From positions 384,001 through 448,000 of the forward strand of contig CAXMWX010000005.1 of NCBI GenBank assembly GCA_963422205.2: a DNA stretch of 64,000 nt, written 5' to 3'. Positions 1 through 64,000 of the stretch are shown piece by piece. The number at the start of each line of letters is the position of its first letter. The stretch's first letter is position 1. A program made the translations under genes and the position numbers. The notes beneath the pieces are model-generated. The model was not told where the DNA came from, did not search any database, and saw only the letters and a list, made by a program, of their open reading frames with translations. Source of the DNA: Gammaproteobacteria bacterium (lineage in GTDB: Bacteria; Pseudomonadota; Gammaproteobacteria; Eutrophobiales; Eutrophobiaceae).

Positions 1-14
1 GTCGGCCAGCCGGG

Positions 15-353
15 GTGAGGCGGATAGTCGATCGCCTCATCGGTTACAGTTATTCCCGTCAGGGCATTGCCTGTGGTCGGGTATCGTCTGCCTTGCTGAG
101 TGTTACGGCCCGCCATGCACCGATTATTGGTCATGTTGTTCTGAGCTTGCCAGCGGCTGATGGCGGGGAGGTATTTGCTTGTCGGATGCCGGTTACGCGG
201 GAGACGCTGTCTCTCTGGCGATACCGGCAGCGGCTACTCTGGGACAGCCAACCAGCCAGGGTAATGAAGGTAGCAGGGAAACGTACATCGCCGCTGAATT
301 ATGCTGGTCTGATGCAGCATGTACTGGCAAGGCACCATGAGGTGAGGGCATGA
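15..353 (+). CDS. Hypothetical protein (start uncertain, may begin outside window)
   Basis: Stop overlaps next ATG (ATGA coupling at 350-353). Confidence 0.4.
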   Translation: MRRIVDRLIGYSYSRQGIACGRVSSALLSVTARHAPIIGHVVLSLPAADGGEVFACRMPVTRETLSLWRYRQRLLWDSQPARVMKVAGKRTSPLNYAGLMQHVLARHHEVRA

Positions 354-1285
354 GTGCATTAACAGCCCTAAATCAGGCCCTGCAATCGGTGTATGAGGCG
401 GGCGATACCACCTATTGCAGGAGCTCCAGCCGGGCTTTCTCATCAGCGGGTGTCGCCATACTGGGGCGGATTGCCGCACGCGCCGGTTTGCCTTTTAATC
501 CAGAGTGCATTCCCATACATGATCTGCAAGCGGCTGGCGCGCATGAGGCACAACGCCCGACTGAGGCAGCAATGGGCAAGGTGGTGGACTTGTTGCCCGT
601 GGATACGGCGCTGTTATCCGATGAGGAGTTTGTGCTGGCGGAGCTGGGTCGACAGGGGCTCTTGTGTGGTACGGAAATACAGGTTGATCTGCCCGATGTC
701 CGTCACCTGCCCGACTGGGCGAGGGGCTTGCCCTGGGAGCGAGTGACCGCTGCCAGTGCGTGTTCATATCCTGCCCGGCCGGAGCCGGGCGTGTACACCT
801 ATGAGACAGACGAGATAGCCTTTCGTCATCTGGTCAGCTTTGGGCTGGGCAAGCCCTCAACGCTGGTCGGCCACGCCAACCGTTTTGCGATGCGAAAGCT
901 CTATCACCCGCATACCGGCTTGACCCATAAGGGGCAGAGGTGGCTGGATTTGACCCCGGCCATTCTGCGAATGGTAGAGACCAGTCTGGCGATGGAGGCC
1001 ATCTTTGATGAGAGTGTGAGAGAAGACGATGAGCGCATCGCCATAGAGCGTGCCCTGGCCTGCCTGGGAGAGGAAAGCCAACGCTATATCACACAACGGC
1101 TTGAAGGGCAGGCGGTTTTCTCTTTGCTGAACGGTGTGCCAGAGAATAGCCGCCAGCAACAATCACCACCTGCCCCGGAAAACGAAAACAAGAACAGCGA
1201 AGGCAAGACTACAAAGCAGCAGACGGATAAAGCCAGGGCGGTTGATGCCGACAGGACGCCCGATAGTATGCCGATGGGTATGTAA
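350..1285 (+). CDS. Hypothetical protein with disordered C-terminal tail ending DSMPMGM
   Basis: 311-aa ORF coupled to neighbours; low-complexity Q/E/K/P tail. Confidence 0.65.
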   Translation: MSALTALNQALQSVYEAGDTTYCRSSSRAFSSAGVAILGRIAARAGLPFNPECIPIHDLQAAGAHEAQRPTEAAMGKVVDLLPVDTALLSDEEFVLAELGRQGLLCGTEIQVDLPDVRHLPDWARGLPWERVTAASACSYPARPEPGVYTYETDEIAFRHLVSFGLGKPSTLVGHANRFAMRKLYHPHTGLTHKGQRWLDLTPAILRMVETSLAMEAIFDESVREDDERIAIERALACLGEESQRYITQRLEGQAVFSLLNGVPENSRQQQSPPAPENENKNSEGKTTKQQTDKARAVDADRTPDSMPMGM

Positions 1286-1708
1286 GTGGGCGCTGAGACA
1301 GAACTTCCTGGATACGTCAGTGAGCCAGTTGACCCTCCGTTTAAGCTAATCAGTCAGGCGCTCATCAGGCAGGCAACTGCTGCGGGTGTGCGCTATATGA
1401 CTGTCAATGGCATTGATTGCAAACTGGCCCTGGATGAGGCATTCGCCGCCGATGGTCTGCTGCCCTTGCTGGTCACTCTGGTGCAGCATCGGCATGGACT
1501 TGCCTCATTGCCCCTGTATTTGTTGCCTGATAAGGCCAATGCCTTGACTGGCTGGCGGGTGGCGTTGGGAGAGCAGGTAACCGACGAGCAGATCAAATCG
1601 GCACTGGCCTTACTCGGCGAGGAGCTGACCCTACTGATTGATGCCTCGACATCCAAGGAGTTCATCAGCCTGGATAGCCATGAGTGGCGGGGCCTGCCCT
1701 TTGGATGA
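1286..1708 (+). CDS. icmS: IcmS-like type IVB adaptor/chaperone
   Basis: DEAFAADGLLP, ALTGWRV and LIDASTSKEFISLD align with recalled Legionella IcmS DEVFSETGLLP, ALLGIRV and LIQGGPSRDYTPLD; similar size. Confidence 0.55.
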   Translation: MGAETELPGYVSEPVDPPFKLISQALIRQATAAGVRYMTVNGIDCKLALDEAFAADGLLPLLVTLVQHRHGLASLPLYLLPDKANALTGWRVALGEQVTDEQIKSALALLGEELTLLIDASTSKEFISLDSHEWRGLPFG

Positions 1709-1735
1709 CAAAGGGCTGGGAGATTAGCTCAAGGC

Positions 1736-2242
1736 ATGAGGATCAACGATCTAAAACTGGCCTTGCAGCGCTGGTATTCCAGCGAGCGGATGGTCAAGGT
1801 CAGGGCAGTGGTGTGGCAGGCGGCCAGGGTGTTCAGGCTGTTGTTCTTACCGGATTTCAAGGCCCTGTGGCGTTTGAGCCGCAATGATTATCCCGGTGGC
1901 TTACGATCGGGTTTGATCACCAGGGAGGCAATCGCTTCATGGCAACGTGCCAGCACACCAGCCAGAAAGGTGCACGTGGCATTTATCAAGGTCAATCCGT
2001 TGGTGATGCTGGCCTGGTATCTTTGTGCGCTGGTCTTTGCTGGTTTAGCCCTCTGGCTGGGGTACAGTTTTTTTATTGTCTCTCACTGGAGTGAGCGGCT
2101 GAATTGTTTTATGGGGTTTTGTGCGGCGCTGACATTTTCTGTCACCGGTTTTTATAATACCTGGTGCGATACCACCAGGGTGGCGGCCTATAAGCGCTCT
2201 ATCAGGCGCTATATACAGAGCAGCCCGGGACATAAGGAATAA
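1736..2242 (+). CDS. icmV: IcmV-like inner-membrane protein
   Basis: WYSSERM...FRLLFLP, two C-terminal TM helices and GHKE end resemble recalled IcmV (WFDWERM...FKRLFVP...GEKE). Confidence 0.5.
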   Translation: MRINDLKLALQRWYSSERMVKVRAVVWQAARVFRLLFLPDFKALWRLSRNDYPGGLRSGLITREAIASWQRASTPARKVHVAFIKVNPLVMLAWYLCALVFAGLALWLGYSFFIVSHWSERLNCFMGFCAALTFSVTGFYNTWCDTTRVAAYKRSIRRYIQSSPGHKE

Positions 2243-2245
2243 GAT

Positions 2246-4095
2246 ATGCGTTTGTATATTGCCGAGAAGCCCTCATTAGGGATGACGATTGCCAAGGTGT
2301 TAGGCATCAAACCTGGGCGACATCAGGGGTATGTTGAGACCCGTGATGGGTATGTCACCTGGTGTGTCGGACATATTCTTGAGATGGCAAATCCTGAGCA
2401 TTACTGGCCGGACATGAAAGGTCAAAAATGGAGTCTGGAGCCACTGCCGATGGTGCCAGCGCAATGGGCCAAGCTGCCCGTTAAGGCGAAGCAAAAGCAA
2501 CTGGCCATCATCAGCAAACTGCTCAAGCGAAAAGATGTCACCGAGATTGTTCACGCCGGGGATGCTGGCCGGGAGGGACAGATGATTATTGATGAGGTGT
2601 TGGCCTATCACCACAACACCAAGCCGGTGGTTCGCTTCTGGACGAAGGGGCTGGATAAGCAAAACATCCGCAAGGCACTGAACAGTATGCCGGACAATGC
2701 CCGGTTTCAGTCATATTCGGATGAGGCCAGGGCAAGGGCCGAGGCCGATTGGTTGATCGGTATGAATATGTCACGGGTGGTGTCCATCAAACATGCCCGA
2801 TACGGTGAGGTGCTGTCAGTGGGACGGGTACAGACGCCAACGCTGGCGATCATTGTCGATCGGGAGCGGGCAATTCAGCAGTTTGTGCCGAAGACCTATT
2901 ATGCCATTGTGGGGACATTTGAACATCCCAATGGCTGCTTTGAGGCGGTTTGGGATGTCAACCGGTCGGCATACAGCGAGGGTATTGATAGCCAGGGGCA
3001 GTTGACTAATAAACGACAAGGGGAAAAGATAACACAGGCACTTAAAAACACTACGGGGACGATCAGCACCTTTGATGAGAAAACACAGAGCGTAGCACCG
3101 CCGCTACCGATGGTGTTATCCACCTTGCTGGCGAAGGTGAATAAGCGTTACAAGATTGACATTGATAAAATCCAGGCGGCGGCACAAACGCTGTATGAGG
3201 CGGGTGCCATCACGTATCCCCGCACCGATTGTGAGTATCTGCCCGAAGCCCAGCATGGCGAGGCCGCCAGTGTGATTGAGGTGGCTACCGGGGTGCTGAA
3301 TATCCAGGATAGCCGGGCAGCCACCCTGGACAGTACGCTGAAATCCCGTGCCTGGAATGACAAGAAGATCACCGAGGACCATCATGGTTTGATGCCGACT
3401 GTGCAGGCCCCGGCATTCAAGCTCGACTTGGAGCGCACTGTCTATGACTATGTGGCGAGATATTATCTGGCACAATTCTATCCAGAGGCCGAAGACTTCA
3501 AGCGCCGTTGCGAGGTGCGGCTGGCGGGAGAAACATTTGTGGCATCAGGCACAACAGAAGTTGCCCCCGGCTGGCGCAGGCTGTTTGGCAAACTCAAGGA
3601 TGTGGGCGAGCAGGCTACGGGCAACAACACGCTGCCAGCCATGCAGGTGGACGATCCCGTCAACTGCATAGCCTTATCGCTTGATGAGCGGCAAACCAAA
3701 CTGCCCACCCGCTTCATGCAAGGGACGCTGGTGGATAAGCAAGGGGGGCGATGGCCTCGGTGGCGAAGTTTGTGACCGACCCGGCATTGAAAAAGCTATT
3801 AAAGGACACCGCGGGCCTGGGTACGCCAGCGACCCGTACCGAGATCGTAAAAAAGCTCTTTGCCCGGAAGTTCATCACGTCCGGTACGGGTAAGCAGAAG
3901 CACTACATCTTCCCCACCGAGCTGGGGTGTCGGCTGATTGACAAGGTGTTGCCGGAACTCAAAGACCCCGGCTTGACGGCCTTGTTTGAGCAGGAGCTTG
4001 AGCGTATCAAGCAGGGCAGCAGCACCCGCCAGGCGTTCATAGACAAACAGGTGACTTTCCTTCAGCGCGTGATTGCCAAGGAAAAAGCCGCTTGA
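2246..4095 (+). pseudogene. topB: DNA topoisomerase III (ICE/plasmid type), frameshifted
   Basis: IAEKPS, TWCVGH, DAGREG, GRVQTPTL, ITYPRTD and GLGTPATR motifs; removing 11 nt (3737-3747) restores TLVDAMASVAKFV. Confidence 0.9.
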
Positions 4096-4158
4096 GTACA
4101 GGCTTTGGCAAGGGTTGGTACCTATGCCGTGGTGGTTCAAGTATGTTAAAATAAGCAC

Positions 4159-4356
4159 ATGAAATTGAACCGTAAAGCTGTCAGGAAAAGCGTATTGGCG
4201 AGGCATCAGGATGATAATTATGTCGATGCTTCAATAGAGGAACGTATGGCTATGGTTTGGCCTCTGACCAAAGAGGTCGCCGCTTTAAGTCCCCGGCACG
4301 ATGTGGAACGAAGATTACAAAGACATATTACACGCCTTGTCAGCAGAGCAAGTTGA
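4159..4356 (+). CDS. Small partner (putative antitoxin) of downstream nucleotidyltransferase
   Basis: 65 aa, SIEERMAMVWPLT motif, overlaps NTase start. Confidence 0.6.
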   Translation: MKLNRKAVRKSVLARHQDDNYVDASIEERMAMVWPLTKEVAALSPRHDVERRLQRHITRLVSRAS

Positions 4357-4813
4357 TTTCATTCTGATCGGCGCTTATGCCCTGGCCGCTCATGGGTTGC
4401 CCAGAGCGACGATAGATGTGGATATTTGGGTGCAGCCATCATCAGGCAATGCCAGAAAAGTCCACGCTGCGTTGCTTGCCTTTGGTGCGCCAATGCGTGA
4501 GATTTCAGTGGCGGATTTTGCAGAAGAAGGTACGGTTTTTCAGATTGGCGTAGCGCCCCGGAGGATCGATATTCTAACCGGAATCAGTGGTGTCAATTAC
4601 GAGGAGGCGATCGAGGAAGCGATTGTCACCAAAGTGGAAGGCATACAGATCAACATACTGTCAATGAAGCATCTGATAGCAAACAAAATGTCAACTGGCC
4701 GGCTTAAAGATTTGGATGATGTACAGAGGCTGCAAGAGCTGGTCAAGCGTTCTGATGCAAAAACCATAAGTGACATCACGCCTAACATTGATCTTAAGTT
4801 CGCATCAGGATGA
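4301..4813 (+). CDS. Nucleotidyltransferase (DUF6036/AbiEii-like)
   Basis: LIGAYALAAHGLPRATIDVDIWV; K...GRLKDLDD. Confidence 0.85.
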   Translation: MWNEDYKDILHALSAEQVDFILIGAYALAAHGLPRATIDVDIWVQPSSGNARKVHAALLAFGAPMREISVADFAEEGTVFQIGVAPRRIDILTGISGVNYEEAIEEAIVTKVEGIQINILSMKHLIANKMSTGRLKDLDDVQRLQELVKRSDAKTISDITPNIDLKFASG

Positions 4814-4838
4814 AGAGCCAGGCATCCGATAGACAAGG

Positions 4839-5084
4839 TTGGATGAGGCAATGATACGAGTAGTAGGCAGACGTAAATTACAGCCTATCAGCAGTAAGCC
4901 ATCAGGTGATAAATTGAGGGAAGGCATTTTGTTTGTTGAAGAGATGGGTAGATTATGTCCGGTTAAGCATATTCCTAAAGGTATCTATCGCTTTAACAGC
5001 CATGCTGAAATGAACGAGTATGACATTGATTGTACTGTCAATGCCATGAAAAAACTAAGGCGGAAGCGGCATGAGCATGTCTGA
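4839..5084 (+). CDS. Small partner (putative antitoxin) of second nucleotidyltransferase
   Basis: PKGIYRFNSHAEM motif; overlaps downstream NTase. Confidence 0.6.
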   Translation: MDEAMIRVVGRRKLQPISSKPSGDKLREGILFVEEMGRLCPVKHIPKGIYRFNSHAEMNEYDIDCTVNAMKKLRRKRHEHV

Positions 5085-5610
5085 CAATGATTATTGCAGG
5101 CCGCCTACTACTGCCGACTTACTTCAGCTCATACAGTCTCTAAATAAAGAAAACGTACCTTATCTTTTGATAGGAGGCCATGCCTTAAATGCACACGGTT
5201 ATTACAGAATGACCACGGATGTTGATATTCTGTTGCCTAAAACAGTTGACCCTGGCGCTATTATCCGCGCTTTGCTGGTGTTGCCAGACCAAATCGCCAG
5301 AGAGATTGACCCTGCCTGGTTTGCCGAAGGCAATACTATCCGTGTAGCGGATGCGTTTGTCGTTGATCTGATGTTCAATGCCTGTGGCGAGAGTTATGAG
5401 TCACTCAGCCAACATACGCATACGATTGAACTTGACGGGGTGCCCGTCAAGACTATTGACATGGAAGGTTTGCTAAAGACCAAACAAACTATCAGAGAGA
5501 AGGATAAAATAGATAGAATGTTGCTTGAGCGGGTGCTGGCAGAGGAGAAACTGGAGCAGGAGAAATCTGCCCAGGCAAAACCTGGCCATACATCCTCACC
5601 AGAGCCGTGA
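5071..5610 (+). CDS. Nucleotidyltransferase (DUF6036/AbiEii-like)
   Basis: LIGGHALNAHGYYRMTTDVDIL; KQTIREKDKID; tail ending HTSSPEP. Confidence 0.85.
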   Translation: MSMSDNDYCRPPTTADLLQLIQSLNKENVPYLLIGGHALNAHGYYRMTTDVDILLPKTVDPGAIIRALLVLPDQIAREIDPAWFAEGNTIRVADAFVVDLMFNACGESYESLSQHTHTIELDGVPVKTIDMEGLLKTKQTIREKDKIDRMLLERVLAEEKLEQEKSAQAKPGHTSSPEP

Positions 5611-5654
5611 GTTTTCATTAGGTAACACAAGCACAATGATGGTGAGATAATCTG

Positions 5655-6437
5655 ATGCCCCTGTTTGAGATACTTGGCTTTTCATGGGAGCGCTCCGCCG
5701 TCCATGCTGGCGTATCGGCCTCAGTTGAGCGGGTTGTTTTTCGTTACAAGCAATCGCTTGCTCAGTTTGTGTTTGATGCCAGTGCCCTTGAAGGCAACCC
5801 GTTTACTTATCCTGAAGTTAAGACGCTGATGGATGGCGTGACGGTGGGAGGACACAAAATCTCTGATCAACAACAGGTGTTAAACCTCGTGGCGGCGGCT
5901 GAGGCATTATTCAGGCTGGTGAAGGCCGACACCTTTTCCCTGGACAAGACAACCTTTGATCGTTTGCATGGGCTGGTAGCCCGTGAGAAGGCGCTGGAAT
6001 GGGGGCATTTTCGGGGCGAAGGTGAAGAGAGCAGCCTGACACCCTCGGTCGCTCTCGGTGAGAAGGGGGGGTATACGCCAGCGCTGACTGAGCCAGGTGG
6101 CACCAACTTACAGCGGATTTTTTCTGTGGGTATTGATGCCCTGAACTTGGCAGTCACCGAGCCGCAAGAGCGGGCAATGGCGCTCTTTCTGTTCGGAGCA
6201 TTGCAGCAATTCTATTTTGATGGCAACAAGCGCACCGCTCGCTTTATGATGAATGGCATTCTCATGTCACATGGTATGGATGCGATCTCTGTGCCTGCTG
6301 TGCGAGACAGGGAGTTCAATGAGAAGATGGTGCGATTTTATCTGACAAAGGATGCCACCGAGATGATGCACTTCCTGATTGCGTGCCAGTCAAAAGATAC
6401 ACCCAAGCCGGAGTCACTATCCGGGCTATCGCCGTGA
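5655..6437 (+). CDS. Fic family protein (non-canonical motif)
   Basis: SALEGNPFT and QFYFDGNKRTAR; tail ending PESLSGLSP. Confidence 0.85.
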   Translation: MPLFEILGFSWERSAVHAGVSASVERVVFRYKQSLAQFVFDASALEGNPFTYPEVKTLMDGVTVGGHKISDQQQVLNLVAAAEALFRLVKADTFSLDKTTFDRLHGLVAREKALEWGHFRGEGEESSLTPSVALGEKGGYTPALTEPGGTNLQRIFSVGIDALNLAVTEPQERAMALFLFGALQQFYFDGNKRTARFMMNGILMSHGMDAISVPAVRDREFNEKMVRFYLTKDATEMMHFLIACQSKDTPKPESLSGLSP

Positions 6438-6440
6438 AGC

Positions 6441-6593
6441 GAGGCAGTGATGGTAAGGTATCAGCATCAACATACTGTCAATCAAGCATCTGATAGCAAG
6501 CAAGCTGTCAACTGGCCGCCCAGGGGCTTGGCGGATGTGTTGAGGTTGCGTGAGTTAAACCCACCTGCTTATACAACTTCATAAAGTGCAAGA
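6441..6593 (+). pseudogene. Orphan degenerate 3' fragment paralogous to NTase 4301..4813
   Basis: atcaacatactgtcaatcaagcatctgatagcaa...tcaactggccg matches ~4649-4740. Confidence 0.8.
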
Positions 6594-6629
6594 AACTTTT
6601 ATTTATCCCTGCAAAACCTCAAGTTTATT

Positions 6630-6971
6630 TTGTTTCTCATGAGCCAGCCACAGGAAGTCACTGAATGCCTAAAGCATCTCGGCACCTACATTGAGATTGC
6701 TCGCAGACGCCAGCAGCTGACATTGAAACAGATGGCTGGCAGACTGGATGTGAGTATTCCAACCTATGTGGCGATAGAGCAAGGCTCGCCTGCCGTCAAG
6801 CTGGCCAATTATCTGACTGCCCTGTGGATCATGGGATTATTGGAACAAGCGATGAGGATCGGTCATCCTGATACGGATAAACAGGGCAAGGCGCTGGAGA
6901 TACGGCGTTTGCTTCGGGGTGGTCAGCGGCCCAGAGCGGCATCTGATGTAACCGGGGCGCATGATTTTTAA
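6630..6971 (+). CDS. XRE-family HTH antitoxin (HipB-like)
   Basis: ARRRQQLTLKQMAGRLDVSIPTYVAIEQG HTH, directly upstream of hipA. Confidence 0.85.
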   Translation: MFLMSQPQEVTECLKHLGTYIEIARRRQQLTLKQMAGRLDVSIPTYVAIEQGSPAVKLANYLTALWIMGLLEQAMRIGHPDTDKQGKALEIRRLLRGGQRPRAASDVTGAHDF

Positions 6972-6973
6972 CG

Positions 6974-8305
6974 ATGCAGCCAGCACTGTCAGAATTATAT
7001 GTCTACATGACCTTGCCGGGTACCACTGTGCCGGTGATCTGTGGTCGCTTACAGGCGATGCCATCCTATGATGGTTCAGGTGGCTATTACCAGTATGTCT
7101 ATGGCAAAAGCTATCTCGCCAGAGATCAGGCGATACCTGTAGAGCCTTTTACGCTACCGCTTTGGCTGGAGACATTCAGCACCGGGGGGAAGCATATATT
7201 CGGTGTGTTCAGTGATGCGATGCCGGATTTCTGGGGGCGGGTGGTTATTAGTCGGCGGTTGCAACGCGCGGAGATAAGCGAGTTGGACTACTTGTATTAT
7301 GCGGGTGATGACCGGGTGGGGGCGTTGTCCTTCTCACCGGCCTGTCAACCGGAGTTAAGCCCGCTTGCCTCATCGGCGGCAATGAAACGGCATAACTTGG
7401 CTGAGTTGGTGGATGTTGCCTGGCGGATTGAGCAGAAATTGCCGATTGAACCAGCATGGGATGAGTTGGTAAAGACGGGCAGTGGTATGGGTGGGGCGAG
7501 GCCAAAGTCGGTGGTACAGCGGGATGATGGGCTGTGGTTGGCGAAGTTTGCCCGTACCGATGATATGTACGATAAGCAACGGGCTGAATTCGCTGTGATG
7601 TCAATGGCCCGCGACTTGTCACTCAATGTGCCGGACATTGACCTGCGTGAGGCGGGCAGCGCTTCGGTATTTCTGATCAAGCGCTTTGATCGTGAGCAGA
7701 CGGCAACCGGGGCATACAAAAAGCAGCATTTTTTAAGCGCCTGTACCTTGTTTGCTGCCCATCCGTTGGGTGGCCATACGCAGGACTCCTATCCTCGATT
7801 AGCTGACTTATTGCGGCGGTTCAGTGCGGATGCGGTGGCTGACAGGCAGCTGTTATTCAAGCGGATGCTGTTTAATGTGCTGGTGAGCAACACGGACGAC
7901 CATCATCTTAATCACGGCTTCATATTGGGTAAGGGAGGCTGGCGCCTCTCGCCGTTATATGATGTAGTGCCCCTGCCCACCCGGCAGGATAAAAAGTCCC
8001 ACGGGTTAGCCCTGGGCGAGCAGGGTACCGCCTCGTCCATTGACAATGCTTTAAGTCAGGCCGGGCATTTTGGGGTGAGCAAAAGTCAAGCGCTGTCGTA
8101 CATTGAGGAGCAGGTAGCGGTGATCAGTCACTGGGAGAACTATTGCATTGAGGCGGACATGTCTGTCCTTGATCGCAAGTTATTGAGTCAGTGCTTCCTG
8201 CCAGAGCATATTGGTCTGGATAGGTATTTTCCGAAGGTGTATCCGGCCCAGTTGGCTAAAGGAGAATACATGGGTATGCAACAAGGTTTATCGTCAACTC
8301 CGTAG
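6974..8305 (+). CDS. hipA: HipA family kinase toxin
   Basis: DAMPDFWG, GSGMGGARPK, NTDDHHLNHGF, LSPLYD. Confidence 0.92.
   Translation: MQPALSELYVYMTLPGTTVPVICGRLQAMPSYDGSGGYYQYVYGKSYLARDQAIPVEPFTLPLWLETFSTGGKHIFGVFSDAMPDFWGRVVISRRLQRAEISELDYLYYAGDDRVGALSFSPACQPELSPLASSAAMKRHNLAELVDVAWRIEQKLPIEPAWDELVKTGSGMGGARPKSVVQRDDGLWLAKFARTDDMYDKQRAEFAVMSMARDLSLNVPDIDLREAGSASVFLIKRFDREQTATGAYKKQHFLSACTLFAAHPLGGHTQDSYPRLADLLRRFSADAVADRQLLFKRMLFNVLVSNTDDHHLNHGFILGKGGWRLSPLYDVVPLPTRQDKKSHGLALGEQGTASSIDNALSQAGHFGVSKSQALSYIEEQVAVISHWENYCIEADMSVLDRKLLSQCFLPEHIGLDRYFPKVYPAQLAKGEYMGMQQGLSSTP
8216..8247 (+). repeat. 32-bp direct repeat, copy 1 (inside hipA tail)
   Basis: ctggataggtattttccgaaggtgtatccggc; 31/32 identical to 9822-9853. 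Confidence 0.9.
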
Positions 8306-8412
8306 CGATGGCGCAAGCAGGCGCCCAACGTACATTGTTGACGCCGTACGATATTGAGTGATTAACTGCCAATCTCACAGCGAAACCTACCACAGGCATA
8401 AGGCAAATATAT

Positions 8413-9729
8413 TTGACTATGAGTAAGACACTACACGATCCTGACAGGCTGAATGTATGGCAGGGGCAGCGCCTTGTCGGTTCTATTTGGCGAAACGAAC
8501 TGGGTCGTATTGGGTTTTGTTATGCTAACGAGTGGCTGGCGGCCGGTGGTTTTGCCATTTCCCAAAGTCTGCCTTTGCAGGTTGACGAATTTCCCCCTGA
8601 CCACGGTCTTGCCCATCGCTACTTTGCCAATCTTTTGCCGGAAGGCGGCGCGCGTGACCGAATTGTTCGTGATTTTAAGATTGCCAATTCTGACTTTTCC
8701 TTACTCAGAGCTATCGGCGGTGAATGTGCCGGAGCGTTGTCAACTTTGCCTATAGAGCAACGGCCGACTGCTGAACACCGGTATGACAAACTATCAGAAA
8801 ATGAGATGGTTGAGTTGGTTTTAACTCGTGGTCGGGTTTACAAGAGGAGCGCAAACGATACGCCCCGGCTTTCCCTGGCGGGCGCTCAAAACAAGTGTCC
8901 TGTACTGGTTGAAAATGATGGCTGTTGGCTGCCCATGCAGGGGGCGCCATCCAGTCATATCCTCAAATTTGAATTACCGGACTACCGCAATATACCAGCT
9001 TATGAGACGTTTACCACCATGCTGGCAGAGGCTATTGGTCTACCTGTGGTATCTATCCGGTTACGATCAGTCAAGGGCAATCGCTATGCTTTGATTGCGC
9101 GCTACGACAGATACAGGGATGAGAACCAGCAAATTGTCAGGTTGCATCAAGAGGATTTCTGTCAGGCGCTGGGTAAGGGTTATGAGCACAAATACCAGGC
9201 GGACGGCGGCCCTGCATTTGCTGACTGTTATCGGCTACTCAAGGATGTATCAAGTGTACCGGATGATGACCTTGGCTGCCTGCTGGACTGGCAGATATTT
9301 AATGCACTGGCCGGCAATGCTGATGCCCATGTCAAAAATCTGTCGCTTTTGTATCATGCCAACGGCAATATCCGTCTGGCGCCTTGCTACGATCTCATTT
9401 CTACCTGTGCTATTGAGCATATTGACCATCATTTGGCATTGTTTGTCGGTGATCAGAATAATCCCTATGTGCTCTCCCGAAAAGACTGGATGCTATTGGC
9501 AGAACAATGTGAGTTACGCCCTCAATTTGTCCATGATCGGGTACTTGAGATGACGAGGAGCCTGGTACAGGCACTACAACCGACACGGAATAGATTTGAA
9601 GGTCTGTATGGTCACTGTGATGCCTTGCAGAGGATAGAGCACGTAGTCAAGAAGCAGTGTCGGCGCATGTTCAGAGAATATAATATCCATGAACAGCCAA
9701 GGATAAGTGTGGGGCCAGAGTTGTCGTGA
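8413..9729 (+). CDS. hipA: HipA family kinase toxin (no adjacent hipB)
   Basis: FANLLPEG, LSLAGAQNK, HQEDFCQALG, GNADAHVKNLS, LAPCYD. Confidence 0.92.
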   Translation: MTMSKTLHDPDRLNVWQGQRLVGSIWRNELGRIGFCYANEWLAAGGFAISQSLPLQVDEFPPDHGLAHRYFANLLPEGGARDRIVRDFKIANSDFSLLRAIGGECAGALSTLPIEQRPTAEHRYDKLSENEMVELVLTRGRVYKRSANDTPRLSLAGAQNKCPVLVENDGCWLPMQGAPSSHILKFELPDYRNIPAYETFTTMLAEAIGLPVVSIRLRSVKGNRYALIARYDRYRDENQQIVRLHQEDFCQALGKGYEHKYQADGGPAFADCYRLLKDVSSVPDDDLGCLLDWQIFNALAGNADAHVKNLSLLYHANGNIRLAPCYDLISTCAIEHIDHHLALFVGDQNNPYVLSRKDWMLLAEQCELRPQFVHDRVLEMTRSLVQALQPTRNRFEGLYGHCDALQRIEHVVKKQCRRMFREYNIHEQPRISVGPELS

Positions 9730-9821
9730 TCGGCTAATGGGTGGCACTATAGGCTTTGTTTCGTCATCAAATAGCGTGAAATATAACTTCCTAAGACCCT
9801 CACAAATACCTCCGGATATTA

Positions 9822-9853
9822 CTGGATGGGTATTTTCCGAAGGTGTATCCGGC
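9822..9853 (+). repeat. 32-bp direct repeat, copy 2
   Basis: ctggatgggtattttccgaaggtgtatccggc. Confidence 0.9.
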
Positions 9854-10010
9854 TTATGCCAATCAGCGAGAAAAGGGACAGCGTTATTGGTCAGGGAAAG
9901 AGCTAATTCCTTATCATAGGATATCTCGCTTCTATTGCTTCGTATAAATCGTATGCTATCTTTCACAAGATTTTAGTAAGTAGCCGTTTCCGATACACCT
10001 GTCAGTTTCA

Positions 10011-11198
10011 CTACATTCCAGGGCTGGGATACTTGCGAGCCGTTTCGGTTGAGGATATCTCCATATTATGTGCAAGCGTATTAATATCCTTTATCAATTG
10101 ATAGCTAGGGTGTCGTCCACCTTGGTTTTGAATGAAAATACCACGAGATAACAGGTCTGTTATGTCGCTGATAGCCTCGGTCTCCGCACATTTCGCTATC
10201 TTGGCATATTTACCCTTATTCATAAATCCCTGGAAATTCTCTTCCAACATACGATTCAGGATATGGCGCTGACGTTCATTGACAGGATTGTGCTTTAGAC
10301 TATCCCAAAGACGAGCTTTGAAAAACACGTTTTCCAACGTGTGTTCAGATCGTAGTATTGCCCGTTCCAGGCATGACAGAAACCAGGATAACCAAGGGGT
10401 AATGTCGATATGACTGTTTTTTCCAACACGTTCCAGTTGATGGTAATACGCCTTGCGCTCTGATTTAAACTGCTTGGACAGGCTGTAGAAACGTTGTGAG
10501 GCGCCATCAGCCCGACACAATGCCATGTCACATATCGCCCGCCCTAGACGTCCGTTACCATCCTCAAAAGGATGTATGATCTCAAACCAAACATGAGCTA
10601 TGGCTGCCTTGAGGAGGGGGTCTATATCGTTCGGCTGGTTAAACCAGTCTAAAAAAACTGTCATTTCCACATCCAATCGTTCCGCATCTGGGGCATCAAA
10701 ATGTACTTTCTCATGTCCAATGGCGCCGGAGACCACCTGCACCCCTGCTGTTCGCCAGCCACCTGTCATAATGGGATACATACCACTCATGCCGGTCGGA
10801 AACACTGCCCTATGCCATTTGAACAGGCGTGCCTTTGTTAATGGCATTAAATACTGTTGAGTGGCATCCAGTACCATATCTGCAAAACCTTCAATATCTT
10901 GATGATCACTGGATGCGATCTCCCGCACCTCCGGGATATTGATGCCTAAGCGCCTGGCAATGGATGTACGCACCGTTTTAGGCGCTAGGGTAATACCTTC
11001 AATAGCTGAGGATTGGACTACGTCAGTGGTGAGCATGTTGAGACTGACTTCTTGTGTTAACTCAAAGCCCAGTCCTTCCATCCTGCCAAGCAGTTGCCCC
11101 TGGCGATGGCGTATATCAGCCAGTTTAGGCGTAAGCACTTCGGCATCCCAGGTAAAGCTAGGCCAGTTTGGATGTTGGTGTATCCGCATAGTAAACAC
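10011..11198 (-). CDS. Fic family protein with DUF4172-like N-terminus
   Basis: IHQHPNWPSFTWD, SSAIEG, HPFEDGNGRLGR; tail ending KYPSPGM. Confidence 0.92.
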   Translation of the reverse strand: MFTMRIHQHPNWPSFTWDAEVLTPKLADIRHRQGQLLGRMEGLGFELTQEVSLNMLTTDVVQSSAIEGITLAPKTVRTSIARRLGINIPEVREIASSDHQDIEGFADMVLDATQQYLMPLTKARLFKWHRAVFPTGMSGMYPIMTGGWRTAGVQVVSGAIGHEKVHFDAPDAERLDVEMTVFLDWFNQPNDIDPLLKAAIAHVWFEIIHPFEDGNGRLGRAICDMALCRADGASQRFYSLSKQFKSERKAYYHQLERVGKNSHIDITPWLSWFLSCLERAILRSEHTLENVFFKARLWDSLKHNPVNERQRHILNRMLEENFQGFMNKGKYAKIAKCAETEAISDITDLLSRGIFIQNQGGRHPSYQLIKDINTLAHNMEISSTETARKYPSPGM

Positions 11199-11280
11199 CG
11201 CATTCTTTAAGGTGATTATACGCTTTATTCACTAACATGGTGGGGTTATAAACTGGCAGATCATCATTTTTTTCATGAAG

Positions 11281-12474
11281 CTACCGAAATCTGAAGCCAC
11301 TGAAGCCATAAGATCCTACCCTCGTATATCTACACCTGTGCCCTGGGTGGCCATTGATGATCCCCCCTGTTGCGACGGCGCTTTGACCTACTGGACAGGA
11401 TTGAGGTTGTGGGGTTGATTTTTCGCCAGCGCTATAACAGGCGACCACGGCTATGTCGAAACTGTCACGGTATACCCGCCAGCGGTAACGACCCTCGCTG
11501 TCTTCTGTTCCCGGCACAATATTTACCCATATACCAGCATCATGTTTGTTGCCATCCTTGCTTGCTGAACACAGATGATGGTGACCGGGGAGCATCGTCC
11601 CCGAAGGAAATGTGTATATGTTTCCTGCTTGATAGTGACTCACATACCCGCCGCTACTCCCGCTTGCTCCCTTCTTCCAGATACTGCCCTGGCAGGTAAG
11701 CAGCTTGCCCTGGTTGTCAAGCGCTATACTGCCGCTACTGCAAGCGGTGCCTTCTGTCTTGGTAGCCACACGCAAGTTATCGGTACTGGTCGTATGTAAT
11801 TTACTGGTAGATGCCGGGTCAACGTAATAGGCGGTGTTATCGCGATCATAGACGATATTTGCGCTTACCTGATTCATCGTGCTTGTGCCACCTGGGTCAA
11901 CCGAGAATCCCGGATGATTGGCATCGGTAAATGTATTTGCACTGAGGGTTGTCGCATTGACGGTACTGGCATTGTCAATGTTATTGCCACCCACATTTAA
12001 GTCGGCCAGCATGGAGTTCGCTCCATCCACACGCAGAAAAGCAGCCGGGTTATTGCCCGAGGTGGCGACTGTGGCGATGATAGTCACGATAAGTGGCTGG
12101 GCAGGCTTATGACCGAGCTCGGTATAGTGATAGCCAATCTTGCCTGCCAACTGTCGGGCGAGTACACCAATATCCCCCGTCCAGGTCTCCAGGGTCAGTT
12201 CCTGCCGCAAGTCTTCTGGCACTTCGCCGCCGGGATATTCTTTCAAGTTCGCTATGCTGCCTGGGTCACGGGACTGCTCAATTCTGCCCAGTGCTGCCCA
12301 AAGAGTTTGAATCTCAAGTGCGGTATCGGCTAAGGCACGGGTGATGCTGGGATCGGGCATATTGTCGCTGTCTTGGGGTATAGCGGGCGTCTTTTTCAGG
12401 CAGGCGGTCAGGATAAGGCCAGGCAGCGCACAAAAGATCAGCCTCAGAGAATACCGGGATGGGCTCATGGTCAC
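11281..12474 (-). CDS. Chimeric ORF: DotD/TraH-like lipoprotein N-terminus fused to PilV-type adhesin C-terminus
   Basis: Lipobox LTAC and WTGDIGVLARQLAGKIGYHYTELG (DotD-like), followed by FLRVDG...MLADLNVGGNNIDNA and GTACSSGSIALDNQGKLLTCQGSIWKK (PilV-like). Confidence 0.7.
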   Translation of the reverse strand: MTMSPSRYSLRLIFCALPGLILTACLKKTPAIPQDSDNMPDPSITRALADTALEIQTLWAALGRIEQSRDPGSIANLKEYPGGEVPEDLRQELTLETWTGDIGVLARQLAGKIGYHYTELGHKPAQPLIVTIIATVATSGNNPAAFLRVDGANSMLADLNVGGNNIDNASTVNATTLSANTFTDANHPGFSVDPGGTSTMNQVSANIVYDRDNTAYYVDPASTSKLHTTSTDNLRVATKTEGTACSSGSIALDNQGKLLTCQGSIWKKGASGSSGGYVSHYQAGNIYTFPSGTMLPGHHHLCSASKDGNKHDAGIWVNIVPGTEDSEGRYRWRVYRDSFDIAVVACYSAGEKSTPQPQSCPVGQSAVATGGIINGHPGHRCRYTRVGSYGFSGFRFR

Positions 12475-12511
12475 GTTTTTGGCATTTAAGTTGTATTCGG
12501 CAGTTGTGATA

Positions 12512-12548
12512 GTTAAAGCACTTAAAACATCTAAAACAGTTAAAACAT
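12512..12548. repeat. AT-rich tandem ~9-10-bp repeats (TAAAACA core)
   Basis: gttaaagca cttaaaacat ctaaaacag ttaaaacat. Confidence 0.6.
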
Positions 12549-12634
12549 ATATTGTGTAAAAACTTTATCACAGTAATAATATGATAGAAATATATCACAG
12601 TGCTGACATCGTGCAAATAAATTTACAATGACTG

Positions 12635-12790
12635 ACATTCCGTTTAGGGTTAAAAACATTCCACTAACCGGGTATTTGATGTTCCATTAAGAGGGTAAAA
12701 CATTCCACTAAGGGGGTATTTTGTATTCCACTAAGGGGGTATTTCATGTTCCGTTTAACGCCAACTAATATTCCACTAAGGGGGGAATAG
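12635..12790. repeat. Seven iteron-like direct repeats, consensus ATTCCACTAAGGGGGT, 21-23-bp period
   Basis: TTCC cores at 12638, 12659, 12682, 12703, 12726, 12749 and 12771. Confidence 0.85.
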
Positions 12791-12819
12791 AAAAATCGTA
12801 TGCGAAAATCGTCAATAAT

Positions 12820-13746
12820 TTGCTGCCCCGGTTTTTTAATTTGCATACTGAGCAGGAATGGACGGCAGATTATCTGGTCTGGTGGCTGATTGATGAGGTG
12901 CGACCTACCATCACGGCGGCAAGCTGGAATGTGTACAAGGCAGCAATAGTTCGCTATCTGGCGGCGATAAGTGCTGATGAGGCGGCCTACAGTCTAAATG
13001 AAGCGGATGCCAGAGAGTGTTTGCCGAGACCGAAAAAATCCGAGCGCCGGACATCTGGACAGAAATCCAAACGGGTGGATGAGATGGCATTACGACGGGT
13101 CAGGCAGTATTTGACTGTAGCGGGCGGCAAATGGGATGGTCTCATTCAGCGCTGGCTGGAGGTCGGGATCCTGACCGGTCTTAGGCCGGAAGAATGGCGC
13201 GATGCCAGGCTGCTTTTGCAAGCGGGCGAATGGCGGCTGAAGGTCAAAAATGCCAAATACCGTGAGCCGCTTACCGAAGAGATGAGCCGGCGTGCACATG
13301 GGGAATTTCGGTATCTCTGCCTGCATGGGCTGTCAAGGCGGCAGCGGGAGGGCATTGCCGCACATATCCATGCCATCGCTGCGTATGTGACCCATGATGA
13401 GGTCTGGGAGGGGTTCTATGAGAAGATCAGAAAACGTCTTGCCTTTGTAATGCGTCAGGCGGTGAGTGAGAAACACAAGCGCTTCACGCTTTACAGCTTA
13501 CGGCATCAGTTTGCATCCAATGCGAAATCTGCCAGCTTGTCATTATGCGAGATTGCCTGCCTGATGGGTCATGCGGTGACAAAGACAGCATCGGTCACCT
13601 ACGGCAGAAAGCGTTACGGAGAGTATGCAACGCACCAGGGATTTCCACTCAAGGCACTGGCCGATGAGATGGCGAGGGTGGAAGTCTCAGCGGGAGATGC
13701 GAGATCATCAAGGCAGCAGGCAATAGAGGTAGAGTACGGCGAATAA
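12820..13746 (+). CDS. Stand-alone tyrosine recombinase-fold protein
   Basis: LTGLRPEE, VKNAK, YSLRHQFASNAK, LMGH...YG; start codon uncertain. Confidence 0.85.
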   Translation: MLPRFFNLHTEQEWTADYLVWWLIDEVRPTITAASWNVYKAAIVRYLAAISADEAAYSLNEADARECLPRPKKSERRTSGQKSKRVDEMALRRVRQYLTVAGGKWDGLIQRWLEVGILTGLRPEEWRDARLLLQAGEWRLKVKNAKYREPLTEEMSRRAHGEFRYLCLHGLSRRQREGIAAHIHAIAAYVTHDEVWEGFYEKIRKRLAFVMRQAVSEKHKRFTLYSLRHQFASNAKSASLSLCEIACLMGHAVTKTASVTYGRKRYGEYATHQGFPLKALADEMARVEVSAGDARSSRQQAIEVEYGE

Positions 13747-13839
13747 GAGGAGTGATCAAGGGAATTAGATACCAGAAAATACCAGTTATATACCTGATAA
13801 TGTCATGATTTTTTACAACATTCTAATACAGTAAAACAA

Positions 13840-13855
13840 TATTCCACGTGGAACA
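13840..13855. promoter_or_regulatory. parS-like palindrome
   Basis: TATTCCACGTGGAACA, one mismatch from TGTTCCACGTGGAACA. Confidence 0.55.
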
Positions 13856-13961
13856 TGAGGGTATGAAATACTGCCGGAAATATCAAAAAATAGCCGTGGC
13901 CGCAGTTTTTATATATTATTGACAGTGCTAAGGTCATTCTGTTTAAGCTGAGGAAACCCTT

Positions 13962-14137
13962 ATGGAACTAAAGCAGCGCATAGTTACGGGTCAGCAGGTG
14001 AATGAAAAGAAAAAAGGACGCCTGGGGATGGAAAGGAGACAGATGATTGTCGTCCTGACTTTAAAATCCAGATGCAGATGGCAAGAGAAATTATGAATAA
14101 ACATCACAAAGGACTCCATGAATTAGCTATGAAATGA
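13962..14137 (+). pseudogene. Remnant of Doc-associated antitoxin
   Basis: C-terminal PDFKIQMQMAREIMNKHHKGLHELAMK* coupled to doc start; N-terminus out of frame. Confidence 0.6.
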
Positions 14138-14599
14138 GTGCACCTACATGGGTTAGTTCACAAGTTGTCCTGGCGATTCATAATGAACAGCTGGCAAAGC
14201 TATGGGGGATTGTCTGGGGTACGCGCTCTTGCAGCTGCCTATGCTTATGGGATTCTCCGCAATCATCCGTTCGTTGATGGTAACAAGCGCACTGCTTTTG
14301 TGGTCATGAAATTATTTCTGCAACTAAATGGTTATGAATTGAATGTCAACGATAATGAATTTGTTGAGATTATGCCGAAAGTAGCTGCTGGCACCATGCA
14401 AGAGACGGTGTTAATTGATTGGCTTAAAGCCAAAACGACATTACGGAAGAATGAACAAGTAGAGAAGGAATCACAACCAAGAGCCGAGCTCAGGCCCGGA
14501 AATAGTAGGCAAAACCGGAGAATCGGCCTGTTTTGTGGGTGGGTGATGCAGATTTTTGCCCAAAATGACCGCCATATTTGCGATTCCAGGCGTTTTTAG
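14134..14599 (+). pseudogene. doc: Doc (death-on-curing) toxin with frameshift and internal deletion
   Basis: MSAPTWVSSQVVLAIHNEQLA / YGGLSGVR joined directly to ALAAAYAYGILRNHPFVDGNKRTAF. Confidence 0.85.
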
Positions 14600-14641
14600 C
14601 CCCCGACCTATACTTAGTAGTTAGAGAGAGGGGGTTACCTC

Positions 14642-14926
14642 CTAAATCCTTTGAAGCGGAGATACGTCAATCTCGGCTTCATGCGCCATTGCCTGGGCAA
14701 GATCGTAAGCCGCCTGCATCCTGACCCAAATATCCGCCGTACCGCCAAAGGCCTTGGCCAGCCGGATAGCCATGTCCGGTGAAATACCTGACTGGCCATT
14801 AACCACGCGTGACAGTGTGTGACGTGCCACGCCCAAGTGGGTCGCTCCATCTGTGATATTCATCTCGGCAGAATCAAGCGCGGTCTTGATCTGCCGCCCT
14901 GGGTGGGGTGGGTTGCTCATTGCCAT
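14642..14926 (-). CDS. higA: HigA antitoxin
   Basis: MSNPPHPG...LGVARHTLSRVVNG...ISPDMAIRL...WVRMQAAYDL. Confidence 0.92.
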   Translation of the reverse strand: MAMSNPPHPGRQIKTALDSAEMNITDGATHLGVARHTLSRVVNGQSGISPDMAIRLAKAFGGTADIWVRMQAAYDLAQAMAHEAEIDVSPLQRI

Positions 14927-14950
14927 AGTTTTTCTCCGAAAGTATTTTCA

Positions 14951-15229
14951 TTAGTGGTAGTCACCATAATCAACATCGTAAGCATCGCCTTTATCCATGC
15001 GGAACCAGATCCGGAAGTTGCCTGACCCCCGGACTGCTGAAAAGCCTTTCAGTGGTCCGCTTAACCGGTGCAGGTGCCAGCCAGGCAAGCGCATATCGGC
15101 CAGTTTCGTTGCGTTATCCAAACGGAAGAGAATATCTTTAACACGCTCAAGGTGGTCTGTTTTGATTCCGTCTGGGTCGCTCTTCTCATAGAGCTTCTTT
15201 AATGCGCGGCTTTTAAGTGTTTTTATCAT
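14951..15229 (-). CDS. higB: HigB (RelE-family) toxin
   Basis: LHRLSGPLKG...SGNFRIWF...DVDYGDYH, upstream of higA. Confidence 0.9.
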   Translation of the reverse strand: MIKTLKSRALKKLYEKSDPDGIKTDHLERVKDILFRLDNATKLADMRLPGWHLHRLSGPLKGFSAVRGSGNFRIWFRMDKGDAYDVDYGDYH

Positions 15230-15352
15230 CCTTTAATGTATCATGTATCGGTACACATGTCAAACTTAAACGCGGGCTTGTCCGCTTTTCCCTCCATAGG
15301 CGGTGTGTTCATATTGGGACTGCTGGGTAAAGGGTAAATCCAGGTGTAAGTC

Positions 15353-15970
15353 TCACATCCCCGGCCCGGTTTCCGGCTCAAGGGTTGGCTTGGGAGATGG
15401 GTTATCCGGCCACAGCGCACTGAGCGGGAAAGTAATCGCATCAAATGGTGGGACTGAGACGGCGGCATCACCCGCCAGCGAGGCAATCAGCGACCACCGG
15501 CTATCGGTGAGCTGGAAGGCTTCCAGGGTACGGGCATCAGGATCGACAAACCACAGATAGTCTACCCCCTCACGGGCATAGATGTCGCGCTTGTCGGTCA
15601 AATCAAGCTGGCGGGTTGAGGGCGATAACACCTCACACACCCAGTCCGGGGCAAGTTCAAAGAAGGCGGCATTTGGGAGGCTGGGCATAGTCTCGCGTCG
15701 CCAACCGGCCAAGTCCGGCACCAGAATGTCCTCGCCCAGGTGCAGCTCCGGCTCATCAATAATCCACCAGCCTCCCGGGCCGCCTCGACCGCGGTCAAAG
15801 GGATTAACCAACTCACCCCCGATGATTGAACTCGCTCGCGCATGAGGTATAGCGGGGCGGGGCTGCATCCTAAGCACGCCATAGATGACTTCTGCCACCT
15901 TGTGAGGCGGCGCATCCAGCACATCCTGGTAGGTGGCCTTAGCCTGGGTTTTGCGTGCGGAGGTAATCAT
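15353..15970 (-). CDS. Uma2 family (PD-(D/E)XK) endonuclease
   Basis: ATYQDVLDAPPH, LVPDLAGW, APDWVCEVLSPST; tail ending PETGPGM. Confidence 0.92.
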   Translation of the reverse strand: MITSARKTQAKATYQDVLDAPPHKVAEVIYGVLRMQPRPAIPHARASSIIGGELVNPFDRGRGGPGGWWIIDEPELHLGEDILVPDLAGWRRETMPSLPNAAFFELAPDWVCEVLSPSTRQLDLTDKRDIYAREGVDYLWFVDPDARTLEAFQLTDSRWSLIASLAGDAAVSVPPFDAITFPLSALWPDNPSPKPTLEPETGPGM

Positions 15971-16149
15971 CTAAATCAGTTTAGCATAGCATATCGGCAT
16001 TTGTAGCGTTCCTCATAAAGCCAGTAAAACGGGTTTGAAACTGGCTTTTATTACAAGTAACATTTTGTTTGCTTTATCTTTTACTTGGATTGCTGGAAAT
16101 GGCACAGATAACATGAAGTTGATTGAAAACGTCATATCCGAGCGCATGA

Positions 16150-16506
16150 TTGATGAATAGATTGACTACGGGTTTGGATGAGGCTGGCTTTACTGCATCA
16201 CTTGATGATGATTTTCCGCAACACCTGACACGGGATGATGAGCAAAAGCTGCTGGATTTATGTGCTTCACGTTCCTTGGAGATAAGGTCTTGGGCGAAGA
16301 TGGGCTCACCTTGCTTTATGGCGGGGGTGGCCGTGATGCTCGCTAGTGTTGCTGGGTTCGACCGCTGTAGTTTGTTGGCCTTGGCAGAGCGGCTCTATCC
16401 CGGGGCCAGCCAACCGGCAACATTTGCTCGCTGGTTAAAACATAGCCCGCTTCAACCTTCGCGCTTCCTGGCGATGTTGGATAGAGAACTTGCCCATGCG
16501 CCCTGA
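16150..16506 (+). CDS. Hypothetical partner of downstream nucleotidyltransferase
   Basis: Overlaps NTase start; FMAGVAVMLA...LLALAERLYPG. Confidence 0.55.
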   Translation: MMNRLTTGLDEAGFTASLDDDFPQHLTRDDEQKLLDLCASRSLEIRSWAKMGSPCFMAGVAVMLASVAGFDRCSLLALAERLYPGASQPATFARWLKHSPLQPSRFLAMLDRELAHAP

Positions 16507-16785
16507 AGCCAAAGCACAAATGGAATATGTCGTTGCTTTCAGGGAAATCGCTGGGCGTATTGCCAAATCATTCAGCGGGGTAGCGGAGCAGGTATTGCCC
16601 ATCAAAATGTATGTCGCTGGCGGGGCTGCGCTGCATTTTTATACCGGTGAACGTATATCCAGGGATATTGATGCCAGCTTCTCGCACCGGATAATCCTGC
16701 CGGATGATCTGGAAGTCAGCTATCGTGCTGCCGATGGTGCCGCCCGTTTGTTGTATTTCGACCGCTAGTATAAGGATAATACATT
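16496..16785 (+). pseudogene. Truncated nucleotidyltransferase (DUF6036-like)
   Basis: MYVAGGAALHFYTGERISRDIDA; TAG at 16766 then truncation. Confidence 0.75.
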
Positions 16786-16787
16786 GA

Positions 16788-17681
16788 TTATCCCCACTGC
16801 ATTGCTGTTCGAAGTGGGGTTTTAATCGACAGGAGCAACCGATGATGATCTGTGCGCCGTAAAGGAATGGATAATGCTGTGCTATGAAGAGAGTCCGCAA
16901 GGTGTTTTAGAATACGTGATAGCGGTGATAAATTTCTTGTTGTTTTTAATATTTGAACCATGCCTTTATGCACATCAAGGGCATTTAATTTAATGAATTT
17001 CTCTCTTAATGCGGCATACATCTCAGTGTTTGGGACATCAGGAACAGGGATATTCATCAATTTTAGAATTCTTATCGCTTCATTCATACGGAGAGAATCG
17101 TATATGACTGCCGGAGAGATTCTGTCTGGTCGCTCCGATGCTGCCCTCAATGTGGAAATTTGATGCCTTGCTGACAGTTTGAGTATGCCAACATCTTCGG
17201 ACACAATAGAGCGTACGCTGCCCTCATGATTTTCCCCTGCAATAACGCAAACATTAGCAAAAAATTGCTTGTAAGTTTCAATTTGTTGTTCAAGACGGGA
17301 AAGTGAGTCCCGTTCAGATTTGATCTCATAAGCTGTCGCTGTTCCATTGATGATTGCCAAATCTACTTTACACTCACCCACACGAAACTCATTGAGCATT
17401 GTAGCTGTTTGCAGCGAATGCCTTCCAAGAAGTACGCGCTGCGTCAGTGCAGCTTTATAAACATACTCATGGCGGCATTCGGTTCTCTTCAAAACATCAA
17501 AGGCGGCACCAAAGAAATGAAACACATTCTGCTTCAGGTCATCAGGCTTAAAGACACCCAGTGCTTCCTTGGCCAGTCGTGCAAATAGTGGTGATTTACC
17601 ACGACCGGTCAATTCTCTCATCACGCTTGAAGAGAATAGGCGGGATATAGCTGATATTTGATTTGGTGAGAGCATATTCAA
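16788..17681 (-). CDS. sce7726 family protein (PD-(D/E)XK-like)
   Basis: RHEYVYK, EFRVGECKVDLAIING...YEIKSERDSLSRL. Confidence 0.85.
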   Translation of the reverse strand: MNMLSPNQISAISRLFSSSVMRELTGRGKSPLFARLAKEALGVFKPDDLKQNVFHFFGAAFDVLKRTECRHEYVYKAALTQRVLLGRHSLQTATMLNEFRVGECKVDLAIINGTATAYEIKSERDSLSRLEQQIETYKQFFANVCVIAGENHEGSVRSIVSEDVGILKLSARHQISTLRAASERPDRISPAVIYDSLRMNEAIRILKLMNIPVPDVPNTEMYAALREKFIKLNALDVHKGMVQILKTTRNLSPLSRILKHLADSLHSTALSIPLRRTDHHRLLLSIKTPLRTAMQWG

Positions 17682-17829
17682 CTACATCCTGTTTTCTTCA
17701 CGGCATCTTAATGGAATTTTTTTGCCAGATAAACTAAAATCGGTTGAATTGAAATCCTGATCTGCTAAAAATAAACTGCTGACTGGCAAAGCTGCAATGG
17801 ATTAGTCGATCTCGGTGTGCTACAGGCCA

Positions 17830-18351
17830 TTATAACTTATTCTTAGCCACACGTTTCTCAACCCCATGCCGGGTTCTGACCTCGATCTCCTGTTCCATGA
17901 AGGCCATGAGCTTATCCAAAATCACCTTTCGCTCGGCCTTGTTTTTGCCCTGCTTGAGCGCCTGCTGCACCACGTAAGCCCAGCGATACACCGTGGGATA
18001 CGGGGTCTTGAACTGGGCAAACCATTCAGTCACTTGCGGGTAGGAGCGCCCTAACAGCCGCACCAGATCATACTTGCCGAAGGTCTTGTCCACGTGCCTG
18101 TGAATATACGCCAGCAACTCGGTGGGGTGCGGGAAGCGGGGCAGAAAATACGCCTCTGGATGTTCGTACAGGTACCGTGTCAGGGCGCTGGTCGCCAAGT
18201 CCTTGATGGCATTTTTATCATTGGCAGGGGCAATCATGTTCGGGATATTCAAGCCCAGCAGGAAGACAAGATCGCGCTGCCGCAGATCTTCTATATCGGC
18301 CAGGGCACGGGCATGACCGTAAGTGACCGGCTTATCAGATTCAGGTTTCAT
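17830..18351 (-). CDS. Hypothetical ICE/plasmid backbone protein
   Basis: Intact ~173-aa ORF from MKPESDK, preceded by purine-rich RBS. Confidence 0.6.
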   Translation of the reverse strand: MKPESDKPVTYGHARALADIEDLRQRDLVFLLGLNIPNMIAPANDKNAIKDLATSALTRYLYEHPEAYFLPRFPHPTELLAYIHRHVDKTFGKYDLVRLLGRSYPQVTEWFAQFKTPYPTVYRWAYVVQQALKQGKNKAERKVILDKLMAFMEQEIEVRTRHGVEKRVAKNKL

Positions 18352-18442
18352 TATCTCTCTCGTTGTGTATTTAGTATCTGGTATGATTATATACACTATG
18401 TGATATAATGCTACTGCATAGACATCACGTACAAGCCAAACC

Positions 18443-19015
18443 ATGTCCATCTCCACCCTAAGCGGCTATTATAGCTACCGCCATCGTGTCCCGGCCAGGG
18501 TCAAGTTGAAATCCATCATCACCTCGCCCGCCCCGCCACGGAGCGGGATTACCCTGGGCTGTCTTGAAACCCAGCGTGCCCTGATCAGCCGGGTCTATCG
18601 GCGTGAGCAGGCAAAAGGCCGGCAGCTTGTTCGTATTGAGGTCAAACTGGAATTGGGCGAGATGCAGAACCTGGCACGTCCTGACCTGTCGGATTTGCCC
18701 CACCTGACCCTGCTGCATTTGGCCTTTATCAAAAAACGCCTGCGGGAGTCTATTGCGGATTACCTGATCGCCTATCAGCGAGGAGGCCGAGGCAAGCAGG
18801 TCTATGCCGACCCCAGAGAGGCGGTCAAATACCAGCCGGGCTTGTTGGATAAACTGCTACGGGAGCCCGCCTTCTCTCATGTCCGCATGGTGATCTGGCA
18901 GCCTGAATCTGTGGAGGGCGATATGCCCGGGCCTATCCAGGTGGCCACGCTGTTCAATACCCGCCATATCGTCAGCGCCACGGCCGTGAATAGGAAAACG
19001 AAGGTGGTGTATTGA
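18443..19015 (+). CDS. Hypothetical protein
   Basis: 190-aa ORF; 3' end duplicated at 22836-23055. Confidence 0.6.
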   Translation: MSISTLSGYYSYRHRVPARVKLKSIITSPAPPRSGITLGCLETQRALISRVYRREQAKGRQLVRIEVKLELGEMQNLARPDLSDLPHLTLLHLAFIKKRLRESIADYLIAYQRGGRGKQVYADPREAVKYQPGLLDKLLREPAFSHVRMVIWQPESVEGDMPGPIQVATLFNTRHIVSATAVNRKTKVVY

Positions 19016-19129
19016 GCTGGTTTCTGAACTGGGCCCGCTTCCGAGCACCAAAGCTACCACAGCCCCGACAAAACGAAGCTGAGGTCAGTCGGTTAGGTAG
19101 CGTCCAAGCATGGTCTATATGCCAGCAGG
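18911..19129 (+). repeat. ~220-bp imperfect direct repeat, copy 1
   Basis: gtggagggcgatatgcccggg...ctatatgccagcagg; matches 22836-23055. Confidence 0.95.
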
Positions 19130-20377
19130 GATCCACCCCCTATTGCCCTTTTTATTGTGCTGGATAGGGTTCGGCAGGCTCACCAAGCAAATGTACTGCA
19201 CAGGGGTTTGTCATCCCAGTCCCTTGTGTGGTCTTAGTCCGTTATATTTGACCAGCCAGCCTGTCTGCGTGAAGGGACGCACAGGCAGGTCGGCCAGTTT
19301 TTCGTTGAACAGGTTCAGGTCTTCAAACAGCAGCTGTTCATGGAAGTCCACGACCTGTCTGCGTGCGGACACGCACAGGCAGGACTGCTCTTGACTGGTG
19401 CGGTTAAAGCGCTCACAGATGGTTCGGCAAGCTCACCAGCCACGGCATTCATTTTGGGGGTTTTGGGATAGGTGTATAGATGCAGGATCTGACTATCATT
19501 GAGCCGTTGGTCAAACGCGCCCTTGAACGTAACGCCACTGTCGGTAATCACCTGCTGGATGGGGAAGGGGGTCAAGCGGAAACACGTCTCAAAGAAGTCT
19601 CTGGCAGCTTGGCTGCTCCGTTTCGGCACCGCCAGGACTAAGGCATAGCCACTGGCTTCGTCAATAGAGGTGAGGAGATACCCCCCGGCCACCTGCCTAC
19701 GCCGCTCGATGGCGTCCAGTCCCACACACTCGCCAATCTGGCTGGGGCGATAGCCTTTAGGGCGGCGTGTGACGGGGGTTCTTCGATAGGCTTTGGCTTT
19801 CCCCTTCGGGCTCAAGGCCGGGGGTGAGATTCGCCTCTTGTCGGGGGTATCGGCAATCAGCCCGTCTGCGTACCCGCACAGACAGGGCGGCCAATGGTCG
19901 AAGTACTGGGACAGGGCAATCCCCTGGCCTGACACCAGGATCTGAGCAGTACCTGACACTGCTCTTTATCCAGATTGGGCAGGTCTTGGCGCCGTTGGCG
20001 TATCTGCTGGATAACCGCTTGTGGTCAGCGGCGAGTGCGCTTCGGTGCTTTGGGGGTCGGACACAAGCCAGACAGTCCCCACTCGCGGTAGGCTTTGCGC
20101 CAGGCATACAGGGTACGGCGGCTCTGGTGGGTGAGCTTGTCGAACCACTGCCACTGTGGTCAAGGGCGGGTCAGGCCATGCTTGTCCCAGAATCTAAGCA
20201 CACTGACTTGCCTGCACGCAGCACGCAAGCAGGGACGCTGTGCGGCGATTTGATTATTCATGTCCGCCCTTATTGCATGGCTGCCCGTGCGATAAAAGCC
20301 TTTTATTCGATACCCTATATGCTGATAGTGCTCTCGCTTTCTCTCTGAGCCGTGCAGTGTGTTTCTGGACTTGTACA
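19130..20377 (-). mobile_element. Degraded IS481-like insertion sequence (rve integrase-core transposase, multiple frameshifts)
   Basis: GECVGLDAIE, QQVITDSG, YTYPKTPKMNA, IGYRIKGFYR...FWDKHGL; TGT end at 20377 on minus strand. Confidence 0.75.
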
Positions 20378-20404
20378 TGATAGTTTTTAGTAATGTATAC
20401 TGAA

Positions 20405-20540
20405 TCATTTAAGTATACATCTCGAACAGGTGTTCGAAGCGTTCATTGTCGTTTTTGAACTGGCGGTCAATAGTGATGCGCTCCAGGTTGCGTTGTTGCG
20501 GTTATGCACGCGGGCGAGGTTTTCGGGCATCGCGTCCGGG
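20405..20540 (-). pseudogene. Orphan degenerate copy of the MmeI-like gene 3' end
   Basis: Encodes PDAMPENLAR...LERI..RQFKNDNERFEHLFEMYT; matches ~21975-22110. Confidence 0.8.
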
Positions 20541-20794
20541 CATATTTCACCGAAACAGAGGGAATGGATTTATCAGTAGTCATGTCAGGTGCCTTACCTC
20601 AATTCGTGCGTTCTTGTTTTCCGATAGTCCAAAAATAGACTACCGTTGCGACTTGATTAAATTTTGCAAGTGATCTCTCATGGAGTGGACATGCACAGGC
20701 TGCGGTTCCAGATCAGTCTAGGGGATTTCTCATAGCACCAATGTCGGTCAACCAAAGGGGCACCACCCTCATCTTCAACCCCTCTATCCGCCTT

Positions 20795-21949
20795 TTACCG
20801 GTCTGGATAAAATACCCAGCGTTGCTTGGCCACCTGCTCGTCCCATGTAATTCCATCCGGGAGATTTCTTGGTGGATAAGCACTCGGATTTTGGGCAGCG
20901 TCTGCTAGCTGTTCCTGCGTTAGCTCTTTTACGTTGGCGAAGTCAGCAGCACCAAGGTCAGCGCGGTTAAAATTTTTATGGGTGAGCGTTGCTTCAGTTA
21001 AATCTATGCCTATGAGTTTCGCACGGGCGAGTATCGCCCTGCCCAAAGTTGCTTCTTTGAGCATTGCTCCGGTGAGGTCTGCGTGGGTAAGATCAGCATC
21101 AATTAACAACGCAGCGTTGAGGTTTGCACGGTTAAGGCTCGCGTCAGTTAGTTGAGCACCGATAAGATTCGCGCCAGCTAAGATCGCTAAGGTGAAATCC
21201 ACGCCAGCGAGCATTGTGTGTCTGAGGTGTGCGTAGAAGAGATAAGTGTCTCTCAGGTTGATGCGATAATGCCCCTCTCTCTCGGTCTCAAGCTGCTGAT
21301 GACTTCTCCGGCCGATCACTCTGACGATCTCAACAACATCGGGCCTGGCCATGTCGTTGACACCTTGCGACGGGCTCACGTCATCCAGCATAGGGGCTAC
21401 ATGCTTATGGCGCATTGCACCGTGTGTAGCCGGGCGGTGTAGCGCAGGATCGTCGACTGGATGGCGTGCGAAGGCCGAAAGCACGTCCATAACCTGGAGG
21501 TGATAATCCTTCGGGTGGTCCCGCGCCAGCCGCGCCAGCGCATAAATCCCGCCCAGACGAACGGAAAGATTGCTGCTGCCGAGTAGTTCCACGCCTTTCT
21601 AGTAGCGGTCGTTGCGAAGGCCGCTTTCCGATGTCTCCGCCTGCCGATTGGCTGTCTTTGCCTGCTCGTTTGCCGTATTCGCCTGTTGGGTTGCAATCGC
21701 AGTCTGCTGGCTTGCGATCTAGCTTCGCCAAACTGCAAGGAATGCACCCCAAAAAGCAATCACCAGGAGGCCGTAATTGCGGACGATTTAATTAACCGGC
21801 TGCTGGTAGCTGGCGGTTGTAATCTCGAAATATCCCGCAATACCAAAAACAGCGGTCGCCACAATCGCGATAACAAAGGTTACGGTGCTCGCCCGTTCTT
21901 TAAGCCATGTCTTAAAGAAAGTCCACGTCTTACGCATTTGCATGATCAT
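20795..21949 (-). pseudogene. Membrane-anchored pentapeptide-repeat protein with three in-frame stops
   Basis: N-terminal TMs, LRNDRY*KGVELLGS, VRLGGIYALARLA, A(D/N)LxG repeats. Confidence 0.85.
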
Positions 21950-22780
21950 CTTCTATTCGTCTTGGCGATGGTCATTTCTGTGTAGAGATCAAACAGGTGT
22001 TCGAGGCGTTCAGTGTCGTTTTTGAAGCGGCGGCCGATGTAGATGCGCTCCAGCACCTCATCATTTTGGGTGTGGGCGCGGGCGAGGTTCTCGGGCATGG
22101 CGTCCGGCTTATAGAGGTCGGCGATGGTGGCGGGAAAGTGCGCCTCGCGGGCCAGCAGAATATCTTCGGCCCGGCGGGTCAACTCGGCGCGTCCATTCTC
22201 GGTGAGTTTGGGCACGGGAAAGGGGTTCCAGCCCAGGGTGTTGGAGTAGGAAAAGTCCGTCCTAAGCCGGACGCAAACTGCCGCAATCCATACCCAGTGC
22301 AGGCGCGAGGCGATCAGCGCCATGTTCCAGGGCGGAGCGTCATAGAGGGCATAGATTTTGTTGGTAATCGCAGTTTTCGAATCCAGCAGACCGCATGGAA
22401 GATAATCCCGATTTTCTGAACTGATCGCAGGAATAGCAATTGCCTGCTCTCTGCCGATATTCATCTCGCGCATCTGGTGTGCCCGCTCCGCCATCGCGTT
22501 GGCGCCCTTGTCCCTGCTGGCAAGGCGCATTGTGCGGACACCTTCGATGCGTCGGTTTATGGACTTGATCGCCATGGCCTCTTCGAGATGTTCATCCTCG
22601 ATCCAGAGCACGTAGCGCGATTTTCCCTGAATGAACTCCGCCGATCCGTAGATGCGCCGGATTAAGCGCTCTGCTTGCTCCGTACTCAAGCCGAGTGCTT
22701 AAACCTCGCTTCGTGACATCAGCAAATGCCCGCCGTCATAAGGCATATTCCCGCGTAGCATTTCGGCGATTTTCGCAAGA
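21946..22780 (-). pseudogene. C-terminal part of MmeI-like type IIL restriction-modification enzyme
   Basis: SSENRDYLP, FSYSNTLGWNPFPVP, ATIADLYKPDAMP, FKNDTERLEHLF; methylase core missing. Confidence 0.85.
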
Positions 22781-22835
22781 ATCCAGCCTATAATTCCGTT
22801 GTGCTTGAGGAAACTGATAGCTAATGACTAAGCAG

Positions 22836-23055
22836 GTGGAGGGCGATATGCCCGGGCCTATCCAGGTGGCCACGCTGTTCAATACCCGCCATATCATCAG
22901 CGCCACGGCCGTGAATAGGAAAACGAAAGTGGTGTATTGAGTTGGTCTCTGAACTGGGCACGCTTCCGAGCACCAAAGTGGTCACTGCCCCGACAAGGGC
23001 GACGCTGAGGGCAATCGGTTGGGTGGCGTCCAAGCATGGTCTATATGCCAGCAGG
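22836..23055 (+). repeat. ~220-bp imperfect direct repeat, copy 2
   Basis: Matches 18911-19129. Confidence 0.95.
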
Positions 23056-23135
23056 TAGTCTATACTATCCTGGATGATAGCCAGGGCTTCAGTGATGATT
23101 ATGATAGCCATCAATATGACTGAATAAGAAGAGAT

Positions 23136-23354
23136 ATGCCTGACAAACCACTAGCCGTTGCCCCCGGATCAATAGCGCAAATAAAATGCGTGTCATTTGA
23201 CCGGATAGCGGCTGAAAAACAGCAAGGGCGGGAACACCAACACCGGGCTATAGCCGAGGGTAGGCTGACCCGTGAAGAGGCGCAGAGACAGAATCGTTTC
23301 ATTCTGCCATCCCCTGATGTTGTCATTACCTGGCCAGATGATGATGACTGGTAA
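23136..23354 (+). CDS. Small partner (putative antitoxin) of downstream NTase
   Basis: KQQGREHQHRAIAEGRLTREEAQRQN; overlaps NTase start. Confidence 0.6.
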   Translation: MPDKPLAVAPGSIAQIKCVSFDRIAAEKQQGREHQHRAIAEGRLTREEAQRQNRFILPSPDVVITWPDDDDW

Positions 23355-24233
23355 GATAACAACCTTTACCATAGCCGATATTGCAGGAATACTCAGGGCA
23401 ATAGATATGCCATGCTCACCGATTTTGGTAGATAGCAAGCACTGAATTTCTGGGCGGAGCATTACTTGCCCAGGTTCCCTGCCATGCAAGCATGGCTGCC
23501 CTTCGCCAGAGAGGATGTTGATTTTCTAGGCGATGCAGATGATGCCTTGACGCTTAACACTATATGGCGAGGGAAGATTTACTTGCCGACAATGGATGAC
23601 CATACCCCGCATGCTGCCAGGGTTTCCATCGCCTTGAATGATGGCCGCAGAATAGCCTTGGGCTTTCTGACAACGCTGATTGGCTTAGATGAGTTGGCTG
23701 TCAGAAAAAAAGCGGTTGCAGTATCCTTACCGGAAGAGACAGCATCACTGTTTGTGATGCACCCATTACATTGTTTAGCCAGCAGATTATATAACACGTA
23801 TGGGATACTGAATCGCCGGAATAATGCGGATGGGACGCACCAGTGTGAGCGAGTCCACCTTGCTGTTAATGTTGTCAGGCAGATGCTGACAGAGAAAATA
23901 ACAGCATCCTCAGAGGGACAGAGACCAACAGCATTGATTGAAGAGTTAGCTGCTTTGACACTGACACAGGCAGCTAAAAAAGCCTTCTGCCTTGACAATA
24001 TAAATACCATGGATGCCTTACCGGATAGGCTTGTCTTGTCTCATCTGGGGGAGAACTTTTTAAGCAAACCTCTTCCCCAGATACAAAAACAAACAGCCGA
24101 CAAAAGAAAGCGATATATGGCTGTTATTGAAAAGCAACTCGCAACACCCTCACCCGCCAAGCAACAATCATCGTTGAGCCCGGGTATTGATGATGCTAGT
24201 TGGCAGAGAGCTAATGAATGTTACGAGGGTTGA
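23344..24233 (+). pseudogene. Nucleotidyltransferase-like toxin, frameshifted near 23432
   Basis: PILV(xx)QALNFWAEHY restored by a frameshift; EDVDFLG; VMHPLHCLASR. Confidence 0.75.
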
Positions 24234-24304
24234 ACCATTCGACAGGCGACTGATATGCTACCAATATGACTATTATGTTGGTATAATATTCGTTATTTAG
24301 CCTT

Positions 24305-24326
24305 TTATACTATTATAATAGTATAA
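24305..24326. promoter_or_regulatory. Perfect 22-bp palindrome, probable HipB operator
   Basis: TTATACTATTATAATAGTATAA immediately before the hipB-like ATG. Confidence 0.7.
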
Positions 24327-24327
24327 T

Positions 24328-24576
24328 ATGAATAACGAACGCTATCTTGTTTCGCTTGGGCAACGCCTTCGTCAGGCCCGAAGGCTGCGCTTTCCTCAAG
24401 ATGACTTAAAGGCATTTTCTGTCCGCATCGGGGTAAGCCGCGCTACCCTGCAGAAAATGGAACAAGGTGACACGCATGTTGCCTTTGGTAGTTACCTGTC
24501 TGCCGCTGACATTCTGGATATGACGGACGCATTCAATCAGCTGTTCGAAATTGAGAAAAGCCTATTTGATGATTAA
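24328..24576 (+). CDS. XRE HTH antitoxin (HipB-like)
   Basis: LGQRLRQAR...RIGVSRATLQKMEQG. Confidence 0.85.
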   Translation: MNNERYLVSLGQRLRQARRLRFPQDDLKAFSVRIGVSRATLQKMEQGDTHVAFGSYLSAADILDMTDAFNQLFEIEKSLFDD

Positions 24577-25870
24577 ACAACACTATAACGTCTATCTCAA
24601 CACAACAATGAGTGGCATTATCCAAGCTGGCGAGTCCGTCATCCAGGAAATTAATGGTATTACCACAACTGTAGGGTTTCGGTACACGCCGGAGTATTTA
24701 CATAGTGAGGCGGCTATACCCCTGTGCCCAAGGCAATTACCACTCAAAAATAGCGACTTCATACTACAGTGCGCCAAAGGGTACAGGCCCGGCTTTATTG
24801 ATGATTATCTGCCGGATGACTGGGGCAGAAAAATCCTGTCAAGATTAGCCTATCAGCAATCACAGAAACAACTCTCAACCAGTAGCTGTATTGATATGCT
24901 GTCATACCTTAACAGCAGCAGAACAGGGGCGCTTTTGCTCATCCCTCAAGATAACCCGAAGGCACATCAGCCTGTATATGGCTTAGGTATGCCGCTTGAC
25001 CATCTTGCTAGAATTGAAGCAGCGTCCCAACAAGTCAACCAAGATGTGCTGAGTGACATCAGCTATGATGAGATGTCTATGATCTATCTGGCAAACTCCG
25101 GTACTGGTGTTGGGGGTGCTCGCCCAAAAGCCCTGGTCTATGATAATAACGGTGCTTATCTGGCAAAATTTAATACCACTCGTGATCCGTACAATGCCGC
25201 AAGGGTTGAATCTGCCTGCCTGTCTATGGCAGTGGCTGCTGGCATAGATGTGCCCGAATCAACAATTCTGACGAGAGTTAATCAACGAGATGCTGTGCTC
25301 ATTAAGAGGTTTGACATCAATAACGATTCAGCCAAAAGCCGTAACCATCTAATCACCTTCAATGCACTGCTAAAAGATCCTGTCACACAGATGGATGAGC
25401 CATTGCCGTTTACCTACAACCAGGTTTTTTCGGTACTACAGAAACATTCGGTTGCCATTGAACATGACGCCAGGCAATTATTAGCCCTTATGCTATTTAA
25501 TCGCTGTATCAATAACACGGACGACCATCCAAGAAATTTCAGTCTACTCCATTCAGAGGACGGTTATCGACTTGCGCCAGCTTATGATTTAATGCCGTCA
25601 TTGGTGATGGGTAATTATCATGCAGCAGGGTTTGATTATTCGCCTAATCCACCCACGTTACTTGAAATCCAAAAGCATAAAAAACCTTTTGGTTTGCCCA
25701 AAGGCGATGTAACAGAAATTGCGGAGCGTGTCAGTACGGCCATAGGGCAATGGACTCACTTTGCCAAGGAAGCGGGACTAACAAATGATGAGGAAAAATT
25801 ACTTGCTTCTGTTTTTCATAGTGATTTAAATACAGCGAGAAATACAGTCAGTCAAACGCCAAGTATGTGA
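24569..25870 (+). CDS. hipA: HipA family kinase toxin
   Basis: DYLPDDWG, GTGVGGARPK, NTDDHPRNFS, LAPAYD; tail ending SQTPSM. Confidence 0.92.
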   Translation: MIKQHYNVYLNTTMSGIIQAGESVIQEINGITTTVGFRYTPEYLHSEAAIPLCPRQLPLKNSDFILQCAKGYRPGFIDDYLPDDWGRKILSRLAYQQSQKQLSTSSCIDMLSYLNSSRTGALLLIPQDNPKAHQPVYGLGMPLDHLARIEAASQQVNQDVLSDISYDEMSMIYLANSGTGVGGARPKALVYDNNGAYLAKFNTTRDPYNAARVESACLSMAVAAGIDVPESTILTRVNQRDAVLIKRFDINNDSAKSRNHLITFNALLKDPVTQMDEPLPFTYNQVFSVLQKHSVAIEHDARQLLALMLFNRCINNTDDHPRNFSLLHSEDGYRLAPAYDLMPSLVMGNYHAAGFDYSPNPPTLLEIQKHKKPFGLPKGDVTEIAERVSTAIGQWTHFAKEAGLTNDEEKLLASVFHSDLNTARNTVSQTPSM

Positions 25871-25939
25871 GAGTAAATACAGCAAATACCATACATTTCA
25901 AGGGGAAAGCAAAAAACTTAACTGCCCCGGCCCAGTCGG

Positions 25940-26155
25940 AGTGGTATTGTGATCGGTAGACCGCGCCCGCACTCAGCGCCGGGCAAAACGCATTTATGTC
26001 ATCCGCACTGACGAGGGTCTGGTCGTTAAGCGCTTGAATCAGAAAAGCAGCAAATGGCAGTTCATCAGCGACCATCCGGCCTGGAAGTCCATGGACTGGA
26101 GAAATGACATGATGGTGATTGGCGAGGTGGTATGGACGACGAGGACGTTACGGCC
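25940..26155 (+). pseudogene. S24/CI-repressor C-terminal peptidase fragment
   Basis: IYVIRTDEGLVVKRL...ISDHPAW...VIGEVVW read from sequence. Confidence 0.75.
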
Positions 26156-26157
26156 TA

Positions 26158-26345
26158 TGATGGTGGTAAGGACATTCACTTGGAGTTGCTAAAAAGGGCT
26201 GGGCGGTTGCGTATCGGAAATATCTGCCAGAGCCGTTGAAGGAGAGTTACATTAAGGCCGAGGAGGAAGCCAAAGCTCGGAAGGCTGGCTTGTGGACGGG
26301 CGAGTTTGTAACGCCCAGCAAGTGGCGCAAAGGCGAGCGGTTGGG
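26158..26345 (+). pseudogene. Thermonuclease (SNase) C-terminal fragment
   Basis: GWAVAYRKY...YIKAEEEAKARKAGLW...PSKWRKG. Confidence 0.75.
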
Positions 26346-26405
26346 GGGAGGTGCGAGTAGTTGCAAAACAAGCAGCACATCAGCTACTATAGGGGGTGTT
26401 GATAC

Positions 26406-26927
26406 ATGATTATTGAAAAATTTTCTTCTTTCCGGGACATTCTGACGTGGATATTGGCCTTGGGTATCATAGGCATTGCAATTGCGTTTATCTATGCCGT
26501 TTGGGCCAAACCACCGAAATTTTGATTTTTCAACCTAAAATTTGGTACAACGACAACAGCAACTAATAGAGATATGGTCGCTTTTTTCAAGTCCCAAAAG
26601 TGTCCGCAAGGATGGAGTTCCTATGATCTTGTAGAAGGTCGCTATATTGTGGGGACAGCATCGACGGGCAAAGTTGAGGAAATGATCGGCAACAAGCTAA
26701 GTCCAAATGAAAACAGACCCACTGGATTGCATACTCACGAAACCACCGTTTATAAAATTCAGCACAATGGAATCTCTGAAGATGGGCTAGATACGAAGTT
26801 TCGTGGTTCTTCAAACGTAAAAATCAATGTAGCTTTTGCCAGTAAAACTAATAAACAGCCTGGTTTAAAAAGGTACGAACGCGCCCTATATCACGTTGAA
26901 AGCATGTATATGCACGTCAGCGGCTAA
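26406..26927 (+). pseudogene. Membrane protein with tail-collar-like domain, frameshifted near 26520
   Basis: N-terminal TM, then MVAFFKSQKCPQGWSSYDLVEGRYIVG. Confidence 0.5.
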
Positions 26928-27003
26928 TCGTACTGCCGCCCCAAACGCTCATAACTGATCATGAGCAACTCGCAGACAAGGTAAAATGAAAAGCATTATT
27001 ACA

Positions 27004-27801
27004 TTACAGGCACATACTTGGGGTTATGTCTGGTTTTTTAGATGATGTCGCCGTGCATGGTGTGATACCCAGTGCGTGCCAGTAAGGTTTGAAACCATTT
27101 TCAATCGCCTGACATACCAGCTTGATAAAAGGGTCATAGTTTTTTTCTGTATGCACTTTATCCAGGGCATGGTAGTAGAAAAAACGTTGATCTACCGCAA
27201 TAATGGCAGCGGGATAACCGGCCTTCATCAGTTCAGCATTCATCAATAAACGTGATGTTCTGCCATTCCCATCAATAAAGGGATGAATCCCGATGAAATC
27301 GGCATGGACACGTGCTGCCCTCTCAACAGGATGCAGTGTCAGCGCTTCTTCCGTATACCACCGAATAAAATTCTGCATCTCTCCTGCTACCACTACTGGC
27401 TCTGGAGGAATATGCCTGGCACCACCAATCCTGACCGACACCTTACGGTATACGCCAGCATTATCATTATCGATTTGCTTTAAAACCAGTTGATGAATAT
27501 TCTTAATATGCCATTCAGACAAGGGCTGGCTTTCCTGCACCAGACTTTCAATATAGTTAATAGCATCACTATGATTGATGACTTCAAGATGCTCTCTCAT
27601 CGTCTTACCACCCACAGTGATGCCCTCAAGCACCACTTTGGTTTCCAGAAGCGTCAGTGAATTGCCCTCAATGGCATTTGAATGATAAGTCCAATCCAGC
27701 ACAAGGTTCTCTCTCAGCCTGGCGAGAACCGCATCAGGTAACGGACGATGCTCGTCCAGTTGCCCTTTAAGCCGCTCGAGTATTCTATAGTCTTGCATCA
27801 T
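27004..27801 (-). CDS. Fic family protein (class II)
   Basis: TYHSNAIEGN inhibitory motif and HPFIDGNGRTSR; tail ending DITPSMCL. Confidence 0.92.
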   Translation of the reverse strand: MMQDYRILERLKGQLDEHRPLPDAVLARLRENLVLDWTYHSNAIEGNSLTLLETKVVLEGITVGGKTMREHLEVINHSDAINYIESLVQESQPLSEWHIKNIHQLVLKQIDNDNAGVYRKVSVRIGGARHIPPEPVVVAGEMQNFIRWYTEEALTLHPVERAARVHADFIGIHPFIDGNGRTSRLLMNAELMKAGYPAAIIAVDQRFFYYHALDKVHTEKNYDPFIKLVCQAIENGFKPYWHALGITPCTATSSKKPDITPSMCL

Positions 27802-27825
27802 GCCGCCTTACTATGATGTTACAGA

Positions 27826-28416
27826 CTAATCCATGCACTTTCTTATGGTTGTAAACCCAGACTCGCCGATAAGATGAGGCTTGCTATCGTGATTGATCTG
27901 GCACATCTCCTCCAGGGCATACAGCGTTTTCTGCGGGAAACGATCCAGCGGATAGTAGTGGGATATGATATCAACGGCCTGTTTATAGTCGTTGATCTGT
28001 AAGTGTGCAAGCAGATACCGAATGTCACCGTAATCGTGGAACGAATTTTCCAGCCGCATTGACAGACATTTCATTGCCAGCAGGTACTGGGGCTGGGCAA
28101 CCATCACCTTCAGATGGCTAAGTGCCAGGAAAGGGGCAAACGTACCTTTATCACTCAGATAGCCCTTGACACCATCATTGAGCCAGTTCTTATCAATACG
28201 CTTATCTGAGGCAACCTTTGTGGCCGCTTCCCGGATCGTTGTCGCCGGACTAAAAAACGCATCTATATCCTGGGTCGTTGGCCTCACCTCATACACCAGG
28301 CACATGACAGCACCACCAACCAGATAAATATCTCCTTGCACATCGTCTTTTTGCAGTTCCCGGTTGAGCTCATGGAATAAGACTTCTACCTGTTCTTTAC
28401 CAAGACCTGTTGCCAT
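27826..28416 (-). CDS. Nucleotidyltransferase (DUF6036-like)
   Basis: LVGGAVMCL...RPTTQDIDA, WLNDGVKG, YLLAMK. Confidence 0.88.
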   Translation of the reverse strand: MATGLGKEQVEVLFHELNRELQKDDVQGDIYLVGGAVMCLVYEVRPTTQDIDAFFSPATTIREAATKVASDKRIDKNWLNDGVKGYLSDKGTFAPFLALSHLKVMVAQPQYLLAMKCLSMRLENSFHDYGDIRYLLAHLQINDYKQAVDIISHYYPLDRFPQKTLYALEEMCQINHDSKPHLIGESGFTTIRKCMD

Positions 28417-28790
28417 CAGAGGCGATCTCCCAGCCCGGCATCAACGAAGATATTACGTTGACGAAAAGCAGGCGGCGATTGGGTCAACAGGTGCAGACGC
28501 AGGTTTTTCAATGGCACAGCAAAATATGGCTCTGCTGGTGGCGTGATATGCTGAGTCCATGCAGGCACTGGCTGATGTTTCAGATAGGCCGCCTGTTCAA
28601 CCATCGCCGCCAGATAATTTTGTGTATGATGAGATAGCCCGTTATAGGAGGCATCAGCTACCGCCTCACTGAAATCTGTGGCAGGCACTGCCGTCAGGAA
28701 ATCATTGAGATGGGCATAGACGCATTTGTCCTGCTCGTCATGTTGAAGCGAGGCAAGCAGCTGTCTGAATTTTGCTCTTTGTGGAGACAT
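28416..28790 (-). CDS. Putative antitoxin partner of NTase
   Basis: NYLAAMVE...VPAW...SPPAFRQRNIF; coupled to NTase start. Confidence 0.75.
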   Translation of the reverse strand: MSPQRAKFRQLLASLQHDEQDKCVYAHLNDFLTAVPATDFSEAVADASYNGLSHHTQNYLAAMVEQAAYLKHQPVPAWTQHITPPAEPYFAVPLKNLRLHLLTQSPPAFRQRNIFVDAGLGDRL

Positions 28791-28910
28791 ATGTTTTGTT
28801 AGTGTTCGATTGAAAGGTGTTGTTAGATGTAATATAAAAAAGCTTCATATACAAGGGGTTATTCAAAAAATGTCGACGCTATCTAAGGGATAATAACAAT
28901 CCTTTCCAGT

Positions 28911-29132
28911 TCAACATCCAGCAGAAACCTCTCTATATGCCACTTTAACATTGCTGATATTGGATAAAATAATTTCTACATCATAAATCATGTAATGTTC
29001 CCCGGGCATTTTGGTAATGGTACAAAGCCCTGAGCCGACATCCACCACACGGACATAGACATCATCGGCACTCGGCGTTAATGAAGAGGCTGGCACTACT
29101 ACCAACGCTAACAACAAGACAAGTACACGCAT
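28911..29132 (-). pseudogene. N-terminal fragment of secreted ComEC/Rec2-type metallo-beta-lactamase
   Basis: Signal peptide plus VRVVDVGSGLCTI...MIYD. Confidence 0.55.
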
Positions 29133-29151
29133 AACACATCATCCTCTTTTT

Positions 29152-31761
29152 TTATATTTGAACTCCACGCAGACGAACTTGGAGTTGGTTGCGAATTTCT
29201 TCGTGAATATCGTAGCTAACTTGTTGTTCAAGCCGTAGCGTAAAGGCGATCGCAAAACGAATAACTTCATCTTGGCCAAGACCGCCACCAGAAGCATCTT
29301 TGCACTGCACACGGATCGGAAGTGTAGCATTATCTCCATAATCTGGCACCGAGACTCGCTTGTGGACAAAACGCCGAGACCAAACCGTACCGCGTTTTAG
29401 TAGATCAATGTGTGGTGGGCGTGACCTCATATCGATCCGCCAGGGATTGTCGCCATCCTCAAGGATATCTCCATCTACTGAAATCGCTTCAAGAGCCGCC
29501 AAGCGGTATTTGGCACGCGAAGGATCAACCGGTAAAAACCAGAATAGCGTGACTAACATTGAGCGATGGACTCTGTCTCCCGACATAGAGTGCGGAAGAT
29601 GCATATCGAATATTCTCGCTTCATCTTTTCTGATAGAACCAAGGCCAACTAAAGTGACGCCGTTCCGCGGTCCTTCCAGCATGTGAATCGGCTCAATAAG
29701 CCCGTGCCCGAAATATCGAGCGACTTCCTCTCCCGCCTGGCGAAATCTGCGGCCACTCGGTCGCTGCTCGGATGTATACATCTGATTAGCGGTATCAGGC
29801 CATCTTGATGCGTTGATAGCTAAGGCGCGGGTCAAAAGCGCGAGATTCTCGCGCGACAACTCTGCCCCTTCATAAGGACCATTCTAACTGGTCAGTGCGG
29901 CAGCCGCATTAAGGGCGAAACGGGTCATAAGTGCCGTGGCGCAGCTCGTACCTCGTGAACGAGCGATAGATGCACCACCTCCGCGAGCGGCGGCAACATT
30001 CAGGCCAGTACGATATGATTGGCGCGCAACGTGCAACTTTAGGTCATCTCCCATCGGATGGAGACGGATATCGTGATGGCCGCCTGGAACGACGATGTCA
30101 GGCTTAATTGAGCGAAATGGCCCGAGACCAATGACAGAGTAAATAGCCGGGACAACGTCCCCATCATCATGAAGTTCAACAGTTCCATAGGGTGCTGGCA
30201 ATACCGGCGGCGACAAATCCATTGACACAGCCGAGACGGTTAGTCCGTTCATCGCTTCCGCTGGTGCAAGCAATGTACGCATATGTCTCTGATGACGCAG
30301 CGCGTTTCTAACAAGTGTTTGCCGATCTTGGAGGGTCGCATCTTCAAATTCACTCATAGTCATGTTAGGGATCGTAAGATCGTCGAGAATATTTCCCGAA
30401 GAGATAACGAAGAGGATACCAGCTTTCCATGCCCACCAATCAAGAAGCCGGGCGAGAGCAGTTATACGACCGGCAAAATGCGAATTGCGTACACCGATCG
30501 AAAAATTGACAACAAAGGCATCAGGCGCAAGCGGATTGTTGCCACCATAGGCACGTTGCAACACGGTATGAACGACATCAACAAAGAGGTGGTCACCCGG
30601 CGATGTGGCTCCTCCCTCGAAATCAATGAGAACCGGAATGGAAAGGAGGCGGGTATCGGCAACAGCTGCTCCGTCGCTCAGAAGATCACCTCGCAAGATA
30701 AGAGAGGCCATTTCTGTGGCATGGCGTCTATTCTCAACAGCTGAACGCCCAACTAAGTCTAGAACATCTTCGATCACAACGGCGCCATCAAGGGCTGCAT
30801 GCCCGGCAACAGGTGTGCCATCAAGTAGCAACGCACGAAACGGTCTCGTTGGTTCGAATGCTTCGCGGTTGTTGCTGAAAGTGAGATCGATTGGTGATGA
30901 TTGGTCGGGGAACGATTGTGCAATGGTTTAGGGAAGTACAAATTGCAGCCCATCCAATGTCGCCAAGCCTTCTGGTGCTGACGGATTTTGCAATAGCATT
31001 CGAACAGAAGCAGCGCTTAAATCTACCAATAATGCCTCGTATACAAAGTTCCCCTCTTCAATAGTGCTATGATTGACAACCCGCCCTTCAAGAGCGGCGA
31101 TGCGTGCTTCAGATTCATGCCGCCAACGATTTCGCTTCGCACTATCCCGTGTCGGCCAAATCTCAAGTTCAAGACGTACTTCGTCATCATCTTCAGGCGG
31201 CAGTCTTTCTTCAATAGCTGATATGCTGTCTGATGAGAGCCTGTCCTCTGGCCCCCAGGCTCGAAGTTCGGAAAGCATATCGAACATATTCCACCAAGGG
31301 GCATAACCGGTGTCGGCCTTGGTACCGCGCTGATGGGTACGCCAGAGACGAAGTAACTGTTCAAGCGCTTCTTGAGTGGGTAGAGTAGCGTAGAACATGG
31401 AGCGAACCATATTGATATTTTCTACAATAAAACCATCGGGCAGTTCGTAATTCTCACCAAGCTCAAATTCGCCAAGAACCTCAAGTCCCGCTGATTGTGC
31501 TGCACGAATAAAATTACTGATTGGCACTGCGGTGACAAAGACAAGTGCCCGTTCCGGAGCAATCCCGACAGGATCCTGGCGTAGTTCAAGTGCAGCGTCT
31601 TCATCTGAAAAAGCAGCCTCAAGCCGATCAAATTCGCGGCGAAAACGCTCACCTTGTGCTGCACGACCGACAGACCGTGGTCGTGGGAAGTTAGCAGGTT
31701 GTCCGCGTTGTCGCTGGGCTGGTCGGGAATCAGGAAATCGTAGAATCGGGCGCTCGGTCAT
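29152..31761 (-). pseudogene. ietS: S8 subtilisin-like protease (IetS-like) with two in-frame stops
   Basis: Three ORFs in one frame; LLDG, HATEMASLI, VNFSIG, IKPD, GTSCAT; stops at 30928 and 29884. Confidence 0.8.
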
Positions 31762-32794
31762 CGGCGATATATTGTGCTTGTTGTACCGTTTGAGCCGCCC
31801 ATGCTTTCACCCGGTCATTGACCAAAGTACGAAATGTCACACTACCTTGGGCAAGTGCTTTTCGGCGATGAATATCGTGAAAGAAGCCTTCTGCTTCAGA
31901 AAAATTCTAAGGTGATACGGCGGCACGAAGCCGTTTGGCGGTATAACCAGATCTTTCGTTAAACTTGCGGAGCTTTTGCGTAAAATATTTAGTCATCTGC
32001 TCATCACTCGGCCGCCCCAGTTCCAGTTTTATTTCAAACCGTCTCCAACTGGCGCGGTCCAACAGTTCCGGATGGTTGGTCGCTGCAACCAAGACACAAT
32101 AGGAAGGCAGGTCATCAAGCTGCAACAACAGTGTTGTGACGACCCGCTTAATCTCCCCGGTTTCGTGGGGGTCGCCACGTTCCTTGCCGATCGCATCAAA
32201 CTCGTCAAAAAACAGCACAAAAGGTTCAGTTCGAACGAAATCGAAGAGTCGGCGAAGCCGTTGGGCGGTTTCTCCGAGGTAACTCGTAACGACTGCATCA
32301 TAGCGGACGATAAAAAGCGGCAGGACCAACTCATAAGCAAGACTCTCAGCCAGAGATGTTTTGCCGTTGCCCGGCGGACCAACAAGCAACAAACGATGCC
32401 GCGGCTCAAACCCATGAGTACGCAAAACATCAGCCCGGCGCTGTTCCTCAATCAATTCTTGTGCGGCTATCCGGTTGTATTTTTCGAGAAAGAACGTAGA
32501 GAGCGGCCGGTCGGGATGTCGGCGCTGTATTCCACCCGACCCATCGCGCATGCGTAGACCGCCAGCAGCACGCGCCTGCACATTTCCCCCGTTCTTAGAG
32601 GGCGCGGCAAGTGCTTTAGCGATGCGCTTGGCAACGCCTGTATGTTTCTTGGCACATTCATCGACCGCGATGGCCTCAGCGGTTACCCGAACAGAATCCT
32701 GGTCGCCAGTCACACCAGCTCTCACAAGCTCAATAATAAGATCACTACGCACCGTGTTACCCCCTGTCGATTTAGATGCCCATTCTATTGTCAC
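31730..32794 (-). pseudogene. ietA: AAA+ ATPase (IetA-like) with premature TAG at 31907
   Basis: GPPGNGKT, SYLGET, FFDEFDAIGKER, AATNHPELLD; frame continues to 31730. Confidence 0.8.
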
Positions 32795-33009
32795 CTATTT
32801 CCAAATTATAAGCTGATATGTAAAAATATCATCTGATTTCTAGATTTTCGCACTGATTTATCGAATAAGTCGGTGAATGTGAACTTTACTCTACTGTGCA
32901 TTGGTGCGTTGAAGGAGTTGATAGCCTACCAGATAAATCCTTTGAAACAATCCATATTGGAAGCTGTTTAGCAAGCTATATTCATTTAATGGTAACGAAT
33001 GAGGTGAGA

Positions 33010-33980
33010 CTATCCCAGCCGTTCAGCGATCTCAGTTGGTGTCGGATTATAGTAAATCATCAACGAGCGGGGATCACGATGTCCCACCATCCTGGCTAAA
33101 TCCAGCACATCCAGCTTCCTTGCTAACCGGGTCAAGGCTTCATGCCGGCTGTCATGGAAGGTCAGATTCTCAATACCCGCCAACCTGACCGCTTTGCGAA
33201 AATAAATGGCCCCGCTTTCCTGGGGTACAGAGAACACATTGCCCGACTTTTTAGGCTGAAGTTCCTGTAGCAATGTAATCGCCTTGCTTGATTGGGGGGA
33301 CATGGCGGCTGCTGCCGTTCTTGGTGTCATGCAGGGTAAGGTAGCGGCCAGTAAAATCAATATCCGACCAGTCCAATCCCCATATCTCGCCTTGACGCAT
33401 GGCTGTCTCCAGGGCAAGCAAAAACGCATAACCGGTCTGCTTTCGGGCTGTCAGGCCGCCATCCTCATCAAAATATAACGCCTGTAGTAGCTTGTCGATC
33501 TCAACCTTGGATATGCGCCGCTCCTTGGGCGGCGTAGCCTTCGGGCGCTTGCATTCCTTACAGGGATTGACCTTACATCCATTTCCACTTGACACAGTGG
33601 GTGAAAATGGAAGACAAGAGATTCAAGTCACGGTTGATTGTGCTGGCCGAAGTCGTTTGTTCAGCAATCCATCGGTCAATATCCGCCGTGGTCAACTGCT
33701 CCAACATGACATCAGCCAAGGGGTCACGCCGGTGTTTGTTGATGCGTATCCTGTCCCAGCGTTCGCTTTTCCTACCCTTGGACACCTCAACTTCATACCG
33801 GTTAAGCGCATCTAAAAAAGTCTTGCCTTGAATGATACCCTGCTCATCGACAAGAGACTGCTCCGTCTCCATCGCCCAGTTCAGTGCAGTTACCTTGGTA
33901 GCAAAAGTTTTGGATTTGTAGAAGCCTTTTTTGCGAACTTCTGCAAACCAGCGTTTACCATACTTGCGGATACTAGCTAT
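33010..33980 (-). pseudogene. Phage-type (Rci/HP1-like) tyrosine integrase with start lost (ATA) and two frameshifts
   Basis: ASIRKYGKRWFAEVRKKG, STINRDL, ALETAMRQGEI, TKNG, FHDSRHEA, GHRDPRSL..YYN. Confidence 0.9.
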
Positions 33981-33990
33981 GCCTACCTCG

Positions 33991-34030
33991 TTCGTAAATC
34001 TATTCGTAAAATATTCGTAAATTTTACGAA
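33991..34030. repeat. Three direct and one inverted TTCGTAAA repeats (probable integrase arm-type sites)
   Basis: Copies at 33991, 34003 and 34014; inverted at 34023; between tRNA and integrase. Confidence 0.6.
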
Positions 34031-34142
34031 AAAAGTACGTATTAGAGCAAGATTACGTGAAAACCAAGGAAGGCAAGACTGCTATAACAGTATGATAATG
34101 CGAAATAAATCCCGTTTAGGTACGGTTAGGTGAGACAGTGGT

Positions 34143-34218
<76 letters not shown>

Positions 34219-34221
34219 AAA

Positions 34222-34485
34222 TGAATGACTTTCTTTTCTCCCAGTATGCTTTTGTTTTTCTGTCTTTTGCCCTGGCGGCCATCATATCAGTCGCTATCTT
34301 GCTCGCAGGGACCCCCGTAATATCGGCCACCTTCATACAGGTTTCCGGGTCGGATTGTGCTGCGTTTTTTCTGTACATGCAAGCTGTAGCGCCTGTTACT
34401 TTTAGTGCCCTGGTGCCCTCTGCATTTGTTGTTAGTTGTTTGATTTTCTTTCAGCTGCGTGTGTTTTTAACTGAATGCTTCCATG
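34222..34485 (-). pseudogene. Remnant of phage repressor-like gene (DUF3693/inovirus-type)
   Basis: DPETCMKVADITGVPASKIATDMMAARAKDRKTKAYWEK. Confidence 0.5.
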
Positions 34486-34531
34486 CTGACGATGATGTTA
34501 TTATCAGCCGGGCAGACCTTCTATATATACT

Positions 34532-34831
34532 GTGAGTTATGAGGCCATCGCTTTTGATACCTTGAAGTTTGTCCAACGACTGGCGCAGGCGGTCATGTTT
34601 GCAGAAGCACAAAAAGTGGTCCTTGCCGAGGCACTGGATGACCAGGTCGCCACCAGGGCAGATATTCATCGCCTGGAACACGGTCGGGATAAATTGAGAG
34701 CGGAATTGAAAACCGATATTCACGATCTAAGGGCCGAGCAACGCCTGATGGGGTGGATGTTAAGTGTCACTCCCCTGCTTTTCTTTGCCACACCCTCCAT
34801 GGTCGCCCCCATCGTGTTGCAGAGGCCATAG
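34532..34831 (+). CDS. DUF1640/CCDC90-like coiled-coil protein with C-terminal TM (possibly degraded)
   Basis: IAFDTLKFVQRL...ATRADI...LMGWML. Confidence 0.7.
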   Translation: MSYEAIAFDTLKFVQRLAQAVMFAEAQKVVLAEALDDQVATRADIHRLEHGRDKLRAELKTDIHDLRAEQRLMGWMLSVTPLLFFATPSMVAPIVLQRP

Positions 34832-34951
34832 GGCGGTGCGGGTTACTGCGCCGCTTACCACCCAGTCGCCCTTTATATCCACCAGAATTTAGACTATAGT
34901 CCAAGCTGGAGCCAACATAACATACTCAACGCAACGAATGACCCCTAACCA

Positions 34952-35401
34952 ATGACAAGAAACAGGAATAGTGCCATGAAACATGCTCGTTCAAATACAG
35001 GTTTTACGCTGGTGGAACTGATGGTCGTGATCGCCATTTTAGGCATCATCATGGGCATCGCCATCCCCAGTTACTCCGGCTATGTGATCAAGGCCAAGCG
35101 CTCCGAGGGACGGCGTGCCCTTCTGGATGTCGCCGCCCAACTTGAGCGGTACTACTCCGACAACAATGTCTTCGCCACGGCGGCCAACACCCTGCCCGCG
35201 AGTATTCAAACCAAAATCGGTGGTGCAGCCTATTCTGAACTGTACACCATCACCGTAGCAACAGCCGATCCCTACCAAGCCTTTACTCTGACGGCGACCC
35301 CACAATTTGATGATGATGGCTGCGCTTGCTACACCTACACCCATGCTGGCGCTAAGGGGATCTGCCCCGGCTCAGAGAAGAGCCTTGATGCCTGCTGGTA
35401 A
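34952..35401 (+). CDS. pilE: Type IV minor pilin PilE
   Basis: GFTLVELMVVIAILGI...PSYSGYVIKAKRSEG...QLERYY. Confidence 0.9.
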   Translation: MTRNRNSAMKHARSNTGFTLVELMVVIAILGIIMGIAIPSYSGYVIKAKRSEGRRALLDVAAQLERYYSDNNVFATAANTLPASIQTKIGGAAYSELYTITVATADPYQAFTLTATPQFDDDGCACYTYTHAGAKGICPGSEKSLDACW

Positions 35402-35429
35402 CTGATGCCCCGCTGCTCTGAATATCACC

Positions 35430-36167
35430 ATGCTGGTTCGGGCTTGCTTCTCCTGCCTGCTCTGTTGCCTGCTGTTGTCAGGCTGCCTGAAAAAGCAGGA
35501 TCCCAACACCACCGATCAGACTAACAAGACACAACATGTCATCGTTGCTGATGGCCGCGCAATAAAATACCCCCTGCCAAGGCGGGAATACCGCTTGTTA
35601 TTCCGCAAAATGCTGGCTGGCGCGGCAACGCTGGCCGAGACCCGTACCGCTCTGACCGATCCGAACCTGCGTGCGCTCACCAATACCGTCAACGCCCTGT
35701 ATGCGATGGCCTGGCATCGTGGCGTGCTCTATCTCATGCGCGATATCTGGCAACTGAATAAAGAAAAATACCCGGAGTTGAACTGGGCGCTCCTGGAGCG
35801 ACCGCCAGTACGCCTGGCGTTGGCGAATGTGATCAACCGGCTGCAAACCGATGATCAAAACCCGCAGTTTCTGGACTACATCCGCCGCTTTCAGCAGGAT
35901 GCGAACGACTTCAACCGCGCGCAGGCCATCATCGCGCTGGGCTATCACGGCGATGTGGCCGATATTGATTACATCCGCTCCCATGTCGATAACAAGAACC
36001 CCTACCTCACGCAGACGGCGGTTACCGCGCTGGCGCTGATGCAAAACGAGCAGGCCCGGCAGGTGCTGCTGGCACTTGAGAAGGAATATACCGGCCAGCC
36101 ACTGGGCACCCTCATCCATGACATGCTGGAAGAAGCCTACGGACAGCCGCCAGCACCTCGCACCTGA
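35430..36167 (+). CDS. HEAT-repeat lipoprotein
   Basis: LLLSGC lipobox; RAQAIIALG and QTAVTALA repeats. Confidence 0.7.
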   Translation: MLVRACFSCLLCCLLLSGCLKKQDPNTTDQTNKTQHVIVADGRAIKYPLPRREYRLLFRKMLAGAATLAETRTALTDPNLRALTNTVNALYAMAWHRGVLYLMRDIWQLNKEKYPELNWALLERPPVRLALANVINRLQTDDQNPQFLDYIRRFQQDANDFNRAQAIIALGYHGDVADIDYIRSHVDNKNPYLTQTAVTALALMQNEQARQVLLALEKEYTGQPLGTLIHDMLEEAYGQPPAPRT

Positions 36168-36531
36168 TCAGCCACGCCGGCCACGCTGCCTGTCGGTAAG
36201 CGCCAGCCCTGCCTTCAGGCAAACCCTCAAAATGCGATAACAAGACACGCCCATGAACACCGCCAGCAGCCGGTTTTGCCCTTAGCTTGCAGTGCAGGGG
36301 CGTCAATGCACACGCCCCTCGCCGATTTCAGCACAGCACAACGATGGCATGACCCCCGCACTCAGCCCACCCTAAAGTGCCCGCCACCCGTACCTGCCGC
36401 TTATCGGCCCCATGTCGCCGCTTGTCGGTAAACGCTGAACACGGCTTCATTTTCAGGCGAAATCAGCGCACAATCAGTAACGACTTGATTTTTAGCCTGT
36501 GCTTGCAGCACGTATGCTGTAAACTGCGCCC

Positions 36532-37083
36532 ATGAAGACAAACAACCGCGGTTTTACCCTGATTGAAATGATGGTGACCATCGTCATCGCCGGCATACTC
36601 ATGGCCATCGCCATCCCCAATTTCAGAGTAGCCCAGCGCAATAACTGCATGACCACCAGCGCCAACTTGCTGGTTGCCAGCCTGCAATATGCCCGCAGCG
36701 AGGCGATTAAACGCCGTCAGGATGTCATGGTCACGGCGGGGGCAGAGTTGGGCGTGCCGCCGGCCGACTCAGACAACGAATGGGGCGGCGGCTGGTATGT
36801 TTGGACTGAGGCCAGGCAGGCCGATAACACCCTGGCCAGCGATGGATATACGGCTGGCGATGAGTTACGCATCACCACGCCCAACTGTGCACCACAGATG
36901 GATCACCCAAGCGGTGGCAATGAGTTTACCTACAAGCCGAATGGCTTTGTGGGCGATGGCGCAGATGACGATATCGAAGTGTGCATGGACAAAACCGGTG
37001 AGCGTGGCCGGGTCTTGACCGTCAGCAGAACAGGACGGCCAAAGGTGGAAAGTGATAATGATATATGCGACCCCTCACCATGA
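36532..37083 (+). CDS. fimT: FimT/FimU/GspH family pseudopilin
   Basis: GFTLIEMMVTI, LQYARSEAIKR, WGGGWYVW, VSRTGRP. Confidence 0.9.
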   Translation: MKTNNRGFTLIEMMVTIVIAGILMAIAIPNFRVAQRNNCMTTSANLLVASLQYARSEAIKRRQDVMVTAGAELGVPPADSDNEWGGGWYVWTEARQADNTLASDGYTAGDELRITTPNCAPQMDHPSGGNEFTYKPNGFVGDGADDDIEVCMDKTGERGRVLTVSRTGRPKVESDNDICDPSP

Positions 37084-37553
37084 GCAAGCGTCCTGAACCA
37101 CTCGTCAATAGCAGCGGCTTCAGCCTCATTGAGGTGTTGATCACCCTGCTCATCCTGGCCATAGGATTGCTCGGCATCGCCGCCCTGCAATACCGTGGCC
37201 TGCAATACAGCCACGATGCCTATCTTCGCAGTCAGGTGAATATCCTGGCCTATGACATTGCGGATCGGATGCGGCTTAACCGCGCCAGTGCCCCGGCGTA
37301 TGCGACCGCGGTGACGAACTACGCCGTGCCGGTCAGCCGTCCGGGCGGCTGCACCTTGACCGGATCAGGCTCGGCCCAGGATGTGGACAATGATGTCACC
37401 TGCTGGCAGCAGCAACTGTATGACGCCCTGCCGCCGGGCAGCACGGCGAATATAGAGCGCACCGATGCGACCAGGGAGATTTATGAGGTCACGCTGGCCT
37501 GGACTGACCGCGATGGCACCCAGCACAATGTCGCCTATTCATTCGGGCCATAG
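37080..37553 (+). CDS. pilV: Type IV pilus modification protein PilV
   Basis: GFSLIEVLI...GLLGIAALQ...RSQ..LAYDIADRMRLN. Confidence 0.92.
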   Translation: MSKRPEPLVNSSGFSLIEVLITLLILAIGLLGIAALQYRGLQYSHDAYLRSQVNILAYDIADRMRLNRASAPAYATAVTNYAVPVSRPGGCTLTGSGSAQDVDNDVTCWQQQLYDALPPGSTANIERTDATREIYEVTLAWTDRDGTQHNVAYSFGP

Positions 37554-37574
37554 CACAGCACAAGAGAGATCATC

Positions 37575-37751
37575 ATGGCCGAGCAGAACGAGGCATTAAG
37601 CAGCGAGCGGATCCAGGCGGAGATAGCCAGGCTCATCGCCGAGACCAGCAAGATCAACTCAGAGAACAAATATTATCCCATCGTCATTACCGCATCGGCG
37701 ACCCTGGCGGTGGTTGGCACGGTGGCCGCCGCCGTTAAGTTTTGGCTGTGA
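37575..37751 (+). CDS. 58-aa tail-anchored coiled-coil protein, paralog 1 (absent from ORF track)
   Basis: MAEQNEALSSERIQAEIARLIAETSKINSENKYYPIVITASATLAVVGTVAAAVKFWL; homologous to ORFs at 39388-40293. Confidence 0.85.
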   Translation: MAEQNEALSSERIQAEIARLIAETSKINSENKYYPIVITASATLAVVGTVAAAVKFWL

Positions 37752-37765
37752 AGGAAGAGATCATA

Positions 37766-38860
37766 ATGCACAATACAAACCCACGCCCCAACCTCATGCG
37801 GGCCCGGCCCTTAACCCACCGTCGACATTCACACTGCCATAGACAAACCCAAGCCGGTTTCTCGATTGTGGAGTTGATGGTGGCGATGACCATCTCGATC
37901 ATCCTGCTCACCGGCACTGCCGGGCTGTTCATCAGTAACAAGCGCATCTATCGAGAGCAGGATGAATCGGCCATATTGCAGGAGAATGGCCGCTTCGCCA
38001 TGCAGGTGCTCTACGATAATATCCGCATGGCCGGCTACTTCGGCTGCTCCGATAATACGCTGAATATCAAGAATAACATCTCGTCCAACTTGTCCAACTA
38101 TAGCCAGCTGTATGATCTGCGCTATCCCGTTGAGGGCGTATCCAAGACCGGCAGCACGACCATAACATGGCAGCCCTCAGGCAGCGATCAGGCAATAGCC
38201 GACATCAAAAACGGCACCGATGCCATCACGGTGCGCTACTTCCGTGGTGCATCATACAGGTTGACAGAAGATATGCCCTACCAGGACGCCGCCATTAAGG
38301 TGGATCGCAATGCCACATTGGGCGCTCGCGAGGTGCTGGGCATTTCAAACTGCGCTGGTGGCGATGTCTTTATAAGCAGTGGTCAGGGGGCCAGCGGGCA
38401 GAGCAAAACCTTATCGCATGCCGCCGGCACAAACACCAGCAACAAGTTAAACCGCACTTACAACGAAGGTGCCGAGGTGGCCAGATTCATCAGTCGCCGC
38501 TTCTACATTGATGTTGATAATGATGGTGTGCCGTGGCTGGCCTACACTGGCACCGATGACAGTGATCTCTATGAGCAGGTCAAGCTGATTGACGGCGTGG
38601 AGGACATGCGGCTGCTCTATGGCGAGGATACCAACTCGGATCAGATCGCCGATGAGTTCAGGGCAGCTGGTGATGTGGCGAATTGGGAGAATGTCGTCAG
38701 CGTCAGGGGATCCCTGCTGCTGCGTACACCAGAAGAAAACCCGGATGTGGAGAACAACCAGACCTATCACCTGCTGGATAAAACCATCACGGCACCGGGC
38801 GATGGCTACCGCCGCCGTGTGTTCACCACCACCATCCTCATTCGTAACCGAGACACATAG
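37766..38860 (+). CDS. pilW: Type IV minor pilin PilW
   Basis: GFSIVELMVAM, LQENGRFA, RMAGYFGC, LIDGVEDMRLLYGEDT. Confidence 0.92.
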   Translation: MHNTNPRPNLMRARPLTHRRHSHCHRQTQAGFSIVELMVAMTISIILLTGTAGLFISNKRIYREQDESAILQENGRFAMQVLYDNIRMAGYFGCSDNTLNIKNNISSNLSNYSQLYDLRYPVEGVSKTGSTTITWQPSGSDQAIADIKNGTDAITVRYFRGASYRLTEDMPYQDAAIKVDRNATLGAREVLGISNCAGGDVFISSGQGASGQSKTLSHAAGTNTSNKLNRTYNEGAEVARFISRRFYIDVDNDGVPWLAYTGTDDSDLYEQVKLIDGVEDMRLLYGEDTNSDQIADEFRAAGDVANWENVVSVRGSLLLRTPEENPDVENNQTYHLLDKTITAPGDGYRRRVFTTTILIRNRDT

Positions 38861-38881
38861 CCACATCATGAGGCAAGCAAC

Positions 38882-39343
38882 ATGAACAGCACAGCAAGCA
38901 AGCAATTTCACCAACGATTTAACACGCAATCCGGGGCCGCCCTGGTGACCGCCCTGATGTTTCTGGTCATCCTCACCATGCTGGCCTTATCGTCCATGAC
39001 CAGCACCACACTGGATGAGAAGATGGCGGCCAATTCCGTTGAGATGAACCGCGTATTCCAGGCCGCCGAGACCGGCTTGAGCATGGCCATGAACGATGCC
39101 CGGTCCTTTATCACAGGCAATACCGAGACCAGCCCCCATGAAGTGGACAATATCGCCATCGGTGCCTTAACGATCGAGTATCGCTCGGTTTATCGCCAGC
39201 AGACCATCCCGCCCCGCCAGTCGGGTTTTGAGGCTGGCACGGCGGCGGCCTACCACTTTGATCTGAAATCAGAGGCCGCCAGCCCGGCCAGCGCCACCAC
39301 CACCTTGAATCAGGGCGCCTACCAGATCGGGCCTAAAGACTGA
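38882..39343 (+). CDS. pilX: Type IV minor pilin PilX
   Basis: QSGAALVTALMFLVILTMLA...EKMAAN...FQAAE. Confidence 0.92.
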   Translation: MNSTASKQFHQRFNTQSGAALVTALMFLVILTMLALSSMTSTTLDEKMAANSVEMNRVFQAAETGLSMAMNDARSFITGNTETSPHEVDNIAIGALTIEYRSVYRQQTIPPRQSGFEAGTAAAYHFDLKSEAASPASATTTLNQGAYQIGPKD

Positions 39344-39387
39344 TTATCAGCCATGTAGACTGCAAGCCCCTGTGTGAGGATACAGTC

Positions 39388-39582
39388 ATGAGTGCAAACT
39401 TCGATCAAGATACCCAACTAACCCACGATAAGATTCAGGCCGAGATAGCGAAGATCTTTGTTGAGATAGAAAAGATGCGGGCAGAGACAACCAAAATCAA
39501 TTCAGAAAACCGCTACTACCCCATCATCATCACGGCAACCGCAATGCTGGCACTTGTGGCGGTGGTGAAGCTGTTTTTATAG
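39388..39582 (+). CDS. Small tail-anchored coiled-coil protein, paralog 2
   Basis: MSANFDQDTQLTHDKIQAEIAK...YYPIII...VVKLFL. Confidence 0.85.
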   Translation: MSANFDQDTQLTHDKIQAEIAKIFVEIEKMRAETTKINSENRYYPIIITATAMLALVAVVKLFL

Positions 39583-39701
39583 TGAGAGTTACCGAGAACA
39601 ACAGACACAATACGACATCATATTGATGAGACTTAAGATAAAACTGGAATAAAACTGATGCAGCCATTTAGAACGCAAGCCTTTGTGTTAAGGATACAGT
39701 C

Positions 39702-39917
39702 ATGAGCGCAAACTTTGATCAAGATACCCAACTAACCCACGATAAGATTCAGGCCGAGATAGCCAAGCTGATGGCAGAGACAGCCAAGATTAACGCTGAA
39801 TACCAAAGCTATCCTATTGTGATTGAAAAACTACGCAGGGAAACCGTGATGTATCCGTTTATTGTCGGTGCCTCGGTGACACTCGCCATTGTGGCGGTGG
39901 TGAAGCTGTTTTTATAG
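39702..39917 (+). CDS. Small tail-anchored coiled-coil protein, paralog 3
   Basis: Same N-terminus; MYPFIVGASVTLAIVAVVKLFL. Confidence 0.85.
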   Translation: MSANFDQDTQLTHDKIQAEIAKLMAETAKINAEYQSYPIVIEKLRRETVMYPFIVGASVTLAIVAVVKLFL

Positions 39918-40035
39918 CGGGTGTTACCGAGAACAACAGGCGCAATACGGCATCACATTGATGAGACTTAAGATAAAACTGGAATAAAACTGATAGGGCC
40001 ATTTAGAACGCAAGCCCTTGTGTGGAGATACAGTC

Positions 40036-40293
40036 ATGAGCGCAAACTTTGATCAGGATACGCAACTAACCCATGAAAAGATTCATGCGGAGATAGCCAG
40101 GCTGCTCGCCGAGATCAGCAAGATCAGCACGGAGAATAATAAAATCAGTGCTGAGACAATGCGGATCAATGCTGAAACCAGCAAGATCAGCGCTGAGATC
40201 AGAAAAATCGGCGCGGAAACCACCAGGATCAACATCATCATCACGGCAACGGCAACGCTGGCGATCGTCGGCATCGCCAAATTTTTTCTCTAA
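40036..40293 (+). CDS. Small tail-anchored coiled-coil protein, paralog 4, with expanded heptads
   Basis: AEISKIS TENNKIS AETMRIN AETSKIS AEIRKIG AETTRIN followed by TM. Confidence 0.85.
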   Translation: MSANFDQDTQLTHEKIHAEIARLLAEISKISTENNKISAETMRINAETSKISAEIRKIGAETTRINIIITATATLAIVGIAKFFL

Positions 40294-40340
40294 TGGGCAT
40301 CTCAACCGTAAAATTTTTTGCAATCAACAGGACAATCACC

Positions 40341-43300
40341 ATGAACCTACACCGCATTCCCGCATCGCCTAAAACCGACCGCACGACTTATCGATTCCAT
40401 CGCCTGCTCACGGGCCTGCTGACAGCCCTGCTGACAACCCTGCCGGCCCTTGTCCATGCCGAGGACACGGACATCTACTTCGGCGGCATCTCCTCATCCA
40501 GTGTCCATCCGAATATCCTACTCATTCTCGACACCTCCACCAGTATGGAGAATCGCGTCATCTCTACCCCGCCCAGGTCAAACCGTGCTGATGAGCCTTC
40601 CCGTCTGGAGGTGATGCAGGATGCCGTGCGGGGGATCATTGAAAACATCAACGATGTGAATATCGGCCTGATGCGCTTCAGTCGCCGGGATGGCGGGGCC
40701 GTGCTGTTTCCCATTGCCCCGATTGATGCCCCGCTCACTGACTATCTCAGCGAGGATGCCGACCGGGTGACCATCATGGCCACCCTCGGCACATCGTCTG
40801 ACGATGCGGTGCAAACGGGCAACACAGTGACACTGGACGACAATGTGCTTGAGTTTAACAATAACACGACTGTGGGGATCCGCTTCCCGGAGGTGAACAT
40901 CCCGCAGGGGGCCACGATTGAATCCGCCAGAATCACGTTTAACAGAGCAGGCAGGCTACTCGGAAATAACGGCCCTGTCACCATCGCCGTCCGGGGCGAA
41001 CGGGCTGTCAACGCCCCCCCATTCGCTGCACAGAACAGAAACATCAGCAAGCGCAACAAGACCGCCGCCCGTGTCACCTGGAGCCCTGATGACTGGGCGA
41101 CTTCGAATGATCCAGACCGCTATCACGACACGGCTGAACTCCAGCCCATTGTGCAGCAGATTGTCAATCGGGGCGGCTGGCAGCCCAACAACGCCATGAG
41201 CTTTATCTTTAAAACCAGCGGCCAGAATCGACCTGCTTGCTCCTCTCCCCCCTCTTCCCTCCCCTGCGGCCCCGACCAACGTCAGGCAACGGCGTATGAC
41301 TCCCCAGACCTCAAGCAGGCACCATGGCTGACAGTGACCTACAGGCGAACGACCAGCGAAACCAGGACCGTGCGCGACCGGCTGCTGGAGATCGTTGATG
41401 GACTCATCCCGGCCTCAGGCACGCCCATCGTCACCACGCTGCATGAGGCCGCCCGCTACTGGACGGGCGGTGCCATCAATTATGGCCAGGACCGGGGCGG
41501 CAGCCGCGTCACCCGCTTAAGTCACCCGGCCAGCTACTGCGAAGAGGATGATACCGGTGCGACCACCTGTAACGGCACCACGACCACCGACTTCGGCGTG
41601 GTCAACCCCTTCGGCTGTACCGCCGATGATCTCAACAGCCCGGCCTGCCTTAACCGCCGAATCTCCGGCACGCCCGCTTATCTCAGCCCGTTTCGCTCAT
41701 CCTGCCAGTCCAGCTATCAGGTGTTGCTGACAGACGGTCTGGCGACCCACTCCGATGATGCGGCGCGCACGGCCATTCCGACTGAATTTTTAAATGGCGC
41801 CACCTGTGTAAACAAGGCCAACGAAAATGAAGAATGCGGCGTGGAGCTGGCCGAGGCGCTGTTTGATAACGATCAGGACACCCAGCTGCCAGAGACACAA
41901 AACGTCACCACCTTCACTGTGGCATTTAACCTGGACGATGCTGGTGCCAGACAGTTTCTGGAGGACATGGCGGTGGCGGGCAGTGGCAGCGCGACCGGCT
42001 TTTATTCGGCCAGCAACAGCCAGGACCTGCTGAACGCCTTCAATACCATCCTCTCCAATGTGCAGGATGAGTCCACCGCTTTCGCCGCACCGGCCATCGC
42101 CACCAACCAGTTCAACAGCTTGGAAAGCCGCGATGCGATCTATTTCGGCATGTTCACACCGGCACGCTCGGCACGCTGGTTTGGCAATATCAAGCGCTAT
42201 CAGCTTTGTCTGGAGGAAGACCCGGATGGCGATGGCACGAACGACTGCACCTTTGGCGAGGTGCTGGATGCAAGAGGAGGAAGGGCCACCGATCCGACTA
42301 CCGATCAATTTCTGGGTACGGCGCAGAGCTTCTGGAGCACAGCCCCGGATGGCTCGCAGACCACGGAAGGCGGCGCTGGCGAGATACTGGACGACTACAC
42401 GGAGCGTGTGCTCTACACCAATGTGCGTAATCGGGTTGGTGGCCTGGCGCCCCCCGGTACTGACCTGGAGACCACGACCAGCGATGGTGGCTACAAGATC
42501 ACCGCCAGCAACTGGACGAGTCCCGGTTTAAATAAAGTCAGACGTCTGGTCTGTCGCCTGACGCCAACCACCACCCCACAACCCGCGGCCAATAACAACA
42601 ACCAGACGCGTTGCGAGGATCGCATGTTATGGATGCTGGGCAAGGCGATTGCCCCAGAGGCCACCGATCCGAGTACCTCAACACACTGGTCTATCTACGA
42701 TGTCTTGCACAGCGCCCCGGCCCCGGTCACCTACGGCGGCAGGGACAGCGATGGCGATGGTCTCATAGACACCTACTACGACAAGGTCTTCGTCGGCACC
42801 AATGATGGCATGCTGCACATGCTGGATGCGGCGACCGGCAAGGAAGACTGGGCCTTCATCCCACAGGGCATGTTGGTAAAACAATCGACCCTGTTTAACA
42901 ATGTGGAGTATGGCGGCAGCGACAGACCCACAGCGCACGTCTACGGGATAGACTCCCCGCCCACCATCCGCATGGTGGATGAAAACCGGGATGGCGTCAT
43001 TGATCCGACCGCTGGCGATTTTGTCCACCTGTATGTCGGCAACCGGCGCGGCGGCAATCGCTATTATGCGCTGGATGTCACGCCAACGCAGGCCATGGAC
43101 TCCAATACCAGCGCCGCCAGCGCCAGGATTTACCCCACATACCTCTGGGGCATCAAGGGGGAAGGCCGGATCGCTGGCGAACTACCGGTGTCAAGGTTGG
43201 CTACGAGTGGCTTTAGACGCCTGGCGCAGACCTGGTCACAGCCCGTGCTGGCCGATATACGTGTGCGTACATCATCCCCCCCCCCTAACGCTAACGACAC

Positions 43301-44480
43301 CGCCATCAAAACCGTGCTGATATTCGGCGGCGGCTATGATGAGAGGCTGGATGGTGATGGCAACTTCTCCGCCTCGGACACGGGCAGGTTTGCCATTACT
43401 GATTCCGCAGGCAACATCAGAAACGCTGTGGGCAATGCGGTATTCATCGTCGATGCGGATGAGGGTGAGTTGTTGCTGAGCATTACCGGTGGTGGGCCCG
43501 GGGCCACAGGGGGCAACCGCGCTATCCGGGTAGACGATATGAACTACTCGGTACCCGCCCCGGTTACCGTGTTTGACAGTGATGGTGATGGAGTGGAGGA
43601 TCGGATTTACTTTGCCGACACCGGTGGTCAAGTGTTCCGCGTGGATCTGGGTAATGATATCAGGGAGAACGGTACAGGTCTGGATGGCACTGTCAGCAAT
43701 CGTACCGTAGTCGGTCGGTTGGCGGCCATCGCAACGCCCGGCACGCCCGTCGATGAGCGGCGCTTCTTCACCCAGCCCATCGTCGTACAGGTGCAGGATT
43801 TTAACTACTCGGATGCGGCCAATGGTGAGTTTGATTATGTGCTGATAGGCTCAGGGTATGAGCCGCGCCCGCTGAACACCCAGGTCAATGATCGCTTCTA
43901 TGGTTTCCGTGATCTTCGCATCGCCAAAATGCAGGACACGAATGGCGATAATCTGGCCGATGGTTATCCGGCACGCTCCGGCGCGATATCAGGAACCGGG
44001 CCCATCGGTCACGGTAACGCCGCTGACCTGGTGGATATCACCCAAGCACCCCTGGCAACCACTGACACCACCCGCAGCGCGACTGGCTGGTATTATGATT
44101 TTGACAGTGATACCGATGTGATTGCCGGCGAGAAGGTCATCCGCCGGCCTCGGGTGCTGGGCGGCGTGTTGCTGTTCTCATCCTACCGTCCTGGCGCCGG
44201 TGCCAGTACGGTTGATGAATGCAGCGCCAATGTCGGTCTCAGCCATGATTACAACTGGAATATCCTCTCCGGCGCCGCAGCGCTGGATTGGGATGGTGAT
44301 GGTGATATAGACGCTGACGATCGCGCCCGCGAAGGCAGTGCTGGCGTTAACTCCGGGGGTGTGCCCATATATACCGATGATGGGGTTTTACTGCTGAAAA
44401 CCACGGGTGCCGGTCTTGGCACCGAGCGGGTAACATCGGGTGTGCCACGCTTTAGAACCTACTGGCATGATGGCCTGTAG
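40341..44480 (+). CDS. pilY1: Type IV pilus tip adhesin PilY1 (vWA plus beta-propeller)
   Basis: PNILLILDTSTSM, LLTDG, GTNDGMLH, LAQTWSQP, LIFGGGYD, DRIYFADTGGQVFRVD. Confidence 0.93.
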   Translation: MNLHRIPASPKTDRTTYRFHRLLTGLLTALLTTLPALVHAEDTDIYFGGISSSSVHPNILLILDTSTSMENRVISTPPRSNRADEPSRLEVMQDAVRGIIENINDVNIGLMRFSRRDGGAVLFPIAPIDAPLTDYLSEDADRVTIMATLGTSSDDAVQTGNTVTLDDNVLEFNNNTTVGIRFPEVNIPQGATIESARITFNRAGRLLGNNGPVTIAVRGERAVNAPPFAAQNRNISKRNKTAARVTWSPDDWATSNDPDRYHDTAELQPIVQQIVNRGGWQPNNAMSFIFKTSGQNRPACSSPPSSLPCGPDQRQATAYDSPDLKQAPWLTVTYRRTTSETRTVRDRLLEIVDGLIPASGTPIVTTLHEAARYWTGGAINYGQDRGGSRVTRLSHPASYCEEDDTGATTCNGTTTTDFGVVNPFGCTADDLNSPACLNRRISGTPAYLSPFRSSCQSSYQVLLTDGLATHSDDAARTAIPTEFLNGATCVNKANENEECGVELAEALFDNDQDTQLPETQNVTTFTVAFNLDDAGARQFLEDMAVAGSGSATGFYSASNSQDLLNAFNTILSNVQDESTAFAAPAIATNQFNSLESRDAIYFGMFTPARSARWFGNIKRYQLCLEEDPDGDGTNDCTFGEVLDARGGRATDPTTDQFLGTAQSFWSTAPDGSQTTEGGAGEILDDYTERVLYTNVRNRVGGLAPPGTDLETTTSDGGYKITASNWTSPGLNKVRRLVCRLTPTTTPQPAANNNNQTRCEDRMLWMLGKAIAPEATDPSTSTHWSIYDVLHSAPAPVTYGGRDSDGDGLIDTYYDKVFVGTNDGMLHMLDAATGKEDWAFIPQGMLVKQSTLFNNVEYGGSDRPTAHVYGIDSPPTIRMVDENRDGVIDPTAGDFVHLYVGNRRGGNRYYALDVTPTQAMDSNTSAASARIYPTYLWGIKGEGRIAGELPVSRLATSGFRRLAQTWSQPVLADIRVRTSSPPPNANDTAIKTVLIFGGGYDERLDGDGNFSASDTGRFAITDSAGNIRNAVGNAVFIVDADEGELLLSITGGGPGATGGNRAIRVDDMNYSVPAPVTVFDSDGDGVEDRIYFADTGGQVFRVDLGNDIRENGTGLDGTVSNRTVVGRLAAIATPGTPVDERRFFTQPIVVQVQDFNYSDAANGEFDYVLIGSGYEPRPLNTQVNDRFYGFRDLRIAKMQDTNGDNLADGYPARSGAISGTGPIGHGNAADLVDITQAPLATTDTTRSATGWYYDFDSDTDVIAGEKVIRRPRVLGGVLLFSSYRPGAGASTVDECSANVGLSHDYNWNILSGAAALDWDGDGDIDADDRAREGSAGVNSGGVPIYTDDGVLLLKTTGAGLGTERVTSGVPRFRTYWHDGL

Positions 44481-44688
44481 CTGGCGATGATGATAAGGCT
44501 ATCGATCGCGCCTGCCGGAAAACAGATAAGGTAACGGAATCTGCAACGACGTGTTGTCTACTTAACTTAAACCAGGTGAACTGGAAGAAGACAGACAATC
44601 TCCGAGGCCGTGTTAGTTGATGGACACGTATAAAGCGCCGGAACAACTGAAGAGGCTTGCTGGTGACAGCTTGCTGCTGCCGTTGTGA

Positions 44689-44900
44689 GTGCGCCTGCGT
44701 TTGGAGCAAGCCGGTTTCTCAACAGAGCCAGTGACAGCTTTGGTTGAGGCACAGCGTGATGCCTTTGCCGGGCAACCAGCCACCCAGGCCGACCTGGCAC
44801 TGACTACGCAAGAACTCACCGCTGAAATACAGACCATGAAAACCAGCTTTCAGGGGAGATTGGTGTTGCGCTACTGGATGCCTGGTTTTAGCCGGCGCAT
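44689..44900 (+). pseudogene. Degenerate DUF1640/CCDC90-like fragment
   Basis: RLEQAGFS...ALVEAQ...ATQADL...LVLRYWM. Confidence 0.55.
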
Positions 44901-45115
44901 CACGACGCTGCCCATGCTGCCAATTCTCGCCGCCATCCTGCGAACATACTCTGCCGACAATTTTCTTCTATTAACTAAACCGCAAACGCTGGCGAACAAT
45001 GATTTTTCAGGCGCTTATCTGCTCATTACTGCAATACCAGGTTGTCACGAGGCAGCCGCCTTAGAACATGCAGTGACATTGGCAGCCGGCCGGACACACT
45101 GTGTGCCAAGGGCGG

Positions 45116-45592
45116 CTATTGACAATGCTCGGCCAGATATTCCCGTGCCTTCGCCAACTCTGCCTGGCGTTGCTCCTCGCCAATACGCACACGCTGCCCA
45201 TCTTCACTCACTTTATTCACCCTGGGCCTGGAATACGATGCCAGACGCCGCCTGGCATTATCGCAACGTTGTTTTTTAGCGGCTTTCTCTTCGGCCTGTT
45301 GTTGCTTCTCATCAGCGTTCTTCTGGCGTTGGTCAGCGCGCTTCCTAAACCCTTCAACCCGGTCTTGCAAATCCTGCTGCGCCTGCGTCGATCCCTTGCT
45401 GTATTTCGGCTCCACCACATCTGACTCAACCCCTGGCGGCGGATTTTGGCTGAACTGAACATTGCCGTCCTCATCCACCCATTTATAGACTCGGGCAGAT
45501 GCCGGTGTCGTGATGATGAGGATAAAAAACAGGCCCGGCGCCAGCAGCCTGGTAAACAACGGATGAGATGTCACGCCATCGTTATTCATCAT
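45116..45592 (-). CDS. DUF4124 domain secreted protein
   Basis: VYKWVDEDGNVQFSQNPP. Confidence 0.88.
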   Translation of the reverse strand: MMNNDGVTSHPLFTRLLAPGLFFILIITTPASARVYKWVDEDGNVQFSQNPPPGVESDVVEPKYSKGSTQAQQDLQDRVEGFRKRADQRQKNADEKQQQAEEKAAKKQRCDNARRRLASYSRPRVNKVSEDGQRVRIGEEQRQAELAKAREYLAEHCQ

Positions 45593-45753
45593 TAATCCTC
45601 ATTAATCCACCGCCCTCGGAGGATCATAGCATACCTGAATAATACTGTTATATATAGGATTGACTATGAAATTTATCGTTCCCAAGGCACCGAAATATAG
45701 TATGCTTGAGGCGTGCAATCAAACCTATCATCTACGTACAGAGGACAGAGATC

Positions 45754-46230
45754 ATGAACAAGCGCATACTCCCGTTCCTGGCATTACCCCCGCTGTTTTT
45801 TTTTCTACTGCCAAGTCAGGCGGTTACGGTTTTTCAATGTAAAGATGCCAGCGGCCGCATAAGTTTTCAGGACCGCTGCCCGCCAGGGACAACGCGGGTA
45901 GGAGAGAAAACATACGCCAGCAGAAAATCCACGGACGATGTCGGCTCATTCAGCGGCCCGGTCACGCTCTACCGCATCCCCGATTGCGGCGGCTGTGAAC
46001 AGGTTAAGGAGTTTATGGCCGCCAGAGGCATTGCGGTGACAGAGAAAGATGTCAATGACAATGTCGATAACCAGGGCGAGTTGCAAGATAAAACAGGGGA
46101 GTTGCGGGTGCCGACCGTAATCATCGGCGACAAGGCGATCACCGGCTACAACCGCAACAGCCTGATCTCGGCCTTGAGCGAGGCAGGCTACCGATCTTCC
46201 GACCAGCAAGAGGGTGGCGGCGAGAACTGA
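45754..46230 (+). CDS. DUF4124-like plus glutaredoxin domain protein
   Basis: VFQCKDASGRISFQDRCP; CGGC; VPTVIIG. Confidence 0.85.
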   Translation: MNKRILPFLALPPLFFFLLPSQAVTVFQCKDASGRISFQDRCPPGTTRVGEKTYASRKSTDDVGSFSGPVTLYRIPDCGGCEQVKEFMAARGIAVTEKDVNDNVDNQGELQDKTGELRVPTVIIGDKAITGYNRNSLISALSEAGYRSSDQQEGGGEN

Positions 46231-46334
46231 GAGACGACCTGCTAACAGCCGGGCTGTATTGAAATCATTAACCTCAGGCATTGACCTCAGGATATCGCCC
46301 CCGGAATATCAACTTTGGACATCAAGCCAAAACA

Positions 46335-47303
46335 TTAATTCTGGGCCGTATCAAGCCGCGAATCGTCGGCCATCAACTCCCTGGGCAAAGAGAACACCAC
46401 GCTCTCCCGAATGCCCGGTGCTTCGATCACCGTATCGGTGCCTGATTGCTTGAGCTTGTCTATCACCTCTTCAACCAGCACCTCGGGGGCCGAGGCCCCG
46501 GCGGTGAGACCGATACGGTTTTTCCCCTTCAGCCAGTGACTTTGAATTTCAGACGCATTGTCGATCAGATAAGCCGGCACCCCTTTTTTCTGCGAGATCT
46601 CCATCAGGCGGGTGGAGTTGGAACTGTTCTGCGAACCGACCACCAAAATCAGATCACAATCAGCCGTGAGTTTTTTCACCGCATCCTGCCGGTTCTGCGT
46701 GGCATAGCAGATATCTTCTTTTTTCGGCCCAACGATCTTGGGGAAACGCTGCCGCAAGGCATCGATCACCTCGGCGGTGTCGTCCATTGACAGGGTTGTC
46801 TGGGTGACAAACGCCAGGAAATCCGCATTATTGACTTGCAGGTTCCAAACATCCTCCACCGACTCGACCAGATACATGCCTGCCTGCGGATGCCTGGATT
46901 CGTACTGCCCGATAGTGCCTTCCACTTCCGGGTGGCCTGCATGGCCTATCAGAATACACTCGCGGCCCTCATCCTGATACCGCCCGACCTCCATGTGCAC
47001 TTTTGTGACCAAGGGACAAATCGCATCAAATACCCGCAGACCACGTTGACATGCGACTTCACGCACGGCCTTCGATACCCCGTGTGCGCTGAAGATGACT
47101 GTGGCTTCATTCGGCACCTCATCCAGCTCTTCGACAAACACGGCGCCTTTCTCCCGCAAGGTATCGACCACGTACTTGTTATGTACCACTTCATGCCGCA
47201 CATAGACCGGCGCACCAAATAACGTAAGCGCACGTTCCACAATCTCAATCGCCCGGTCAACACCAGCACAAAAGCCGCGGGGGTTAGCTAAGGTTATCTG
47301 CAT
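46335..47303 (-). CDS. ispH: 4-hydroxy-3-methylbut-2-enyl diphosphate reductase
   Basis: [38 protein letters not shown]. Confidence 0.98.
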
Positions 47304-47429
47304 AATCAGCCCATCGTTATACGTATAAAAGGGCATTGTATACTGTCAGACGGCCGCTTGCACCCGGCAAATGCGACCGGCGAGGATGATCGATTCAGTG
47401 TGACCAACTCAAGCCCCGGCACCCGCATC

Positions 47430-47939
47430 TCAGCGTGTGTCCTTTCTGCCGGCAGCCGTGCTGACCTTGGCCTGATCCAGCCAGATGGCATCGATGATCA
47501 ACATAACCGCCCCCACCGTGATGGCAGTATCGGCCACATTAAACACCGGCCAATGCCACCTGCCATAATACACATCGAAAAAATCAATGACGTACCCCAG
47601 AGAGAGACGATCCCACAGATTGCCTGCCGCCCCGCCCAGCACCAAGGCCAGGGCGCTGGCCAACCCGTGTTGTTCCCGGGGCAGGCGCAACAGCCAGACT
47701 GTCAGGACAAGCATCACGATAAGCCCCAGCACGATAAAAAAATACCGCTGCCAGCCGCCCGCATCGCCCAGCAGGCTAAAGGCAGCACCCGCATTGTGTA
47801 CCAGCGTCAGATTAACGCCGGGGAGAAGCGCATAAGGCACGGCAAAGCTCAGATATTTCGTGGCCAGGTATTTTGTCAACTGATCCAGCAACAGCACCAG
47901 CACAGACAGCAGCAGCCATTTTTTATTGCCGACCTTCAT
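47430..47939 (-). CDS. lspA: Lipoprotein signal peptidase
   Basis: DQLTK, HNAGAAFS, GNLWDR, FNVAD. Confidence 0.97.
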   Translation of the reverse strand: MKVGNKKWLLLSVLVLLLDQLTKYLATKYLSFAVPYALLPGVNLTLVHNAGAAFSLLGDAGGWQRYFFIVLGLIVMLVLTVWLLRLPREQHGLASALALVLGGAAGNLWDRLSLGYVIDFFDVYYGRWHWPVFNVADTAITVGAVMLIIDAIWLDQAKVSTAAGRKDTR

Positions 47940-47950
47940 ATCAATGCAGG

Positions 47951-50788
47951 CTAACACCAATGCCGTGCTTCACCATCGCCCGCGATATTACCGACACAGC
48001 GCGTACACAACGCGGGATGTTCGGCCTGCTGCCCTACGTCCTGGCAACGATGCCAGCAACGCACACACTTGGCCTGTGCGGAGGCTTCAATGGCTAATGC
48101 CAGGCCGTCCAGCGTGGTCTTGCGTGCGCCTGTATCGGCACTGGCATCAACACCGGCCAGCGGCAATACCGTTGCTTTTGAGGTGATGAGAAAAAAACGT
48201 AACTCCCCGGCCACCTTGTCCAGCAGGGAACAGAATGCCTGATCACAATAAAGCGTCACCTCCGCATCCAGCGAGGAACCGATGGCACCGGCAGCGCGCA
48301 GGCGCTCCAGCTCCCGACTCACTTCCTCACGCAGCCGGATCAGGCTCGCCCAGTCCTGCAAGGCATCGGCATCGACTGCTGGGGCTGCCCCATACCACTC
48401 ATCCAGAAAGACAGAGGCACGGCGAGAGCCGGGAATGTATTGCCACAACTCATCGGCGGTAAAACTCAAGATCGGTGCCAGCCAGCGGCTCATCGCTTCG
48501 ATAATATGGTACATGCAGGTCTGTGCAGAACGTCTGGCGATCGAGTCGGCCGGCAAGGTGTAGATGCGATCTTTGATAATATCCAGAAACAAACTCCCCA
48601 GGATCACCACACAAAAATGATGAATTTTTTGATAAATCAAATGAAATTGAAACTCATGATAGGCGCAGATGATCGCCTGCTGTAGCTGCATGGCCTGATG
48701 CAACACCCACCTGTCCAAATCGAGCATCGCTGCCACCGCAACACAATCATGCGGCGGATTAAAATCATGCAGGTTGGCCAGCAGATAGCGTGCCGTGTTG
48801 CGGATACGGCGATAGGCATCGGCGGTGCGCTTGAGTATCTCCTCCGAGACGCTCATTTCTGTGCGGTAATCCGTGGCCGCCACCCACAAGCGCAACACAT
48901 CCGCCCCCAGCGTCTTCATGATTTTTTGCGGTGCCACCACATTGCCGCGCGATTTCGACATCTTGTGGCCTTTGGCATCGACAGTAAAACCATGCGTCAA
49001 CACGGTTTTGTAAGGTGCCGCCGCATGCATCCCCACGCCGGTCAGCAGGGCAGACTGAAACCAGCCTCGATGCTGATCCGAGCCCTCCAGATACAAGTCG
49101 GCAGGATGGTGTAACCCGGCATGGGTTTGCAGCACCGAGGTGTGCGTCACCCCGGAATCAAACCACACATCCAGCACATCGTCGGCTTTTTCATAGGCAG
49201 CCGCCTCCGCCCCCAGCAGGCTCTCCGGCGCAAGCTCAAACCAGGCATCAATCCCCCGGGTTTCGATCTGCTTCGCCACAGCCTCGATCAACTGCGCCGT
49301 GTCGGGATGCAACTCGCCGGTTTCCTTATGGATAAACACAGCAACAGGCACACCCCAGCAGCGTTGCCTGGAAATACACCAGTCGGTGCGCTCGGCGACC
49401 ATGCTGTGGATGCGCTGCCGCCCCCATTCAGGCAGCCATATCACCTGATCGATGGCGGCGAGCGCCTGCTCTCTTAGCTGCTGGTTGTCCATGCCAAAAA
49501 ACCATTGCGGTGTCGCCCGAAAGATGACCGGAGACTGATGCCGCCAGCAATGCGGATAACTGTGTTGAAGCCTTGCCTCGGCCAGCAGGTTGCCGTTATT
49601 TTCTACCACCTCAATGACATGCGGGTTGGCGGCGAACACATGCTCACCGGCAAAATACGTCACATCATCATCGAAACATCCGTTGTCGCCAACCGGGCTG
49701 GTCACGACCAGCTTATATTCAAGCCCTGCCTGATAGTCATCAACCCCATGCCCCGGTGCGGTGTGTACCGCCCCCGTGCCGGCCTCAAGGGTAACGTGCG
49801 CCCCTAGGATCACCGGCACCTGCCGGTCGTAGAACGGATGGCGTAACAACACCGCTTGCAGTTCCGCCCCCGTCCTCATGGCAAGGCACTCATACGCCTT
49901 GAAGCCGTATCTCTGCATGGCGGCATCGACCAGCTTTGCCGCCAGAATAAGACGCTCTCTTGTGCCATCATCGTGATGCACTTCAATCAGGCTGTAGTCA
50001 TATTCCCGATGAACTGCCACGGCTTGATTTGCCGGCAATGTCCAGGGCGTGGTCGTCCAAATCACCACCGAGGTCTTTATCTTATCGGCGATAACATCAT
50101 CACGCCCGAAGACAGCCAACACCGCCTCCTCATCGGCTACCGGAAAGCACACATCAATGGCAGGCGATCGCCGTTGCTGATACTCAACTTCAGCTTCCGC
50201 CAGAGCAGAGCCGCAATCCATGCACCAGTACACCGGCTTATAACCCTTCATGAGATGCCCGGCAGCAATCATCCGACCGAGCGCACGCACTGTATCGGCC
50301 TCCATCTTAAAGGCCATCGTCATGTAAGGTGCATCCCAGTCGCCCAGCACGCCCAGACGCTTAAAGTCATCCCGCTGTTTATCGATCTGCCCAAGGGCAT
50401 ACTCACGACAGGCACAACGGAAATCACGGGCGCTGATCTTCGCCCCGGGCTTGCCGGATTTTTTCTCTACCTGTAACTCGATCGGCAATCCATGACAATC
50501 CCAGCCAGGCACATAAGGGCTGTCAAACCCCGCCAGGCTTTTTGATTTGACGATAATATCCTTGAGGATCTTGTTGACGGCATGGCCGATATGAATATCC
50601 CCATTGGCATACGGTGGGCCGTCATGCAGCACGTATTTATCACAGCCGGCCTTGGCTTCACGCAGCCGTTGATACAGGTTCATCTCATGCCAGCGTTGCA
50701 GCATCTGCGGCTCCCGGTTGGCCAGGTTGGCCTTCATGGGGAACTCCGTGCTGGGCAGATTCAAGGTGTCTTTATACGGATTATTCAT
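47951..50788 (-). CDS. ileS: Isoleucine--tRNA ligase
   Basis: [29 protein letters not shown]. Confidence 0.99.
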
Positions 50789-50849
50789 GCGCTTATGCGG
50801 GATGTTCCAGTGACTGACATACGCCAATACGCCGCCATGCTGTGCGGGC

Positions 50850-51785
50850 TTACTCAGCGCTGCCTAAAATGGCCTTCGCCTGGGCGACATCAACGTGCAT
50901 TTGACCAACCAGTTCAGCCACCGTCGGGAAGGCACGGTCAAACCGGAGATGGCTGACAAACTCTACCTTGATACGCCGCCCATAAATATCCCCGGGATCG
51001 GTAAAGATAAAGACTTCCAGAAACAAGCGGGCACCATTAAACGTCGGGCGCGTACCCAGATAGGCAATCGCCGGCATCGCCTCAGACAGCAGATCGTGAA
51101 CCCGCACGGCAAAAATCCCCAGTAGCGGTGGCTTGTGATTACGCATTGAAATATTGGCTGTCGGGAAACCCAACTCACGACCACGCTTGTCGCCGTGCAT
51201 GACACGCCCGATCAGAAAATAAGGACGCCCCAGTAATTTCTCTGCCAGCCCCAGTTTGCCTTTTTTCAGGGCATCTCGGATACGGCTGCTGCTGACCCGC
51301 TCATTATCAATGGAATAGGTCTCGGTTGCAAACACCTCAAACCCCAGCCCCTGTCCCATCTGTTGCAGGGTTTGAAAATTACCGGCACGATTCTTACCAA
51401 AACGAAAATCATCGCCGACCACCACGACCTTGACATTCAGCCCGTTGAGCAAAATTTTTTTAATAAACTCTTCCGCCGTCAAGGCAGCAAATTTATGATT
51501 AAAACGCATACACACCAGGCGATCGATATCCAGCTCGCTGAACAGCAGTATCTTCTCACGGATGCTGTTAATACGGTATGGAATAGTATGCGGAGAGAAA
51601 TACTCAATACTGTGCGGCTCAAAGGTCATGATGACCGTTTCCAGATCACGCGCCCTGGCAATCGCACACACCTGCCGGTAGATGGTTTGATGGCCAAGAT
51701 GCAGACCATCGAAATTACCGATGGTCAAGACGCAGCCCCGGGCCGAGCAGGTGCTCGCATCCACATGTCGGATAAGCTCCATCAT
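50850..51785 (-). CDS. ribF: Riboflavin kinase/FAD synthetase
   Basis: [24 protein letters not shown]. Confidence 0.97.
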
Positions 51786-53332
51786 GCCTCCCGTGCAGGG
51801 TAAAAATCTCTATAACCGGTGAGCCACATAACCGCCGTGTAAATCAACACGCCGATAGCAATCCACAGCAACAACTCCAACACGCGCTCAGTAAGTACCA
51901 GCCCTGACCAGTGATCCAAACCGGGCACAAACAGATACAGGGGCAGACTCATCAAGCCCACCGCCAGGCTGATACGCAGTAAATGCTTCGCCCAGCCCGG
52001 CTGGTACTGATAATGACCACCACGCCTTAAACGACGGTATAAAATGGCCACATTAATATACGCAGACAATGAAGTCGCCAAGGCGAGGCCAGCATGAGCA
52101 AGCGGGATCACCAGCAGCAAACTCAACACAATATTGCACAACATCGCAATAGCCGCCGCCCGCACCGGCGTTTTGGTGTCCTGTCGTGCAAAAAATCCCG
52201 ATGACAGGATTTTAGTCAATATAACACCCGGCAGACCCAGCGCATAGGCGATCAGGCTGTAGCTTGACATCTCAACATAAAAGCGGCTGAACTCATGGTA
52301 TTGAAACAGCGTTGAGATGGCCGGTGCCGCTAACAATATCAGCCCGAGTGTGGCCGGAACAGCGATGACAAAAACCCAGCGCAAGGCCCAGTCCAGAGTT
52401 TTGCTGAAAGCCTGCATCTCAGCATGGCTGTGTTTGTCGGACAGGTAAGGCAGGATCACCGTTGCCAGCGCAATGCCAAAGATCCCCAGGGGGAAGGCAA
52501 TCAGCCGGTCGGAGAAATACAGCCAGGAAATACTGCCGCTTTGCAAAAATGAGGCGATCATGGTATCGACCAGCAGGTTGATCTGCATGACAGAAGTGGC
52601 AAACAGGGCCGGCAGCATTAATTTGAAGATACGCCTTGCACCTTCCCAGTCTTTATTCAGGCCCGGCCCTGGTAACATGCCGATACGCTGCAAGAAAGGC
52701 AACTGGAACACCAGCTGCACGATGCCTGCAATCAACACCCCCCAGGCCAGGGCGATGACCTTGCTGGTCTCAGGAAACCGGGGCGCCAGCCAGATGGCAC
52801 AGCCAAGCAGCGAGAGATTCAGCAACACCGGGGTGAATGCCGGCACAGCAAAACGCCCATAGGTATTCAAAATACCCCCGGCCAGGGCGGTCAGCGAGAT
52901 GAACAGGATATAAGGAAAGGTGATCCGCAACATATCAGCCGCCAGCAGTTGTTTCCCCGGCTGCTCGATAAAACCCGGCGCAAACAGATAGATCAACCAG
53001 GGCGCCAGCAACACCCCCAGCACGGTGGTGACCAGCAACACCAGCCCCAGCACAGCGGTGATCTGCGCTACCAGCGCCTGTGCCGCCGCCGGCTCTCTTT
53101 GCTGTTTGTACTCCGCCAGCACTGGCACAAAGGCTTGGGAGAAGCCACCTTCAGCGAAGATACGCCGCAGAAAATTGGGGATGCGAAAGGCGACAATGAA
53201 CGCATCCAGCCCGCCGCTGGCACTGAAAAAAACCGCCAGGACGACATCACGCAACAGACCAAAAACCCGTGACAGCAAGGTCATCAGGCTGACGATCAGA
53301 GTCGATTTCAGCAATTTTCTACTCATCTTCAA
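51782..53332 (-). CDS. murJ: Lipid II flippase MurJ
   Basis: SRVFGLLRD, PNFLRRIFAEG, FFARQDTKTP. Confidence 0.97.
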   Translation of the reverse strand: MKMSRKLLKSTLIVSLMTLLSRVFGLLRDVVLAVFFSASGGLDAFIVAFRIPNFLRRIFAEGGFSQAFVPVLAEYKQQREPAAAQALVAQITAVLGLVLLVTTVLGVLLAPWLIYLFAPGFIEQPGKQLLAADMLRITFPYILFISLTALAGGILNTYGRFAVPAFTPVLLNLSLLGCAIWLAPRFPETSKVIALAWGVLIAGIVQLVFQLPFLQRIGMLPGPGLNKDWEGARRIFKLMLPALFATSVMQINLLVDTMIASFLQSGSISWLYFSDRLIAFPLGIFGIALATVILPYLSDKHSHAEMQAFSKTLDWALRWVFVIAVPATLGLILLAAPAISTLFQYHEFSRFYVEMSSYSLIAYALGLPGVILTKILSSGFFARQDTKTPVRAAAIAMLCNIVLSLLLVIPLAHAGLALATSLSAYINVAILYRRLRRGGHYQYQPGWAKHLLRISLAVGLMSLPLYLFVPGLDHWSGLVLTERVLELLLWIAIGVLIYTAVMWLTGYRDFYPAREA

Positions 53333-53505
53333 ATAGCGATATGTCCCTGAGAAATCATGACCATATCGGGGCTATATCATTGTTTCCAATATATTAGTTG
53401 CAAAACCTTTGAGCATACCACAATGTCAAGAGTGATTGACAAACCACCTGCATATCCGCATAGTTATGCGCCTTTGACAAACCATATGATTTGAAGGAGT
53501 AACCC

Positions 53506-53766
53506 TTGGCCAATATTGCCTCAGCAAAGAAACGCATCCGACAATCACAGAAGCGACGGCAGCAGAACATGGCGCAACGTTCCATGCTGCGCTCCAGTAT
53601 CAAACGTGTCGCTGCTGCCATCGCCAGTGGTGACAAAGCAGCCGCAAACGCCGCCTACCCACCTGCCATGTCCATGATCGACAAGATGGCCAGTAAAGGC
53701 ATTATTCACAAGAACAAGGCCGCCCGCCATAAAAGCCGCCTGAGTGCCCAGATCCAGGCACTGTAA
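53506..53766 (+). CDS. rpsT: 30S ribosomal protein S20
   Basis: [10 protein letters not shown]...[16 protein letters not shown]. Confidence 0.98.
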
Positions 53767-53869
53767 GACAGCACGCAAGCACCTCTCAAGAGACGGACGC
53801 CGGGGCAGGCACGGCGCTCGGCTATTTTCACACCGGCACAGCCTGCACCTCATCAGGACAGCGGCCAGC

Positions 53870-56069
<2,200 letters not shown>

Positions 56070-56251
56070 TCAAGACATGCGGTTGCTGGACTCATCGGCA
56101 CGAACATCATGGCGAGCAGCACCCCAGCCATGCTGTCCTCACCTGTCGGCGAGGGCGATAGCAACAGGGGCAGCTATTGGGCGAGACAAGCGCACAGCCA
56201 AGCCGTGGATTCAGGTGGTGGCAGCCAGGCGTTCTGCCAAGGGGGTAGTTG

Positions 56252-56509
56252 TCAACTCGCCAGCACGTTCACATAGGTGCGCTTGCGCGGCCCACGGCGG
56301 GTAAATTGAACCTGGCCATCGCGCATGGCAAACAAGGTGTGATCATGCCCCATGCCCACATTGACACCGGCATGGAAGCGGGTGCCACGCTGGCGTACAA
56401 TGATGTTGCCTGCCTTGACCTGCTCGCTGCCAAAGCGCTTTACCCCCAGCCGTTTCGATTCTGAATCGCGACCGTTTTTCGAACTGCCGCCTGCTTTTTT
56501 GTGTGCCAT
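56252..56509 (-). CDS. rpmA: 50S ribosomal protein L27
   Basis: [16 protein letters not shown]. Confidence 0.99.
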
Positions 56510-56547
56510 GAGTCTGCTGCTGCTCCAACGTTATCGGATTATCCAGG

Positions 56548-56862
56548 TTATCCGGGGGTAATGTCATTGATGGTCAATTCAGTATACGCCTGCCGGTGTC
56601 CCATCTGTTTGCGATGGTGTTTGCGCCGTTTGAACTTTATAATGTTGACCTTGGGGCGGCGCCCGTGCGCCTTGACGGTGGCCGTCACCCTGGCACCGCT
56701 GAGGTGGGGCGTACCCACGCTGACCGCATCACCATCGGCAACCAGCAGCACGTCAGTCAACTCCACGGTATCATCTTTACTGACGTTCAGTTTTTCAACC
56801 CGGATGGTATCGCCTGCCGCTACCCGGTATTGTTTGCCCCCGGTCTTAATCACCGCATACAT
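56548..56862 (-). CDS. rplU: 50S ribosomal protein L21
   Basis: MYAVIKTGGKQYRV...GHRQ. Confidence 0.99.
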   Translation of the reverse strand: MYAVIKTGGKQYRVAAGDTIRVEKLNVSKDDTVELTDVLLVADGDAVSVGTPHLSGARVTATVKAHGRRPKVNIIKFKRRKHHRKQMGHRQAYTELTINDITPG

Positions 56863-57033
56863 AAATTCATGCCCCCAGATACTGGTCAGTCAGCCAGGTG
56901 GTGTTAGATAAGGGTGCAGATTTTAAGGAATTGCCGCTGTTCTCACAAGCACTATTGACAGATTAAGGGCGGGATTGTTTGGCTTTCTCTGCCAGCCTTG
57001 GCAAAATGCCGTAACAGTCAGGAAAATGACCCG

Positions 57034-58038
57034 ATGACCGCCACAACACAGGCCGTAGCCGCACCGAAAATGGATATTGCTGACATCCGTACATTGATCA
57101 AGGAGGACATGGACAAAGTGAACCGCCTGATTCAGCGCAAATTACACTCTGAAGTGAGCCTGATCGATCAGTGCGGCCATTATATCGTCAACAGCGGGGG
57201 TAAACGCCTGCGTCCGGCCCTGGTGCTGCTGAGCGCCCGGTCTTTTGCCTATGAACACGAGCAGCACATTGATTTATCAGCCATTATTGAATTTATCCAT
57301 ACCGCCACCCTGCTGCATGACGATGTCGTTGATGCTTCAGCGCTGCGGCGTGGGCGGGTGAGCGCCAATCAGCGCTGGGGCAATGAGGCCAGCGTGCTGG
57401 TGGGTGATTTTCTCTATTCACGCGCCTTTCAGATGATGGTTGAGGCAGGATCCAGCCAGGTCATGCAGATCATGGCAGATGCGACCAATACCATTGCCGA
57501 GGGGGAAGTGCAGCAGCTATTGAACAGACATGACCCGGACACGACCGAGGCGCGTTACCTGCAAGTCGTCCACAACAAGACCGCCAAGCTGTTTGCCGCC
57601 GCCGCCCAGCTGGGGGCGGTCATCGCCGGCCAGGATGAGACCACCGAGATGGCGATGGCGAGCTATGGCAAACACCTTGGCATCGCCTATCAGCTGGTTG
57701 ATGATGTGCTGGATTACAGCGCAACAGCCGATGTGCTGGGCAAGAACATGGGCGATGATCTGGCGGAGGGAAAACCGACGCTGCCCCTGCTGTATGCCAT
57801 GTGGCACGGTGATGACACCCAGTCGACCATTATCCGGCAGGCTATCAAAAGCGGTGGCCTGGAAGAGTTGGATGAAATCACCGGGGCGATTGAGCAGACG
57901 GGGGCGCTGGCGTACACAGCAGAGCGTGCCCGCCAGGAGGCCAGTACCGCCATGGCGGCGATAACCGATCTGCCTGTATCTGAATACAAAGACGCCTTGT
58001 ATGCCTTGGCGGTTTTTGTTACCCAGAGGACACATTAA
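57034..58038 (+). CDS. ispB: Octaprenyl diphosphate synthase
   Basis: GGKRLRP, LHDDVVD, YQLVDDVLD; divergent from rplU. Confidence 0.96.
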   Translation: MTATTQAVAAPKMDIADIRTLIKEDMDKVNRLIQRKLHSEVSLIDQCGHYIVNSGGKRLRPALVLLSARSFAYEHEQHIDLSAIIEFIHTATLLHDDVVDASALRRGRVSANQRWGNEASVLVGDFLYSRAFQMMVEAGSSQVMQIMADATNTIAEGEVQQLLNRHDPDTTEARYLQVVHNKTAKLFAAAAQLGAVIAGQDETTEMAMASYGKHLGIAYQLVDDVLDYSATADVLGKNMGDDLAEGKPTLPLLYAMWHGDDTQSTIIRQAIKSGGLEELDEITGAIEQTGALAYTAERARQEASTAMAAITDLPVSEYKDALYALAVFVTQRTH

Positions 58039-58240
58039 CTGGTGCATCGGCGGGCGATGACGATGGCCTTCGCATGCGCCGGAGAGAGCCCATCACCGCC
58101 ATGGATGACAGAGCAGCAATCGTTCCTGACGATTGCTTTGCATACACGCCACACTTGGGAGATATGAAGATAAATGCAACAGGATTGCCCAGAGCAATTC
58201 TTGGCCTTGGCATCTCGGCGGGTGTGTGCCGCCCGTACAT

Positions 58241-58270
58241 AAAAAAAGCCTGCTGGGGGGCAGCAGGCTT
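58241..58270 (-). terminator. Rho-independent terminator (minus strand)
   Basis: AAGCCTGCTG-loop-CAGCAGGC followed by T7 on minus strand. Confidence 0.8.
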
Positions 58271-58321
58271 CAAGGTTGAGTTGTCACGTGTGTAATCAAC
58301 TCTAAGGGAGGGGGATTGACA

Positions 58322-58429
58322 TCAACTGTTGTCTGATTTCTCGTTATCTGCGGATAAAAACTGCTCTGAGATAAAATCGGCGATACAAGTTATCGCAAAC
58401 AAAATAATGGCTACGTTAATCATTTCCAA
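58322..58429 (-). CDS. Putative 33-35-aa single-TM small protein divergent from LysR
   Basis: AAAGGAG RBS; (LE)MINVAIILFAITCIADFISEQFLSADNEKSDNS; terminator downstream. Confidence 0.5.
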   Translation of the reverse strand: MEMINVAIILFAITCIADFISEQFLSADNEKSDNS

Positions 58430-58552
58430 ATGCTCCTTTTAAGATAAAAATCTGTGTTAATTCGTTTTAGTCTAGCCCTTAATAGGAATAATTCAAATAT
58501 ATTGTTATCATAATAAACATGATTGATAATTATATCTTACGATGTCATCTCT

Positions 58553-59479
58553 ATGCGAAACGCACTCTCAAGAACCGATCTTAACCTGTTGGTTGCCTTG
58601 AAGGTTTTGATTGAGGAGAGAAATGTCACCAAGGCAGCAGAGCGGCTTTTTATCACCCAGCCGGCGATGAGTAAAACGCTGCACCGATTACGGCGCCTGT
58701 TTGATGATCCGCTGTTCACACGCACCTCCCACGGCCTGGTTCCCACCCCCAAAACCGAGGAGTTGAGCGCACCCCTGCATGCGATACTGGCGCAGATTGA
58801 AACTTCGCTGCTGATGCCGGATTTCAACCCCGCCAAGGTGAGGGGTAAAATCTTCATTACCGCCCCTGAATTTTTTGCGATCGGCGCGATTCCGATGTTA
58901 CTGGACAAACTACAGCAACAGGCACCTCACCTGTTGATCCAGTCACGTAACCTGCTTGATAATCAGGAGGAGCAACTGGCCAACGGTCAACTGGACTTTG
59001 CTATCGATTTGCAGCAACACTATGGCACACACATTACCTGCCATGAGCTATTTACCACGAAGGCCGTGTTATGGATGCGAGAGCAACATCCGCTGGCCAG
59101 CAAAGCAAGAGTCACCCGCAAAGAGTTGATACAATACCCTTTCATCAGCCTGCTGATCCCAAATATTCACGATATGGATTTACAAACCACCAGGGAGCGC
59201 CTGGTCAATAGCGGCATCGGCGAGCAGCCGATCTTAAGAACATCACAACTGCTAACAGCCCTGGAATCACTGGCACGCAGTGACTGTCTGCTGATCGGGC
59301 CTGACTATCTCGGCAGGTTCAAGCTGACCAAAAGCCATATCATATCCAAGGCCATACCCAAGGGGCTGAGGGTGGATAACTTTCCCATGCGCCTGTGCCT
59401 GATCCAGCATCAACGCACACACAACTCGCACCTGCACATCTGGCTGAGGGAATTAATGCTGGCGCTGTTTCAGGATTGA
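58553..59479 (+). CDS. LysR family transcriptional regulator
   Basis: DLNLLVAL...ERNVTKAAERLFITQPAMS...DPLFTR. Confidence 0.95.
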   Translation: MRNALSRTDLNLLVALKVLIEERNVTKAAERLFITQPAMSKTLHRLRRLFDDPLFTRTSHGLVPTPKTEELSAPLHAILAQIETSLLMPDFNPAKVRGKIFITAPEFFAIGAIPMLLDKLQQQAPHLLIQSRNLLDNQEEQLANGQLDFAIDLQQHYGTHITCHELFTTKAVLWMREQHPLASKARVTRKELIQYPFISLLIPNIHDMDLQTTRERLVNSGIGEQPILRTSQLLTALESLARSDCLLIGPDYLGRFKLTKSHIISKAIPKGLRVDNFPMRLCLIQHQRTHNSHLHIWLRELMLALFQD

Positions 59480-59540
59480 TGAGCTGGACAAACGGCCTGC
59501 TGCAAAAACTCCCATCGAAAAAACCCTGTTCAATCCCCCG

Positions 59541-60968
59541 ATGATCCCCCGTTTCCCCTTTTTTCTGTACAGCAGTTTTTTATCTTTCGCCCTGGCAACG
59601 GCAATGGCAACCCCCCTGCCAACCCCAATCAAATCCAGCATCAACAGCCACGGCATTCCGCCCACGGCCTATGGTCTGTATGTCAAGCAGCTGGGTTCCC
59701 ATGAGCCGCTGGTAAGCGTGAATGCCGATACTGCCCGCAACCCGGCCTCGGCGATCAAGATCGTCACCACCCTGGCGGTGCTGGAGATTCTCGGGCCGGT
59801 GTGGCGCTGGAAAACAGAAGTCTACACACGCGGCAGGATCAGCGAAGGCGTACTGCATGGTGATCTGGTGTTCAAAGGCTATGGCGATCCCTATCTGACA
59901 ACAGAAGAATTATGGCGGCTGCTGAAAAATTTACGCCGTAAAGGCATCAAACAAATCAACGGCGATATACTCATCGACAACAGTTATTTTACCATCCCCC
60001 ATGAAGACCCGGCGGCCTTTGATAACCGGCCGCTGCGTGCTTATAACGTCCCGCCCAGTGCCTTTATGGTCAATTTCAAGACGGCGTATTTTTATTTCTC
60101 CCCGGCCGCCAATGGCCGCAAGGTGCTGATCGATGTAGAACCCCCATTGCCTAACCTGAAGATAGAAAATCGTCTGCAGTTAAAGAAATCCGGCTGTCAT
60201 GGTTATCAGCGCGGCATCGCCATGCGTACAGCCGAGCAGGCCAGCGCCGATCATATTATCTTCGAAGGCAGCTTTCCTACCGGCTGCCGGGAATACGTGT
60301 TAGCGCGCACGGCACTGGCACACCCGACATTTGCCTTTGGTGTGATTGCTTCATTATGGCAGCAACTCGGCGGCAGGATCAGCGGCCAAGTCGGTTCCAC
60401 GACCGTGCAAAGGCAAGAAAAGCCTAAGCTGGTCTGGCGCTCCAAACCCCTGGCCGATGTGATCAGACTGGTGAATAAATTCAGCAACAATGTGATGACC
60501 CGGCAACTCCTGCTCACCCTTGGGGCAACACAGGCCGACAAGACCGGCACAGTTGAAAATGGTCGCCAGGTAATCTACGACTATCTGACACAACAAGGAC
60601 TGGATATCAGCTCCCTGCACATTGACAACGGGGCGGGCCTCTCACGTAATGTACGCATCTCTCCCCGGCTGTTAAGCGAGATCCTGGAGTTGGGCGCAAA
60701 CTCGTTGTTTCACGCTGAATTCAAATCGTCACTGGCGATCATCGGGATGGATGGTACAGCAAGGAGACGTCTGGCCGGCCAGCAGGAAGCCGGACATGCC
60801 CACCTCAAGACCGGCACGATTGATCATGTCTCGGCGGCGGCGGGTTACGTGACCTCAAACAGCGGCAAAAAATATGTCTATGCGGCGATGATCAATCATA
60901 CAAACGCCCACCGGGGTTCAGGCAAGGCCGTGATGAATGCCATCATCCGCTGGCTCTACAGGCAATGA
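59541..60968 (+). CDS. dacB: D-Ala-D-Ala carboxypeptidase/endopeptidase PBP4
   Basis: PASAIK, GYGDP, FSNN, KTGT. Confidence 0.95.
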   Translation: MIPRFPFFLYSSFLSFALATAMATPLPTPIKSSINSHGIPPTAYGLYVKQLGSHEPLVSVNADTARNPASAIKIVTTLAVLEILGPVWRWKTEVYTRGRISEGVLHGDLVFKGYGDPYLTTEELWRLLKNLRRKGIKQINGDILIDNSYFTIPHEDPAAFDNRPLRAYNVPPSAFMVNFKTAYFYFSPAANGRKVLIDVEPPLPNLKIENRLQLKKSGCHGYQRGIAMRTAEQASADHIIFEGSFPTGCREYVLARTALAHPTFAFGVIASLWQQLGGRISGQVGSTTVQRQEKPKLVWRSKPLADVIRLVNKFSNNVMTRQLLLTLGATQADKTGTVENGRQVIYDYLTQQGLDISSLHIDNGAGLSRNVRISPRLLSEILELGANSLFHAEFKSSLAIIGMDGTARRRLAGQQEAGHAHLKTGTIDHVSAAAGYVTSNSGKKYVYAAMINHTNAHRGSGKAVMNAIIRWLYRQ

Positions 60969-61036
60969 CGCAGCAACCTGTCAGGACACAAAATACGCAC
61001 ACCAGGCTCATGGCATCCGCTATACACGCTATTCTC

Positions 61037-61753
61037 TTATGGCCATTGCCTTATGATCGTATCGGGGCTGTGTACCCCCAAGGTCGCCACATAACCGGCG
61101 GCAACCTCCAGGCGATGCAGGGACCACTGCCTTGCCGCAGTTGCATCCGTATGCAGCCGCAACAGCCTGGCGGCACTGTCTGGCTCGACATTCACCTCAA
61201 AGGCTTTTAAGCCATAAGCGATCCCATCCCCCACGGCCTTGACAAAGGCTTCCTTGCGAGTCCAGCAGCTAAAAAATGCCGTTACGGCGTGCTCGCCCGC
61301 ATAGTGTTGCAAGGCATCATACTCAGCCGGGGAGAAAAAACGTTTTGCCAGTGCCGGCCAGCACACCTCCGGGCGGACCTTCTCTATATCCACCCCGACA
61401 GCATCAACCAATGTCAGGGCCAGCAGCACCTCGCCCTGTGAGTGGCTGACATTAAATTGAATATCGCTACGCCCATGGCGCTCATGCAACACCAGCTTGC
61501 CATGTTCAAGCGTGCTGAATTGAATATCCGCAGCGGGCAGATGCAGGTGTTCGGATAAACGCTGCCTCAAGAGGCCACGGGTGATGATAAATTCATGGTA
61601 TTTATACGCCGCCCGGCATTGCCCGGCACGGTGCAGCTCATCGCTGTTCAGTTGTTGCCGGTAGACGGGCAACTGTGCCAGCCCCTGTGCAACATTCACC
61701 GACCAGACATCAACGATGCCTCGTCGTAACCCGGGCCAGGCGGCAACGCTCAT
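61037..61753 (-). CDS. Sfp-type 4'-phosphopantetheinyl transferase
   Basis: FNVSHS, VGVDIE, WTRKEAFVKAVG. Confidence 0.93.
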   Translation of the reverse strand: MSVAAWPGLRRGIVDVWSVNVAQGLAQLPVYRQQLNSDELHRAGQCRAAYKYHEFIITRGLLRQRLSEHLHLPAADIQFSTLEHGKLVLHERHGRSDIQFNVSHSQGEVLLALTLVDAVGVDIEKVRPEVCWPALAKRFFSPAEYDALQHYAGEHAVTAFFSCWTRKEAFVKAVGDGIAYGLKAFEVNVEPDSAARLLRLHTDATAARQWSLHRLEVAAGYVATLGVHSPDTIIRQWP

Positions 61754-62754
61754 GCGCTCTCCCGTTGGGGATCAGCCAGGGCAGCGGCCAGGGCTGCCAT
61801 CCCCCGTGCCATGCTCACCCTGGGCGTATAGCCAAGATCACGTGCAGCGGCGCCGAGATCATACCAGTGTGAACAGGCCAGCTGTCTGGCGATAAAACGA
61901 GTCATAAACGGCTCCTGCTGGATGCGAAAGAGCGCATAAAACCCTTCCGTGACTGCACCGATGCCGTACAGCAGCCTTGGGTTGATCGTCTTCGTTACCG
62001 GGTCAAGCCCGGCGGCCTGTAACATAGCGTTGATCAGGGAGGCCATCGCCACCGGCTCACCATTACCGATGAAGTAGGTCTTGCCCGCACAGGCAGCACC
62101 GCACGCCAGGGCCTCGGCTGCCAATACATGGGCATCCACGGCATTATCAATATAGACAGCATCCATCAATTTACCGGGGGCATTGACCAAGCGCAACCTG
62201 CCGGTCCTGGCGCGCTTGATAATCCGCGGCAGCAGTTGCGTATCGCCAGGCCCCCAGAGCAGATGAGGACGCAGTGCAACAGTGGCCAGCGCCGTTGAAT
62301 TGGCGGCCAGCACCAGGCGCTCGGCCTCGGCCTTGGTGCGCTGGTAATGCGTCATCATGTGATGCGAATACGGCGCAGACTCATCCACGCCCTCATCATC
62401 GGTACCATCGAAAACAACACTGGGCGAGCTGGTATAGATCAGCCTGCCGATCTGCTGCTGCCGACACGCCCGCAAGACATTTTCCGTGCCTTGCACGTTA
62501 CTGCGGTAGTAGTCCTGATAATCCCCCCAGACACCAGCCCTGGCCGCCACATGAAAGATAATATCACAGCCCTCCGCCGCCTGGCTGACACGCTCCGCAA
62601 TGGCGATATCACCCTGAAAATTTATCATCCCCGGCTGCTGCAAGCGCTCATAGCGACCACGTTGCAGGGTATGGACGGTATCACCCCGCCGCCACAGGGC
62701 CCGGGCGATAGCCCCGCCCAGAAAACCGCCCGCCCCGGTCACCAACGCCTTCAC
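61750..62754 (-). CDS. oleD: 2-alkyl-3-oxoalkanoate reductase (OleD)
   Basis: VTGAGGFLG, YTSSPSVVF, YQRTK, LRPHLLWGPGD; coupled to oleC. Confidence 0.85.
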   Translation of the reverse strand: MKALVTGAGGFLGGAIARALWRRGDTVHTLQRGRYERLQQPGMINFQGDIAIAERVSQAAEGCDIIFHVAARAGVWGDYQDYYRSNVQGTENVLRACRQQQIGRLIYTSSPSVVFDGTDDEGVDESAPYSHHMMTHYQRTKAEAERLVLAANSTALATVALRPHLLWGPGDTQLLPRIIKRARTGRLRLVNAPGKLMDAVYIDNAVDAHVLAAEALACGAACAGKTYFIGNGEPVAMASLINAMLQAAGLDPVTKTINPRLLYGIGAVTEGFYALFRIQQEPFMTRFIARQLACSHWYDLGAAARDLGYTPRVSMARGMAALAAALADPQRESA

Positions 62755-64000
62755 CGCATCTGCCTCTGCGCCCAGGCGGCTAATTGCTCTCGGTCAATTT
62801 TGGCATTATGCCGGACATCCACCGGGAACTGCGGATGAAAAAAGAAATGTTTTATCCTGGCGGTTTGCGCTGTGCCAGCACCAAGCGCCAACAACTCATC
62901 AACGATCGTTGCCAGCTTCACCCGCTTGATGCCTGCCTCCAGCTCAACGCACAAAGCAGGCAAGGTCGCACCGCCGATCTGTAGCGGGATCAGCGCCGTG
63001 CGAAAGACATGTGCATGGGTATTGAACACCGCCTCACAACACACCGAATAATACCTCATCCCCTGGCTTTCAACCCGGTGGCTTTTGCGCCCGCAAAACC
63101 ACACCCGCCCCTGCTCATCCAGATAACCCAGATCGCCCATGCGATGATAAAACGAATCGCCCGCCGGAATCTTTGCCAGGGCAGTGGCCTGCTGCCGATG
63201 GTAATACCCTGCCGTCACCTGCTCACCCTGCACCACGATCTCACCAGTCGCATACGCTGGCAGGGGCAGATCATCCCGCCAGTCATCAATCGCCTCATCG
63301 GTGATGCCAATAATATGCAGCGTGATCCCGGCCACAGGCGGCCCGATGCAAATGCCCTTGCCCTGCCGGGTCAGCGCACCGGTCTCATCCAGCACGGTCT
63401 GGCTGTCAATCGAACACACCGGCAGGGCTTCAGTGGCACCGTAGGGCGTATGGATACAGGCGGGCGCATCCAGGGCCGGGCTTAATTTACGCAACACCTC
63501 TACCGGCACCGGCGCACCCGCCGACAACACCCGCTTCAGGCTGAGCATATTCTTCTTATGCCATATCAGCCAGTCGCCGAGGCGATTCAGCAGGGCCGGC
63601 GAGCCGAACATCGTGGTGGGCTGGAACCTGTCAACCGCTTGCATCAGGATATCCGGGTCAACACGGCCAGGACGGCTGAAATCCATCGCCGGGATGATCG
63701 CCGTCATGCCCAGCGCCGGTGCGAACAGGGCGAACAAGGGAAAAGTCGCCAGATCAACCTCCCCCGGCCGGATGTCATACAGGGTGCGAATGGCTTTAAC
63801 CTGGGCGTTAAAATTGGCATGGGTATAGATCACGCCCTTGGGTACGCCCGTGCTGCCGCTGGTAAACAGGATCGCCGCCAGGTCGTGATGATGGGTCGGG
63901 TTCATGGCAGGCAGGGGCGAATCGGCGGCCAGGCGTCTTATCAACGGCAGATCAGACAGGCAATAACCAAACAGCCGCCACGGCTCCACCACGATCGTGA
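62751..64000 (-). CDS. oleC: Olefin beta-lactone synthetase (OleC), 5' end outside window
   Basis: ILFTSGSTGVPKG, TPYGATE, HRMGD, FPVDVRHNAKI. Confidence 0.88.
   Translation of the reverse strand, partial: TIVVEPWRLFGYCLSDLPLIRRLAADSPLPAMNPTHHHDLAAILFTSGSTGVPKGVIYTHANFNAQVKAIRTLYDIRPGEVDLATFPLFALFAPALGMTAIIPAMDFSRPGRVDPDILMQAVDRFQPTTMFGSPALLNRLGDWLIWHKKNMLSLKRVLSAGAPVPVEVLRKLSPALDAPACIHTPYGATEALPVCSIDSQTVLDETGALTRQGKGICIGPPVAGITLHIIGITDEAIDDWRDDLPLPAYATGEIVVQGEQVTAGYYHRQQATALAKIPAGDSFYHRMGDLGYLDEQGRVWFCGRKSHRVESQGMRYYSVCCEAVFNTHAHVFRTALIPLQIGGATLPALCVELEAGIKRVKLATIVDELLALGAGTAQTARIKHFFFHPQFPVDVRHNAKIDREQLAAWAQRQMR

Follow-up and report, generated by a model that had tools for sequence, protein, structure and literature searches.

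Positions 1 to about 34,200 of the window, the whole 64,000-nucleotide stretch of DNA analysed here, make up the cargo region of a decayed IncI/Dot-Icm (MPF_I, type IVB) integrative conjugative element located at a tRNA-Thr gene (Table 1). At its left end, a plasmid-type Toprim protein is split in two. The ORF at C7:383580-384353 (C7 is the contig) is 37% identical to residues 1-238 of a 521-aa Toprim protein from the MPF_I plasmid NZ_CP096915.1 (blastp, E 1e-31), and the start of ORF 350 overlaps it in an ATGA. ORF 350 was considered as a toxin and rejected, being the C-terminal half of the plasmid Toprim protein. Further along, the ORF at 11281-12474 matches both ends of a block that runs from DotD to a 247-aa ORF in a sister island of another genus (genome G031), where DotD-DotC-DotB-TraK-TcpQ-PilN pieces are retained in the interval that has been lost here. 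The Rci-like recombinase is 30% identical to the integrase adjoining DotD on NZ_CP096915.1, and Uma2 15353 lies inside a 3.7-kb block with a second copy at C7:276998-280660. Among the ten proteins to which the sequence-only reading had ascribed appended tails, Pfam recognised three Fic proteins, three HipA proteins, Uma2 and one DUF2204 NTase, with no match for ORF 350 and NTase 5071.

Table 1. Features of the cargo part, numbered from the first nucleotide of the window; "tag" refers to the C-terminal motif described in the text.
Feature	Position	Strand	Remarks
Toprim N-terminal half, split plasmid-type protein	3..353	+	3' part of ORF C7:383580-384353, 257 aa
ORF 350, 311 aa, Toprim C-terminal half, tagged	350..1285	+	aligns to 259-501 of the 521-aa Toprim protein; low-complexity tail of roughly 60 residues, nt 1097-1282, end PMGM
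Topoisomerase III-like gene, two ORFs (2246-3775, 3751-4095), no tag	2246..4095	+	Pfam Toprim + Topoisom_bac, divided between the two ORFs; homologous to plasmid TopB
Two small-ORF + NTase pairs, 4159/4301 (DUF2204-type) and 4839/5071	4159..5610	+	ends KFASG, TSSPEP, not tag
Doc/Fic-like protein	5655..6437	+	weak Pfam match; end LSGLSP, not tag
HTH (HipB-like) 6630-6971 + HipA 6974-8305, HipA 8413-9729	6630..9729	+	canonical length, untagged
DUF4172-Fic protein, tagged	10011..11198	-	appended tail nt 10014-10100, end SPGM; from homologue comparison
Deletion product, DotD N-terminus joined to PilV-like C-terminus	11281..12474	-	Pfam DotD at 46-135
Rci-like tyrosine recombinase	12820..13746	+	weak Pfam Phage_integrase match
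HigB toxin 14951-15229 + HTH antitoxin 14642-14926	14642..15229	-	tail-less
Uma2 (PADLOC PDC-S03), tagged	15353..15970	-	16-residue tail nt 15356-15403, end GPGM
HTH (HipB-like) 24328-24576 + HipA 24551-25870, HipA tagged	24328..25870	+	HipA tail of roughly 15 residues, nt 25823-25867, end TPSM
Fic protein, tagged	27004..27801	-	20-residue tail nt 27007-27066, end TPSM+CL
DUF6036-type NTase 27826-28416 + 124-aa partner 28416-28790	27826..28790	-	untagged; kept in G031
IetA 31907-32794 + IetS in three ORF pieces (30928-31761, 29884-30831, 29152-29859)	29152..32794	-	broken defence system
Integrase, at least two fragments, + tRNA-Thr 34143-34218	33010..34218	-	island right end

The ten endings quoted earlier all occur in the sequence exactly as written. 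A shared terminal motif is found in five of them (Fic 10011, Uma2 15353, HipA 24551, ORF 350 and Fic 27004), and the other five (TSSPEP, LSGLSP, SVGPELS, LSSTP and KFASG) lack it and have no motif in common. The motif has the form [ST]-x(0-1)-[PM]-[GS]-Met, the Met being the free carboxy terminus. Some tails run on past this Met by CL or SI; in Fic 27004, the 3' end reads ATG TGC CTG TAA where the equivalent place in HipA 24551 reads ATG TGA. The tails are 13-29 residues long (about 60 in the Toprim half) and disordered, with a pLDDT of ~50 or lower in structure prediction against >90 for the folds. The tag is found on two distinct Fic proteins, one HipA kinase, a Uma2 nuclease-like protein, the C-terminal half of the Toprim protein and, just upstream of the window, a MenT-like nucleotidyltransferase (best PDB match MenT1, E 1.8e-3); in all, the tag occurs on at least six families of the type IVB-derived element. 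As had been claimed, the motif is missing from all listed antitoxin-like partners, and HigB is a toxin that lacks a tail. The tails claimed for HipA 6974 (443 aa) and HipA 8413 (438 aa) did not survive comparison with the solved E. coli HipA (440 aa), their excess being only about 3-5 residues.

Alignment with homologues confirmed that the tails are appended in Fic-DUF4172, Fic 27004, the 154-aa NTase, HipA 24551 and Uma2. They are absent from 119, 117, 149 and 79 relatives in four families and from seven chromosomal Uma2 copies. Fic-DUF4172 (10011) has 29 residues after the family anchor; in its 119 homologues, none of which ends in Met, the median is 8 and the range 4-34. Fic 27004 has 20 residues past its anchor versus a family median of 3 (n=108). 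No tail was found in 79 complete metagenome homologues of the 154-aa NTase; among database homologues, all three distant ones are without a tail and all three close ones carry TM.PGM or TMGLDM. The motif occurs in none of 150 representatives of the HipA 24551 family, one of which ends in GPAM. This genome (G000) holds ten Uma2 copies, and the seven chromosomal, tail-less paralogues (81-88% identical) stop directly after LWPD. At the level of sequence, these comparisons support the view that unrelated families gained the tails as lineage-specific additions, at the place normally taken by T4SS signals.

The predicted enrichment over the host proteome was borne out in a census of non-overlapping ORFs of at least 90 aa in G000 (2.99 Mb). 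P[GS]M terminates 6 of 2657 ORFs, where position-specific end composition predicts about 0.25 and the internal tripeptide frequency 0.49; all six lie within the 80 ORFs of two island stretches on C7. They amount to four independent families, because Uma2 is counted three times. [PM][GSA]M ends occur in none of the 2577 non-island ORFs. The motif and the island limits were set after inspection, so that p-values are merely indicative, and replication in G031 is the stronger control. Its sister island was inserted independently, the corresponding site in G000 being empty, and [PM]GM ends 5 of 374 ORFs over 400 kb, all of them in the island (52 kb); a sixth occurrence is near-terminal. Between the two islands the tail sequence has turned over and the end has been retained (TPSMCL vs TAPGM in Fic 27004; PMGM vs MQMGV in ORF 350), and the G031 orthologue of NTase 5071 terminates in GPGF. 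Two families untagged in G000, a second HipA-like kinase and a methylase/helicase-like protein, bear the tag at their ends in G031. Codons of the motif vary (Gly GGG/GGT/GGA/GGC, Pro CCG/CCT/CCA) and all three stop codons occur, so conservation is at the protein level; the DNA downstream of tag-bearing genes is unrelated. Purifying selection acts on the island genes (dN/dS 0.09-0.26, dS 0.56-1.8; 17 pairs).

That the endings arose by chance and common descent, as neutral run-on tails alike by accident, is in our judgement highly improbable. A motif of just 3-4 residues defined after inspection, the paralogy of the Uma2 copies and the run-ons past Met would suit such an origin, but at least four unrelated families were found where 0.25-0.5 ends are expected, two islands that were inserted separately keep the ends while the remaining tail sequence diverges, and the newly tagged families in G031 and the synonymous variation at motif codons also speak against it. 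The data show a tag that is real, appended, conserved at the protein level and confined to one element lineage, which partly confirms the original observation. It resembles a shared address label: several unrelated proteins of the island, toxin-like for the most part, have acquired a short flexible tail that ends in Pro-Gly/Ser-Met.

Judged by homology, the element is the wreck of a T4BSS of the IncI/Dot-Icm type. Its description as Dot/Icm-like holds for this descent and for DotA/TraY, which is intact in G000 and lies some 3 kb before the window starts, but the sole T4BSS trace inside 350-28416 is the DotD fragment. DotL, with a C-terminal extension of ~190 residues, has an in-frame TAG (amber) stop in both G000 and G031. 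Other remnants in G000 are DotI with a stop, a partial DotH, a 127-residue fragment of IcmB and the DotD fragment; TrbI/VirB10/DotG and a VirB4-family ATPase had no match in G000 (97.97% complete), where homologues of DotB, DotC and the relaxase of the reference MPF_I plasmid were likewise not found. DotB, DotC, DotD and TraK are present in the G031 island, and a functional T4SS was found in neither genome. The working type IVB machine of the sequence-only reading is thus contradicted, and present-day delivery is excluded in G000. We give almost no credence to a working machine that at present delivers the toxins to competing bacteria or to a host: it would draw on the same tag evidence, and a T4BSS that kills bacteria is described in Pseudomonas putida (PMC9519443), but the machine is missing or broken, the integrase is fragmented and the relaxase was not found. 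An intact relative of the element did not turn up, and so the tag has never been seen beside a working machine.

Our best reading, unproven and held at somewhat less than an even chance, is that the tag served as a portable label recognised by a machine encoded on the element, most likely the DotL coupling-protein complex of its type IVB system. It draws on the tag data above, on the purifying selection of island genes and on the T4BSS descent of the element. Proteins that bear the tag, whether establishment enzymes or toxins, would have passed into the recipient during mating, and the untagged partners would have remained behind in the donor. Since the machine is dead in G000, the tag would be a relic there, and the toxins, if active, would now be ordinary TA or defence cargo. 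For ColIb-P9, transfer of tra proteins during conjugation, with the Sog primase as an example, has reportedly been observed. The interpretation first proposed is partly supported. Most carriers are toxin-like as it held, but the Toprim half and the G031 methylase/helicase-like protein are tagged too, and because of these delivery fits better than toxin control. The tails occur only on genes of an MPF_I-type element. Their expected absence outside T4BSS elements is put partly in doubt by G006, which has four tail-bearing Uma2 copies (GSGM, EPGM, EPKM, ESKM) and no DotA or DotL match. Near DotA remnants, no tag was found among 175 ORFs in G010 and 183 ORFs in G029, and a distantly related MPF_I plasmid that is intact had none in 50 CDS. 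These genomes and the plasmid, the lack of a working machine or an intact relative, the scant likeness of the motif to described Dot/Icm signals, and the untagged HigB and five listed proteins are points against the relic reading.

An unlikely rival, still to be taken seriously, is a control function apart from secretion, in which the tag is a C-terminal degron or docking site for a cytoplasmic protease or adaptor and dangerous cargo is kept low or activated on demand. Such proteases read free, disordered C-termini, most carriers are toxin-like (Fic, HipA, MenT-like NTase, Uma2/PDC-S03) with untagged partners, and the tag persists in T4BSS-less islands and in G006. Against this, two carriers (the Toprim half and the methylase/helicase-like protein) are not toxins, the restriction to element genes is odd for a host protease signal, and HigB and three HipA/NTase toxins of the same island are untagged; moreover, we know of no degron that the tag matches. 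We regard as decidedly unlikely that the tag docks cargo to an element partner other than the T4BSS, such as a shared chaperone or neutraliser or the thin-pilus apparatus. The tag is element-specific, and candidates would be function-unassigned ORFs around DotA and the Toprim gene, several of which are shared by the islands of G000 and G031 (53-70% identity), but the scanned island ORFs yielded no PDZ, TPR or other domain of the kind that binds C-termini, and without a candidate reader this is a placeholder and not a mechanism.

With respect to the relic reading, several known systems offer comparison. In the Bartonella VbhT/Bep proteins, a VirB/VirD4 type IVA system recognises a BID domain of about 100 residues together with a charged tail, and the XVIPCD, which the VirD4 of a type IVA system reads, is a folded domain some 120 residues long. 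VbhT/Bep derive from a FicT toxin of a TA module that became a T4SS substrate (PMC5675462). As there, a TA-type Fic toxin of a conjugative element has gained a C-terminal addition and its antitoxin has not; unlike there, what was added is a disordered stretch of 13-29 residues with a terminal motif of 3-4 residues, on at least six families and with no extra Pfam domain. In the X-T4SS of Xanthomonadales, the common C-terminal XVIPCD marks unrelated toxins for a bacteria-killing T4SS (PMC10989847), which resembles the arrangement here except that nothing of about 120 residues is present. Dot/Icm signals of Legionella and Coxiella are described as C-terminal, with a hydrophobic residue near the end, an E-block (EExxE) acting via DotM, or FxxxLxxxK read by LvgA on the C-terminal extension of DotL, the substrate receptor (PMC7251119). 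The tails here are likewise C-terminal and unstructured, in an element with a DotL-type coupling protein that has a long C-terminal extension, but they lack EExxE and FxxxLxxxK. Compared with the signals covered in the sections of that source available to us, the likeness otherwise ends with the hydrophobic last residue and the Glu/Pro-rich Uma2 tails, and the tag, fixed at the very last residues, is far more discrete (PMC7251119). The kib T4BSS of P. putida, which also lies on a genomic island, kills bacteria by a toxic effector with a cytosolic immunity partner; its machine is intact and serves one effector-immunity pair, and according to the sections available its authors found neither a known signal nor a shared tag on the effector, unlike here (PMC9519443). 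In the F-plasmid "conjutome", DNA-processing and establishment proteins enter the recipient via C-terminal or internal signals, which share no short motif, unlike the tag; in the part of the account at hand, transfer is reported for antitoxins, and there is no report of it for TA toxins (PMC11288057). The tagged Toprim protein fits such transfer of establishment proteins.

A C-terminal tail that is predicted to be disordered, is appended to its proteins, is conserved at the protein level and ends in [ST]-x-[PM]-[GS]-Met (the tag) occurs on toxin-like and DNA-processing proteins alike. It is confined to genes of one element lineage. Non-overlapping ORFs of at least 90 aa were called greedily by length, with no gene caller, over the whole source genome (2.99 Mb in 14 contigs; the window is C7:384001-448000). 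Six of these 2657 ORFs end in P-[GS]-M, and all six map to positions 277–410 kb of contig C7. They encode Fic 10011, HipA 24551 (names give the start in the window), three copies of Uma2 and a 154-aa MenT-like nucleotidyltransferase (NTase) whose gene lies just upstream of the window. ORF 350 (PMGM) and Fic 27004 (TPSM, then CL) are near matches. The expected number of such ends is 0.25 when the terminal composition of the remaining ORFs is used and 0.49 with the internal tripeptide frequency; the six carriers all belong to two island stretches of contig C7 (264.0-284.7 kb and 374.7-418.0 kb) that together hold 80 ORFs. The looser pattern [PM][GSA]M ends 7/80 island ORFs and 0/2577 elsewhere, which bears out the enrichment over the host proteome proposed in the sequence-only reading; the figures are indicative only because motif and island limits were fixed post hoc. 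Defining a motif after the fact leaves some room for a shared ending by chance, yet these counts, together with [PM]GM ends on 5 of 374 ORFs in 400 kb of a second genome, every one inside its island, make chance very improbable. The codons also vary: Gly is GGG, GGT, GGA or GGC, Pro is CCG, CCT or CCA, the stop can be any of the three, and the DNA 3´ of the stops is unrelated among tagged genes. The likeness is thus at the protein level, and a DNA repeat or cassette junction as the source of the last codons is ruled out; a repeat search of window positions 1-40000 found no repeats at gene ends.

Comparison with homologues indicates that the tails are additions in every family testable, reaching 13–29 residues beyond the family end. 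Fic 10011, of the Fic-DUF4172 type, has 29 residues beyond its anchor, where the 119 nearest homologues (all ≤65% identity) have 4–34 (median 8); none of the 119 has a terminal Met. In Fic 27004 the PYWxALG anchor is followed by 20 residues, and in two close homologues by 18 and by 14. Among the other 108 homologues with the anchor the median is 3 and the longest stretch 17; nine further homologues in which the anchor pattern is missing also look short by eye, and the motif end recurs only in the orthologue from genome G031. Alignments of HipA 24551 to 150 cluster representatives (≤46% identity) stop about 15–17 residues before its C-terminus; none of the representatives has the motif, and one ends in GPAM. 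For the 154-aa NTase, three homologues at 77–82% identity retain TM[GR]PGM or TMGLDM, while three at 44–50% end at the last helix of the fold, as do 79/79 complete homologues from metagenomes (80 loci, all ≤50% identity, a set from which P0123 and P0124, close homologues with the tail, are absent). Seven of the ten Uma2 copies in the source genome are chromosomal (81–88% identical) and end just after LWPD; the three island copies extend with NPSPKP..EPETGPGM. Structure models suggest that the tails are unstructured and lie outside the folds: in AlphaFold, pLDDT of the NTase is mostly >90 at residues 1–140 and about 50 or lower at 141–154, and in Fic 27004 the final helix stops at residue 243 and pLDDT is <50 over 250–264. 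The best PDB matches of the NTase model are MenT1 toxin chains, a weak match (E 1.8e-3, TM 0.45–0.52). Uma2, often in tandem pairs, is a ten-copy family in these 3 Mb; matches to it number 8 in genome G006 and 6 in G031.

The tag covers part of the set for which a shared tail had been claimed. Translation gives exactly the endings quoted from the window, and the common ending stands for Fic 10011, Uma2 15353, HipA 24551, ORF 350 and Fic 27004, the tails being extra on alignment in all of the families named except that of ORF 350, and in the NTase as well. The remaining endings (TSSPEP, LSGLSP, SVGPELS, LSSTP and KFASG) share no motif beyond some Ser and Pro. HipA 8413 (438 aa) and HipA 6974 (443 aa), also described as tailed, are of normal length, since they exceed the solved E. 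coli HipA (440 aa) by only ~3–5 residues. As had been noted, the toxin HigB and the antitoxin-like partner ORFs lack a tail. ORF 350 had been placed among the toxins and is ruled out as one: it aligns to residues 259–501 of a 521-aa Toprim protein from MPF_I plasmids, the preceding ORF (ending at window 353, with an ATGA overlap) aligns to residues 1–238 of the same protein, and weak topoisomerase matches in the ESM Atlas (score 0.90, 139–143 shared features) were later borne out by these alignments. Its tail is a low-complexity stretch of ~60 residues.

Pfam assigns Fic to 10011 (with DUF4172, E 9e-16), 27004 (E 1e-23) and, weakly, 5655. The Fic domain motif is HxFx(D/E)GNGRxxR, and the motif sequences HPFEDGNGRLGR and HPFIDGNGRTSR are present in the translations of Fic 10011 and Fic 27004; ORFs 5655 and 14138 are Doc-like GNKR variants, the latter a fragment. 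Couple_hipA and HipA_C are found in 6974, 8413 and 24551, and HTH ORFs upstream at 6630 and 24328 make up HipBA modules; the window ORF list has no HTH ORF adjoining HipA 8413. Uma2 is assigned to 15353 and a DUF2204/AbiEii-like NTase to 4301. Pfam assigns nothing to ORF 350 or NTase 5071, and PADLOC nothing to the NTase pairs.

A sister island lies at 320–372 kb in G031, a genome of the same family and another genus (one 2.63 Mb contig). Its flanks, a sigma-54 regulator gene and hemB, adjoin on contig C11 of the source genome, so the two islands were inserted independently. There the tag is found on two Uma2 copies, the 154-aa NTase, the orthologue of Fic 27004 (ending TAPGM) and a protein of 368 aa (ending ASMGM) that matches parts of giant N6-methylase/DEAD-helicase proteins from conjugative plasmids; a HipA-like kinase (SPGM followed by SI) and the NTase 5071 orthologue (GPGF) come close. 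Between the two genomes the orthologous tails diverge and the ending is retained. In a home-written Nei-Gojobori count, 17 island gene pairs have dN/dS of 0.09–0.26 at dS of 0.56–1.8, and the low ratios imply purifying selection on island genes for most of the divergence.

From its gene content the island is the wreck of an IncI/Dot-Icm-type (MPF_I) conjugative element. DotA/TraY is intact (TIGR04346, 372.6 bits; an NCBIfam call, the blank for Pfam PF11388 being uninformative since its control matched nowhere). The first island stretch holds DotI/IcmL with an internal stop, partial DotH/IcmK, a 127-residue IcmB fragment and the DotL/IcmO coupling protein, which is 37–43% identical to plasmid IcmO-like proteins and has one in-frame TAG where G031 has CAG; the G031 gene has its own TAG at another Gln codon. 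One window ORF, with the N-terminus of DotD and a PilV-like C-terminus, is a deletion product: between these ends G031 retains DotD, DotC/TraI, DotB/TraJ, TraK, TcpQ and PilN pieces, beside an Rci-like recombinase, an order that matches the intact MPF_I plasmid NZ_CP096915.1. Because the two genomes retain complementary remnants, their ancestor had a full system.

Neither genome has a match to TrbI/VirB10/DotG or to a VirB4-family protein, and the controls matched. Queries with NZ_CP096915.1 proteins found no DotB, DotC, DotG, TraK, pil genes or MobQ relaxase in the source genome, where the MPF_I core set is incomplete (only fragments of DotD, DotH, DotI and IcmB), TopB is split and the integrase is in pieces. 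DotI, DotH, DotG and IcmB are missing from the 400 kb of G031, and DotI and TrbI from the whole of that genome. A complete type IVB machine in the same cell is thus lacking in the source genome. The working machine assumed in the sequence-only reading does not hold up against the missing DotG and VirB4-family proteins and the broken DotI, DotL and IcmB, and with the machine dead in both genomes a toxin arsenal that works at present is hardly credible.

Coordinates of island, neighbouring and comparison features (window positions unless a contig is named; contigs of the source genome except where stated)
Feature	Position	Strand	Remark
tRNA-Thr adjoining integrase fragments	34143-34218		island end
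IetA AAA ATPase	31907-32794	-	
IetS subtilase, three ORFs (277, 315, 235 aa)	within 29152-32794	-	profile positions 1-274, 307-623, 635-849 of 855
3.7-kb duplicated block	15353-19015 = C7:399353-403015		second copy C7:276998-280660
Uma2 chromosomal copies	C3:240130; C5:183458, 184096; C9:43145, 43774; C11:232579, 233604		PADLOC candidate PDC-S03
HigB	14951-15229		
154-aa NTase	C7:374735-375199		tagged
DotA/TraY	C7:378684-380990		intact
DotL/IcmO	C7:272533-274791		one TAG
DotL of G031	C1:322661-324904		one TAG
DotD N-terminus joined to PilV-like C-terminus	11281-12474		
Two tandem 44-nt repeats	12633-12720		77% alike
64-nt piece of NTase gene 4301	4638-4701		repeated at 6455-6518, 86% identity
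Pentapeptide-repeat protein	20795-21592	-	
MmeI-type ORF, 247 aa	21946-22689	-	
Phage- or plasmid-like ORFs	C7:266-270 kb		upstream of DotI remnant
Candidate C5 cytosine methyltransferase	C7:269093-269800		by eye
Class-3 lipase	C7:376210-377352	-	Pfam Lipase_3, E 8e-30

Relatives of the element are few. A genome search for DotL found only G031, DotA matches 4/126 genomes of the order (two of them distant or fragmentary), and relatives in the plasmid collection are 25–27% identical in DotA and 40–43% in DotL. [quoted passage not shown] One genome tells against a strict link of tails to T4BSS elements: G006 (260 kb of sequence read) has four tail-bearing Uma2 copies (GSGM, EPGM, EPKM, ESKM) and no match to DotA or DotL. 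One of the four, next to tpiA, adjoins a gene that borders the island in the source genome too, and may therefore be the last remnant of an island.

Our leading explanation, plausible though held at somewhat less than an even chance, is that the tag is a relic T4BSS signal. It would be a recognition signal for an element-encoded reader, for which the DotL coupling complex is the best candidate: T4SS substrates are usually recognised through unstructured C-terminal signals, DotL has a long C-terminal extension like the substrate-recognition module of Legionella DotL, and conjugation passes DNA-processing proteins, with which the tagged Toprim protein accords. The DotL extension is assigned this role in Legionella (PMC7251119), conjugation systems are described as passing plasmid DNA-processing proteins into recipients (PMC11288057), and VbhT (PMC5675462) and the P. 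putida kib system (PMC9519443) offer precedents for toxin delivery. The case for a relic signal is weakened by the dead machine in both genomes, by the tailed Uma2 of G006, and by a motif with little likeness to the Dot/Icm signals described. PMC7251119 gives as signal types a hydrophobic residue near the end, the E-block EExxE and FxxxLxxxK; by eye, the tails end in Met, a hydrophobic residue, and those of Uma2 are rich in Glu and Pro, with EExxE and FxxxLxxxK absent. A conserved disordered ending could also act as a degron or control signal, which we consider unlikely, or be read by another element-encoded partner, which seems less likely again. The run-ons past Met (CL in Fic 27004, SI in G031) might, speculatively, stem from relaxed constraint after machine loss.

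With more doubt, we propose that a portable tag of few residues (...[ST]-x-P-[GS]-Met-COOH) was the export signal of one IncI/Dot-Icm-type element lineage, such that ~15 added codons could make any cargo gene mating-transferable. The cargo would then comprise TA toxins of several folds, the MenT-like NTase, the Uma2 nuclease, and Toprim and methylase/helicase proteins. In VbhT and the XVIPCD effectors, too, toxins of diverse kinds share one C-terminal module that marks them for a T4SS. There the module is a folded domain and its reader a type IVA system, whereas the one considered here is of few residues, spans at least six families and belongs to a type IVB-derived element. The VbhT/Bep signal consists of a BID domain and a charged tail after the FIC domain; here the BID domain is absent, Pfam finding only DUF4172 and Fic in Fic 10011, which has 29 added residues, and only Fic in Fic 27004, which has 20. 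Type IV secretion signals are diffuse, and we know of no short consensus for the type IVB ones; in the article full texts searched, no C-terminal signal of the PGM type is described. If true, the proposal would give the first sequence-defined minimal type IVB signal and a wholesale conversion of TA toxins to injected proteins. An export tag would offer a testable handle on substrate choice by a DotL-type coupling protein, a simple predictor of substrates in related elements, and a second, much broader case after Bartonella VbhT of TA toxins recruited for transfer. Should it prove a degron or docking site, it would still be a new element-specific linear motif governing several toxin families together. 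Because the machine is already broken in both best genomes, the locus supplies the hypothesis and the peptides rather than proof.

Beyond ~36.5 kb the window carries ordinary chromosomal genes (type IV pilus genes, ispH, ileS, ribF, murJ, proB, obg). At the right end of the island, the IetAS genes are a broken defence system, with IetS in three ORFs. The 3.7-kb block encodes Uma2, a 118-aa ORF, a 92-aa AbiEii-like fragment, a 297-aa PADLOC 'cll' protein and ORFs of 208 and 190 aa; it occurs in both island stretches, is followed by a fragment of an rve-type transposase, and was probably involved when the element was split or rearranged. DotL is ~93% identical between the two genomes over its first 600 residues, above the housekeeping genes (68–84%), yet in each copy one CAG codon, 206 in one and 544 in the other, has changed to TAG; either the genes were knocked out recently and independently, or their amber codons are tolerated. 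The 44-nt repeats, between the DotD–PilV-like ORF and the Rci-like recombinase gene, may be remnants of shufflon recombination sites. The 64-nt piece, from the 3´ part of its gene and repeated just after Fic 5655, is what the duplication or deletion of an NTase cassette has left behind. The MmeI-type ORF retains only the target-recognition and C-terminal domains of a restriction-modification enzyme and is a truncated gene; its neighbour encodes the pentapeptide-repeat protein. Finally, the class-3 lipase gene, between the tagged 154-aa NTase and a tagged Uma2 copy, encodes an untagged protein that faintly resembles the XopAP effectors.
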